The notes below the pieces were generated by a model. That model was given only the letters and a program-made list of their open reading frames with translations, was not told the DNA's origin and did no database searches. Below, piece after piece: positions 1 through 64,000 of a stretch of 64,000 nucleotides of DNA. Numbering within the stretch: position 1 is the stretch's first letter; every line of letters starts with the position of its first letter. Location of the stretch: the NCBI RefSeq assembly GCF_030684315.1, contig NC_081391.1, forward strand, positions 1,612,001 to 1,676,000. Direction: 5' to 3'. The translations under genes and the position numbers were made by a program. This DNA is from Stegostoma tigrinum (lineage: Eukaryota).

Positions 1-1900
1 GATTCTGGTACTATACCTGAAAGTGTTTAGCAGGATGAGGGGGCGGGGGCGGGGGGGGGGGGGGGGGGGGGGAACCTAATTGAAACTTACAGAATACTGA
101 ATAGCCTGAACAAAAGTGAATGTTGGGAAGATCCTTCCATTGTTAGAGACTAGGACCTGAGGGTAAAGCCTTAAAGGGATGACCTTTTTGATTGGAGATA
201 AGGAGAAACTTCAAGTGGTGAATCTATGGAATTCACTGCCACAGAATGCTGTGGATTCCAGGCCATCGAGCATATTTAAGATCTGTTCTTGATTGTCAAG
301 GGTCTCAAGGGTTACCAGGAGAATGGGGTTGAGGAACTTATCAACAGTGATTGAATGACTGAACAGACTTGATGGGCCGAATAGCCTAATTTCTGATCCT
401 AGTGGAGTATAGAATGTACAAGAGGGAGATTAGGAGAGCAAAAATGGTGCATGAAAAGGTATATTGGCAGGTAGCATAAAGGAAAATTAACCTGTTTTAC
501 CAGTACATTTCAGGGTAGAAGAAAGGCCCACAGTGGTAATATGTCTGTGAAGCCAGCAGATATAGGTAGTGTTCTAAATGAATACTTTATGGTAGTGTCC
601 GTCTCATATGAACAATGTGTGACTAGAAATCAGGCATGTGATTTTAATTGAAGAAATTTGCGTAGACCAAGAGAAAGTTCTGAGCAGTCTGGCAGGCCAA
701 AAAGCAGAAGAGTCTTGGACTGGATAAACCTTGGACAGATTGTTGAGTGGAGCAAGGGAGGGAGTAGCAAAGGTGCTTGCAAAGATTTTCAATTCTTGCC
801 TGACCATACGAGAGGTGCTGGCATATAGCCAGTGTGACACCATTATTCGAGAAGGGATCAACCAGGAAACTAGTGGTGGGAAAATTATTAGAAGCATTTC
901 TGAGGGACAGAATTAATTTGCCTTTGGAGAGATAGGATTAATCAAAAACAGCATGGTTTTGTTAAAGGAATTCACTTCTGACCAACATGAATTTTTGAGG
1001 TCACCAGGTGATGACGGCAGTGCTTTTGATGTAATTCACTTGGATTTTAGCAAGGGTCCTGCGTGGGACACTTTAGTGGAGTGGTAAGTAGTGAAGAGGT
1101 AGCCTAGGACTAGAAGGGGCAATACATGGGTTGATCAGTGGCAAGTACAATTGAATTTGTTAAACATGAGATGATGCACTTGGGCAGGATAAACAAAGCA
1201 AGCAATACATTAATGGGAGGACCTTGGGAAGCAGAGGGACAAGGGTGGATAATGTGCTTAAGGCACGGAGTATTTTTGCCTTTATTCGAGGCATAGAATA
1301 TACACACAGACGTGTTATGCTGGAACTTTAGCTGTGACTCTAACCAACACTTTATAATAGAGTGTTGTGTTGTGTGTAATTCTGGAATCCACATTGATGT
1401 CATAGCACTAGTGATTGTGTAAAGGAGACTTACCAGAATGTTCTCTGGGTTAGAGAGTTTGTCATAAGGAGAGATTGGACGGACTGGGATTGTTTTCATT
1501 TGGAGCAGAGGAAATTGAGAGGTAACATGATTGAAATGCAAAATAATTAAGGGCGTAGGGAATGTTTCTTCCTATTTGCCTGACACCGATTTGGGGAATG
1601 AGCAGAAGGTTTGGAGGAGATATGAAGAAGATCTCTTTTTGTCCAGAGGGTGAAACTTTCTGTATGTATGGGTAGTAAAGGCCGAAACCACCTGGTATTT
1701 GAGAGATAAGAGTTTTTAAAAAAGACATGAGGGAGAAAATCTTTTATACTGAGAGTGTAAAAGACAGTTAAGTGCATGAATAATAAAGGTTTGGAGGGAT
1801 ATGGGCCTGGGGGAGGCAGTTAGGACTAATTTAGTTTGGGATTGTGTTCAACATGGACTGAATAGACCAAAGGGTCGGTTTCCATGCTGTGAGACTCTCC
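1..1900 (+). mobile_element. Cluster of decayed CR1-like LINE fragments (RT region and 3' ends)
   Basis: cttggattttagcaagg (LDFSK), gatgcacttgggcagg (MHLGR) and ctatggaattcactgccacagaatgctgtgga (WNSLP) motifs, with many stops and frameshifts. Confidence 0.75.
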
Positions 1901-3971
1901 CCTGTTATGTAAATATTCAGATGTGTGTTTGTGATGTCAAACCATGAAAGGCTATGGGCCAATAGAATTGGAATAGTCAGGTGCTGTTGATCTGATTCTG
2001 ACTGTAGGAGCAATCATCACACTAAACTTGATGCTGAGCTGCAGAAGTGACTTTTGGGGCAAGTGTCCAAAAACATGGTCTAAGCGGTAGGTTTTGATTA
2101 TCTGAATGCCTTCAAAAAGGGAATAGTAAAGCAAAAACATATTTTATGGAGGAAATTTTGCATAAAAATTAAGTTGAATGAGAGAAGCAAAAAGTGACAA
2201 ATAGAAATACCCAAAAAGTCAGTTACAATGGTGAGCCTCTGAAATTAGAGTTCAAGCAGTGTTACAAGCATGGTGTTCGCAGAATTGACCACTTTTTAGA
2301 TTTTCTTGTTTCAAAGCTGAATAGGCAAAGGGATGTTAGCCTCTAGTTCGGGAATTGATGATCATCAATTTAAAATGCCTACAAAGTGAGGAGAGATTGG
2401 AGAAGTTTGGTTTTGTTGGACCGCAGTGACTGAGGCAGTGTCTTTTTTACTTTTGAGAAAAGTAGGTAAGTATTGAAGAGTGGAATGTGAAAGGCAGTTG
2501 AGAGAGAATGAGTGAGCAAGGGAAAAACTGAGCTGTGGGAGCTGTGTAAAATATGACCAGAACGGGCTTTGCCAGATGTCTTCATGTCAGCAGGAGTATG
2601 AAGCCCAAATGACCTCTGAGTCTGTATTAATGGCAGGATGATCTTGAAGAAGGAGAGCGTGCATAAGACCTAATAGCAGTAGAAGACTGTTCAGCTCATT
2701 GAGTGTGCTGTACTCTTGGCTGACCTGGTTGTCCTCCACTCCGTATTTCTGCCTTATCGCTGTAACCTTTGATTGTCTTACTTATTTAGTGTTTATCTGT
2801 CTCCATGTTGAATGTATGTAATGACCTAGCTTCAAAAGCTGTCTGGTTAAAAGATTCACTGAGGAGGAAAAAACTCCTATTTTGAGACGTGGTTCTACAG
2901 TCCTAGTCATGCTCTCTTTCACGCACTCTCCATAACCAGCATCAAACTAGTGAACTTTCTCTGGACTGCCGCCAAAGATATGGCAACTGAATGTCTATGC
3001 AGTATTCCAGCTCTGGTCTGACTAGTGCCTATAATTTTCTTTTTAACTAGCCCACCTTATTTTTATATTCCCTTTCCTTTGAAATATGAATGATTTATTA
3101 TTGTATCACTATGGGATTCGAAGTGAAAAATGTTTATTGCCACAACCCAGCACAGTATAGTTCATCTGCATCAGCTGGGGTCTCGAACACTGCTCCAGGA
3201 CTTCTGTGAGGCCCCGTCTCTGGGCCTATTGCAGCCAGGAGCCCCCAGTCTGGTCACCAACACAGCTGCAGTTGATTCGCTGCCACTGTTCCTGGAGTCC
3301 ATGCATCAGGCCTATAAGCTGGGAGCCACCAACGCCGCTCCAGCTAACAAAAGCCACCATTCCATTTGTCTTCCCTTCCCTTCTCTCTGCAGGCCTTGAA
3401 TGTTAGTTTTTTTTTCATGATTTTATCCGCAAGGCCTCCAATCCCTCATTTTTGCAATTGCTTCTTGATGGTCTTTATCCATTTAAATAATATTCAGCTC
3501 GTCTATTTAAATCTGTGAAAGTGAAGACATTAGTGATGCGTAAGGACAAAGTCATGGAGATACTTGAACGCTGAGAATTTTTGAAATTTAAAACTGATAA
3601 GAGCCAGAGTTGGTTAGTGAACACGAAGTGGGTTATGGAGGACTGGATATGGGGTTTTAATGAGTTCAAACTTAGAGGAAAGAAAAAGATTGAAGTGAGA
3701 GAGATGTTAGTATTTCTTTTGGTTACATGGGCCTGGTATAACTCTGTAGGAGGGATGGTGGTGGTGTCACTGGATAAGAAATCCTGAGGTCCAGGTTCAT
3801 GCTGTCTCTCTTGTGTGCACTCACTGATGATGTGTGTTCAAGTCTTAGAACAGCGACCATGGAATTTAAATTCAATTAATAATAAAATCTGGAATAAAGG
3901 TCTAGAATCAGTGGTAGTGACCATGGCATCTGTCATTGTTGTAAAATTCTATTTGAGTCACTATTACGGAA

Positions 3972-4292
3972 GAGGCGATGACCTAGTGGTATAATCGCTG
4001 GACTGTTAATCTAGAGACCCGATAATGTTCTGGGAATGTGGGTTCAAATCCTGCCACGGCAGATGGAATTTAAATTCAATAAATATTTGGAATTAAGAAT
4101 CTAATGATAACTGTGATACATTACTGATTGTCGGGGAAAACCCATCTGGTTCACTTTAGGGAAGGAAACTGCCATCCTTACCTGAGCTGGCCTATGTGTG
4201 ATTCCAGACCCGCAGCAGTATGGTTGACAGTTGGGGATGGGCAATAAATGCTGCCTGACCAGTAATGCCACAATTCTGCAAATAGGGAAAAA
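3972..4292 (+). mobile_element. Second tRNA-derived SINE family, nested in an older copy of the same family (about 3750-4370)
   Basis: Head gacctagtggtataatcgctggactgttaatc..ggttcaaatcc. Tail gggatgggcaataaatgctg is shared with the LINE copies at 40877 and 47270. The motif atggaatttaaattcaat occurs in both nested copies. Confidence 0.7.
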
Positions 4293-6126
4293 AACATTCC
4301 CTTTTGGGCAAGGAAACTACCTTCTTCACCCAGCCTGTCTTTTATGTAACACCACACCTACAGTGATGATCTGAAAATCCTCTTTTTTTTTCTTCTTTCC
4401 TCCTCACGACCCTTGACTTCATTACAGATTTTTGAAAATCAGTAATCTATCACTCTGGAATGTACCTGACCTAGACTTTGCAGCCTGTTTCAGTCAGTCA
4501 TATGGTAGTACACAACTGAAGAGGCCCTTCTGCCCCATCCAGTCTGCACCAATCTATCTGTACACATCCCACTCTACAGCACTTGGCCTGAGGCCCTGAA
4601 TGTTACAACATCTTCAAGTGCTTATCTATGAAACATTTTAAAGGTTAAGGTTTTCTACTTCCCCATGCAGTGTATTACAGATTCCAACTACCCTCTTGGT
4701 GGAGATAAAATGCTTTCCTCAAATCCTCTAAACCTCTGCCTTTCACCTTTTAAAATTATGCCCCTCTGTTACTGACACTTTAGCTAAGGGGGCCAGCTAC
4801 TTCCTATCCAACCTGTCCATACCCCTCAAATCTTAAAGCTTTTTAGGTTTCTCCCTCCACCTTCTGTGCTCCAAACAAAACCACCCAAGCTTACCCAGCC
4901 TGAGTCTCCCTGGGATGCCCTTAGGAGGGTTGGTTGTGGACTTGTTGGACCAAGTGGCCTGTTTCTGCACTAGGGGTTCTATTTAAAAAAAAAATTGTAT
5001 CTTTTAATAAGGTCACTAATCATTCTTCTAAACTGCAATGAGTACAGGCCCAACCTTTAAATCTTTCCTCCTGAGACAGTCCCTCCGTACCCAGGAGCAG
5101 CCTAGTGAATCTTTTCCAGACTGCCCCCAATACCTGTGTTGTGCTTTTCCTTGATTTGAAGACATGATCTGTTCATAGTATTCTAGCTCTGGTCTAACTA
5201 CTGCATTGTATACACAACTTCCCTACTTTTACAATCCATTCCCTTTATTTCAAAGGTAACCATTCCATTTGCTTTCCTTATTATTGACTGAACTTGAATG
5301 TATACTCTTTCTAATTCATGAATAAGAACTCTCCGATCCTTCTCTGTAGTTTTTTTTGTGTGTGGTCTTTCTCTATTTGAATAAAGATTCAGGTCCACTA
5401 TTCTTGCCAAGGTGCATAACCTCACATTTTCCCACATTATATTCAATTTGCTGAGATTTTGCTCTTTTTCTAATCTTCTATATCACTGTGTAATCTGTCA
5501 TCCTCACAGTTGCCTTCCCATCCATTTTTGTCATCAACAAACTTGGCAAGAGTGCATTCACTTCTCTCAACTAAGTCCTAAATATATATTGTCAATAATT
5601 GTGACCTGAACACTGATCCACGCGGCACTCCACTCTTCATTATAGGTTGTAATTCTGAAAATGCCCTAATCTGTCTCCTATTTAACCAATTCCCCTCCAT
5701 GCTAATTAGCTACCTCCAACACTGAGCTCTTGCCTTAAGTAATTGATGGTACCATGTCAAATACCACCCCCCCCCCCCACCCCCCGGAAAGTCCAAATAC
5801 ATTGTATCTACTGCTTCCATTTTACTTATCCTGCTTGTTATTTACTAGAGAATTTTTCTTGGAACTGTCAGACATCACTTCCTCTTCTTGAAGCTCCAAC
5901 TGCTTAATCAGTTGATTTTTGATTCAGTGTAAGGTTGATGTGCAAGGTTCTGTATTCATTGACGAATCATCAATGATATTGTATTTAAGACAGTAAAATT
6001 CTGTCGTTTATGACTCATTAGAAAACTATGGAGCTGGCCCTCTTGTGGTGCAGTGGGAGTGTCCTTGCTACTGATCAAGAAGCCTGACCTCCAGTCCCAT
6101 CTGCTCCAGAAGTATGTAATAACATC

Positions 6127-6420
6127 TAGATTAGATTCCCTACAGTGTGGCCCAACAAGTCCACACCACCCCTTGAAGCACTCCACCCAGACCCATCCCC
6201 CTATAACCCACACACTCCTGAATACTACGGGCAATTTAGCACGGCTGATCCACCTAGCCAGCGCATCTTTGGACTGTGGGAGGAAGCCGGAGCACCCGGA
6301 GGAAACCATACAGACACAGGGAGAATGTGCAACTCCACACACGGTCGCCCGAGGCTGGAATCAAACCCGGGTCCCTGGTGCTGTGAGGCTGCAGTGCTAA
6401 CCACTGAGCCACCGTGCTGC
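6127..6420 (-). mobile_element. tRNA-derived SINE (HE1-like), full length
   Basis: Reverse complement reads gcagcacggtggctcagtggttagcactgc (A box), gggtttgattcc (B box), central tgtgtggagttgcacattctccc and an (aatct)n tail. Confidence 0.85.
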
Positions 6421-8245
6421 TCTGAACAGATTGGCTGGAAAAATAGGAAACAATGGGGCAGTCACTCCATTCCTGTGAGCAATCTGTCTCTAAGAGCTGG
6501 TTTAATAAGGGGCTGTTGGTAGGAACTTTTTTCTGGTGAAAGAATTGCTAGCAATGACACCAAAGAATGTTTTAAGTGTAGATGTAATTTCAGCAGGTGT
6601 GCCTATCTGAGTACTTGTATTGGGTGTGGCTTTCTAGGTGACTCCTTTTTTGTGGACAGTCTGCTTTGATAGTGTCCTTGATAAGCAACCTGTTAAGAAT
6701 TGGTCTTAATCTACAGCTTACTCTGCAATCTTATTGTAGGCTGTTAATATGTCGGAAATCTGAAATCCATGCTGGATTTGGTTCAGGAAACTTGACATTG
6801 TGGAGAATCTGATCAAAGCTGAATGCTATGTGTATCTGTTATCACATTGTTCTACACTGTAAGGATGCAATTTCTGATTGGGCAGCTGGTTGTGAATCAC
6901 CTGCAATTGGAATAGAGCCTGAAGTCTGAGAGGTGTGCGTGAGATAGACGGATATGTGGAAATGTTAGCTAATTGGAATTTAGGAATTGGAAAGAGTGTT
7001 GTAATGAATGCTGTCGCACCAATAATCTGCACTAATCCATTGATAGTTTATCCTAGTCTGGGTTTCTTCAGTTCCTTTATTGGAGATTTAATGAAATGTT
7101 AGAATATTTTAGGAATTGTGTGTCTCTTTTTGTTTGTATCAGAAAGATGAGATCACTGTTGCAGAACCATTTGTACTGGGGCTTGGCTATATTCAGTCTG
7201 GACTTCGTCACTCCTGTCTGTGTTAACAATGACGGAAGGTTGGTGATATGATAAATAGTGACACTAAGTGTAAAATGTCAAAGTTGCGAACTTCATTTAA
7301 TGTCAAAACTGTTGCAAATGAAAATCCCTGTTTATAAATGTGTATTTTGGAGCAATTATGATCCGTGTTAACGAACTAGGAAAAGTTGGACTGTAGGGCT
7401 TTAAGTCCATGTACACAGATCATTAAAATGCATTAGTCAGGTACAAAACAACAACTGCATTCCAATGTAATAAGTAGGCGACCAGAATCAAAAGGCAAAG
7501 AATTTCCATAACGAATAACAGGGTCCTGGTTAGTTCACATGGGTCATTATGGGGCAGTAAGTCCTTTTTTATTTTAAACTGATGGGACACTATATGATGT
7601 AAGGATATACCTGAGTGCTCAGACAGATTTTTATAGTTTTCTAGGAAATTGGGTACTCTTTTTCACTTATGATGGAAACAACAATCACCCTCTCAAAGTA
7701 AGAGGCTTATTCAACTATCATTCTGTGGTGAACAGATTTTTTGACAGACACTGCTAGGAAACAGATATATGCTGAGCTTTTTATTAGTTTGTGGCACGAT
7801 AGTGCCATTGACTAAGCCAGCGTTTATTGCCCATCCCTAATAGACCTGATGAAGTCCCTGGTGAGCTGCCGCCTTGAATTCCTGTAGTCCTTGGCAGACC
7901 TATTGTATTGCTCAGGTCAGAGTTCCAGGATTTTGTCCCATCCCGACATCCATGGGAATGACTGTCTCAGGTACCATGCCACTGCCCTTGCTGGGTGTAA
8001 GCACAATGGTACAATTGGGAGTGAGTTGTCCCAGGAGTCCTCAATTGATACAGGACTGTAATGTCTCATGACCTTTTGGATTAAATATCAGCAAGGAAAC
8101 CTGCTGATTATCATCATGCCATCCATCACCAGAACAGCTGAAGGGTCAGAGCTTTAAAAAACACGAAAACTAGAGGCTACAGACTAGATTAGGTGCTTGA
8201 TTAGGTATCAAAACAAAGAAAGGTAAAGAAAAACTGGGTTAACGT

Positions 8246-8468
8246 GATAATAAAATGTGAGGCTGGATGAACACAACAGGCCCAGCAGCATCTCAGGAGC
8301 ACAAAAGCTGACGTTTCGGGCCTAGACCCTTCTTCAGACTCTCTGTTGAAGGGTGTAGGCCCGAAACATCAGCTTTTGTGCTCCTGAGATGCTGCTGGGC
8401 CTGCTGTGTTCATCCAGCCTCACATTTTATTATCTTTGGATTCTCCAGCATCTGCAGTTCCCATTATC
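8246..8468. mobile_element. Short palindromic Penelope-derived element with 13-bp target-site duplication
   Basis: Inverted repeat 8246-8434 centred near 8340. ACTGGGTTAACGT at 8233-8245 and 8469-8481. Sequence matches the 3' end of the 36986-38256 element. Confidence 0.9.
8310..8337 (-). ncRNA. Minimal type I hammerhead ribozyme motif
   Basis: CUGAAGA-A-GGG(ucuagg)CCC-GAAA-C-GUC: intact core boxes and cleavage triplet. Helix I is weak in this copy. Confidence 0.6.
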
Positions 8469-9158
8469 ACTGGGTTAACGTGACCTTTTTTCTAAATGTT
8501 TTACCTTTGTTTTTAATTCAGATTTATTTTAAGAGGCATGTCATTTTAGAGAGCATTTGCAGAGCTCTGAGATGAGGAATCTGGGTGGCTTTGTGCATGA
8601 ATTGCAACAGCAAATATAATAAACAATTGTTAGCTTACCTAATTACTTGTTTTTGTAAGGGCAATTGAATACAATGAAATTGTTTGCTATACAAATGAGA
8701 CTTTACCTGGACTTCCGTGTACAGAATTGGCCAGCTCTTTAATGTGCCAAGGGGTCCCCAATTAATGACTTACATGCCTTTACAAGATTGCATTTGTAAT
8801 TTTAAAGATCTGACAAGTGAATATTTCCTCTAATTACAAATAGATCCTGTGTACTGTCTTGTATTAGTCTAATTTCTATATGAATAGACTTGCAAACCAG
8901 TCTCCAGAACACAACCTATTCAGAATTCTAGCTCTACCTGTAAATACACCGTGAGCAGATCAGAGAAGGTTCACCATACTACTGAGGGTGGATGGGTTGA
9001 CTTTTTGAGGAAAGGTTGGACAGGCTAGGCTCTTACTCCAGTTTTAGAGTAAGAAGCATCTTAATTGAAACATACAAGATCTGGAGGGACCTTAACAAGG
9101 TAGATGTGGAGAAAAATAAACATTTTTGGGTTGGGACCCTTTGGACATGGGTGGGGTT

Positions 9159-9401
9159 GGGCACAGAGAGCTGGGAAATAAATAGGGAGAGGAGTGGTGG
9201 AGCTGGGGAAGGTAGGTGGGATGGCAATTGGTGAGTGCAGGTAGGGAGTGGTGGACGGCTTCCCTCTCTCTTATCTGCCCCTGCCCCCTCACTGACCAAT
9301 TCCCCACCACTCCCTACCTGCACTCGCCAATCGCCATCCCACTTACCTTCCCCAGCTCCACCACTGCTCCTCTCCCTATTTATTTCCCAGCTCTCTGCCC
9401 G
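9159..9401. mobile_element. Penelope-derived inverted repeat adjoining the assembly gap
   Basis: Arms about 9159-9255 and 9305-9401 are reverse complements; the ORF track shows mirrored MQVGSGG peptides on both strands. A hammerhead remnant follows the gap. Confidence 0.75.
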
Positions 9402-9409
9402 TGCCAGTG

Positions 9410-9571
9410 NNNNNNNNNNNNNNNNNNNNNNNNNNNNNNNNNNNNNNNNNNNNNNNNNNNNNNNNNNNNNNNNNNNNNNNNNNNNNNNNNNNNNNNNNNN
9501 NNNNNNNNNNNNNNNNNNNNNNNNNNNNNNNNNNNNNNNNNNNNNNNNNNNNNNNNNNNNNNNNNNNNNNN
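9410..9571. other. Assembly gap (162 N)
   Basis: Run of n characters. Confidence 1.
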
Positions 9572-10519
9572 AGAAGTGTCCTGACCTGAAACATCAACAT
9601 TCCTGCTTCCCAGAAAAGGAGAAGATGTTTCCTCTTGTGCGAGTATGTAGAATGAGAGGCCACTATTTTAAAAACAAGGTGCTGTCCCTCTCTAAAACAA
9701 GTGAAACCATTTTTTTTCCCCTCAGGTGGTCATGAGTCTTTGGATCAATGCTTCTAACATCTTGAGGAAGAAAGTCTGAATCTTTTTGAGAGTTAGACTT
9801 TTGAATGGCAAGAGGTTTTTTGGGGGCTAGGTGGAAATGTGGAGTAATCAGGTCAGCTGTGATCTTTATTGGGGAGATAGGCTTGTTGGACTAATGATCC
9901 CACTCATCTCCTCACTTGTATATTTTCAATTGAAGCTTGAACTCCACATTATCACTGTTAATTTTCAGTGCTATTTTGGCAGTAATCAACCTTCACTAAA
10001 AGACTGCTTAGACTTTAAAGACTTGAATTTAGCATTCTGTCCAATTTTCAGTTCTTACCTATCAAGTAAATACAGTAACTTGGCAGCATTTAACATAGGG
10101 CATTAGCTAACAAGGAATTTGGAAAGAAGTACATGTGATGTTCATGAGACACCGTTTGTAGCTATTGGAAGGACCTGCAGTGATGAACAGTGAGAAGAAG
10201 CTGCACAAGTAGAAACTTTTTGGAATAGAAAGCTCTAGGAGTTATCTACAGTGCAGTGTGGGGAAAAGAAGGAAAGTAATAACTGCTGAAACCAAGTAAC
10301 AGAAACATTGAGGTTGTAATGGGTGATTCAGCACAAACTGATAGAACAGTTTGGGTTGTAAGACAGCCACTGCTGACATTTGGAACGACTTCCTTCAGCT
10401 CTGCCCCAGAAAGTGGCGTTCACACCTGTTGTTTTACAGCTATTAAAGCAGCAGTGGGAAGAGCTGGCTCATTGAGCCAGAGATGGAAAGAACTGTTGAT
10501 GCTGGAGCCAGTAAGTTTG

Positions 10520-10668
10520 GAGCTGGAGGAACACGCCAGGCCAGGCAGCATAAGAGGTGCAGGTAAGTTGATGTTTCGGGTTGAGACCCTTCTTCAGAAA
10601 TGAACCCGAAACATCAACTTCCCTGCTCCTCTGCTGCCTGGCCTGGCCTGCTGTGTTCCTCCAGCTCC
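10520..10668. mobile_element. Palindromic Penelope-derived short element
   Basis: ggagctggaggaacac...gtttcgggtt and aacccgaaac...gtgttcctccagctcc form inverted arms. Confidence 0.8.
10570..10597 (-). ncRNA. Minimal hammerhead ribozyme motif
   Basis: CUGAAGA-A-GGG(ucucaa)CCC-GAAA-C-AUC within the palindromic element at 10520-10668. Confidence 0.5.
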
Positions 10669-11097
10669 ACATTGCTGGCTTATCTGATAAGCCAATGTTT
10701 TAGAACTGTTTTTGTTAGGGATCTCACAAAGTAGGTAGAATGTCTTTTAATATTTAAACCCATGAATATTATTTAAATTGGGATACTACCCTTGTTGGAG
10801 AACCCTTTTTTCCTTTTCTTTGCCCTTTTGGTCTGCCCTTTTCGTCAGCCCTTTTACAGAGTAACTGCTGGTTTAATCTTTTAGGGCTAGTTACCTTCTG
10901 ACTGTGCTTTTTAATCTGCTCACTTTTTTTTGGAAAGCTAGTTTTGCTAAGAGAAGATTTTTGTTGTTTGAAGATAGAATGAGCGAAAGATTCTGAAACT
11001 CTTTCAAAGTGGTGAGTCTTTAACTGAATGCTGTTCAGAATCGTACTTAGAGGCAGTGGTACAGTCCTTGCCTGAGAGGGAAATTGACTTTGCAAAC

Positions 11098-12137
11098 CTT
11101 GACGTGCTGGATAGCCTGCTTCCATACTGCAGAGATCCTGTAATTCTAGTTCTAGCTGAAACTTTGGGTCTTCTGAAAGATCTGAGTGGATGAAATTTAT
11201 AATTTTTCCTTCTCACACAGCTGAGTTACCCATACATAGGGTGACATGGGGGATAGGTCCCCTACCTCTGGGAAGAATTGGTTCTAAAGTTTGCAAGCTG
11301 TGATTTTTGTATTTGTTAAATGTTAATGCCCCTATGATATTTTGCTTCCCTTGAGTTACTTGCTGTAGTACTATGGAAGTGAACTTCAACACTTAAAAGG
11401 TCCTTACCAAACTTGTAGTGTTGGCAACTTTAGCGGGACTGGAGTCATATAGAGCTAGGAGTCAAGTTTGCACCAGTGTCAAGAAGCTGAGACAGGACAT
11501 GTTGGGGAGTTACAGACAGGCTGGGCGTTGAGGAGCAATATCTCCTAATTTTGAAGGGGACTTATTTGTTTTGAGATTCAATCAATCACCAGATTAACTG
11601 AAATCCTACCTATTGTCAGGTTTTGTTACCCTTCAAGAATCCCTGCATTTGCAGACACTTCTGTCTGTTGAACACTGCTCTAACATGTAGGTATCAGGTA
11701 TTCAACAAAATATATTGGCTTGGTTTCTTGATCAGCACAATTGCAGGTTTATCATCAAAATAAACTTGTTTAATGAATAAGCAATGTTTGGTTTACATAT
11801 AGCCAATAATATGGAATTATAAATGCTTATCCCTCCAAATATCCACAAACCATACATGCAAACAAATATTTCCACTCTGATTTATCTGCAAAGAGTAGCT
11901 AAAGATTTTTTTGTCAGAAAGCCAGCAGGTTATTCTTGAAGGTGAAAAATAAAATGTAGAATATTCTGCAGTCTGTCACTAATCACGTAATGGTCTCCGG
12001 AGTCTTTGCAGATGCAGCTTGCTCAGGAAGAATTATAAATTTCTTCCACTCGGATCTTTCAGATGACCAAAAGTTTCAGCTAGAACTAGAATTACAGAAT
12101 CTCTGCAGTATGGAAGCAGGCTATCCAGCACATCAAG
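11098..12137. repeat. 113-bp inverted duplication with 814-bp spacer
   Basis: 11098-11210 is the reverse complement of 12025-12137, with 7 mismatches by manual alignment. Confidence 0.9.
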
Positions 12138-12424
12138 TCCACACCAAACCTCCAAAGAGCATCTCACCCAGACTCTTCTTGAAGTCTTACATTTCCCATG
12201 GCTAATCTACCTATCCTACACATCCCTGGACACATTGGGAAATTGAGTGCAGCCAATCCACCTAGCCCTCACCACCTTGGATGGTGGGAGGAAACCAGAG
12301 CACCCAAAGAAAACCCATGCAGACACGGAGAATGTGCAAACTCTATGTACAGTTGCCTGAGAATAACTTCAAATCCAAGTCCTTGGTGCTGTGAAGCAGC
12401 AGTGTTAACCACTGAGCTGCCACC
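12085..12424 (-). mobile_element. tRNA-derived SINE (HE1-like)
   Basis: Same head and core as the 6127 copy, more diverged. Confidence 0.8.
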
Positions 12425-12904
12425 GGACTGCCCTGTAAATTCTAGGGGTTGCTTTTTGAAAACGAGATCAACTGGGCTGCCTTTCATGGCTGCCTTCTTG
12501 ACTCCAAATGATCCCTAGATGCCAAAACACACTCCAACTAGTCTCTATTCAAATAGTCCCAGCAGGGGCCCACAGCAAAGCAAGCAGTTTTCAATAGTCC
12601 CATTATTTATAAGAAGCCTTGTTTTTATCAAATCTTTCCACTGCCCTTTTCAACTTTTTTTAAGAAACATTCTGCTAATTTGAGAACTTAAATTTTACAA
12701 TGCTTCAAAATTTAAAATCCTTCATTTGAAATATTGAATGTGACACATCTTCATAATGCGTGTGTGTGGGTTTTTTGTGTAGGACTGCCAGATCCAGGGA
12801 GGCCTGACCACCAGGTTTTTTCCACTGGAAATCTCCCTGCTCATCAATGTCCCCAACCCACCCAAGGATCTCACTGTTTCTCATTTTAATGCCCGCTACC
12901 CAGG

Positions 12905-14925
12905 AGGACTGATCAGGCTTTGAAGAGATGTAAAGATTTATTGGAATAGTCTAGGTATTAATGTTATAAACGTGCTGAAGACACCAGAAAAGATTCCCCT
13001 GTGGCTGATCATGAAGGGCTCAGGCTGAATGTGATGGTGAAAGAATATTGTTTTGCAGTATGTTATTGTGATCTTGGGTCGAAGCAGGTGCAACAGCAAC
13101 TCCTGAAGTGGAAAAGTACTTAGCGAGGGAAAGAGCAGAGCGATGTCTGTCATGGGATGATTCAAAAGCACTCTCAGGATGGAGATGGTACAAGTGTGAT
13201 GGCTTAGTGACCCTTCTGTTAGCACTCATGTGTGCTGGTCTGCTTTGTTATCTTGAGAGGAGGCTAATTCTGGGAGATGACAATTGAAAATAAACTTTCC
13301 CAATTAGTCTGTGATGGGGACCTCTCCTTGCATCCTTGACTGGATCCAATTGGCACTGACCATTGGGGAGTTGGTGAGGAGGAGCAGAGAAATGGTAGAG
13401 TCCCAGGGTGGAGGCCATGAGGTGAGAACCCTGGAAATGTAACAGCAAGGACCCTGAGGATGGTGTGATCCACTCTGGCAGGAAGTGAACACCAGGTAGT
13501 GGTGAGGCTTAGAATGGTTTCACTACATAGTACATGTTCCCTACAGTGATCGGCTAATTGTGTCTCTCAATACAGAACTGTAACAGTGCAGAAAGATGCC
13601 ATTCAGCTCAAAAATAACCTTCAAGCATCACACTTTGCTATCTGCCAATGTTGGACCATCTTGACCAATATTCCGTGCAAGAACTTTTGTCAGCAATCTT
13701 GCCAAGGCCAATGTAGATTACATCCACTGCGCTATACCCATCCATCAATCTAGTCACCCTCTCTCAATTCAATCAAACCTGTCAGATGTGATCTCCCCCT
13801 CCTGATAATGTCAAGCTAACTATCTATGATTAATCCATGCCTCTCCAAGTGGATATTAATTCTGTCCCTCAAGCTTTTCCAATGGTTTCCCCACCTATGT
13901 TAGACTCTCAGGCCTCTGTACTCTGGTTTATCCCTAACATTGTTATCGAATAATGGTACTATTTTAGCTGTTCTCCAATCATCTGGCATCCTTCCTGTGT
14001 CCAGGGGGAATTAAAACATTCATGCAATCTCCTTCCTTGCCTCCTGCAGCAGTCTTTGGATGCAACTTATCTGGGCTTGGGTATTTATCCAATTTTAAGG
14101 CCTCTAACGCCGCTCTCTCAATGCTAATTCATTTAGGTAAATCACTGCCCCCTTCCCCAATTTCTATATCTGCATTGTCCTTCTATTGTAAATACAGATG
14201 CAAAGTACTGATTTTAAAACCTCAAACAATGCCTTCCAGATCCACGCAGATTGACACTTCAGCACTTCATGAATATATGGAAGTCCCTAGTTCCCTGAAA
14301 GTGGCAACACAAGTGGATACGGTGAAAACAGTGGCAGGTGGCATGTTTGCCTTCATTGGCCAGGGCATGGAGTATATAAGTTGGCAAGTCATGTTGCAGC
14401 TGTATAAGACTTTTTAGTTAGGCCAGGGAGTATTGTGTGCAGTTCTGACCACCACAGTTTAAGAAAGATGTCAAGGCTTTGGAGAGGGTGCAAAAGAGAT
14501 TTACCAGGATGTGGCCTGATTGGAGTGGAAAGTTTTGGATAAACTTGGTTTGTTTTTGCTAGAGTGTTGGAGGGCTGAAGGACAACCTTGTGGCAGTATA
14601 TAGAATTGAGAGACATGGATAGGGTGGCAGCTTGGAGTCTTTTTTGTGGGTGGAAATGTCAAATGTTAGGGGTGCATTGGTTTTTTTTGTGAGGGGAAAG
14701 GTTTAAAGGAGATTGACAGGTTGATCGGTGCCTGGAATGTATTGATGGGGAGGAGATAGAAACAGCTATGATAGCAATGTTTAAGAGGCATTTAGACACT
14801 TGAACAGCCAAGAAATAAAAAGATATGGACCACATGCAGGCAGATGGAATCAGTTTAGAATGGCATGGTCAGAACCGATGTGGTTGGCCAGCGAGCCTGT
14901 TCCTGTGCTGTACTGACTAATGTTC
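12905..14925. mobile_element. CR1-like fragments: minus strand about 12905-14260, plus-strand 3' end about 14270-14925
   Basis: tgtgtgcagttctg..ggagagggtgcaaaagagatttaccagg (CVQF..LERVQKRFTR) on plus; endonuclease and RT remnants on minus. Confidence 0.65.
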
Positions 14926-15613
14926 ATGGGCCCCACTTCTTTTTTCCCTTTGCTTCTCCAGTTGTCTCTTACTTACTTACAAGCTACCCTTTTGAATTTT
15001 CCTGTTTTACCTCAGTTTTTTTATGACTTTTTTTTTTGCTTTCCCAATTTTTAAAGTAACCCTGACTATACCAATTTCAGTATGCTGTAAGAGGTTCTGG
15101 AGCCCTGAGCCATTGGTATCTAAAAGTATCTCTTCACTTTTTTCCTTTTTATCTAATTTTGTACATTCCTCAATATTCAATGTTCTCTGGAATTTTTGGT
15201 TCTATCATTTACCTTCGCAGTAACATGTTGGCTCTGGACTTTTCTCCTTCTCTTTTTGAAAGACTTCTAGTCAGGTTTTTCCTGCGAGTACGTGTTCCTG
15301 GTTCACTTTGGCCAGATCTCACTTTTGCTGTACTTGCAGTATTCTTGCATTAAAATAATTTCCATCCAACCTTGCTAAGCTCCCTTGTGCTTTAACTTGA
15401 TAATGTACACTGTCAGCCAGACTGACTTTTTTTGTTCTTCTATGTTTATCTGTGCATCACCAACCAGTGCACAATTCATTGTACTCCCACTGTATTCTAC
15501 TTCCTGACTAATTACTTGAAACCCTCACCACAGCATTAGCTCTTGCATGCTGTGCACACTTTGTAGTTCCATTGCACCCCATTGGACTTTAGAAGTGGGA
15601 CCTGACCAGAAAC

Positions 15614-15920
15614 GGGGCAGCATGGTGGCTCAGTGGTTAGCACTGCTGACTCACCGCACCAGGGGCTTGGGTTTGATTCCACCCTCTGGCGCCTGTCTGT
15701 GTGGAGTTTGCACATTCTCTCATATCTGTGTGGGTTTCCTCCCCAGGTGCTTCAGTTTCCTCCCTCAGTCCAGAGATGTGTAGATTGCTTATGCAAAATT
15801 GCCCATAGTGTTCAGGAATGTGTAGATCAGGTGGCTTATAGAGGGAACGGTCTGGGTGGGAAGCTCTGTGGGTCGGTGGACTTGTTAGGCTGAGGAGCCT
15901 GTTTCCACGCTGTAGGTATT
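15614..15920 (+). mobile_element. tRNA-derived SINE (HE1-like)
   Basis: ggggcagcatggtggctcagtggttagcactgc...tgtgtggagtttgcacattctc...gcctgtttccacgctgtagg. Confidence 0.85.
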
Positions 15921-18235
15921 TTAAGTCTAAGAAAGGAACCCAGTGATCCAAGAATCTAAAGCCTTCTCTTCTACTCCAACTCTTCAGCTATGCATTCATC
16001 AGCTCTGTGGACCTACTCCTTTATTCACAATCCAGAAATTACAATTTTTTTTTCCTGAAGAAGGGTCCAAACCTGAAACATTAGCCTTTCAGCTCCTCTG
16101 ATGCTGGTTGGCCTGCTGTGTTCATCCAGCTTTACGCCTTGTTATCACTTATTACAATCTTTGTGCTTCTTTTCAATCTGCGCTTCACTCCCTAAAGTCT
16201 TGTTGTACACCTCTGACTATTTATTTGACATTGAACAGCTGCAGGGCATCCCCAGTGCCATCCTTCACCCTCCTCCCAGGCCCTAACACCATCCTAGTGT
16301 CATGTTTCAATTGTAGAAGTGCCTGCCCTTACAGTCCTGAGTTTTCTATTATTATAACTCTTCCTTTCTGTCTGTTCCCTTTATACTCTCTCTCACTGTC
16401 TCTCTCTTGCCCCCTGTTACCCTCCCACTTTGTTGAGGGTGTGGGGAGGTCTGTATGTGTTGGGAGGGGGACAGTGTTGCTCTCACTATTTTCAAAAATG
16501 CATAAACTGTCATAGTCATAGAGGTACACAGCATGGCTCAATTTGTCAATTCTGATCAGGTTTCCTAAACTGTACTAGTCCCATTTGCCTGTATTTGGCT
16601 CATGTTCCTCTAAAACTTCCTATCGGTGCTTGTACGATGCCTTTTTTTAAATGTTGAAATTATTCTTGTCTCTACGGCTTCCTCTGGCAGCTTGTTCCAT
16701 ACATTGTCTGCCTGCAATGTGAAAAAGTTATCCTTCTGGTCCCTTTTTAAATTCCACCCCACCCCCCCACCCCCCCCCCCCCCCCCCCCCCCTCCATAAA
16801 CCTATGCTTTTGGATGACTCTACCTTGGCTATTCACCCTCCTGATTATATAAATAAATCCAAGGTCACCCCTCAGGTCAGATGCTCCCAGGGGACTAAAG
16901 TCCCGGTCTATTCAGCCTGCACTTAAATTTGAATCTTTCAGTCTCGCAATCTCTCAATCTTGTAAGATGCTCTCTGAACTTTCCTGAATGCCAGCTTGGC
17001 TGCCTCCACCCACTTTCATGAAATTTCTTTCTGGTGACAGTCCATTTAGCTGCAGAGTGACCTTGTCTTTAAAGCGTTCTCCCTTCTTAATTCAGCCTCA
17101 CAGAAACACTGCTGTGCCTGGTGGATGTAGTCAACCTGTAGATGTGATCATTCAGACATACTGCAGGCCATTCAAACTGGGACTGAGCTCCCCTATCATA
17201 CCTCTGCTTTTCAAAACAAGACTCCTCGTAAATGTAAGTAGAAAATCCTTTTTATTTTGAAAGGAAGCTAAGACTATTAAAGCAACTTTTTAAAATGGGC
17301 AAAAACAACCTACCAGTGAGTTAATGGTGTGGAGCTGAACGAACATTGCAGGCCAGGCAGCATCAGAGGAGCAGGAAGCTGACATTTCAGGTTGGCACCT
17401 CCCTTCAGTTCACTGTTTTTGCACCGTTGTCACTTTCTCCAGGCTCGATTCTGTTGGGGTTTAGCAGCTGCTCAGTATGGACCCTACTACAGGCTTTTGT
17501 TGGGAAGCTCTGATGCCGCAGTTTACCCCCAAATTGGTTCTGCTGTAACTGGTTCATCCTCCAGCGGATTTGTAGACAAGAAAACTCTACCTTTTTTGTA
17601 ACCTTGTGATCTTCCTGTTTTTCGGGCTTGAAACCATCTTAATGTAGGTCAGTAATTTACAGGAATTTTATTGCCGTTTATCAGCATGTAGAGTGGTCAT
17701 ACTGGATGAAGGGAGTTAACCTGTGTTTCCACTCATTTTGATCTTAGTAATGAGAACTTGTTGTCTATAAAGTGGTTGTTCTTTGCTGATAGTTGGCCGA
17801 GAGATTTACTTCAAGTTTTTTTTTCTTAACCTTTTTCTTCTCTTGGCATGAAGGGTGATGTGGAACAAAGAGGTTTAGTCATTTTGCTGATATTTGGAGG
17901 GCCATAGCTGCCCTGCACCTGCAGCTTGCTACAAATTTAAGGGCTGTTTTGGCAATCTTTCCTTAACTCTCTCTGCAACAATTTCAAAGTAACAATCCCA
18001 CACTTCAAAATAGCAACATTGTCTTCCACAGCTAAAAACGTGCACCATGTGATTTTTACCAAGTTGCAAAACTCTCCAGACATTCTGCCTACGGCAGCCT
18101 GACTTCCATTTCAGTTTTTACTTCAAAACAAGAGTATCTGGTGCCTTTTAGTGTGCATTTTGTCAGTTGAAAGGTAGTTTGTTTGTGTAAAGTGCTATAG
18201 CAAGGCAGTTTCTTGGAGGTGTTTTAATGATTGAT

Positions 18236-18253
18236 GTTTTCTCTCTGGTTTAG
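18236..18253 (+). promoter_or_regulatory. Splice acceptor of the MGAT3 coding exon
   Basis: ttttctctctggtttag|G ATG AAG: pyrimidine tract plus AG one base before the start codon, the arrangement I recall for mammalian MGAT3. Confidence 0.85.
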
Positions 18254-18254
18254 G

Positions 18255-19769
18255 ATGAAGATGCGCCGACGCCGTGTGGTTCTGGTTCTGTGTATGGCAG
18301 GACTATGTCTTATTTCTTTCATGCACTTCCTCAAAGCCCTGTCCTACATCACATTTTCCCATGAGCTGTCTGCCTTCAGCCCTTCACTCCGGTCCATCTT
18401 CGTCAACTCTCAGTTCTTCTGGAAACCGAATACTGCGGTGAATGTAAATACTAGCCCTGGGCTACCCATCACTGTGAAAGCTCAGAATGGAGCCCGCCCA
18501 CCATTACACAGAGCCCTGTTTGAACTGAAAGATGATGAGACAAAGTACTTCGTACAAACCAAAGCAGGAGCCATTTGTTTTAAGCAAGGCACCAAGATGG
18601 CGGCAGCATCCGTGGACGGTGCAGTTGACTGGGACCACAATGCAATGGACAAGCAGTTGGCACAGAAGGCAAACAGGGGTTTTAGTGGCAGGCCTAGGCG
18701 CAGGTGGGTGGGATGCCCTTGTCTCCCAGGCTGGCATGGGCCCTATTGTGGGGTGCCCACCATGGTCCAGTATTCCAATCTGCCAACAAAAGAGCGTCTG
18801 AGCCCACGACCGATGCCTCGCAGGGTGATCAATGCCGTTAACATCAACCATGAGTTTGATCTGTTGGATGTCCGGTTTCACGAGTTGGGCGATGTGGTTG
18901 ATATCTTCATAATCTGTGAGTCCAACTTTACTGCCTTTGGGGAGCCCAAGCCCCTGAAATTCATAGAGATGCTGCAAAATGGGACGTACAGTTACATGGG
19001 CAACAAGATCCTATACGTGTTCCTGGACCATTTTCCCAGTGGAGGGAGGCAGGATGGCTGGATCGCTGATGATTACTTAAGGACCTTCCTGACCCAGAAT
19101 GGTATGAGTCGGATTATCAATTTACGGGATGATGATATCTTCCTCATAAATGATGCTGATGAGATTCCAGCTCACGATGGTGTGCTGTTCCTCAAACTCT
19201 TTGATGGTTGGACTGAACCCTTTGCCTTCCATCTGCGGAAGTCACTGTATGGTTTTTTCTGGAAGCAGCCAGGGAGCCTGGAAGTGATATCAGGTTGTAC
19301 TGTGGCCATGCTCTTCATGGTTTACAATGGAGATGGGATTAAATTGCGGCGGCGGGAATACTATTTGATGCCAAACTTCCGGCTGTATGAGAACAGCACT
19401 GGACATATCCTGGTGCCCTGGGCAGTAGGTAGTCCCCTTCACTTTGCAGGCTGGCACTGTTCCTGGTGCTTCAAACCTGAAGGTATCCGCTACAAGCTGC
19501 TGTCTGCACAGAACGGAGACTTCCCCCGCTGGGGGAATTACCAAGAGAAAAGAGATCTGAACTACATTCGAGAGTTGATTCAGACAGGTGGCTGGTTTGA
19601 TGGCACTGAGCAAGATTACCCTCCTGCAGACCCCAAAGAACACATGTACGCTCCAAAGTACCTGCTGCAAAACTTTGACAAGTATCGATACATCTTGGAG
19701 AATCCATACAGGAAGGACAACTGGGACCAGGAAGCTGCAATGTACAATCAGACTGGGAAGATTACATAG
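18255..19769 (+). CDS. MGAT3: Beta-1,4-mannosyl-glycoprotein 4-beta-N-acetylglucosaminyltransferase (GnT-III, GT17 family), 504 aa, single coding exon
   Basis: Intact ORF starting MKMRRRRVVLVLCMAGLCLISFMHF (type II signal anchor, matches the vertebrate MGAT3 N-terminus). It contains CPCLPGWHGPYCG, RRVINAVNINHEFDLLDVRFHEL, NDADEIP (DxD) and FAGWHCSWCF. The true ATG is 18255, directly after a pyrimidine tract and AG acceptor (AG 18252-18253). TAG at 19767-19769. Confidence 0.97.
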   Translation: MKMRRRRVVLVLCMAGLCLISFMHFLKALSYITFSHELSAFSPSLRSIFVNSQFFWKPNTAVNVNTSPGLPITVKAQNGARPPLHRALFELKDDETKYFVQTKAGAICFKQGTKMAAASVDGAVDWDHNAMDKQLAQKANRGFSGRPRRRWVGCPCLPGWHGPYCGVPTMVQYSNLPTKERLSPRPMPRRVINAVNINHEFDLLDVRFHELGDVVDIFIICESNFTAFGEPKPLKFIEMLQNGTYSYMGNKILYVFLDHFPSGGRQDGWIADDYLRTFLTQNGMSRIINLRDDDIFLINDADEIPAHDGVLFLKLFDGWTEPFAFHLRKSLYGFFWKQPGSLEVISGCTVAMLFMVYNGDGIKLRRREYYLMPNFRLYENSTGHILVPWAVGSPLHFAGWHCSWCFKPEGIRYKLLSAQNGDFPRWGNYQEKRDLNYIRELIQTGGWFDGTEQDYPPADPKEHMYAPKYLLQNFDKYRYILENPYRKDNWDQEAAMYNQTGKIT

Positions 19770-21970
19770 TGACCACTGGCAGTGATCCCCACCTGCCCAG
19801 CAGAGGGGCTGAGTGACTGCGTGCAGCATCTACTGTCTGGGATTTTGCCACTACTGGAACTCCTTGTGCTGTGTTTCTGACTCAGTTAGCTATGACACCA
19901 GCACCCCTTTCCTCACCACATTTGCCATCTTGATTTTCTTTTCTTGCGAAATTTTCAGCTTGGGGCAAAAATGGTTTCTATTCAGATTCTGATTTTAAGA
20001 TTTCTTTCGAGTACTAAACTCACTTCTATTCTCTTCCCTGCCTCCTAAGGAGTTGTGAGAAATGAAGTGCAGTGCACTGTGACAGGGCAGCGTGAATCCC
20101 AACTGTCCATTGCTGGTTGAAGACCAGTGACAGTCTGCGGGTTTGGATAGACTGAGCTGCGCCTTGGCTCCTGTGTCATGTGAAGGAGTCGAATGTATGT
20201 TTTTGTTGTAAATACAATTGCTGCTGGGTTAGAGAGGGGTATGAAATATTCACTGGTGATGGGAAGGACTACGCCATGGCCTGTTCCTGCTGAAACCAGC
20301 TGTCTAACCCAAGTGTAAGAGCTCTTGGCCACAAAACTACTGAAGTGTGCTCCTACATAGGGAAATGGGAGGACAGAGTGGTGCATTCATGTGCCTGCTG
20401 CCCTTGGCCTGGCCCTGCCTCTGCCCCTGCCCTCCCCAGGTAGAATTCCATTTGTGATCTGCCCAGTATAAAGTTAGTGAGTGATCTCTTGGTATCTAAA
20501 AGCTCCCTTGGTCTTGTTGGAGAGATGAGAGCGTTTTAGCCAGGAGCTACTTTGGGACAGGCCAGAGCTACTTCCAAATCGCAACCACATCTTGCTCTTG
20601 GCCAATCACAAGGAAGGATGATGAGGCCCACAGTGCCATGTGCTGTACTTGCAGCTGTTACCAAATCCCAGCTTCCTCAGTCAGTCTCCCTGCAGCACCA
20701 GTGATGAGCTACCAAGTGACTGTATCTCACTGGTCAGCACATTATCAAGACCATGGTGAGTAGGGCATATACAGGTAATAGTCCAGGAACATGGATGTGC
20801 AGCACTGGAGTCAGGATAGGAGCTACACCCTGGGCCAAGGTGTTGTCTCCAGAGGAAGTCATCCTCCTCCCAACAGGAGGAAGTTGAACAAATCTGGAGA
20901 CTCCCTTTTCTTTTGTTAATTACTTAAAGGATCAAATTCTGCTCACCTGGTGCGCCCTAGAGGTATACAGCTAGTCTGCAAATATTCACGTGCTGAGACC
21001 TTTGGATTTCTGGAATTTGTCTGTTGCGTTTGTTTTGAAGTGTTGTACACTGCAGCTGATTTTTGCTCTGTTTTGAATGGGGAGGTGTTCTGAAAGGGTT
21101 TTTTTTCCCAGCTGCTTTTCTGTGTAAAATCTTGGAAATTGAAGTTTGTGAAACTTTTTTTTAAAACTGTTTTGTTTGGGAATTAACCACTGGCATTCAA
21201 TTCACAGACAATGCATATACTTCTCTGGTTTGTCCATTGCTCCTGCACTGAAGGAACTAACCACTGGCCTGCCCTCCCTCCCATCCCTGCAATGCAACTC
21301 CTGGCACAGGCTGCACCACTTGGCCCATGTTCTCCAGCTCAATATGCTGGAGGGGAAGAAGAGAATGGAATCTGACCAAGTTGTCAGTCTTTGCTCTCTC
21401 ACACCCTCTTGTCAGTCGTGGTCTAAAACTTGCTGCAAAGCTGTGTTGGCAGGGTGTGGAGGAAGGCCTGCAATATAAAAGGGATGGGGATTGCACTGAT
21501 CTCAGTTGAGAGCTTCACTCCCTGAGCTGCTTCTGAAGCTTTACCTTGTGCCATTCTAAGTTTGCTGAATCAGACTGTCAGATAATGGTAGGTCTGTGGG
21601 TGGTCCCATTTTGTGTAGCCTTGGTTTCTGAAGTAGCTAGCAGCTTGAAATCAAAATCCATCCCCTGTTATACTGAATAGGAAAACTGGCCTAGACATTG
21701 GATTGTGACTCTGTAAATGTCCACCCTCTGTCCTGAGAGCACTGCCACCTACCTGGCCCTCCCAGATGCCCTCCAGACCTTCCAGATGCCTGTATATTCT
21801 CTCCCTACACCCAGTCACCAGCCCAGGCAATCTCTCCCACTTGAGGACAGGTGCAAAGGAGGCCTTTGTGGGTGCAGAATGTGGGCTCTTGCTGAATAGA
21901 CTAAATCTTCACTGTACCTTTAATAAAATAAAAATGCTTTAAGCACTTATCAATACGTTTAATTAAAATG
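19770..21970 (+). other. MGAT3: Probable MGAT3 3'UTR (~2.2 kb)
   Basis: Stretch with no recognisable transposon between the stop codon and the first strong polyadenylation signal cluster. Confidence 0.65.
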
Positions 21971-21975
21971 TGTGT
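21922..21975 (+). terminator. Polyadenylation signal cluster for MGAT3
   Basis: Overlapping AATAAA hexamers (21922-21927, 21927-21932), ATTAAA (21962-21967) and a downstream GT-rich tract (tgtgtgt). Confidence 0.7.
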
Positions 21976-23389
21976 AGCAATTTGTTGGTCCAGGTTTCAT
22001 TGTGTGGAGGGGAGGTGGAAGCTACTCGGCTAAAGGAGGACTGTGCTCGCTATGTCAGGTTAACTTGCTTCACCCCTGAGGTTTAATCTCACTGTGATCT
22101 TCTGCCTGCCTTTAGTGAGTAAATACAAGGCTTAACAAATCTAAACTCTGACTGACTTGCCCCATCTCTCCTATATCTGGGTGTTGATGTTCCCAAACAA
22201 TGAGAGCTGGCTTGTATGGTGTCTGTGATCTGTCTAACTTTGTTTTATATTGATTTGGAAGGGCATTTTAAGGTATTGAGAGAAGCAGCTTGTATTTCCC
22301 CTGGATCAGTTCACATCAGATGCCTGGAAGTCCTTTATTCTCCCAAACCCAATCACCCTGGTTCTTGAATGAAGTCTTTTAACAGTCAAATGTTTGCTTC
22401 TTTAGGAAAAGACCATTCCCTCAACCCCCACTGCTCTTTCCCAGTGACCAGCAGTCTGAAAGTGTCAAAGCATAGGGGTCTATTCAACCTTTGAGTCCTG
22501 TGGGCATGTGATGTTATGGCCTCCTGTGTGGTTGGATTCTCTGATCCTGGTCAGTGTGCCATTATATGTAGCCTGCTTGATTACAAACTAGAAGATTGAA
22601 TCAAGTGCTGCAGCTCTCAACATTCATCATCCCTGCACCAACATTCGTGTCTTGGTCAAGAGGGAATACCGAAACAAGTTCCTGTACGGTTGAGGTGAAT
22701 TTCTAATGGTGTTTCCTGGATCTCCCTTAAAAATCTCCTTGCCTCCAGAGTGAACTGTCAGCCTAGAGGTGGGTGGGTGAATGATTTTGTTACACTCCCA
22801 CAAAATTGTATAGAGGAAGTGGGCTGTCGCCTCAATTTCATAATCTGACCCCGGTGTCCAACCTGAGCCTAGGTTTTTTTCAGCAGGGGGAACATTCAAT
22901 TAATTTATTTAGAACTGGTCTTTCCCTGAGAAATCCACACTGATTATTCTTGACTAACCTAGGCCTTGCTGAGAGCAAGCTTATCTCATGTCTCACCGAT
23001 TTGTAGTAATATCTGGGGCCTGATATTGCTGCCATATCTATACAGCCTGAATTCAATGTCTGACTCTGCCAGCTTGACGGAGTGGAGATGGAGACTGCTC
23101 CGTGCAATTCTGATTACAGCTTATTGCAAGAAAGAGGAGTGAAGGATGGAATAAAGTTGTTGGATATTTTCCTGTTTTTGTTCTACTAATGGAGGCTAAA
23201 GACTAGCCATGTGTTTGTTTGACGATATTGTGGCTCAAGATTGAGGTCTAAAGTGAGGATTCAAGTTTGAAGATGGTTTTTTTTGAGTGGAGCGGGGAGC
23301 AAGTGGTTGTTCAAAGACTTACTTGGTAAGTTAATCCAACCTCAAATAGAAACACATTCTGAATTGGGATAGGAGGGCATTCCAATTGC

Positions 23390-25130
23390 AGTAAGTCACT
23401 TTCTGATTCATGTGCTGGAGGATTGTGAAAGCTCTGCCACTTTGTTTTCAAACCTGAATAATTGTAAGCCAGTCAGCCTGACCTCCAGAGTGGGGGGGAG
23501 GAAGATTATTAGAATCCAGTGAGACATGAGATAAGCTTGCTCTCAGCAAGGCATGGATTAATCAATAATAACCTTAAGGAAAGATCAGTTCTAATTAAAG
23601 TGAATATTGAGGAAAAGTGAAGAAGGAAATATTAGGGCAGTGGAAATATGATCTACATGGATTTTAATAAGACAACTGACAATGGTAAATGTTTTTCAAA
23701 AACAATGAAAGCCCATGGGATACGAGATGATTTTACCCAAGTATCTTGGCTCGGTGACAAGAAACCACAATTGTTGATGGGTGTTCTTGCAACAGGATGG
23801 CCGTTTCCAGTGGCATTCTACAGGAAACAATCCAAGGTCCCCTGCTTTTTGTGGTATGTATCAATTTTGTGCGTGTGCGTGCATGCATGCGAGGTTCAGC
23901 CTATTGAGTCTGCTTACTGAGATCATGCTGCACTGATAATCCTTGACTCTATTTTACTTGACTTTCCTACCTTTTCTCTATAACACTTGATTGCCTTAGT
24001 GAATAAAGTACATTTCAAGGTAGTGGTGAATTTTTAATGACCCATCGTTAATTGCCTTATTGTAAAGAATTTCACAGATTCTCCACCTTCAAAGAAATTT
24101 CCCAGCTCATCTGACTTAATCTCAGAGTAGGAGAAACACATTTATGCCCTTTAATTCCACAAGGAGAAGCCACTTTCCACATCTGCCCTGTAAGAATTAA
24201 GTATGTTTCAATAGTTACCCCTCATTCTTCTGTATTCTAGGTACAGGCCCAATCTGCTCAGCTTCTCTTCATGATGATTACTTCACAGCTGGAATCAACC
24301 TAGGCTGGAAGTCACGTGACACTAGTTATAGTCCAATAGGTTCATTTGAAATCACAAGCTTTTGGAGTGCTGATCCTTTGTCAGGATTTTACTACCAGTA
24401 AATCTGTTGGACTATAAACCTGATGTCATGTGACTTTTGACCTTGTCTATACCAGTCCAACATGGCTCCTCCACATCATGGAATCAGCCTACTAAGCCTT
24501 TTCAGGACTTCTGCCAATGCTGGCAGATATTTACCCTTTTCAGATAAGGGGGCCCAAAACTGTTTGTGGTATTCTACCTATGGTGTGCAGGGAACAGTGC
24601 TATATCCTACAAAATGATATTGATGGATAGGTCATGTGTGCAAAAAATGTCAATTGGATTTCAGCTCGGAGAAGTGAGTTGATGCACTTGGGAGATCAAA
24701 CAAGGCAAAAGAATCCACGATTAGTGGGAGAATGTGGGTGAAGAGAAATTGAGGGTAATAGGATAGGTTGGTGAGGTGTCTAATGAATAAGGAATTTTTT
24801 TCAAAACTTATGCACATACAGAGTAGAAAAGCTAGGAGTTAATGCTAGAACTATATTAGAACTGCTCAAAATATGTTGCCAGGGCTGGGATAATGCAGTT
24901 ATGAGGAAAAAACTAAGCAGGTTGGTGTTCTCCCAGGAGCCGAGGAGAGATTGTTGGCAACGTATAAAATGTTAGGAGCCTATTTACCTCAGCAGAGGGG
25001 TAGTGACAACGGAAATAGATTTTAAAGCAATCTGCAGAAAGTTAAAAACCTTTTTCTTCAAAGGATGATAGTGGTCTGGAGCTCATTGCCTGACACAGCC
25101 GTAGAAGCAAAATTTTCCAGCTTGTGGACT
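23390..25130. mobile_element. Decayed CR1-like LINE with nested fragments
   Basis: IYMDFNK motif in ORF 23648, continuing near 24590 after a minus-strand CR1 tail and the 24303 element. Confidence 0.6.
24303..24478. mobile_element. Palindromic short element of another Penelope-like family, with target-site duplication
   Basis: Inverted arms aagtcacgtgacac..ttatagtccaa and ttggactataa..tgtcatgtgactt. Degenerate minus-strand hammerhead with an AAGCTT palindrome. TGGAATCA(A/G)CCTA at 24290-24302 and 24479-24491. Confidence 0.7.
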
Positions 25131-26500
25131 ATGGGTCATTCTGCCCCCATATTTTCACTCTTTCTCCCCCCGCCACCCCCCCCCCCCCTCAGTCTGTTGT
25201 AATTTGCATTAGCATTTAGCAGGGTCTAACTAGTTGCTGCTGGAATGTCAGTTATTTGATGATAGATACTTCAATGTCTTGGAAGAGGGATTAAGTTCAA
25301 TATAAAGTTCACCCAGTCTGGAAGGGGAAAACTAGGAGGGCATAAATGTGCAAAGGAGGACAGGGTAACTGTTATAGACCACTCACCATTTGAATTAAAA
25401 CTTTCCATTATCAGCAAGATCAGCCCAGTTATTGCCCAATGCAGAATAAGAGACTGTCACCAAATTACTCTTTTTTTTTGAGTTAAAGAAATCTACATAT
25501 TATTAGACTCCTGACCAGTTTTTTGCTACTTTTTGATAAGTTTTTCTTTGTTTGACTTTGTCTTCAGGTGGTTTGCAGCTCACATTCTAACCTATAGACC
25601 TAATCTGTTTTGTGAAAAAAAGCCTTTTTAACTGAGAACGTGTCTGAATAGTTCAGTACCTTCCAATTTTTCTCAGTCCATGAATATGAATTCCCAACAC
25701 AAGGCAGTGACTGGTAGAAATGGGCTGTAATTGGAACCAAAGTAGAATTAGCTTAAGATAAGCAAGACCAATAAGCTAATATGCACAGCAAGCTAACATG
25801 CACGCAGTTAGCTTTTAATGCAGTTCAAGAATAAAGCAGTCTTGTTGCAATGATATCAGACTTTGTTGAGACCATAGCTATAGTACTACCTGTAGTTTGA
25901 GATTAGCTCCACTCCTAAGAAAACTTTGAGGTATGGGGGAGTGGATAGGAAAGCAGAAAGGAGAAGATAAGCCATGATCCTTTTTATCTGTTTGAATGAC
26001 CTACTTGTATCTTTTTAATGCATGATCCTATCTATCCAATCTACTTTTAAGTAAAGGCCTCATTGACAATTTAGTCTCAGTCAGGAATATTGCTGTATGT
26101 TGCAAATGAGTAGTGCTGACCACAACTTTTAAAAAAGTTCTTTAAGGTGCACACTGATATAACTGTAACCGCCTCAAATTGGTGAAATTTAAATTCATTT
26201 AACAAATCTGGAGTTGTCAGTCTATGATGGCCTTTGAACCATTTGTCTACTGTAAAATTCAGTCTGATTCACCAATCTTTTGTCATTCATATCTGTTCCA
26301 TTTTAATTGCTGTTTGAGGGCTGAGTGTGGCACACTGTGTCAAATAACACTGTTACAGGGTTGAAAAGCACTGAAACTAGATGGAACACCTGGCATTGAC
26401 TTCATACTACAAAGTCCTTGTCGACAACAGCTGCCTAGTTCCAAAATTAGGCGAGTATTTCACAGACTGGCCAAGCAACAAAGCAGCCTGACCTTGATTC

Positions 26501-26767
26501 CCTACCTCCCCACCTACACTTTCCTCTACAAGCTCCATCCCTGCCCCTTTAACTTGTCTCCTCTCTAACTATCTTCTTCTCCTATGCATCTTTGATCCGC
26601 CTCTCCCTATTTATTTTACAACCTTCAACCCTCCCCCTTTTCTGATGAAGGGTCTAGGCCCGCAACATCAGCTTTTGTGCTCCTGAGATGCTGCTGGGCC
26701 TGCTGTGTCCTTCCACCTCCACACTTTGTTATCTTGGATTCTCCAGCATCTGCAGTTCCCATTATCT
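26501..26767 (+). mobile_element. Penelope 3' fragment with 13-bp target-site duplication
   Basis: CTGACCTTGATTC at 26488-26500 and 26768-26780. CTGATGA..GCAAC hammerhead (GAAA mutated) at 26642-26669. Confidence 0.85.
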
Positions 26768-27197
26768 CTGACCTTGATTCTACATGTGGCTATTTCCCAG
26801 CTGTTACCATCAGTAGCCCTGCCTGTGGTAGTGATATACTAGGGGGTGGGAGTGGGTGGTGGAAGGAGAGTGTTTCCTGGGGATACTTCAATGTTGAGTT
26901 CAGACTTTGATGTCTTGTGGCAAGGGCACACGATATAATGTGGTGGGGAGGAAGAAGAGAAGTGGTTTGAAAGCACTACTGCTGCCGCCATGATCCTAAA
27001 ACATGTACCTTAAAGCTTGGGTCTGCAGTAGTTGACGAGGAAAGCAACAAGAGGGTCTTTGTCCTCACCAACCTACCTCTTGCAGCTGACAACCACCAAT
27101 TTTTTTTATGACAAAGCCCTGTTCTCATGCCCTCCATTGTCTGTTGTATAATCACTGCTAAATGTAAGACTACATGCTGATCTACCCATGAGGCACT

Positions 27198-27782
27198 ATA
27201 GAACATAGAACATTACAGCACAGTACAGGCACTTCGGCCCTCGATGTTGTGCCGACCTGTCATACCGATCTGAAGCCCATCTAACCTACACTATTCCATG
27301 TACGTCCATATGCTTATCCAATGACGACTTAAATGTACCTAAAGTTGGCAAACCTACTACCGTTGCAGGCAAAGTGTTCTATTGCCTTACTACTCTGAGT
27401 AAAGAAACTACCTCTGACATCTGTCCTCTCTCTTTCACCCCTCCAATTTAAAGCTATGCCCCCTCGTGCTCGCTGTCACCATCCTCGGAAAAAGGCTCTT
27501 CCCATCCACCCTACCTAACCCTCTGATTATTTTATATGTCTCAATTAAGTCACCTCTCAACCTTCTTCTTTCTAACAAAAACAGTCTCAAGTCCCTCAGC
27601 CTTTCCTCGTAAGACCATCCCTCCATACCAGGCAACATCCTAGTAAATCTCCTCTGCACCCTTTCCAAAGCTTCCACATCCTCCTTGTAATGCGGTGACC
27701 AGAACTGTACGCAATACTCCAAGTGCGGCCGCACCAGAGTTTTCTACAGCTGCAGCATAACCCCTTGGTTCCGGAACTCAAT
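27198..27782 (-). mobile_element. Young CR1/HER1-like LINE 3' end
   Basis: ORF RPHLEYCVQFWSPHYKEDVEALERVQRRFTRMLPG, a (tagaaca)n tail, and high similarity to 33825-34289. Confidence 0.9.
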
Positions 27783-27789
27783 CCGTCAA

Positions 27790-29495
27790 AACATCAACCA
27801 AATCATGTTTCAATACAATCTACGGTCTCTCAACATATTTTCCCCGATTTACCATTACCATCGAACAGGGGGATCAACCCTGGCTAAATGAAGAGTAGCA
27901 GCACCAGGCATGCCTAAATGTGAGGTGTCAACCTGGTGAAGTGACAAAACAGGACTATTTGTGTGCTGACAGCCTGTGATAGAGCTAAGTAATCTCGCAG
28001 CTAACAGATCGGATCTGACATCTGCAGTCTTGCCACATCTCATTGTGAATGGTGGTAGACAGTTAAATGACTCACTGGAGGCGGAGGCTGTACAAATAGG
28101 AGAATGGGCATCCTTTAATGATGGTGAGTCCACCACAGCAGTGCAAAAGATAAGACGGAAATGTTCGCAATAATCAGATCTGCCTCAGCCTCCTCCAGTG
28201 GTAGATGCCAGTATTCAGCAATTTGATTCACTCAATGATATCAAGAAATAGTTGGAAGCACTGGCTGGTGCAATGGCTATGGATGCTGACAACACTGGCA
28301 AAAGTACTGAAGGTGTGATCTTGCAGAACTTGCTGCACCCCTTGCCACGCTGTTCCAGTACAGCTGCAACGCTAGCATCTACTTTACAAAGTGGAAAATT
28401 GCCCAAGGCTATTCCATGCACAAAAAGCAATACAAATCTGACCAAAACAATTACTGCACCATCCGTCTGTGCTCAATCATCAAAGTGATAGGAGGTATCA
28501 TCAGTGCTATCAAGCAGCACTTGTTCAATCACCCACAGTTTGGATTCCTCCAACACTGCTCAGCTCCTGACCTCATTACAGCCTTGGTCAAAACATGGAC
28601 AAAAAATGCTGAATTCCAGAGGTGAGTTGAGTGACAGTCCTTGGCAGCATTTGATCACATAGCATTAAGGAAGATGGGGTAGTTGTTGGTCACTTACCTT
28701 AGTTCCAGGACATTTCTGTGGCAGTTCTTTCAACCACCTCCAGCTACTTCTTCAATAACCTTCCATCCTTCATCAGATCAGAAGTGGGGATATTTGCCAA
28801 TGATGACAAATGGGACCAGTTTAGTTTGGGAAACTTGGTCGGCATAGGTTAGTTGGACCGAAGAGTCTGTTTCCATGCTGTATGACTCTCTGATTGCACA
28901 GTGTACGTCATTCATGTCTACGTAAATATTGAAGCAGTCCGTGTTCAAATGCAGCAAAACCTGGACAATATTCAGGTGTGGGCTGATGTATTACTTGCCA
29001 CATGAGTGTCAGACAATGACTATTTCCAACAAAACATCCAATTGTTGCCCCTTGATGCTTAATATACTGAATCCACTACTATTAACATCCTGGGGTTACT
29101 ACTGGCCAGAAAATGAACTGAACTAGCCATATAAACACTAGCTACAATGGGTCAGAGACAAGGAATTTTGTGGCAAGAAACTCACTTTGGTCCCCCTAAT
29201 GCTTGCCCACCGTTTATAAGATCATGGTCAGGAATTTAGAAGGATAAGATCAGTTGATGCACCTGCAAGTTCCCTTCCCAGCCACTCACCATCCCGACTT
29301 GGAAATATATCACCATTCATTCACTGTCACTGGGTCAAGATCCTGAAATTCTCTTCCTAATAGCACACTCTATGTCCTTCTACTCTACAAACAACAGTTC
29401 ATGGAGGCTCACAACCACATTCTCCAGGGCAACTAGAAGTGAGTAACAAATGCTGGCAAAGCTAGTGCCACCCTCATCTCATGAATCAATTTAAA
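27790..29495 (+). mobile_element. Decayed LINE (CR1/L2 clade, second family)
   Basis: cagtttggattc..gctcctgacctcattacagccttgg and the 3' tail gggcaacta..aaatgctggc, shared with the 47270 copy. Confidence 0.7.
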
Positions 29496-29869
29496 AAATG
29501 TTAGTATTGCTGACAAAGCCAGCATTTATTGTTGCCTCTATTGAGCCAGAAATAAATACTGAATACCACGTACTATACATTTCTCCCCACACCTGCTACC
29601 AGACCTATGTTTCTCCAGTAATTTCTGTTTTCATGTATTAATGTAGACTGACTCAGTGTACAGTATTGTGTAACACTCTGCGCAGCAACATACACCGTTC
29701 AGCCTGTAATAAATGTTATGCTCTATTAACACCCACTGTATGCACTCAGTAACAAATGCTGATAGTTAAAGGAACATATGCATATTAAATTCACTGATAT
29801 TAGTTACCCAGTGAATATTACTGCCTGTTGCAACTGCTATATGAGGTAGGCCGTCTTGTGTTATCAAAC

Positions 29870-32410
29870 AAGAAGGTCATCGACTTATCTTGTCTGTACC
29901 GGCTCCTCAAAGAGCTATCCACTTAGTCCCATTCCCGCCCTATGTGCGGAGCCCTCTAAATTCATCACTTTCAAATATATGTCCAACTCTCTTTTGAAAT
30001 CTCGTATGGAATCTGCCTCCACCACTTTCCTAGACAGGGCATTCCAAATTCTAACAATTCTGAGTAAAGAAGTTTCTCTTCAGCTCGCTCCTCAGGTCAG
30101 TCTTGAAATTGTGAATGGTATGTCAGTGAATAGCAATCAGTGGGAACAGAATATCCTCCTTTACATTTTAAATTGGTTTATAATTTTGAATATTCAATAA
30201 GGTCCCCTCTTAATCTTCTCTGTCCCATGGAGATTAAACCCAATTTCTCTTATATTTCTTTGTATTTGAAATCCCCCATTCCTGGTATCATTCTACTAAA
30301 CGTCCTTTGCACTCTGTCTCCAAGGCCTTAACATCCTTGAATATGTGGCCTAAAAAGATACTCCAAATGTGGTCTGATCAATGATTTATAGAGGTAGCAT
30401 TACTTCTTTGCTTTTATACTCTATGCCTCCATTTCTCAACCCAAGAAACCTTTAAGTCGTCTTAACTGTTTCAATCTGCCTGGCAACCTTCGGAGAATCA
30501 TGCACGTAAACCTGGAGGTCCCTCTGCTCCTGTACTCCCCTCAGTATTGTCTTCTGCCAAAATGCTATACCTCACATTACTCATTTGGCCAACTTACCAA
30601 TGTCTCTGAAGTCATTCAGCATCATTCTCTCCATTCACAATTCTCCCTCGCTTAGTATCATCCACAAATTTTGAAATTTTGCCCTCAACATCCATCTCCA
30701 AATCATTTATATAAATCAGAAAAATGGGCCCCTGAGCCCTAGGGAACACCACTTTCAACTGGTATCCAATCTGAGATGTCCATCTGTACTGACCCTCTGT
30801 TCCAAGCTTTTAGCCAACTTCTAATCCATGCTACTAAGGGCCCATCAATCACAAACATTAATTTGCTAACCAACCTGCCATGTGGCATCATATCAAATGC
30901 TTTCTGCAAGTCCAAATATATAACAAACACAGCACTACCCTTGTCTACTGCCTGTGTCACATTGTCAAAGAACTCAACTTTGTCAGACTTGACCTGTCCT
31001 TGACAAAGCTATGTTGACTGTGTAGAATTAATTTACTTTCCTTTAAATGTGTATTTACTGTATCCTGTATTACGGCCTCCATCGGTTTCCAACCATTAAT
31101 GACAAACTGACAGGTGTGTAGTTTCCTGGGTTATCCTCTGCCCCTTTCTTAAACATGATGTTACATTTGCAATCCTCCAGCCTTCTGGGATTAATCCTTT
31201 GTTCAGAGAGATCTGGAAAATTTCTGTCAACAGCTCTGCAATTTTTCTCCCTTAATCCTCTCAGCAATCTAGTTTGCATCCCATCTGGGCCTGGTGACCT
31301 CTTTTACCTGGAGTGCTGCCAGCCTTTTTTGGAATCCCTTCTTTATCTATCACTATACTGCTCAGTTACTCAACGCTCACATTTTCAACTGAACCATTGT
31401 AACCATTTTCTAATTCGGCAAAGACAGAAGCAAAATATTAACTTAGCACCTCTGCCAACTTCTTTGCGTCAGTGAGTAATTGCCACTGCTTGTTACTTTT
31501 GGAACCCACTTTATCCTTCATTATCTTTCCCCATTTAATGTGTTTGTAGAACGTTTTAATGCAACCTGCCATCCTTTCCTCGTGCTTCCTTTTAGCCTTC
31601 TTTATTCCAGCCTATGCCTCTCTCTTGCATTTGAGATGCTCTTCCTGATTTCTGTTGCTATTATTATTTTCATATGCCTTTTTCTTTCTTATTTTTCTCA
31701 TCAATATCCTTTAGTTATCCAAGGTACTCTAGCTTTGGATATCTTTGTATTTATTTTTCATGGGTATGCACCTGAGTTGCACCCAATTATTTCTTTTGAA
31801 ATTTTCCCATTTTTCACCCACTGTTTCATCAACCAAAAAGCATTTCCAACCAACTTGCTCCAGTTCCACTTTCAGACCCCTAAAATTTGTTCTTTTTCTA
31901 GTCTTGGGGCATTAATCTCTTGACTGACTTTTATCGTTTTCGTATTTAATTGCTCGCTGAATCTGATGCTCTCCACTGCGATTTCCTCATTTTCTAGGAC
32001 CAGATCCAGCATAGCTTCCTTCCCTAGTAGGGCTGGGAGATGAACTGTTCTAGAAAGCTTCAATTGCAAGAAATTCTCTGCTTCCATGGTCCTCATACTA
32101 CCTTTTCCCCAGTCTACCCTGAGGTAATTGAAAACATCGAACATAACTCTCTATTCATCCTGCAAATTTCCATAATTTGCCTACAAATGCTTTCTCCTAC
32201 TTCCTCCCCACTATTTGAGGATCTATAATAAATACACAACAAGGTCAATGCTCCCTTCCTGTTTCTCACCTCTAACTATACAGATTCTGATTTTGGAATT
32301 GCATCTCATTCAAGGGCAATGATACTATCTTCACCCAAAGCTGTAATACCTCTTCCCTTTTCACACACTTTGTTTCTACTAAAAGCCTTATAACCTGGGA
32401 TATTAAATAC
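29870..32410 (-). mobile_element. Long decayed CR1-like LINE
   Basis: ORFs with IYLDLQKAFDMMPH..SGVP, DNPGNYTPVSL and AMLDLVLEN (endonuclease and RT). Confidence 0.8.
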
Positions 32411-32419
32411 CTATTCAGA

Positions 32420-32608
32420 GACAGTAGGAACTGCTGATGCTGGAGAATCTATTTATTTCAGAATCCCCTTCCCCACCCCCTTTTCTGAAGAAGGGTCCAG
32501 ACCTGAAATGTCAGCTTTCCTGTTCCTCTGATGCTGTTTGGCCTGCTGTGTTCATCCTACTCTACACCTTGTTATCTCAGATTCTCCAACATCAGCAGTA
32601 CCTACTAT
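32420..32608 (+). mobile_element. Penelope 3' fragment with short inverted 5' copy of its terminus
   Basis: agtaggaactgctgatgctggagaatc ... gattctccaacatcagcagtacctact. Hammerhead-like core at 32485-32512. Confidence 0.75.
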
Positions 32609-33824
32609 ATGTGAATAAAAGACAGACATGTTTTCAGAAAACACTAAGTAATTCCACTCCTCACATCAGAGACGGCTGTACCTCTTTTGTTCTTACAGCT
32701 GATTCTGAAATTAATTTGACATGCATATTTCCATGACTACTTGTTGCTGTATTATGTTATTTGAGGATACAGAGGAAAGATGGGTAATTGCTAAATTGTA
32801 TTTGGATACTTAAGTAGTGGAAAGTTGCTACTTTGGAAAATGCTTTGCTATATGCTTGCTCCTCTTGATTTTCTAGAAGTTTGTGTCTAAAAACAAATGC
32901 ATTAGCTGTGAGAAAATGATAATTCTTGCTTTCTGAATTCTGGCATGACGTGTTAGTCCTTTTTTTTAAAAAAAAAATGCACATGATGTCCCTAAAGTTA
33001 TCTGCACCAGGTTTACATATGAGCTTATCACAAACATTAAATTTCATTTCTTTTTGTTGGGTGAGAAACATCTGACATTTCACTTTGAGCAACTATGCGA
33101 GGTGTAGATATGGTAATGAGTAAAATATTATCAGCAAAACCACTTTGCTGATAAATACAGGAACTCTTGGAGATCAATCTTTCGATGTTTTTCAACGGAA
33201 CATGTTTGTTATTTTTAATTGGGAGTTGTTGTCACTAGGGTAATCCAGATAGTAAGCACTTACCTATTGTAATCTTTTTATTTGCTTTTTTTTCCGACAT
33301 TCCTATTCAAACAAGAAGCTGGAAGGATATGGAAGAGAGAGAACATGGGGAAATAAATAGCGACATCTTGAAAAATGTTCATATTACGGAGGAGGGTTGC
33401 TGGATGTCTTAAAACACGTTAAGGTGGATAGATCCCTGGGACCTGGTCAGGTGCACCCTAGAAATCTATGGGATCCTAGGGAAGTGATTGCTGAGACCCT
33501 TGCTGAGATATTTATATCATCGATAGCCACAGGTGAGGTGCTGGAAGCCTGGAGGTTGGCTAACATGGTGCTGCTAGTTAAGAAAGGTGGTAAGGAAAAG
33601 CCAGGGAACTACAAACTAGTGAGCCTGACATTGGTGGGCAAGTTGTTGGAGGTAATCCTGAAGGGCAAGATTTAAATGCATTTCGAAAGGCAAAGGCTGA
33701 TTAGGGATAGTCAGCATAGCTTTGTACAGGGGGGAAATTGGGTCTCACTAACTTGATGGAGATTTTTTTGAAGAAGTAACATAGGATTGACGATGCAGAG
33801 CGGTGGATGTAATCTCTATGGACT

Positions 33825-34289
33825 TAGAACATTACAGCACAGTACAGGCCCTTCGGCCCTTGATGTTGTGCCGACCTGTCATACCGATCTGAAGCCCATC
33901 TAACCTAAACTATTCCATGTGCTTGTCCATATGCTGACTTAAATGTACTTAAAGTTGGCGAATCTACTACCGTTGCAGGCAAAGTGTTCCATTCCATTGC
34001 TACTCTGAGTAAAGAAACTACCCCTTACATCTGTCCTATATCTTTCACCCCTCAATTTAAAACTATGCCCCCTCGTGCTCGCTGTCACCATCCTAGGAAA
34101 AAAGCTCTCCCTATCCACCCTACCTAACCCTCTGATTATTTTATATGTCTCAATTAAATCACCCCTCAACCTTCTTCTCTCTAACGAAAACAGCCTCAAA
34201 TCCCTCCACCTTTCCTCATAAGATCTTCCCTCCATACCAGGCAACATCCTAGTAAATCTCCTCTGCACCTTTTCCAAAGCTTCCACATC
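33825..34289 (-). mobile_element. Young CR1/HER1-like LINE 3' end, inserted in an older plus-strand CR1 (about 33340-34410)
   Basis: ORF EALEKVQRRFTRMLPGMEG. Host CR1 (KEKPGNYKLVSLT..YMD / VPHGGLVSK) continues on both sides. Confidence 0.88.
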
Positions 34290-34419
34290 GGTTCCTCATG
34301 GTGGATTGGTTAGCAAGGTTATCACATGGAATACAGGGAGGACCACCCATTTGGATACAGAACTGGCTCAGAAGTTGAAGGCAGAGGGAGCCAGTGGAGG
34401 GTTGTGTGGCTCAGATGGG

Positions 34420-35490
34420 GATCTTTCAGGTGGTGGCATTCCTATGCATCTACTGCCCTTTCAGGCAGTTGTGATTGTGGGTTTGAAAGATGTTATCTGG
34501 GGACTGTTGGTGAATTTCTGCAGTGCAACTTGCAGATGGTATGTACTGCTGCTAATGAGGAGTGGATGCTTGTGGATGAACTGCCAATCAAGAAACAATT
34601 TTTCCTGGATAGTATTGAGCTTTTTGAATGTGGTAGGAGTTACTTTCTTCCAGGCAAGTGGGAACTATTCCACCCTCTCTTGTAGATAGTGAATGAGATC
34701 TGGAGAGTCAGGAAGGGAGTTACTCATGACAGTATTCCTAGCCTGTAGCCCATTCTTGTGGTTACAAATCTTTACATGGCTACTCCAGTTAAGTTTGAGT
34801 TCAGTTTAGTAACCCCCAGGATGTGACTAGTGGTGGTTTCAGTGATGGTAATGCCATTGAACGTCAAGGGTTGAAGTTGGATTGTTTCTTACTGGAGATG
34901 GTCATTGTCATTTGTTTGGCATAAATCATATTTGCCACTTTTCAACCCAAGCCTGGATCTTGTCGCATTTGAATATGGACTGCTTCAGTACCTGAGTCAA
35001 ATGGTTTTGAACATTGGTAAACATCCCCACTTCTGACCTTTTTGATGGAGGGAAGATCATTGGTGAAGCAGCTGAAGATGGTTGGGGCATGGAACACTAC
35101 CCTGAGGAACTCCTGCAGAGGTGTCCTGGAGCTGAGATGACTGACCCCTAACAACCTCAATGATCTTCACATGTGCCAGGTATGTCTCTAATCAGTGGAG
35201 AGCTTGCCCCCATACATACTGATTTCAGTTTTGCTAGGGTTTCTTAATACCACACAATCAAATGTGACCTTGAGGTCAAGGGCTGTCACTCACATCACCT
35301 CTGGAATTCAGCTCTTTTGGCTGTCACGGGGTTACGGACCGCGTGACCCTGGAGCAACCCAAACTGGGCATCACTGAGCAGGATTTTGCTGAGCTGGTGC
35401 AGCTTGATAGCACTGTTGTTGACACCATCCATCACTTTACAGATGATTGAGAGTAGACTAATAGGGCAGTAATAATGCAGTTGGATTAGT
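34420..35490 (-). mobile_element. Decayed LINE (second family)
   Basis: PISLLSIICKVMDG..LLSDAQFG and FSCFTNDLPS fragments. Confidence 0.7.
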
Positions 35491-35507
35491 GCAGGTAAGA
35501 AACTAAA

Positions 35508-35732
35508 GAACTGCAGATGCTGTAAATCAGGAAACAAAACATATTGCTGTAAAAGCTCAGCATGTCTGGCAGCATCTGAAGGAGAAAACAGAGTTAGTGT
35601 TTCAGGTCTAGTAAGCTCTAAGTTCTGAGGAAGGGTAACCGGACCTGAAACGTTAACTCTGTTTTCTCCCTCACACCTGCCGAGCTTTTCCACCAATTTT
35701 TGTTTTTCTTCCTGATTTACAGCATCCACTTT
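35508..35732. mobile_element. Palindromic Penelope-derived short element
   Basis: gatgctgtaaatcaggaa..ggagaaaacagagtta is mirrored by taactctgttttctcc..ttcctgatttacagcatc. Contains the 35621 hammerhead. Confidence 0.8.
35621..35658 (+). ncRNA. Minimal type I hammerhead ribozyme motif (best-paired copy)
   Basis: AGUU-CUGAGGA-A-GGGU(aaccgg)ACCU-GAAA-C-GUU-AACU: 4-bp helix I (AGUU/AACU), 4-bp helix II, palindromic AACGUU in place of helix III. Confidence 0.65.
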
Positions 35733-35924
35733 TTCTGGATTTTATGCAGTTCCACTGGTGGCCATAGTGGGCGCTCTGTGTCGGTGTGCAGTTTCCTTCC
35801 GGTGGCCGCAGTAGGCGCGCCGTGTCGGTGTGCGATTCCCCTGTTGACCAGAGTGGGCGCGCTGTGTAGCCATCCAGTTCCCCTTGTGGCCTTAGGAGGC
35901 GCGCTGTGTCGGGATGCATTAACA

Positions 35925-36143
35925 GAGATGATAAGAGTTGGAGAATCTGAGATAACAAAGTGTAGAGCTGGATGAATACAGCAGGCCAAGCAGCATCAGA
36001 GGAGCAGGAAAGCTGACGTTTCAGGCCCAGACCTTAGGGATCGATGCAGGGCCCGAAACGTCAGCTTTTGTGCTCCTCTAAGATACTGCTTGGCCCCACA
36101 CTGTTACCTTGGATTCTCCAGCGTCTGCAGATCCCATTATCTC
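35925..36143. mobile_element. Palindromic Penelope-derived element inside the MICALL1 promoter
   Basis: aagctgacgtttcaggccc and gggcccgaaacgtcagctt form inverted arms. Ends in cccattatctc like the 8246 and 26501 copies. Confidence 0.8.
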
Positions 36144-36192
36144 GGACCGATGCAGTCCCCCTGGTGGTCGGAGGGGGCGCGCTGTGTCGCGC

Positions 36193-36224
36193 TGCAGTAC
36201 CCTGGGCGTCTGTAGGGGGCGCAG
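36193..36224 (+). promoter_or_regulatory. Candidate CTCF site (upstream module plus core)
   Basis: TGCAGTACC, a 7-nt spacer, then TCTGTAGGGGGCGC, matching CCASYAGRKGGCRS at 12 of 14 positions. Confidence 0.6.
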
Positions 36225-36279
36225 TAGGCGGAACAGGAGTGTCGAGGAGCGGAAGTGGCGGGTGTCTGGAGCCGCTCCC

Positions 36280-36419
36280 ATGGCGACCCGAGCGCTGCAG
36301 GAATGGGCCCGTCTACAGGTGTTGGGATACCCGGGGGTCGAGGTGACGAACATGAGCTCGAGCTTCAGGGACGGGCTTGCCTTTTGTGCCATCATCCACC
36401 GGCACCGCCCTGAGCTGAT
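36280..36419 (+). CDS. MICALL1: MICAL-like protein 1, coding exon 1 (start of calponin-homology domain)
   Basis: cccATGGcg start in a CpG island. Translates [46 protein letters not shown](I). Phase-2 donor AT|GTGAGT at 36420. Confidence 0.9.
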
Positions 36420-36985
36420 GTGAGTGTCTGGGGAGGCCGTGCAGGGAGGGTCTCTTCCCCCGCCCCAGCCCTGAGGTGAAGAAGTACAGGGCTCTCTACC
36501 CCAGCCCTGAGTGACCATGGGGTACCTGGTCAGGGAGAGTATCCCCTAGGGGAGTTCTCGGTACAGTGTTTCACCCAGCATGGAGAGTGGAGTGAGAAAG
36601 ACGGGGCTTCGGGACCCTGAACTGTTCCTTCATCTCTTCTGGCTGTAAGCTGGCTTGTTGGTCCCTGTTGGAACTGCTCCGGCCTGGACAGAGCTGGGCA
36701 AAGTGAGCACCCAGTCTCACCCCGTGCCACGTTCTCCTTGGCCCAGGGCATGCTTCTAGAGTAGCACAGAACAGCAGGGATCAGAATAACTGACTGCTGA
36801 AGTGTAAATTTTTCAGTTACGTGGATTGGCCATGCTAAATTGCCCCATAGAGTCCCGGCTAGCTGGATTAGCCACAAGGTAAATGTGGTGTTACAGGGAT
36901 GGGGGTGGGAAGGTGGATCTAGCGGGAAGGTGGATCTAGCGGGATGTTCTTTGGGGGATCACAGCAGACGCAGTGGGATGAATGG

Positions 36986-38256
36986 AGATCAGAGCTAATG
37001 GGAACTGCAGATGCTGGAGAATCCAGGATAACAAAGTGTGGAGCTGGATGAACACAGCAGGCCAAGCAGCATCTCGGGAGCACAAAAGCTGATGTTTCGG
37101 GCCTAGACCCTTCATCGGAGAGGGGGATGGGAAGAGGATTCCGAAATAAATACGGAGAGAGGGAGAGGCGGACCGATGATGGATAGAGGAGAAGATAGGT
37201 GGAGAGTATAGGTATGGAGGGGGTAGGTCAGTCCAGGGAGGATGGAAAGGTCAAGGAGGTGGGATGAGGTTGGTAGGTGAGAAATGGAGGTGCAGCTTGA
37301 GGTGGGAGGAGGGGATGGGTGAGAGGAAGAACAGGTTAGGGAAGCGGGAATGAGCTGGGCTGGTTTTGGGATGTAGTGGGGGAGGGGGAGATCTTGAAGC
37401 TTGTGAAGTCCACATTGATACCATCAGGCTGCAGGGTTCCCAAGCGGAATATAGGTTGCTGTTCCTGCAACCTTCGGGTGGCATCATTGTGCCATTGCAG
37501 GAGGCCCAGGATGGACATGTCATCGAAGGAATGGGAGGGGGAGTTAAAATGGTTTGCGACTGGGAGGTGCAGTTGTTCATTGTGAACCAAGCGGAGGTGT
37601 TCTGCAAAGTGGTCCCCAAGCCTCCGCTTGGTTTCCCCAACATAGTGGAAGCCACACCGTGTACAGTGGATACAGTATACTACATTGGCAGATGTGCAGG
37701 TGAACATCTGCTTGATGTGGAAAGTCATCTTTGGGCCTGGGTTGGAGATGATGGAGGTGGTGTGGGGGCAAGTGTAGCACTTCCTGCGGTTGCAGGGGAA
37801 GGTGCCAGGTGTGGTAGGGTTGAAGGGGAGTTTGGAGCGAACAAGGGAGTCACGAAGAGAGTTGTCTCTCCGGAATGCAGACAAGGGTGGGGATGGGGTT
37901 GGTGGGGTTGGATTGTAGAATGCAGAAGTGTCTGAGGATAATGCATTGTATCCAGAGATTGGTGGGGTGGTATGTGAGGATGAGGGGGATTCTTTTAGAG
38001 CGGTTATTGCGGGGGCGGGGTGAGTTATGTGTTGCAGGAAATGCGGGAGACACAGTTTAGGGCGTTCTTGACTTCTCTTTGGGGGTGGGGGGGCCAAGGA
38101 GTTGCGGTCCTTGAAGAACGTGGCCATCTGGGATGTGCGGGAGTGGAATGCCTCATCCTGGGAGCAGATGCGGCAGAGGCGAAGGAATTTTTGCAGGGGG
38201 GTGGGTGGGCGGGCGGTCGGAGGTGTATCCTAGGTAGCTGTGGGAGTCGGTGAGCT
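36986..38256 (-). mobile_element. 5'-truncated Penelope-like retroelement (GIY-YIG endonuclease region plus 3' terminal region)
   Basis: ORF 37336-38127 has PCNRRKCYTC, NVVYCIHCTRCGFHYVGETKRRLGDHFAEH and IFRLGTLQPDGIN. Hammerhead-like motif at 37091-37118. Flanked by direct repeat GGATGAATGG (36976-36985, 38257-38266). Confidence 0.9.
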
Positions 38257-39689
38257 GGATGAATGGCCTCTTTCTGAACTGTAGGGATTCTATGATAAAA
38301 GGAGTCATTACATTATGCCTGGAATAAGAACATATAAAATAGGAACAGCGTAGCTGTTGGGCTTTCGAGCCTACTCCATCATTCAGTAAGATCATGGCTA
38401 ATCTGTTTCTGTTCCAAATCTCAATTTACCCCTGACAAACCTTGATTTTCCAGTCTAATAAGAATCCCATCCCACTTCTGCCTTAAAAATATTCAGTGAT
38501 GTCCTCCCACTGCCTTCTGAGGCAGATAGTTCCAAAGTTTCTCAACTTTCAGAGAGTAAATTTCCCCTCATCTGTCCTAAGAGGATGACCTTAATTTTAT
38601 AGCAGTACACCATAATTCAGGACTCATGCACAAAAGTAAACTTTTCTACATCCACCTCATTGACACCATTCAAGATCTTGTTTACTTTGATTTTGATTTG
38701 ATTTATTGTTGTCACAGTACCCGAGATCATGGCATACAACCTGTATGTGGTTGTAGGGTGTTTAGACAGAGCAAGGCACACAAGGTTACAGCTGCACAGG
38801 AGGTGTACAAAGCAGAATCAGCATTAGTTTTTTAATTGGAGAGGTCCATTCAGCAGTCTAATAACAGCAGGGAAAAAGCTGTTCTTGAACCTTTGTTACA
38901 CATGTTCAATCAAATCACCCCTCACTTCTACCTCCAGTGGAAACAAGCCCAACCTGACCAATTTTTCCCTAAAAAGAACACACTCATTCCAGGAATCCAT
39001 CTAGTAAATCATTTCTGAAATACCTCTAATGCATTTACGTCCTTCCATAAATAAAAAGACCAAAACTACACACAATATTCAAGATGTAGTCTCACTAATG
39101 CCCTGTTTAACTGAAACCTAACAGCCTTCCTTTTATGTTTAACTCTTTATTATAAACTATGACTTTCATGAGAGTCCATAAATAAGGCTGTGATTCAGTG
39201 ATGCGGAGTGTTTATGCTAAATTCTTTGACATTTAATGGAATAACCGTCACTGAATTTCCCAATTAACAATATGCAAATCAGGAGAGGTAAAGTGCTCCC
39301 CACTTCCTTTGGATGCGTGTAGCTCCAACAACCCTTAAAGGACTTGGCGTCAGCCAGGAAAAGCAGCCCATTTGATCGGCAGTGCATCCACAAACACTCA
39401 GTCCTGTCACCACCTTAGCAGCTGTCTGTGGCATCTGTAGCATTCACTAGAGCAATTCAGCAATGCTTCTGTGACAGCACCTTCCAAACCCTTGACCCCT
39501 ACCACAATAAGAACAAGACCAACAGATACAGCGGAGGACCACTGCCTGCAAGTTCTGTCTAAGTCACATACCGCCCTGAATTGGAAATCTCTACTCCCCT
39601 CCCTCTACTTATGCTGCCATCGCTTTTACTCTGTGCCCTCCCTATCTAATTGCAGAATCTATTGTATGTGATACTTTTGTTTTTTGCAG

Positions 39690-39738
39690 AGACTTTGATT
39701 CACTCTCCAAAGAGAATGTCTATGAGAACAATCGCCTG
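39690..39738 (+). CDS. MICALL1: MICAL-like protein 1, coding exon 2 (49 nt)
   Basis: Acceptor ttttgttttttgcag|A and donor CTG|GTGAGT. Joins exon 1 in frame to give (I)DFDSLSKENVYENNRL, closer to MICALL1 (DFDSLSKDNVFENNRL) than to MICALL2. Too short for the ORF track. Confidence 0.92.
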
Positions 39739-40029
39739 GTGAGTGTTTCATTATTAATAAACGTCACCACATTTCCTGTTGTGGTTCTAGCCAATCATTT
39801 CCTGGATTAGATCTATGTTTATATTAAAATCTCTGGAAATAGTTGCACCCCTAGCTCGTGCTCTTCTGGCCCTCACTGAAAACATACAATGGTTGCGGTT
39901 TTACAGTTGGTTGGCTGAGAAGTAAATTGCGTGGGAGCACAGAGTGTGACAAGGTACAGGCATCAAGGAGGGTGGCTGTGCTGCATTTTACATCCTTTCT
40001 CAGCCTGCAGAAAGTGGGGAGTAACAGGC

Positions 40030-40876
40030 AGGTAACAAAGTATGGAGCTGGATGAACACAGCAGGCCAAACAGCATCTTAGGAGCACAAAAGCTAACATT
40101 TCGGGCCTCGACTCTGCATCAGAAAAGGGGGATGGGGAGAGGATTCTGAAATAAATAGGGAGAGAGGGGTGGCGGACTGGAGATGGATAGGGGAGAAGAT
40201 AGGTGGCGAGGAGAGTATGGGTGGGGAGGTAGGAAGGGGATAGGTCAGTCCGGGGAGGACGACAGGTCAAGGGGGTGGGATGAGGGTAGTAGGTAGGAAA
40301 TGGAGGTGTGGCTTGAGGTGGGTGGAGGGGATAGGTGAGAGGAAGAACAGGTTAGGGAGGTGGGGACGAGCTGGGCTGGTTTTGGGATGCAATGGGGACG
40401 GGGAGATTTTGAAGCTGGTGAAATCTACATTGATACCATTGGGCTGCAGTGTTCCCAAGCGGAATATACGAGTAGCAGTTTCTGCAACCTCAAGGGGCAT
40501 CATTATGGCACTGCAGGAGGCTCAGGATGGACATGTCGTCTAAGGAACGGGAGGGGGAGTTAAAATGGTTCGCGACTGGGAGGTGAAGTTGTTTATTGCG
40601 AACCAAGCGTAGGTGTTCTGCAAAGCAGTCCCCAAGCCTCTGCTTGGTTTCCCCAACATAGAGGAACCCACAAGGGGCACAGCGGATGCAGTATACTACA
40701 TTGGCAGATGTGCAGGTGAACATCTGCTTGATGTGGAAAGTCATCTTGGGGCCTGGGATGGGGGTGAGGGAGGAGGTGTGGGGGCAAGTGTAGCACTTCC
40801 TGCAGTTGCAGGGGAAAGTGCCAGGTGTGGTAGGGTTGGAGGGGAGTGTGGAGTGGACAAGGGTGTCGCGGAGAGA
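40030..40876 (-). mobile_element. Second Penelope-like GIY-YIG fragment, same family
   Basis: ORFs 40490-40927 and 40267-40503 are near-identical to the 37336 ORF but frameshifted. Confidence 0.88.
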
Positions 40877-41415
40877 GTAACTCCCCTCTTGATTCCTCAA
40901 AGCCTGTCCACCATCTACAGGGCACAAGTCAGGAGAGTGATGGAATATTCCCCACTTTCCTGGATGAGTACAGCTCCAACAACACTCAACAAGCTTGACA
41001 AAACAGCCTGCTTGACTGGCACTGCATCCACTCCCTCCTGAGATGCTCAGTAGCAGCAGTGCATACTATCTACAAGATGCACTGCAGAAATTCCCTAAAG
41101 ATCCTCGGACAGCACCTTCCAAAGCTATGAACACTTCCATCTAGAAGCATAAGGGCAGTAGACTCATGGGAGCACTACCATCTCCAAGTTCCCCTCAAAG
41201 CCACCCACCATCCTGACTTGGAAATATATCGCTGCTCCTTCACTGTCGCTGGGTCAAAATCCTAGAATTTCCTCCCTAATGACATTGTGGATCAACCCAC
41301 AGCTGATGGACTGCAGCATTCCAAGACGGCAGTTCATCACCACCTTCTCAAGGGCAATTAGGGATGGGCAAGAAATGCTGGTCAGTCAGCAATGTGCACA
41401 TCCCACAAATGAATA
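40877..41415 (+). mobile_element. LINE (second family) 3' end
   Basis: IYRAQVRRVMEYSPLSW and the tail gggcaattagggatgggcaagaaatgctgg. Confidence 0.75.
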
Positions 41416-41559
41416 GGAAAAAGAAGTCTTAGTCCTGAATAGGCACTTCAGATTTGTTGTGTGGTCACAGCTGGAGGGTGTCACTGCAAATAATTCAGAC
41501 GATATGTATCCAGGAGACAGAAAGTACAGAAAGAGTGTCAGTCCTTGGACAAGAACAGG

Positions 41560-42630
41560 GACTGCAGGAAAGTTGAGCAAACTGACCATGGCCCCCGGTG
41601 TAGGAAGCCATGCAAGTGCAGGGAGTTTAAAAATGTAGTTACAGAAAGAACAGTATAGGTGTTAGATGTGGTTCTGTGCCACTGAGAATATATTGCCTGC
41701 CTGGTACCTAGGTTAAAGACATCTTCTCAAGTCTAAAGAGAATCTTGGATTGGGAGTGAAGGGCTGATTCAACTGCTAAGGGCCATGTAGGTCCCAGTAA
41801 CATTGATAGGATTAAAAATAGAGGTTCTGTAATGGAGCATGAGCAGTTGGGGACTGAAATAATAAGCAGAATCACAAAGGTAGTATTACTACTGGATTCC
41901 TACCTGAGCTGTGAGTAAATTGGTGTAGGGAAAATAAGATAAGGGAGTTGAATGTGTGGCTCAGAGATTGTTATGGGACAATGAGTTTCAAATCATTGGG
42001 CATTAACACCAGAACTAGGGAGTGTGTAACCTCTACCAGTATAATCGTCACCTGAATCTGTGTATTTGTGAATCATTTAGCTTGGACAATAGAGTGCTTT
42101 TAACTAAATAGTAGGGGGAAGAGTCTCATGAGGGAAGATTTGGAAAGTCAGTAAGGAAGAGCAAGGCAGAAGAGGTTTGTTAATTCACTGGGCTGATCCC
42201 TGGGGAAAAGGAATTGTCTTATGAGGAAAAGTTGATCAGTTTACCTCTATATTCGTTGACGTTTAGAAGATGGAGATGTGACATCATTGAAACAAGTAAA
42301 ATTTGGTAGACTGGGCAGTGCAGAGGGATATTTCCACTAACAGGAGAATCTAGATCTAGGTGACATAGTTTAAAGATAATGGTCTCCCATTGAAAACAGA
42401 GAATTAGAAAACTTTCCTGTTTTGAATTCGCTTCCCAGGGAGCCATGGAAGCATGACCATTGAATACATTCAAGGTTGAGTTAGAGAGATTTTTGATCTA
42501 CAAAGAAGTCTAGAGTCATGGTGACAGGAAGGGAAGTGGAATTGAGAATGTAAACTGAATCAGACATGATCTTATTGAATTGTAATACACATTCAGCGGG
42601 CTGAGTAGCCTAAGTACTCTTCTACTTATG
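41560..42630 (+). mobile_element. Internally deleted CR1-like LINE (ORF1 remnant joined to 3' end)
   Basis: tgcctgcctggtacctaggtt and ttgaatgtgtggctcagagattg are ORF1 esterase-like motifs also seen at 62200-62690, followed by a CR1 3' UTR. Confidence 0.6.
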
Positions 42631-43069
42631 AGTAGATTTCTTATAATCTCTGCTTTATGCGATGTTGTAATTTAATCACAAGAAACGCCATTGTAGAAAA
42701 GACATAAATAAGTAATATTTATCAGGGAAGAGACTGACACTAAAATATGCACATTCAGAAAGCTAGTGCAGGACCACCGCCTACACCGTAACAATTCTGA
42801 GATTGTTTGTTTAATATGGACCCTTTGATTTCTGAACCCTTAATGTGCATTACTGTTGACATAAAATCCTCCCTGTTACAGAGCAGCCTAGAAATGTAAG
42901 GAATGCAGAGTAGGAGAATAGGTTTCTCATGCTCCCTGTCTGAGTGAAAAACAGCTTCAGCTCTGAATCTGTTAAAACTGCTGATGACCACTGCAACTTA
43001 TTTAAATAATGGCCAACTTTGCATTAGCTTTGTAAAACCTATTTTAATTTATGTTTTATGATCTCTGTG

Positions 43070-43365
43070 TATAGTTCTTGACTTCTGAGTGGGGAGTAAT
43101 ACCTAGTCGTATTATCTCTCGACTGTAAATCCAGAGAGCTAGGTAGTATCTGGGGACACAGGTTGAAACCCCATCATGACAGACAGTAGAATTTGACTCT
43201 ACAAAAGTCTTTAGGGAGGGCAACGGCCATATTTCCCTGGTCGGGCCTTCAATCATTCCAAACCCACAACAATATAGTTGATTCCTAACTGCCCTTTGGG
43301 CAATTAGGGATGAGCAATAAATGAGCTGGTCAAACCAATGATGCCCAATCCCATGAATGACTAAT
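43070..43365 (-). mobile_element. SINE of the 3972 family, internally deleted
   Basis: Appears to be an inversion-joined or partial copy, with gggcaattagggatgagcaataaatg tail and gttgaaacccc B-box-like segment. Orientation call is uncertain. Confidence 0.4.
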
Positions 43366-45074
43366 AAAGAAAGTGGATGATGTTGCGCTTTCCATCTGTC
43401 ACAGTTTTGCAAACTTAATGCTTCAGTGACCCTTAGCAAATCTGTGCCTGGCTTTACATTATTTACTGTGTCACCTTAATCAAAATTAGATGCAAGTTTC
43501 ACCATTCCTTCATTTAATTCATTTGAAAATATTCTGAAATCTAAGTCCCTGTTATAAATTCCCAGAGAACACCACTACGCATAGCTACACTTTTATCCAC
43601 CACCTGATTTAAGGTCTCCAAAAATTCAGTGTTTGCCAAAGATAACTCACCCATTACAAATCCGCTCAGGTTCCCTCTGATCAGTTCATATTTGTCCACA
43701 CGTGCAATAACTCTCTCCCTAGCAACAGGTTTGAGTAACTTGTCCAAATCCTGCCCTCTGGTCTGTTAATTCTCTCAATAATCCTTTATTTTAGAGTGAT
43801 CTTGATAGGTTTCAAATCAAGGGGGAGCAATTCCTGAATCAATTTTTGGGGGCTTGTAACTCGAATATCTAAATTTCCATATAGACTGGCTGCAAAAGGA
43901 CAGATTTTGCTTCTCTGTCAGGACTTTTATTGGTTTAATTATTGAATACAGCTAATATTTTGCCACAAATTCAAAACAGTAGATTCAGGCTGAGATACAG
44001 AGAAGCTTCTAGATTAATGATGTTGCAGAGATGATGGTGAAGAGGTGAAATTGGCCTTTCAGGTAGAGGATTACTGTTACCAGTGTTGAGTGCGAACCTC
44101 CCTAACTGAATTCTTTGCTCAATCTTACTTTTTTCTGCCTGTGCCTCGCTTCAGGCGGTACTGCTTAAATCTGCAAGGATAAGCTTCGGGTGTGGCCATG
44201 ACTCCATTGGTTTCAGTCTCACTCTGAGTCAGAAGTTGTGTTTATATCCTACTCCAGAGCCCTCTAGCCTCTCTGTTAATGCCATAGATTGCTCTGCTAA
44301 GCCTGGGTCCTTGAATGCTCTGTTCTGCTTTGTTCAGCTCTGCGATCTAGGAAGATGGTGATCGTCATGAATCTTATGTTTTGTTTTATTGCAAAGAGCT
44401 TTGGGACATTTTATTCAGTTAGAGGAGCTATGTATTCCTAATGTCAGAAAGCTGTGATAGAAAGAGTGACTGGAAAAACTTCAACTTCTCTCCATCTGCA
44501 CCCACTAAGGGACAACGCAGTTAAGGCTTGTGGGATAGAGCAAATAAAATTATAAACATGGAACAATGGGATACAGCTTCCTGTAGATACTGGTCAAGTT
44601 AGAACTGATACCAGGAAGTTCTTTGTACAGAGAATGTGACTTCTGCTTGAACAGCAGTATTTCAAAGCCTAATATTGTTTAGGAATGGCTATCCAAGTAG
44701 TGCAGAATATTCAACAGATCTTTCTAAGCCTTTCAACTAAATAATAAACTAAATGATTTTCATCACAGAATGATCCAGAACTGAAGACTGCCATTTGCTG
44801 CGTTCAGTCTTTGACAAGTCTGGAAATGTAGTTTCTGGATTGCTCTTGCAGGAAGCTGTCGTAATGTTGTTGGGCCAAATGGTAGACACCTTGCTATAGC
44901 CACTGAATGGTTTTACAATATGCTGTGCTTCACTCCCTAGATGTCCATCTGATTCCTCACTGGGCTGGAAATGCAGTGATCCAAAAAGTTTTCATTTACA
45001 TGTTTCAGGGATTCCGCCCCTCTTTGCTGTATACTTTATAATCTTACTACTTGTTGTCTTGTTCATCTGCGTGG

Positions 45075-45375
45075 GTGTTGCTGGCTGTGCCAGCATTTAT
45101 TGCCCATTCTTAATCACCTATACAGCAGTTAAGAATCAACCTCATTGCTGTGGTGCTGGAGTCACATGTTGGCCAGACCATGTGTGAGGATGGCCTGAAG
45201 AACATTTGTAAGCCAGATGGGTTTTTACAGCAATAAACCACGGTTACATGGCCACCATTAGGCCGATTATTTAATTCCAGACCTGTAATGAATTCAGATT
45301 TGACCGTCTGCCATGATGGTATTCCATGTTACCAGATCAGTAGCCTGGGCCCCTGGATTACCGGCCCAGTGAATG
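45075..45375 (-). mobile_element. SINE of the 3972 family
   Basis: ccagcatttattgccc (reverse-complemented tail) and gaattcagattt core. Confidence 0.6.
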
Positions 45376-47269
45376 ATACTTTTTTCCCAATGTGGATATT
45401 TGAAATCTCCCACGTCATCACTGCCCTGTAGTTCATGAATCTCTAAGTTGTCTGTAAATGCGCTCCTCTATCTCTTTCCAGTATTAGTCTATAGCATATA
45501 CCCAGCGGTGTAGCCAGTCCTCTATTGTTCTTGCTTTCTCACCGAGCTTCTGAATCCTCAAGCACGTCATACCTTCCTGCTGCTGTAACAGTATCTCTAA
45601 TTGTACTACTCACTCCGTTTTCACACTTTAATATTCCTCCTGAATGCATTGTGGAGTGGGATGTTGAATTCTCACTCCTCCCCTTGTTTGCGTCTGGTCT
45701 CAGTTACTGTCTATTTGTCTGTCAAAAATACAGCTTATAGGAACAGCCATAGGCCATTCAGGCCCTTGAGTTTGCTGCGCCATTCAATATGATCACAGGT
45801 GAACTTTTGTCCCGTTTCTATTTTCCCTTTAGCTTCCTGTATCTTAGAATGTGAATCGCTTGAAAATCAGTATCTCTCAGCCCCAAATGAATTCAATGAT
45901 GGAGCATCTACAGTCCTCTGCAGTAGAGAATTCTGAAGATTTTCACAGCCTTTTGACTGATTATTTCAGACTAAAATGACTCCAGTCATTTATCCTGTGA
46001 CTGTATCCCAGTAGATCCCCTGTTTTGGGTCTATCGTATCAAGCATCTTCAGAATCTTGAATGTTTCAAGGAGATCAAGTCAATATGGAGATAGAGTTTG
46101 TTCTCTGACAGGCTGAACAAACTATCTGACTCCCTCTGTTTGTGGGTTAGAACTGCTAAAAAGGTTGTACTGCAGATGGAATTTAGTTCGTCAATGCCAG
46201 CTCTGTCCAGGAGTGAACCAGCTAATCCTACTCCTCTGCACCTTACCTGTGGTCCTGCAATTGTTTTCTCTCTTAGTCCTTTATCCAGTTCTCTTTTTGA
46301 ACACCACAATTGAATCTCCCTCCCCATTCTCTGTGTCAGCTTATTACACATTTGTAAAAAGGTTTTCCCAAATGTGCTGCAACCATTCTACAATTCTAGC
46401 CCAGCAAGGAAGCAAAATTAAGCTGGTGGTGAAACAGATTTGTTGCAGTGTTATATACATAAATATACAAAGTGCAACATGTAACATTGCTGTGCCACAG
46501 ATAGTATAATGTGGGAAACATGAGGTGATTCACTTTGACAAAAATAGAACCGAATACTTTTTAAAAACACAACTGTGAAATGTTGATATTGAAAGAATTG
46601 TTTTGCCAATCACTTTAAATCTTAAAACACTGTTAAAAGGAGACAAGAAGTTGAAGCTTTTAGATTAGATTAGATTACCTACAGTGTGGAAACAGGCCCT
46701 TCAGCCCAACAAGCCCACACCGCCCCATGAAGTATCCCACCCAGACCCATCTCTCTCCCTCCAGGACTATGATGCAAAAAGCAGATTCAGTAAAAGCAAC
46801 ACCAATTTATACAGAGTGGAAAGTGTGTGCTACTTGGTTGTACGGTCATTGACATGGAAATGCAGGAAGGGTATTGCCAGTGAGTGGGGAGTCGAGAACC
46901 AAGGGTTATCATTTAACCCTTCACGACTGTGATGAAGATAAATTGCTTCACTTGGAGAGTGGTGAGCCTGTGGAATTCTTTGCCACAGAAAGCAGTTAAT
47001 GCCAAAAAATTGAATGTTTTCAAGGAGTTAGATCTAGTTCTTCGGGCTAAAGAGATCAGGATTCTGAGTTGGATACTCAGCCATGATTATATTGAATAAT
47101 GGAGCCAACTCCTGGGCCAAATGGTCTACACTTGTTTTCTATGTTTCTGGAATAGCTTACTAATAGTCTGAATTCTTAGGCCTGGCAGGTAAATTTGATT
47201 AGTCAGGGTATTGTCATGGGAATGTGGCAAAGGTTGACAGCCTGTATGACCCTGTTTATATCACTCAGC

Positions 47270-48390
47270 TTCTAACCTCATTACAGCCTTAGACAATAGA
47301 CCTGAATCCCAGAGGTAAGGTGTGAGTGACAGCCATTGACATGAAGGCCTCATTCAACCATGTGTGGCATCATGGAGCCCTAGCAAAACTGGAGTCAATG
47401 GATATCGGGGACAACCTCTTTGGTGGTTGGAATCATACCTGAATAGGAAGGTGGTTGTGGTTGTTAAAGATCGGTCTTCTCAGGTCGGGGACATCTCTGC
47501 AGGAATTCCTCAGGGCAGTGTCTTAGGCTTGACCATCTTCACCTGCTTCATCAATGACCTTCCCTCTATCATAAGGTTAGAAGTGGGGATGTTCACCGAT
47601 GATTGTACAGTGTTCAGCACCATATGTGATCACTCAGATATTGAAACTATCATTATTCAAATGCAGCAGGATCTGAACAATATCGAGGCTTGGCCTGACG
47701 ATAAAAGACAATCTGGTTACTGCCCCTTGCCATTCAGTGGTGTTATCATCGTTGAATCCCAGATTGTCAACATCCTTGGGGTTACCATTGACCAGAAACT
47801 CACTGGACTAGTCACAAACACAGTGGCTGCAAGAGCAGGTCAGAGGCTAGGAAAACTGCAGCGAGTAACTCACCACCTGATTCCCAAAAGCCTGCCCATC
47901 AACTACAAGTCACAAGTCGGGAGCGTGATGGAATACTCCCCACTTGCCTGGATGAGTGCATCCACAACAACAATCAAGAAGCCTGACACCATCCAGGACA
48001 AAGCAGCCTGCACTCACCCCTCCACCACCAGTGATCAGTAGCAGCAGTATATTCTACCTACTAGATGCACTGCAGAATTTCACCAAATATCCTCAGACAG
48101 CACCTTCCAAACCCACGAGCATCTCCGTCTCGGAGAAGGGCAGCATGTACCTGGGAACACAGCCACCTATAAGTTCCAAGCTACTTGCCATTCCTGCTTT
48201 GGAAATATATCACTGTTCTTTTGCTGTTGCTGGGTCAAAATCCTGGAATTCCCTCCATAATATCATTGTGGGTCCACCCACAGCATGTGAATTTCTAGAA
48301 GTCAGTTCACCATCATCTTCAGAAGAGTAACTAGGGCTGGGTGTGGAATATTGTCCAGCTAGTGATGTCACTGTCTAATGAGTGAATAAA
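47270..48390 (+). mobile_element. LINE reverse-transcriptase fragment and 3' end (second family)
   Basis: ORF 47364-48041: GIPQGSVLGLTIFTCFINDLP..MFTDDCTVF..ILGVTIDQKL. Confidence 0.85.
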
Positions 48391-48500
48391 AAATGGCCAA
48401 GATGGTGGCAGATCCTCTGCTCGCCAGTCCCTTTTATCTATTTTTCCGCTCTTTTTGTTTTCCCTGTCCGAAGTGAATGGGCCAAGTTCTGCAGCAGATC

Positions 48501-48599
48501 AGAGTGGACACCGGCTGAGTCCCACGGCGGACCGGAATGGATACAGGCTGAGTCCCATGGTGGACCAGAGTGGACAACGGCTGAGTCCCATGGCAGAAC
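48501..48599 (+). repeat. 33-bp tandem repeat, 3 copies
   Basis: agagtggacaccggctgagtcccacggcggacc-type unit at 48501, 48534 and 48567. Confidence 0.9.
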
Positions 48600-50269
48600 C
48601 AGCATGGGCAGCATAGCCTTGTGCTCTGGGGCCTGCAGGCATGCCCTGTGAGCCCCAGAACCCTGTGAGCAGCGAACCCCTGGAGCAGTGCGGGAAAGAA
48701 GCTCCGCAGCCCCACATGGAAAGCAGCCCCGGAGCAACGCGCTGGCAGCAAGTCCTGGGCAGAGACCTATGTGAGGGGACAATCCTTACCTTAGAATGCT
48801 GTAATGTTAACCCCTTAATATTTTCCTACTTTAACTTTATAATTAAGCAACTACTTCTATTCGTCTGCTGTATCCAAGGATTGTACATAGGTACTCGTAC
48901 CTAAGTGGTTGCCATAAGAAGACAGACATTGTAAAAGTTTTTGACTGTAGTACAATGGAGTATACTTGACGATAAAAGGATATTCTACTGTAGAAAAGAA
49001 AGATACAATGTATGTACAGATTCCTTTACATAGAACCCTGTTCTATGTAATTTTAATGTAATTTCTATGTTTAATATATGTAGCTTGTATCACACACAGA
49101 TGTAGCACTCTGCAAATCTCTTGGCTGATTTTAAATTCGTTTCTGGTGTAATTCATAGTACAGTTTAGATTATTTAAATCTGTGCCTGCTGGTTATTGGG
49201 TATGGATTCTTTCTTCCTATTTTGTCTTTGACCCCTCATGATTTTGGAAATATCCATAATAATTTATAATTTCCCCTTTATAATTTCCCCTCCTCTGAGG
49301 AGAGCAATCCAAGCTTTTCCAGTTTATCCACATGGTGGAAGCCCCTCATTCATGGAACCATTCTTATCAATATTTTCTGCACACTCTCTAAAATCTTTGC
49401 ATTCTTTCTCCAGTGCGTTGTTTGTATTTGGACCAAACCTAAAGGTTCACAATTGTTTCCTTTTTGTTTTCTGCTCTCTATGCCTTTATTTATACATCTC
49501 GGGAAGGGGTTTCTCAACCTTCCCTGCCACTTTCAACAATTTGTACACAAATTTCTCCAGGTCTCTGCTCCTGTGTCCTTTCAGAATTGCACAGTTTTGT
49601 TGTCTTTCCTTGGTTGTCTGTCAAATGTGAACTCACTACTCTGCATTAAATTTAATCTGCAGCTTGTCTGGTTCCACTTGAAATCAATGTCTGCTGTCCT
49701 CACAGTTCATAATACTTTCAGACTTTGAGATAATGCCTTGTACACCCACGTCCAGGTCACAAATGTCTAGCAAGAAAAATAATGATCCTGGTACTGCCTC
49801 AGGTGACTAGAGAATTGAGATCAGGCTGTTTCTGAAACTCTTAATTCAATTACTTAATTGGATTGTGCTGTGAGAGTTAATAAGGATCTGTTGAAAGCTA
49901 AATGAATAATCAGCTTGAATAAAATATGTGCTGATGCGACACTAGGTCTGAGAGATATTAATAGTAGCATGCACTTGCAGACGGTGAGAGTGAGTTCAAT
50001 CCAAACAATTTATTTGTCACTGATGCGCCAGTGGCCATGCCCCCAAGTACAAACCGTATGAGGTGCTTTCTTTACCCATTTAAATAAATCCTATTTAAAC
50101 ATATCAAAGCCTTTCAGTATTCCAGCTGGAGGCTGCAAACATCAGCTACGATTGCAGAAGTAGTGCTGTAGTCTAGGAACTAGTTGAAGAATGGTCATCA
50201 AAGCATTTTATCTGAGATTCCAGAGTCCCTTTAGTCTACGACTTGCTTTCATCAGTTGTAGGAGAGCGA

Positions 50270-50815
50270 GGAGATAATGTTGGAGTTGTATAGAGTGTTG
50301 ATCAGGTTGCAACTGGAGTACTGTATGCAGTTCTAGTTACGTCACTACAGGAAGGGTGTGATAGCAGTAGGAAGTTGCAGAGGATGTTTACCAGGATATT
50401 GAATAGGATGGAGGAATTGAGCTATAAGAAGCAGCTAGATAGGTTTGGGTTTTTTTCTTCAGCCTGGAGAAGACCGAGGCAGGGGACATGATTGAGGTGT
50501 ACGAACAGGGTAAATAGATATCAGCTGTTTCCCTTTGTTGAGGGATCAATAACGAGAGGGCATAGTTCTAGGATGAGGGGGCAAGAGATTGAGAAGGGAT
50601 TTAGGGAAAAAATCTTTTCACTCAGCGGATGGTGGGAGTCTGCAGTGCACTGCCTGGAAAGGTAACGGAGGCTGGAAACCGTACAATCTTTAAAAAAACA
50701 TTTGGATAAGTACTTCTCATATGGGACAAGTGTAGGAAACTGGAATTAATGCATTTTAGCGGTAATAGCAGTGTAGACTCGTTGGGCTGAAGGGCCTTTT
50801 CTGAGCTGTATGAAT
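50270..50815 (+). mobile_element. CR1-like 3' end
   Basis: ctggagtactgtatgcagttc (LEYCMQF) through gggctgaagggcct. Confidence 0.7.
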
Positions 50816-52619
50816 TTAATAAGTCTTGTGGTGACCTTCATGACTCAAGAAGGTCAGAAATGACAGAAATGAAGCTGTAGTTGAGATGTTTGTAGTTAGT
50901 GAATTTTGGATTAAGCACAATTAATTTTACCCTGTCTCTGTGATTATCTGGTGTTTGTACAAATTTGTGAATTTTTAATGTTGCTCCTCGTCTTTTGTGG
51001 GACAGCCTATTATCTGCAAGAAGCCTGACACTGTCTGGACAAATTGGCAGCTTTGTGGTGGATCCAATGTAAATGATGCAGTTTCTGTTTAATTACAATA
51101 CATGTTGACAAATAAGCATTGCTTTAATGGGTGTAGCTCCTCAGAAATCCAGATATGGAGACAGTGGGGATTTGAAAGTGGAGGGCCACAGAGAGGGGCA
51201 GCCCAGTGAAAGGAAGAGGCCGAGAGTCTGACCACTGATGGATGGGGAATGTAAGCATCTGGGCCTGCAGAGGAGCAGTGGCTTCGGTCAGGAACTGGGG
51301 AAGATCTGAAGTCCAAGCAGTGACTGGGGAGGAGCTAGGGGCCTGGATGGCAACTGGGCAGGGGAGTTGAAACTTTGGCGACATTGCAGAGGAAGGCAGG
51401 CATTTGTGTGTTCTCGGCAGTGTTTTGTGGTATTAGGGTGTTGGCTTGTGCGTCTTTGTGATATGTAATGTGCTTCTCGGAGTCTGGGATTGCGGGACGC
51501 TGTCTTGGGGTTCTAGGTAATGTTTGGTGATCTGGGAGTAGCCTTAGAGTTGGGTGTTTATTCTTTTAAGATCTGGCATTCGGGGAGGGTGGGGGTTTGG
51601 GTAGGGTGTCTGCGGTCTAAGTGCTCTTCCATGGCTCCAGGCATGTTTTAACTGGAGGTTTGGGCCAAGGGATCAGGTAGATGCTTGATTATCTCCAGTC
51701 CAGGTGAAGTTTAGAAAATCAGCTGATTGTGAAGGGGCTTAATTAATATTCTCCCGAGGGTGGTTCACTGTCGGCAAACAGGTCTGAAGTTGTTTAAAAG
51801 AGGTTCTCTCTTTTTGGTACCCAACCTTTAAGTGCCAACATATGCCCTCACTTGTTATTTTGCAAGCTGACTATGCCATTTAGTTTGTGTTCAATTTGAT
51901 CTGCTCATGTGCTAGTGCATTCAGGGGATTGATATTGAAACTGAGGGAGAGCTTTCAAGCTGTGGTTGAACAGGTCAGGGTGCAGCATATTTGGGCACAG
52001 CTCCCATTCAGCTGTGCCAGTTAGCTCCAGCTTCTCACTTTTTTCCTCTGCTGTGTTGCAGCTGCGTTACCCATGACATCATTTTCTATTTTCCTTTCAG
52101 TTCTATTCAGAAAGGAGTAAGTGTTCTAAGCTCAGTATAACATAGATGCATCATCAGTTATTATGGATCTGTTAGTTTCTATTCTGTCTACCATTGACTC
52201 CTTGTTCCATGCAGTTAGAAGTGTTTCCATATATCAATCATTTTAATTCTTGGCCCCTTTTCTTCCATTGTCCTATGTAACTCCAGCGAAGATGAATGTC
52301 AATTCACTGAACAGCACCTGATCTTTCAGCTACCAAACTCCATATTGAGTGTAATAATCTCAGTCATTCCTTTTTTTTGGGATAACAAATCTTGGTAAAG
52401 ATTCTGCAATGTTCATCTTTCGTTTTTTCACTTGTCCTATCTGCTTTTGCCTTTATACTGTCATTCTTCTTGTCATTTAATTCCCTGATTTCCAAGCAAT
52501 TGTTTTCATGCCTCAATCTTCACTTTCCCTCCCTCCACTTGTATCATCTTGAACTTCTCCCAGTTCCAGCAAAAGGACTTATGGTGGAGACTGAGAGTCT
52601 TTTTTAATATCATTTACTG

Positions 52620-53640
52620 TAAGATCGAATTTTTGGCTTTTGAGTTAATAGGAACATGGAAGATAGGAGCATTTAGAACATAGAACATAGAACAGTACAG
52701 CACAGAACAGGCCCTTCAGCCCACAATGTTGTGCCGACCATTGATCCTCATGTATGCAACCTCAAATTTCTGTGACCATATACATGTCCAGCAGTCTCTT
52801 AAATGACCCCAATGACCTTGCTTCCACAACTGCTACTGGCAACGCATTCCATGCTCTCACTACTCTCTGCGTAAAGAACCTGCCTCTGACATCCCCTCTA
52901 TACTTTCCACCAACCAGCTTAAAACTATGACCCCTCGTGCTAGCCATTTCTGCCCTGGGAAATAGAGTTGATAGCCAGAGACTATCTATGCCTCTCATTA
53001 TCTTGTATACCTCAAAAGGTATGTAGTTTGTAGTCAGCATCCTGGTAAACCTTTTCTGTAGCCTGTCCAAATCCTCCTATCTTTCTGGTAGTGTGGTGAT
53101 CAGAACTGTGTACAATATTCCAAATGTGGCCGAACTGTTCTATACATATGCGAGGTTCAGAATGATTCTGGTCTATTCAAACTCACTCGGAAGGATTTCC
53201 ACAACTTGCAGTACTCCATGAGTGCTCTCACCAAGGCCCTATACAATTGCAGCAAGTTATCCCAACTCCTGTATTCAAATCTTATTGATAGGAATACCAA
53301 TATGCAGTTTGCCTTTTATACTGCCTGCTGCACTTGTGTGCTTACTTTTTGTGACTGGTGCATGAGGACGCCTCAATCTTGCTGAATGTTCCCCTCTGCC
53401 ATTTGGCAGCCATTTGAAAAATAATTGGCTTTCCTGTGTTTACTACCAAAGTAGATAACCTCACGTTTGTCCACACACAGCTTCTGCCGTGAATTTATCC
53501 ATTCATTCAGTCTGTCCAAATGACACTGCAACATCTCTCCATCCTTGTCACTACTCACCCATCCAACCAGTTTTCTGTCATCTGCACGTTTTGGGAGATT
53601 ACATTTAGTTCCATAGTCTAAATCATTTACATTATAATGT
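52620..53640 (-). mobile_element. Nested CR1-like fragments
   Basis: ORF LQKRFTRML..RGHSFKL..FFTQRVVRAWNALP and a (tagaaca)n tail at about 52673-52695. Confidence 0.75.
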
Positions 53641-53704
53641 GAATAGCTGGGGTCCGAACATCAATCCCTGCTCTACCCATCTCATTCAGGAGAAGGTTTT
53701 TTTT

Positions 53705-54003
53705 TAGATTAGATTCCCTACAGTGTGATAACAGGCCCTTCGACCCAACAAGTCCACACCGCCCCTTGGAGCATCCCACCCAGGCCCATCCCCCTATAAC
53801 CCACACACTCCTGAACACTATGGGCAATTTAGCATGGCCGATCCATCTAGCCTGCTCATCTTTGGGACGAAATCGGAGCACCCAGAGGAAACCCACGCAG
53901 ACACGGGGAGAATGTGCAAACTCCGCACAGTTACCCGAGGCTGGAATCTGGTCCCTGGCACTGTGAGGTTGCCGTGCTAACCACCTGAGCCACAGTGCTG
54001 CCC
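53705..54003 (-). mobile_element. tRNA-derived SINE (HE1-like)
   Basis: Close to the 6127 copy, including the tagattagatt tail. Confidence 0.85.
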
Positions 54004-54387
54004 CTCATTTTATTCTGCCTTGGGAGCCTACAACCCAATGATCTCAGTAGGGACTTCAGTTTCAAAATTTCCCCAGCCCCCAGCCTTATCCCATGATCAA
54101 CCCTCCCTCTCATCCCTGCCTCCTTGACCTGACACCATCTTCTCTCTCTCCTATCCGCTTCTCCCACCTCCATTGATTAATCCCCACTACTCCCTACCTG
54201 CACTCAACCATCACCATTCCACCAATATTCCCAAGCCCCCCCCCCCCTTCCCCGTCCCCCATTTCTGAAGAAGGGTCCTGATCTGAAACGTCAACTTTCC
54301 TGCTCCTCTGCTGTCAGCCCTGCTGCGTTCCTCCAGCTTCACACTGTCTTTTCTCTGACTCCAGCATTGGCAGTTTTTACTATCTCC
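54004..54387 (+). mobile_element. Penelope 3' fragment
   Basis: Degenerate GIY-YIG C-terminus, C-rich UTR, hammerhead and the family terminus. Confidence 0.75.
54265..54292 (+). ncRNA. Minimal hammerhead ribozyme motif
   Basis: CUGAAGA-A-GGGU(ccug)AUCU-GAAA-C-GUC within a Penelope 3' fragment. Confidence 0.5.
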
Positions 54388-54689
54388 ATTTATTCCTATC
54401 TTATATCTATCTCAGTAGACTATAGTGGCTTTTCTGAGAGCCTGAAGTTAATAATTAAACTGAGTGTATTTTTGTAGCCATGGTGATTTCTTTTAGAATA
54501 GTTTTTGAAGCCTACTTTAGAAATAATGGGCTTTTGTGCACCATTATTGACTTTTTGCTTACCTGTAGTGTTTTGGGCCCCAGCAAAGTCAATAATGGTG
54601 CCTAAAATAACAGTCTGTCCTGGACCTCCCCTATAGATGTGACAGCCAAGTAGGCAGAACAATGCTTCAGGAGGCTTAGGAAATTTGAC

Positions 54690-55180
54690 ATGTCCATAAG
54701 AACCCTCTCCAACTTTTATAGATGCACCATAGAAAGCATTCTGCCTGGGTACATAATAGCTTGGTATGGCAACTGCTTTGCCCAGAGCTTTAAGAAACTA
54801 CAGAAAGTTGTGAACACAGCATAGATCATCACAGAAGCCAACCTCCCATCCATGGACTTCATTCAGACTTGTTGCTGTAGAAAGGCTGCCAATATCGTCA
54901 AAGACCCTTCCCACCTTAGTAACACTCTCTTCCAACCAGCAGAAGATATAGAGGCTTGAAAGCGTACTGCAATCCCCTCTGTATTTCGACTACTGCACTC
55001 CACTAACTTCAAATCTAATGTTGACCTTGCTTTTGTGCACTTCCTGTGCAGCCATAGCCTGTATATCTCGGCTCTATCTAAGTACCCTATGATCTGTATA
55101 TCCTTATGATCTGCCTGTAATGTTCACAGAACAAAACTTTTCACTGTACTTAGGTAGACATAACATCAATAAATCAAATA
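54690..55180 (+). mobile_element. Rex1/Babar-like LINE 3' end
   Basis: tatagatgcaccatagaaagcattctg (YRCTIESIL), tggtatggcaactgc (WYGNC) and aaactacagaaagttgtg (KLQKVV), ending in aataaatcaaat. Confidence 0.65.
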
Positions 55181-55918
55181 CTTCTGGAAATTTTTTTAAG
55201 CTTAAGGGAGCCCCACACTTTGGAGGGGAAATTTCTTTTACTTTGTCTTTTGTGCATTCCTGAGGAGTCTCTATTTTTAAGATGCTTATAATGACCAGTG
55301 CTTCTGAGAAACGAAGGATAAGGAGAGCAGTGTTAGTCCCAGACTAGAAGTGTTGGGATAAGATCCAGAAGAGGGTACTTTAAACTGAGTACATTTAAAC
55401 TCTGGTGTAGAATAACTCCGGAGGAAGCTACCTGCAATTCCAGTCCAAAAGTTAAAGTCGTGAATGACTTAAACCTTCTGAGATGTCAAAGACAGGGACA
55501 CTGGTGTGAATACTGTCCTGGAGGTGTTCTGTTTACAACACAAAATCTGTTTTCCATTTTAATGTACAGGTAAGTAATAGTATCTTGAGGGAAGAGTTCC
55601 TGCAGTGTGTACAAGGTGGTTTTCTGGATCAATACATTAAGGAACCAACTTGAGGACAAGGCATTCTAGGCTGGGAGAGAAACAGAAACAACTTGGCAGG
55701 TCTGGCAGCATCTGTGGAGAGAAAGCAGAGTTAACGTTTCTGGTCTGATGACCCTTCTTCCAAATGCAGAACAGCCTAGACTGGGAATTGTGTAACGAGA
55801 AAAGATAACTTGCAGGCCAGCTGTGCACTGACCCTTGGGGAAGAGTGGCCAAAAATGATAAAATTCTTGATTTTACTGACATAGTTAAATCTGCAAATAG
55901 GGTAAGAATATAAATAGC

Positions 55919-56207
55919 TTCCCTACAGTGTGGAAGCAGACCTTTTGGCCCATTGAGTCCGCACCATCCCACCAAGATCCACCCCTACTCATTCCCTGTT
56001 ATCTGACATTTACTTTGTATAATCCACCTAACCTACACAATTCTGGACACAATCAAAAATTTAGCATGGCTAATCCACCTAACCTGCCTATCTTTGGACT
56101 GTCGGAGGAAATCCATGCAGACGGGAGAATGTGCAAACTCCACACAGGCTGGAATTGAACCCGGGTCCCTGGCGCTGTGAGGAAGCAGTGCCCATGACTG
56201 AGCCACC
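55919..56207 (-). mobile_element. tRNA-derived SINE (HE1-like) nested in a CR1
   Basis: Same head and core motifs as the other copies. Confidence 0.8.
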
Positions 56208-57205
56208 TATAGGGAAGTTATTGATGGTATGTGGCATGAGCTGATTATAATAATAGCTGATGGCAAACACTTAGACTACATGCAGGAACTGCAAAAATTG
56301 TTCATTCCTGTCTGGCACAAAAATAAAATGGGGATATAGGCAGCCTAACCATAGCTAAGGAGCAAATTTAGGAATAGTATTAGATCCAGGGAAGGGACAT
56401 ACAAATTGGTCAGAAAAAAAAAAGCAGACTTGAGGTTTGGGAGCAGTTTAGATTTCAGCAGAAGTACACAAAGGGATTAAGTAAGAGTGCAAGCTTTCAG
56501 GAAACCTAAATGCTGATTGCAAAAGCTTGTACAAGTATGTAAAGAGATGAAGATAAATGTCGGTCCCTTTATAGTCAAGCAGTTGAAGTTATATTGGGGA
56601 ATAAAGAGATGACAGACCAATTTAATGAGTATCCTGTCTTCTCAAAGGAGGGCACAACGTCCCAGATATATTGGGAACTACGTGGTCTAATGAGGGTGAG
56701 AAACTGAAAGAATAATCTACATTTCAGACTATTTAAGAAGTAATGGATACATTGGTGATCATCTTTCAAGATATGATATACTCTGGAACAGTTGCTATGA
56801 CTTAGAGGGTTGCTATTGTAACCCCACTATTTTAAAAAAAAACGTAATGGAGAGAAAGCAAGGATTTATGAATTGGTTAGCCTGATATCAGTGGTAGCAA
56901 AAATGCAAGCGTCCATTATAAAAGATTTAATAGCTGAGCACTTTGAATTCAGTGACAGGATTGGACACAGTCAGCATGGATTTATGAAAAGGAAATTATG
57001 CTTGGCAAATCTTCCAGACTTTCTGGTGGATATCACAAGTCGAGTTGATAAGGAGGTGCACAGTGGCTGTACTTTACTTGGACTTTCAGAAGACTTACAG
57101 TAAGTTCCTAAATACGCGATTAACATGTCAAGTTGAAGCGCTGGGATTGGGTGTAATATACCAACATGAATAGAGAACTGGTTGACGGGCATGAAACTGA
57201 GTAAT

Positions 57206-58146
57206 GAACAGAGGAATTCTGGACGCCAAAATGGAAGCTGATTGTTGTTCTTTTCTCATGAATTTAGTCCCTGCGAATACTTTGAGGTGGTAGGTTTCTT
57301 TTAATTTGTTGCGTCTAATAATGATAAATGCGTCGTCTACATACCGGATCCACAGTTTAGGTTGCATGTGAGAGTGGGTGGTGTGTTCTAATCTTTGCAT
57401 GACTGTCTGTGTGTTTAGTCCTGAGATGGGTGGCTCCATTGTGCCAATGATCTGTTTGTATACTTGACCATTAAAGACGAAGTGTGTGGTGAGGCAAGGT
57501 CTAGTAGTTTGAGTATGTTGTCATTGCTGATGGAGCTGCTGGCCTGCATTCCTGCTTCCTCTAGTAATGTGGCCAGTGTTTGTTTGGGTAGTGGGATGTT
57601 GATTGATGAATAATGCTGTGACGTCAAAAGATGCTATAATCTTGTCGTCACTGATTTTTGTTCTTGAGGGTATTGAGGAATTCTTGGATTGAGTGGATGG
57701 AATGGGGAGATCTGTCAACTCGGTGTTTCAGCCTCTCAGAATACATGAACATCAGCTAGCAACAAAACAACACAATGAACTTTGCTTAATATGAGTACAC
57801 TCAGACAATGAAGGCCATCAGCTTAGCTAGGACAGCGTAACTATTGTAGTCCAAGCCAAACACAGACAGACAGGAATTCCTAGATGCATGGTTCTCAACC
57901 CCTAAGGCAAACAAGAAACATATAGAATTGGACCCCTTATACAAACCTGGAAATCACACTACTCATTATCACAGACCGGCAGTATAAATTCCAACTGAAG
58001 TGGAACAACATCGCTTCATTGGAGGCCTCATTGATGTTACCTAGCATGGTGGTGAAGCGTCTGAACAAAAGCAGTTCAGCTCAGTGAGCAAGTCAACAAC
58101 CTCACCCATAACCAAGCTACAAATCTTTGCTAAAACTTTAAACCAA
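57206..58146. mobile_element. Penelope-like element of a different family, with inverted 5' part
   Basis: Minus-strand RT fragments IASFDVTALF, xPISG and WIRYVDDAFII (about 57215-57735). The plus-strand 3' part carries a degenerate hammerhead at about 58028-58063. Interrupts a CR1, with GAGTAAT on both sides. Confidence 0.75.
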
Positions 58147-59489
58147 GAGTAATATTCTGCGTGGCAGCCAACGACCAGTGAGTTACTACAGGAATTGATG
58201 CTTGGACCCCCAATATTCTCAATATATATGAGTAATTTAGATGAGGGAACTAAATGTGAATACTCCGCCTTTGCAGATGAGACAAAGCTGGGGGCGAAAG
58301 TGAACTGTGAGGGGGCTGCTTCAATGTGATTTGGACAACTTAATGATTGGACCAATGTACGGCAGATAAAAATATAACGTAGATAAATGAGGTTATCCAC
58401 TTTGGTTGCAAAAACGTGAAGGCAGCTATTTCTCTGGAAGACGATAGATCGAGAAAGAGAGAGGTGCAACGATACCTGAGTGCCCTTCTGCACCAGTTAC
58501 TGAAAGTTTGCATGAAGGTGCAACAGACGGGGAAGAGGCAAATGGTAGTCTTAATGAGAGGATTCAAATACAGGAGCAGGGGTGACATGCTTCAATTGTA
58601 CGGGGCCTTGATGAGACGACACCTGGAGTATTGTGTGTAGTTTGGGTCTGCTTAACTGGGGAAGAACCTTCTGAAAATGGAAGGAGTGTAATGACAATTA
58701 ATCAGATTGATTTCTGAAATAACAGGATTGACATATGTTGAGACACTAGATCGCTTGTATTCACCAGTGTGTAGAAGAATGAAGAGTGAATCTCATAGAA
58801 GTGTATAAATTTCTAACAGGATAAATGCAGGAAGGATGTTCCCAATGACCAGGGAGCCCTGAACCAGAGGTTACAGTCAAAGTTAATGGTGTATGCCATT
58901 GAGGATTGAGATGAGGAAAATTTCTTCTGACCCTGGTGAGTCTGTGGAATTCTCTGCCATAAACAACTGGTGAGGCCAATATATTGAATGTTTTCAAGAA
59001 GGATATGTAGTTCTTCGAGCTAAAAGGATCAAAGAGTATGGAGCAAAAGGTGGAGCAATGTACTGAGTAGAGTGATCAGCCATGATCATAGTAAAGGCAC
59101 AGCAATCTTGAAGGACTGAATGGCATATTCCTAATGCTATTTTCAATGTTTCTGTAATAGGGAAAATTGTTTTAGAATTAATGGGTTAAATATTTTTACC
59201 GTTTGTTTCAAAATCTTTATTAGTAGATAGTTTGGCTTATTCTATTTTATCTTAATTTCTTTTAATAAGCTTCTCTTTTATTGTTCAAGCAAAATCTGCA
59301 GCTTTGCATAGTTATGTTTCAGCAACGCACCACATCGATCTGTTTTTGATTTGTTTTAATCTATCAAGCGAGGTTTCAGTTAGTCTGTGATCTGGAGACA
59401 ATAAGGACAGCAGATGATGGAAGCCAGAGTCTACAGGTGTGAAGCTGGAAAAGCACAGCTGGTCAGACAGTCGTCAGTGATCTGACTTA

Positions 59490-62400
59490 GAGTCATAGAG
59501 TAATATAGTGTGAAAACAGGCCCTTCGGCCCAAACTGATGCATGCTGACAATGGTGCCCACTCAGCTAGTTCTGATTGCTCAGGTTTGCTTCATGCCGCT
59601 CTAAACCTTTCCCATCTGTGTACCTATCCAAATGTTTTGTAAATTTTGCTGTGATACCTGCCACAACCACTTTCTCCGGCAGCCCTTCCATATACGCACT
59701 ACTGCCTGCATGCAGAAGTAGCCCCTTGAGTCCATCTTAAATTTTTCCCCTCTCACCTTAAACCTATGCCCTCTAGTTTGCAATTCCCCAACCCTTGGGA
59801 ATTAAAACTATACGCATTTATCCTATCTATGCCCCTCATGATTTTCTACAACTCAATAAAGTCACCCCTTATTCTCTTACGTTCCAAGGAATGAAGTCCT
59901 GTGCTGTCCACCCTCTTAATGTACTCAGTGTCTCGACTGAGGAAGACCAGCATGCTAAATACCGCCTTTACCACCCTGTCTACCTGTGACACCGTTTTCA
60001 GTGAACTATGTACTTGTGCTCCTAGGTCCCTCTGTTCCACAACATTCCACAGGACCTTACCAATTACTGTGTAAATCCTATGTTGGTTCGACTTTCCAAA
60101 GTGCAACACCTCTCACTTATCTGTATTGAATTGCATTTGCCAATGCTCAGCTCAATTCTCATCCAATCAGGATTCCTCTGTAATTTTTGATAATCTTCCA
60201 TGCTATCAACTGTACCTGCTAATTTTTTTATTATCCGCAAACTTAGTAATCATGCCTTTTAATTTCACACACAGATCATTATTGTCAATGACAAAAAACA
60301 AAGGTCCCAACACCAATCCCTGTGGCGCGCCACTGATCACAGGCCTTCATTCCAAGAAACAGCCTTCAACCATCACCCTCTGCTTCCTACCATTGAGCCA
60401 ATTTTGAATCCAATTTTGAATCCAATTAGCTAGCTGTCCCTGGATCCCATGCAACATAACCTTTGTGACTCGCCTGCCGTGTGGGACCTTGTCAAAGGCC
60501 TTACTAAAGCCCATGTAGACAATATCCACTGCCCTCGCATCCATCGTCTTGGTTACCTCTTCGAAAAGCTCTAAAAGATTTGTCAGACATGACTTCCTGC
60601 ACACAAATCCATGCTGACTATCCCTAATCAGACCTTGACTGTCCAAATGTTGATTGATCTTGTCCCTTAATATCCTCTCCAATAATTTGCCTCCTACTGA
60701 TGTCAGGCTCACTGTCCTGTAGTTCCCTGGCTTTGTCTTTGCTGCCTTTCTTAAATAATGGAACAACATTAGCCACCTTCCAGTCTTCTCGAACTTCATC
60801 AGTGGCTAAAGATGAAGCAAAATTCTCTGCAAGAGCCTGTGCGGTTTCTTCCCTAGCCTCCTATGATGTCCGAGGATGGACTTGATCAGGCCTGGGGCAT
60901 TTGTCCACCTAAATATGCTTTAAGGCTACAAACGCCTCCTCTCTGGTAATGTGTGGCTCAAAACATCCCCACCTGTTTCCCTTATTCTTTAGCATGCATG
61001 ATTCTCTCCGCAGTAAACTCTGAGGAGAAGTATTCATTAAAAATCTCCCCCATCTCCTGTGGCTCCATACATAGACCACCATGCTGATCTTTATGGGAAT
61101 CTAAAGTCTCCCTAACCACCCTGTTACTCTTAATATAGCTATAAAACCTCTTGGAATTATCTTTAACCTTATCTGCTAGATCCACGTCGTACCCTGTTTT
61201 TGCTCTTCAGATTACCCTCTTGACTCCGCTCCTAGATTTTTTGTTAATCTAGGAATTCATTTGAGCCTGATAACTTAAACCCAATGTATGCCGCCTCCTT
61301 TTTCCTGACCAGAGCCTCAGTATCCCTCGTCAGCCAGGGATCCCTAAATCTGCGACCTTTTCCCTCCGCCAGGGACATACTATCCCTGGACTCTTGATAT
61401 CACATTTTTAAAAGCCTCCCGTTTTCCAGTCGTAACTTTTCCTTCAAACAGACTCACCTAGTTGACCTCTCCTAAATCCTGCCTAAAGGCCTCAAATTTA
61501 GCCTTGCTCTAGTTTAGCACCTTAACCTGTGGATGTGTTCTATCTTTTTCCATAACTATGTTAAAACTGAGACAGTTATGGTCACTGGACCCAAAATGTT
61601 CTCCAACTGACAATTTACTCACTTGCCCGATCTTGTTTCCTAGGAGCAGGTCCAGTGTTACACCCTCCCGAGTAGGGCCCTCTAAAATCTCCAACCAACT
61701 CTATTATTCCTACAGGTACCTGCAATCTTACTACATGTCTTCTCCTCCGAGAGCCCGCTGCCTATTTGCGGATCTGTAATACAGCCCCAACAGAGTGACT
61801 GTCCCCTTCTTGTTTCTAAATTCTAACCATATGGCATCACTTGATGACCCCTTAAGAATATCCTGTCTAAGCAGTGTTGTTATGTTCTCCCTTATCAAAA
61901 GGACAACTCCCCTTCCTCACTTACTTGTACTTCTGTCACTCCCGTAGCTTCTGTATCCTGGAGTATTGAGCTGCCAGTCCTGCCCTTTACTCAGCCAAGC
62001 TTCTGTTGAGGCAATTATATCCCAATCACCAGGGCCAGTCCATGCTCTGAACTCGTCTGCTTTACCAGTCAGGCCTCATGCATTGAAATAAATGCATTTA
62101 AAACCAAAAGTCTTTTCCCTCCCTTTATTGTGCCCCTGGCCATCCTGAATAGTAAGCTTGCCCTCGATGGGTAATGTATTTTCCCCGACTCCTCGATGGC
62201 CCCTCTCTTATTCAGAGTCCCATCCGCCTGCAAAACTGTTGTAAATCCACCTGGGTAACACTAGCAAATCTCCACACAAGGATATTCATCCCCCTCCGCT
62301 TTGAGTGCAACCTGTTCCTCTTGTACAGATCACCTGTACCCCAAAGAGATCCCAATGATCCAAGAAATGAAAACCCTGCCCCCTGCACCAGCTCCTCAGC

Positions 62401-62690
62401 CACACATTCATCTGGCCAATCTTTCTATTTCTATCCTCACTGACACGTGGAACTGGGAGTAATCCAGATATCACTGCCCTTGAGGTCCTGCTTTTTAACT
62501 TCTTACCTAATGCATTTCACGGGACCCCATCCCTTTGTGCACATTGTCTACCTCGGTCATTTGTACCAATGACCTCTGGTAGTTCACCCTCCCCCTTCAG
62601 AATGTTCTGCAACCACTTAGAGACATCCTTGACCCTGGCGCCCAGGAGGCAATATACAACCCTGGTGTCTTTTCTGCGGCCACAGGATCT
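59490..62690 (-). mobile_element. Near-full-length decayed CR1-like LINE (ORF1 esterase-like plus ORF2 endonuclease/RT)
   Basis: PGNYRTVSLTSVGGKLLE..SQHGF..FSKAFDKVPH, GPTREGVTLDLLL..SSDHN, and ORF1 ISGLLPVPR..NVWLRSWCRGQGFHFLDHWDLF. Confidence 0.88.
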
Positions 62691-62930
62691 TCTGTCTGTC
62701 CCCCTTTATAATTGTGACATGTCCAGTAATAACATAACAAACTTGAAGCATTAACACTCTTTCTCTCTGCACAGATGCTACCAGACCTGCTGAGTTTCTC
62801 CAGTATTTTCTGACCAGTATGTCTTACATGATACTTTTCAGGACAGGGCTATTTGTGTCAGGGTGCGAAAAGAGAGAGTCAGCAACATGGAGTGTACGTC
62901 ACTAGCATGCTTTGTGACTTTCAGTTCCAT

Positions 62931-63246
62931 CATGGTGGCTCAGTGGTTAGCACTGCAGCCTCACAGCACCAAGGACCCAGGTTCGATTCCAGCCTTGGGT
63001 GATTGTCTATGTGGAGTTTGCACATTCTCCCCGTGTCTCTGTGGGTTTCCTCCGGGTGCTCCGGTTTTTTCCCACAGTCCAAAGATGTGCAGGCTAGGTG
63101 GATTGTCCATGCTAAATTTCCCCCTAGTGCTCAGGGGTGTGCGTGGGTGTTATAGGGGATGGGTCTGGGTGGGATACTTCAAGGGGCAGTGTGGACTTGT
63201 TGGGCCAAAGAGCCTGTTTCTACACTGTAGGGAATCTAATCTAATC
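62931..63246 (+). mobile_element. tRNA-derived SINE (HE1-like)
   Basis: A box TGGCTCAGTGG, B box GGTTCGATTCC (62980-62990) and an aatctaatctaatc tail. Confidence 0.88.
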
Positions 63247-64000
63247 ACAATTTACCAATCCAATGTTCTTAAAACAGCCATCATGGAGCTAAATAATCAA
63301 CTTGTTCAGAGATGTTATGACACCTCTGGTGCAAGTGGAACTAAAATATGGGCCTCCAGGCTCAGAGGCTGGGGTAATTAATGTTGTACAAGACCCCCCT
63401 CTTATGGAGCAAAATAAACAGTGTTAACAAATGATTTTTGTTTGTGATTTATTCCATTCCCTCTCTGAAATCAGGGAGGATTCTGGAGCATTGAGAGCAG
63501 GATTCTCCATTTTATTGAACATAGAATCCATAGCTATTATCAACACTGAGCAATGTAGTAGTTAATGAAAACTTGAAAGCTTTGATTTGATTGAACCCTT
63601 CTGGTTTATTGAAGTGGCAAGCCACTGGATAATCGAGATCATTCCTACAGACAGACTGAAAATGTAAACTGTTCATCCAGGGGATATAGTTGTGTGTGTG
63701 GTATCATTATAACAAATTTGATAAAGTGCTATGTAACAGACCTGTCAGCAGAGATAAAGCCTGTGGAATGAAGGAGGCTGAGGCAACATCATTAGAAAGT
63801 TGGCTGAGCGACAGCAAATTGTGAGAAGTAATTTTGGTTTAGGATTATTCCACGGCACAACATCGTGGGCCGAAGGGCCTGTACTGTGCTGTACTTTTCT
63901 CTGTTCTATGTTCTAAAAACAGAAGTTGCTGGAAAAGCTCACCAGGTCTGTGAAGAAAAAAATCAGAGTTACCGTTTTAGGTCCAGTGACCCATCCTCAG

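Follow-up and report, generated by a model that had tools for sequence, protein, structure and literature searches.

Metazoan Penelope-like elements (PLEs) carry minimal hammerhead ribozymes with a type I core that lacks helix III and has a palindrome at positions 15.2-16.2, a single additional base separating A9 from G10.1 and a G10.1-C11.1 pair, located in the pLTRs mostly as single dispersed copies, with several families per genome (Cervera and de la Pena 2014, PMC4209133). The available text of that study describes weak in vitro activity only and states that evidence for cleavage in vivo is lacking; for the Poseidon_Ac element of the green anole, the accessible part of the report (Frangieh et al. 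2024, PMC11167929) gives zero RNA-seq reads ending at the cut site, and cleavage as unnecessary in vitro. In work on metazoan non-LTR retrozymes, 126,247 type I motifs are given for the axolotl (bioRxiv 10.64898/2026.07.22.740005; PMC7229834).

The 64,000-nt stretch of the Stegostoma tigrinum genome analysed here, called the window below, contains elements of this known kind, i.e., Penelope-like and with minimal hammerheads at their ends, which share all the features listed above from PMC4209133. We consider it probable that these are pLTR hammerheads of at least three GIY-YIG PLE families, that their short copies are stubs of internally primed reverse transcription, and that their 5' ends mark a cap at -4 and a cut at +28 (positions counted from C3 of the core as 0, with +28 directly following the predicted GUC cut).

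Hammerhead cores and host genes in the window

Searched with a strict descriptor (CUGANGA, GAAA-NN-UH and a helix II no shorter than 3 bp), the window yields six cores, against almost none in controls, which confirms that the motifs are real. They are exactly the six well-preserved cores that an earlier note on this DNA had listed, with every coordinate and strand correct. A tolerant scan returned 5, 9 and 13 sites at 0, at most 1 and at most 2 mismatches; eight dinucleotide shuffles averaged 0, 0.1 and 1.5. All nine partial copies named in the note are present, the positions given there for minus-strand copies falling close to the core's 3' end or slightly beyond it. Extra arms had been missed at about 10604(+), 17392(-), 24399(+), 32450(-), 35612(-), 40122(-) and 62741(+), and the window holds 17 insertion sites in total (18 including one weak 21-nt match), one per ~3.8 kb. 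The copies are mostly decayed: only three of the six strict cores keep the ACGT palindrome (8337, 35625, 54265), G10.1 and C11.1 still form a Watson-Crick pair in only two (8337, 10597), and no core combines both with a helix I of at least 2 bp, the losses being mostly CpG decay. An Rfam scan of the window with E up to 5 gave zero hammerhead families; its miRNA and CRISPR matches are spurious and correspond to fold-back hairpins. No tandem hammerhead array occurs within the 64 kb.

Family A is present both as head-to-head insertions and as single copies. The insertion at 8246-8469 joins a short arm (-), with its core at 8310-8337 and its end at +91, to a long arm (+) with one mutation in its core (8343-8370); the axis is the 5' edge of the core, and a 15-bp target-site duplication flanks the whole (8233-8247, 8469-8483). 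An older pair at 10490-10680 has a strict core (10570-10597, -) and a partner arm (10604-10667, +) without the 5' half of the core, and both cores of the pair at 35939-36146 lack their 5' halves. Older family-A sequence further comprises a fold-back of 3'-UTR sequence (9153-9386), the origin of the spurious miRNA matches, a partial core from helix II to the cut site that adjoins an N stretch (9572-9607, +), a stub at 16052-16146(+) starting ~3 nt before its core (16055-16082) and ending at +91, a decayed stub absent from the earlier note (17326-17408, -), and a copy at 54244-54384(+) with a strict core (54265-54292). At 26560-26771(+) lies a 3' end consisting of UTR, core (26642-26669, with a mutated GAAA box) and long tail, and at 32420-32608(+) a copy with a strict core (32485-32512) and a short inverted tail piece ahead of it. 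Two 5'-truncated elements are longer, one at 36988-38240(-) with a decayed reverse transcriptase (RT) thumb, Cys finger, GIY-YIG, UTR, core (37091-37118, one mutation) and long tail, the other at 40030-40878(-) with Cys finger, GIY-YIG, UTR, decayed core (40095-40122) and short tail.

Family B forms a head-to-head pair at 35496-35745, whose (+) copy begins 4 nt before a strict core with a 4-bp helix I (35625-35654), a stub at 55696-55764(-) with a decayed core (55733-55762), a partial copy without the 5' half of the core (62741-62802, +) and a copy with a decayed core (63971-64000) that is cut by the window end (63915-64000, -). A 3' end of family C, which is Poseidon-like, lies at 57980-58143(+) with a decayed core from 58028, and a family D pair with an AAGCTT-type helix III at 24308-24480 (decayed core 24353-24384, -).

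Two host genes are represented, by an MGAT3-like (Glyco_transf_17) coding exon (18255-19769, +) and by the first coding exon of a CH-domain (MICAL-like) gene (36280-36420, +), with a later CH exon ~4 kb past the window end; the family-A pair at 35939-36146 lies ~130 bp upstream of the ATG of the latter gene. Pfam was applied to 24 long frames and to 255 of the 266 short ones, the other 11 overlapping the MGAT3-like exon, and scored convincingly only for that exon, for a single CH exon and for two fragments of RT. The proposed placement of copies in introns of two genes is supported for the CH-domain gene, whose introns contain the copies at 36980-64000; for the MGAT3-like gene it is only plausible, given a splice-acceptor-like site near 18254, and no exon upstream of its coding exon was located.

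Families, ribozyme structure and abundance

The presence of at least three Penelope-type families is borne out, as A, B and C each lie behind their own GIY-YIG frame. A two-pLTR family-A element outside the window (L024) has two cores 3,528 bp apart, in direct pLTRs around an interrupted ORF (542 + 483 aa) in which RT, a CX4CX2C finger and GIY-YIG are readable by eye, the Pfam matches to GIY-YIG (E 7.5e-4) and RVT_1 (E 0.026) both being below the curated cut-off; the window cores 37118(-) and 40122(-) follow the same frame. Family B and C cores follow distinct endonuclease frames with 33-45% identity to that of A, of which only the endonuclease end was seen. Eight copies of the AAGCTT-type family D were found, none with an endonuclease match upstream at the loci examined. 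The CX2-5CxxC finger in the RT-endonuclease linker is present in A and leaves a decayed trace in B, and no Cys finger was seen directly before the GIY-YIG motif in C; by these motifs, rather than by a tree, A and B would be Neptune-like and C Penelope/Poseidon-like.

The CUGANGA and GAAA boxes, U16.1 and H17 of a minimal type I hammerhead are present in 88 strict matches, against 2 in reversed sequence. One unpaired base follows A9 in 81 of 81 A-D matches. Helix II measures 4 bp in A, 5 in B and 6 in C; G10.1-C11.1 is G-C in 52/61 A, 7/10 B and 6/9 C matches and otherwise G-U by CpG decay. The palindrome replacing helix III (15.2-16.2) is CG in 45/61 A, 5/10 B and 5/9 C, the remainder being mostly CA/TG decay, and GC in D. 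The closing pair of helix I is U-A in A (58/61) and B (8/10), A-U in C (9/9) and C-G in D (1/1), and its length is 2 bp in A (a third pair in 3/61), 4 in B, 2-3 in C and 3 in the single D match. Conservation of the core is visible in 56 family-A copies as 2.7% mismatch outside CpG against 12% in loop II, a contrast that is partly subfamily variation. Helix II, the closing pairs of helix I and the palindrome covary between families, the family-A helix I being just 2 bp; a longer version through CAUC/GAUG was dropped, as the older subfamily alters its 5' side with no compensation. Fixed core bases and covarying stems in four families therefore argue for selection on catalysis in the source elements.

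Single-strand folding of eight cores never gave the hammerhead fold (z-scores -1.1 to +1.8), the preferred predicted fold of family A being a hairpin of CUGAU with GUCAG. The energy model disfavours the active dimer, most strongly for A, where it scores -5.5 kcal/mol while the best dimer fold reaches -38.0; B and C would be expected to cleave more easily than A.

The very high copy number claimed from the window holds for the genome. An exact family-A 31-mer occurs 93,061 times in 3.2 Gb, and exact-match copies total more than 100,000, mostly short stubs that are likely inert; the 88 strict motifs, sampled in 1.05 Mb, correspond to ~84 per Mb and extrapolate to ~2.6 x 10^5. Because its density equals this average, the window is an ordinary sample of the genome.

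Ends of the copies and competing explanations

The 3' ends form two clusters, one at about +88-97 and the other at +124-134, and only one copy in 170 runs far into the ORF, which matches the two internal initiation sites and tail described in the accessible part of PMC11167929. At the other end, 19 of 81 young family-A copies start between -5 and +1, and one between -30 and -11; genome-wide, filtered starts number 3,166 at -4 against 29 at -9. Among the first 100 listed, the base before the -4 start is G in 80 (expected 27%), and in 15 of the 17 in which that base is itself preceded by T, so that these 17 cannot reflect the AG of a fold-back arm. A TATA-like word begins at -34/-35 in 50 of 124 family-A cores. 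The -4 pile-up thus likely marks the capped start of the element RNA, ~30 nt below the TATA-like box, which would place the ribozyme at the very front of the transcript. Family B has 1,105 starts at -4, with a G ahead in 32 of 100, i.e., at chance level. Family C 5' ends cluster at -84 to -88 (8/46) and at -17 (4/46); the latter start is rare genome-wide (12), and no sharp peak was found where a start 30 nt below a TATA-like word was predicted. A putative intron acceptor in the pLTR tail came with no donor.

A second, smaller peak coincides with the predicted cut: starts from +26 to +30 number 68, 162, 478, 149 and 207, so that +28 exceeds its neighbours 2.3 to 7 times. Among the first 30 loci starting at +28, only five have a G ahead, one has a 13-bp duplication abutting +28, one is a tandem with each unit starting at +28, and four are internal deletions or insertions rather than 5' ends. 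This peak likely marks ribozyme cleavage in the germline, more weakly than -4 marks the cap; both are read from DNA alone.

Head-to-head pairs unite a long and a short arm in 27 of 28 cases, with an 8-17 bp duplication in 20. They were ruled out as ribozyme dimers: a transcript of opposite-strand neighbours consists of one sense and one antisense arm folding together and cannot form the active dimer, the long hairpin at 8246-8434 having a predicted energy of -173 kcal/mol. In sequencing run X6, opposite-strand joints -1/-1, -1/-4 and -2/-4 recur (47, 11 and 10 contigs), maybe from the same species or sample.

These ends can be accommodated in one scheme. Reverse transcription likely initiates ~90 or 128 nt beyond the core and continues until it runs off the RNA's front end, leaving stubs; both nicked target strands would serve as primers at these two internal sites, and the resulting cDNAs would then be joined head to head. 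The ribozyme, with its 2-bp helix I and competing hairpin, would be mostly off, and occasional cutting, protein-helped or dimeric, would release an uncapped 3' piece whose copying gives the +28 peak.

The pile-ups might instead be mechanical, reflecting stalling or fold-back of the RT at the structured, pyrimidine-rich edge of the ribozyme, with AG/AGCT microhomology producing the G excess and the +28 peak and no in vivo cut involved. Many -4 and +28 junctions do show 1-4 nt of microhomology, the palindrome AGCT opens the +28 site, and at 20 hand-picked loci the G before -4 frequently coincides with the final base of the target duplication or of the partner arm, so that it may itself be microhomology. 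Moreover, family B is without G excess, the active fold of family A is predicted to be unfavourable, Naiad elements thrive without hammerheads according to the part of PMC8557442 available, and junction palindromes are explained by self-priming on an antisense template in that of PMC3846280. However, an enzyme travelling 3' to 5' on RNA should stall at the 3' side of the structure and not past its 5' edge, and -4 starts are also found in single-arm copies with plain duplications. In several -4 junctions the G is supplied by neither target nor partner (e.g., L183, L190, L201), the count drops to 68 two bases upstream of the cut, and the core is fixed, with covarying stems, in four families. We hold the mechanical account to be rather unlikely.

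It is quite unlikely that the stubs are separate non-autonomous retroelements, retrozyme- or SINE-like, amplified by Penelope proteins from their own short transcripts, close to what the earlier note had proposed in the form of non-coding 150-280 bp retroelements mobilised in trans. About half of the young family-A copies are shorter than 140 bp and non-coding, a -4 stub could be transcribed by read-through, retrozymes derive from pLTRs in the available text of bioRxiv 2026.07.22.740005, and short tandems that start at +28, without the core, exist outside the window (L077 dimer, L152/L153). Against this, families A-C continue upstream into their own GIY-YIG frames (among the 81 young family-A copies, 37 reach more than 30 nt upstream, into UTR or ORF), a two-pLTR element exists, and stubs match ORF-bearing copies in pLTR sequence and in both 3' end positions. 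Stubs beginning at -4 lack the TATA-like box, junctions and duplications are individual to each copy, and the window contains no hammerhead array; the short copies are accordingly stubs of PLEs, and the trans-mobilised family is not upheld. Finally, cleavage of CH-domain or MGAT3-like pre-mRNA by intronic copies is hardly conceivable, even with two sense cores (54265, 58028) in CH-domain gene introns, as every strict window core has lost at least one feature, the decay is concentrated at CpG sites in the manner of neutral sequence, lone minimal motifs are without cleavage in the accessible part of PMC4209133, head-to-head pairs make double-stranded hairpins, and the density of the window is that of the genome.

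The chances are about even that the dead copies preserve a base-resolution record of germline RNA, with a cap at -4, paired internal primings and a minority of templates cut, in the densest hammerhead carrier among the genomes of the literature compared. If so, they would supply the missing in vivo evidence that minimal PLE hammerheads cleave, and the ribozyme would act as a switch that seldom fires and, when it does, takes the cap off the transcript's front end; more than 10^5 copies yield predictions at single bases, i.e., a capped start at -4, a 5'-OH end at +28 and primings at about +92 and +128.

Comparison with known elements

The comparisons below refer to the available parts of the cited reports. 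In scale, the 93,061 identical 31-mer copies and the ~2.6 x 10^5 extrapolated motifs compare with about 9,000 motifs for Xenopus tropicalis and 4,000 for the coelacanth (PMC4209133), obtained with different descriptors; the 2-bp helix I of family A is as in the D. virilis variant, as opposed to 4-5 bp in Schistosoma (PMC4209133). With endonuclease-positive PLEs (Craig et al. 2021, PMC8557442; Arkhipova et al. 2013, PMC3846280) the elements share the order of RT then GIY-YIG, pLTRs with TATA and initiator-like words, heavy 5' truncation, an inverted 5' partner, an optional 30-40 bp tail and 8-17 bp duplications, and family A shares with the Neptune type the Cys finger in the linker; not described in those parts are the single-base 5' ends (-4 with an extra G; +28) and the near-strict pairing of long with short arms.

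Poseidon_Ac (PMC11167929) shares a pair of internal initiation sites, by which the tail is delimited, and the nicking and extension of both target strands, and can be likened in its hammerhead near the ORF start and in protein-assisted cleavage, which here is predicted; in contrast with its RNA-seq, the present signal is a DNA-level excess of insertions starting at the cut site. Metazoan non-LTR retrozymes (PMC7229834; bioRxiv 10.64898/2026.07.22.740005) also have short non-coding hammerhead repeats and kinship to pLTRs, but form tandem arrays of 170-400 nt units with circular RNA, with canonical type I motifs in the axolotl, whereas here dispersed stubs with minimal motifs are tied to their own coding elements. 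Lastly, L1 and SVA (PMC4859970, PMC9341517) share the extra 5' G, read there as reverse-transcribed cap, and twin priming, in which two primings give an inversion within one duplication; however, of the L1 primings one is at the poly(A) tail and one internal, whereas here both would be internal, their products meeting head to head at the front of the RNA.

Hammerhead motifs in the window and their carrier elements

The six hammerhead cores that the earlier note had recognised are all present and constitute every strict minimal-hammerhead descriptor match in the window, where a tolerant scan finds 5, 9 and 13 sites at 0, ≤1 and ≤2 mismatches, against a background of 0, 0.1 and 1.5 in eight shuffles. 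BLAST with natural reference copies recovered all of the listed partial copies plus several others, giving 17 insertion sites, the majority decayed. ACGT is kept in 3/6 strict cores and G10.1-C11.1 in 2/6; none of the six has both together with a 2-bp helix I, and an Rfam search of the window returned no hammerhead match. The motifs are real, and the earlier note correctly identified them as minimal hammerheads of Penelope-like elements (PLEs).

Upstream of each of the copies at 37118(-) and 40122(-) is a decayed frame bearing a GIY-YIG motif and a Cys finger, the latter described as a mark of Neptune-type elements in PMC8557442. At L024, another locus of the genome, two cores 3,528 bp apart enclose an interrupted ORF (542 + 483 aa) with weak Pfam support. 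Cores of family B are found 3' of a distinct Neptune-like endonuclease (five tblastn matches at four loci, 33-45% identity) and those of family C downstream of a Poseidon-like one; no endonuclease linkage was found for the eight copies of family D in the loci examined. Given this linkage, and since 37/81 young family-A copies reach >30 nt upstream, the short copies are ends of A-C elements, i.e., stubs of autonomous, ORF-bearing elements, and the separate non-coding retroelement system proposed earlier is not borne out.

In a CH-domain gene, presumably MICAL-like, exon 1 (36280-36420) and a later exon flank the copies found in 36980-64000, which supports one of the two claimed intronic locations. 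The other, a 5' intron of an MGAT3-like gene, is plausible; its single long coding exon (Glyco_transf_17, 18255-19769, plus strand) follows a splice-acceptor-like site. Nothing suggests a host function for the copies. Two Penelope fold-backs, of families B and A (35496-36200), lie within and next to a GC-rich array of 42-44 bp tandem repeats immediately 5' of the CH-domain gene ATG, a stretch that may belong to the promoter or 5' UTR of the gene. A separate, abundant LINE-like family, probably CR1-like, has left RT fragments and recurrent 3' ends in the window at 47340-48041(+), 60347-60805(-), 27203-27680 and 33822-34689. A 33-bp tandem repeat (48500-48607, 3.2 copies) lies in unmasked sequence where several short frames overlap.

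Ribozyme anatomy

Positions are numbered from C3 of the core (the C of CUGANGA) as 0; for family A, cleavage is predicted after GUC at +27, and the 3' product begins at +28. Helix II measures 4, 5 and 6 bp in families A, B and C, each with a single unpaired base after A9, and helix I is closed by U-A in A and B, A-U in C and C-G in D. Family A has a helix I of 2 bp (paired in 60/61 and 59/61, the third position in 3/61), family B one of 4 bp and family C one of 2-3 bp. Among 56 family-A copies selected by tail and UTR, non-CpG core mismatch is 2.7% vs 12% in loop II, the variable sites being N7, loop II and stem positions that tolerate wobble pairs, a conservation pattern that reflects selection on source elements, not on stubs. 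Energy models, which leave out tertiary contacts and proteins, disfavour the active form: the active dimer fold is predicted at -5.5, -16.3 and -14.7 kcal/mol in A, B and C, vs -38.0, -26.2 and -23.7 for the best dimer fold. The minus-strand terminal repeat (pLTR) of L024 carries a 13-codon upstream frame with its ATG at +3 within the core, and an acceptor-like site before the probable ORF start near +162, for which no donor was found.

Insertion ends and the predicted cut

The 3' ends fall at two places, ~+88-97 or +124-134, with only 1/170 copies running far into the ORF; these positions fit the tail and the pair of internal initiation sites described in PMC11167929. Of young family-A 5' ends, 19/81 lie at -5..+1 vs 1/81 at -30..-11, and a genome-wide filter requiring six mismatches immediately before the start leaves 3,166 starts at -4 vs 29 at -9. 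A TATA-like word begins 30 nt above -4 in 50/124 family-A cores. By hand count among the first 100 matches listed, G precedes the -4 start in 80, vs 27% expected, including 15/17 starts with T two bases upstream. In 20 loci hand-picked for having the G and not resembling fold-backs, it is untemplated in some and common to target or partner in others. In L1 and SVA, an untemplated G is interpreted as a copied cap (PMC4859970, PMC9341517). The ends of families B and C speak against the generality of this pattern: G precedes 32 among 100 family-B -4 starts, and in a family-C sample enriched for pairs (L203-L228) the 5' ends concentrate at -84..-88 and -17, the filter leaving no more than 12 starts at -17 genome-wide.

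Head-to-head pairs of family A combine a long and a short arm in 27/28 cases, with an 8-17 bp duplication in 20/28; window 8246-8469 is one such pair, with a 15-bp duplication. In family C, too, most head-to-head pairs combine a long with a short arm.

Between +26 and +30 the same filter counts 68, 162, 478, 149 and 207 starts in turn, those at +27 and +30 being due in part to a single recurring microhomology junction and to single-base indels. The first 30 matches listed at +28 comprise 11 joined to an inverted arm, 7 with unique flanks (a 13-bp duplication abuts +28 in one of these and microhomology is present in two), 5 of tandem or complex type (one locus accounting for two of the rows), 3 placed after a piece of ORF and 4 representing internal deletions or insertions; only 5 of the 30 have a preceding G, as expected for an uncapped end. 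The pattern suggests that some templates, a minority of roughly one for every seven -4 starts in the filtered counts, had been cut. The AGCT palindrome and modest peak size mean that microhomology may be the source of the peak instead. PMC11167929 reports RNA-seq inspected for cut ends, with none found, and our literature search found no demonstration of in vivo cleavage of PLE hammerheads or of a cap-derived G in Penelope. Possible scars of cut RNA are seen at L149 near 1500 (three extra A exactly at the predicted cut bond) and at L187 (an upstream copy ending ~+26, then a new unit from -4). Head-to-tail tandems of ~100-bp units, each from +28 and without core (L152/L153; L077:195-396), could reflect template jumping on cut RNA.

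In the mechanism we propose, transcription would start at -4, placing the ribozyme at the front of a capped RNA, and in either pLTR copy the protein would prime at +92 or +128, yielding 5'-truncated ORF-bearing insertions from the 3' copy and 100-135 bp stubs from the 5' copy. Priming on both target strands would produce head-to-head pairs, and rare ribozyme cleavage would strip the cap, giving +28 stubs. Self-priming on an antisense template, as described in PMC3846280, may also have produced the junctions, but it leaves both the single-arm stubs at -4 and the extra G unexplained. Head-to-head pairs are not ribozyme dimers, since their sense and antisense arms fold into long hairpins.

Abundance in the genome

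The interest of this system lies in its scale and in a testable DNA record of the proposed cap and cut. Across the 3.2-Gb genome, one family-A 31-mer has 93,061 exact matches (against 0 for its control) and a family-C pattern has 7,791. The strict descriptor matches 41 times in five 100-kb stretches chosen regardless of content, compared with 0, 0 and 2 matches in Markov controls, and the full 1.05 Mb sample, which takes in 200 kb of contig 1 with exact matches already listed and 50 kb adjoining the window, holds 88 such motifs (reversed control 2). The very high copy number claimed earlier is borne out by the 31-mer and by a density of 82-84 strict motifs per Mb, and the six strict cores per 64 kb are the genome average. 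Judging by the likeness of its repeats, the host is probably a cartilaginous fish. A Penelope expansion in whale shark introns has been published (bioRxiv 443036), and one preprint includes one chondrichthyan genome; our search for shark or elasmobranch Penelope with ribozyme or Neptune found no report of these motifs. Extrapolation gives ~2.6 x 10^5 strict motifs in this genome, compared, with different descriptors, to the ~9,000 motifs given for X. tropicalis and ~4,000 for coelacanth in PMC4209133, and the 126,247 type I motifs given for axolotl in PMC7229834.
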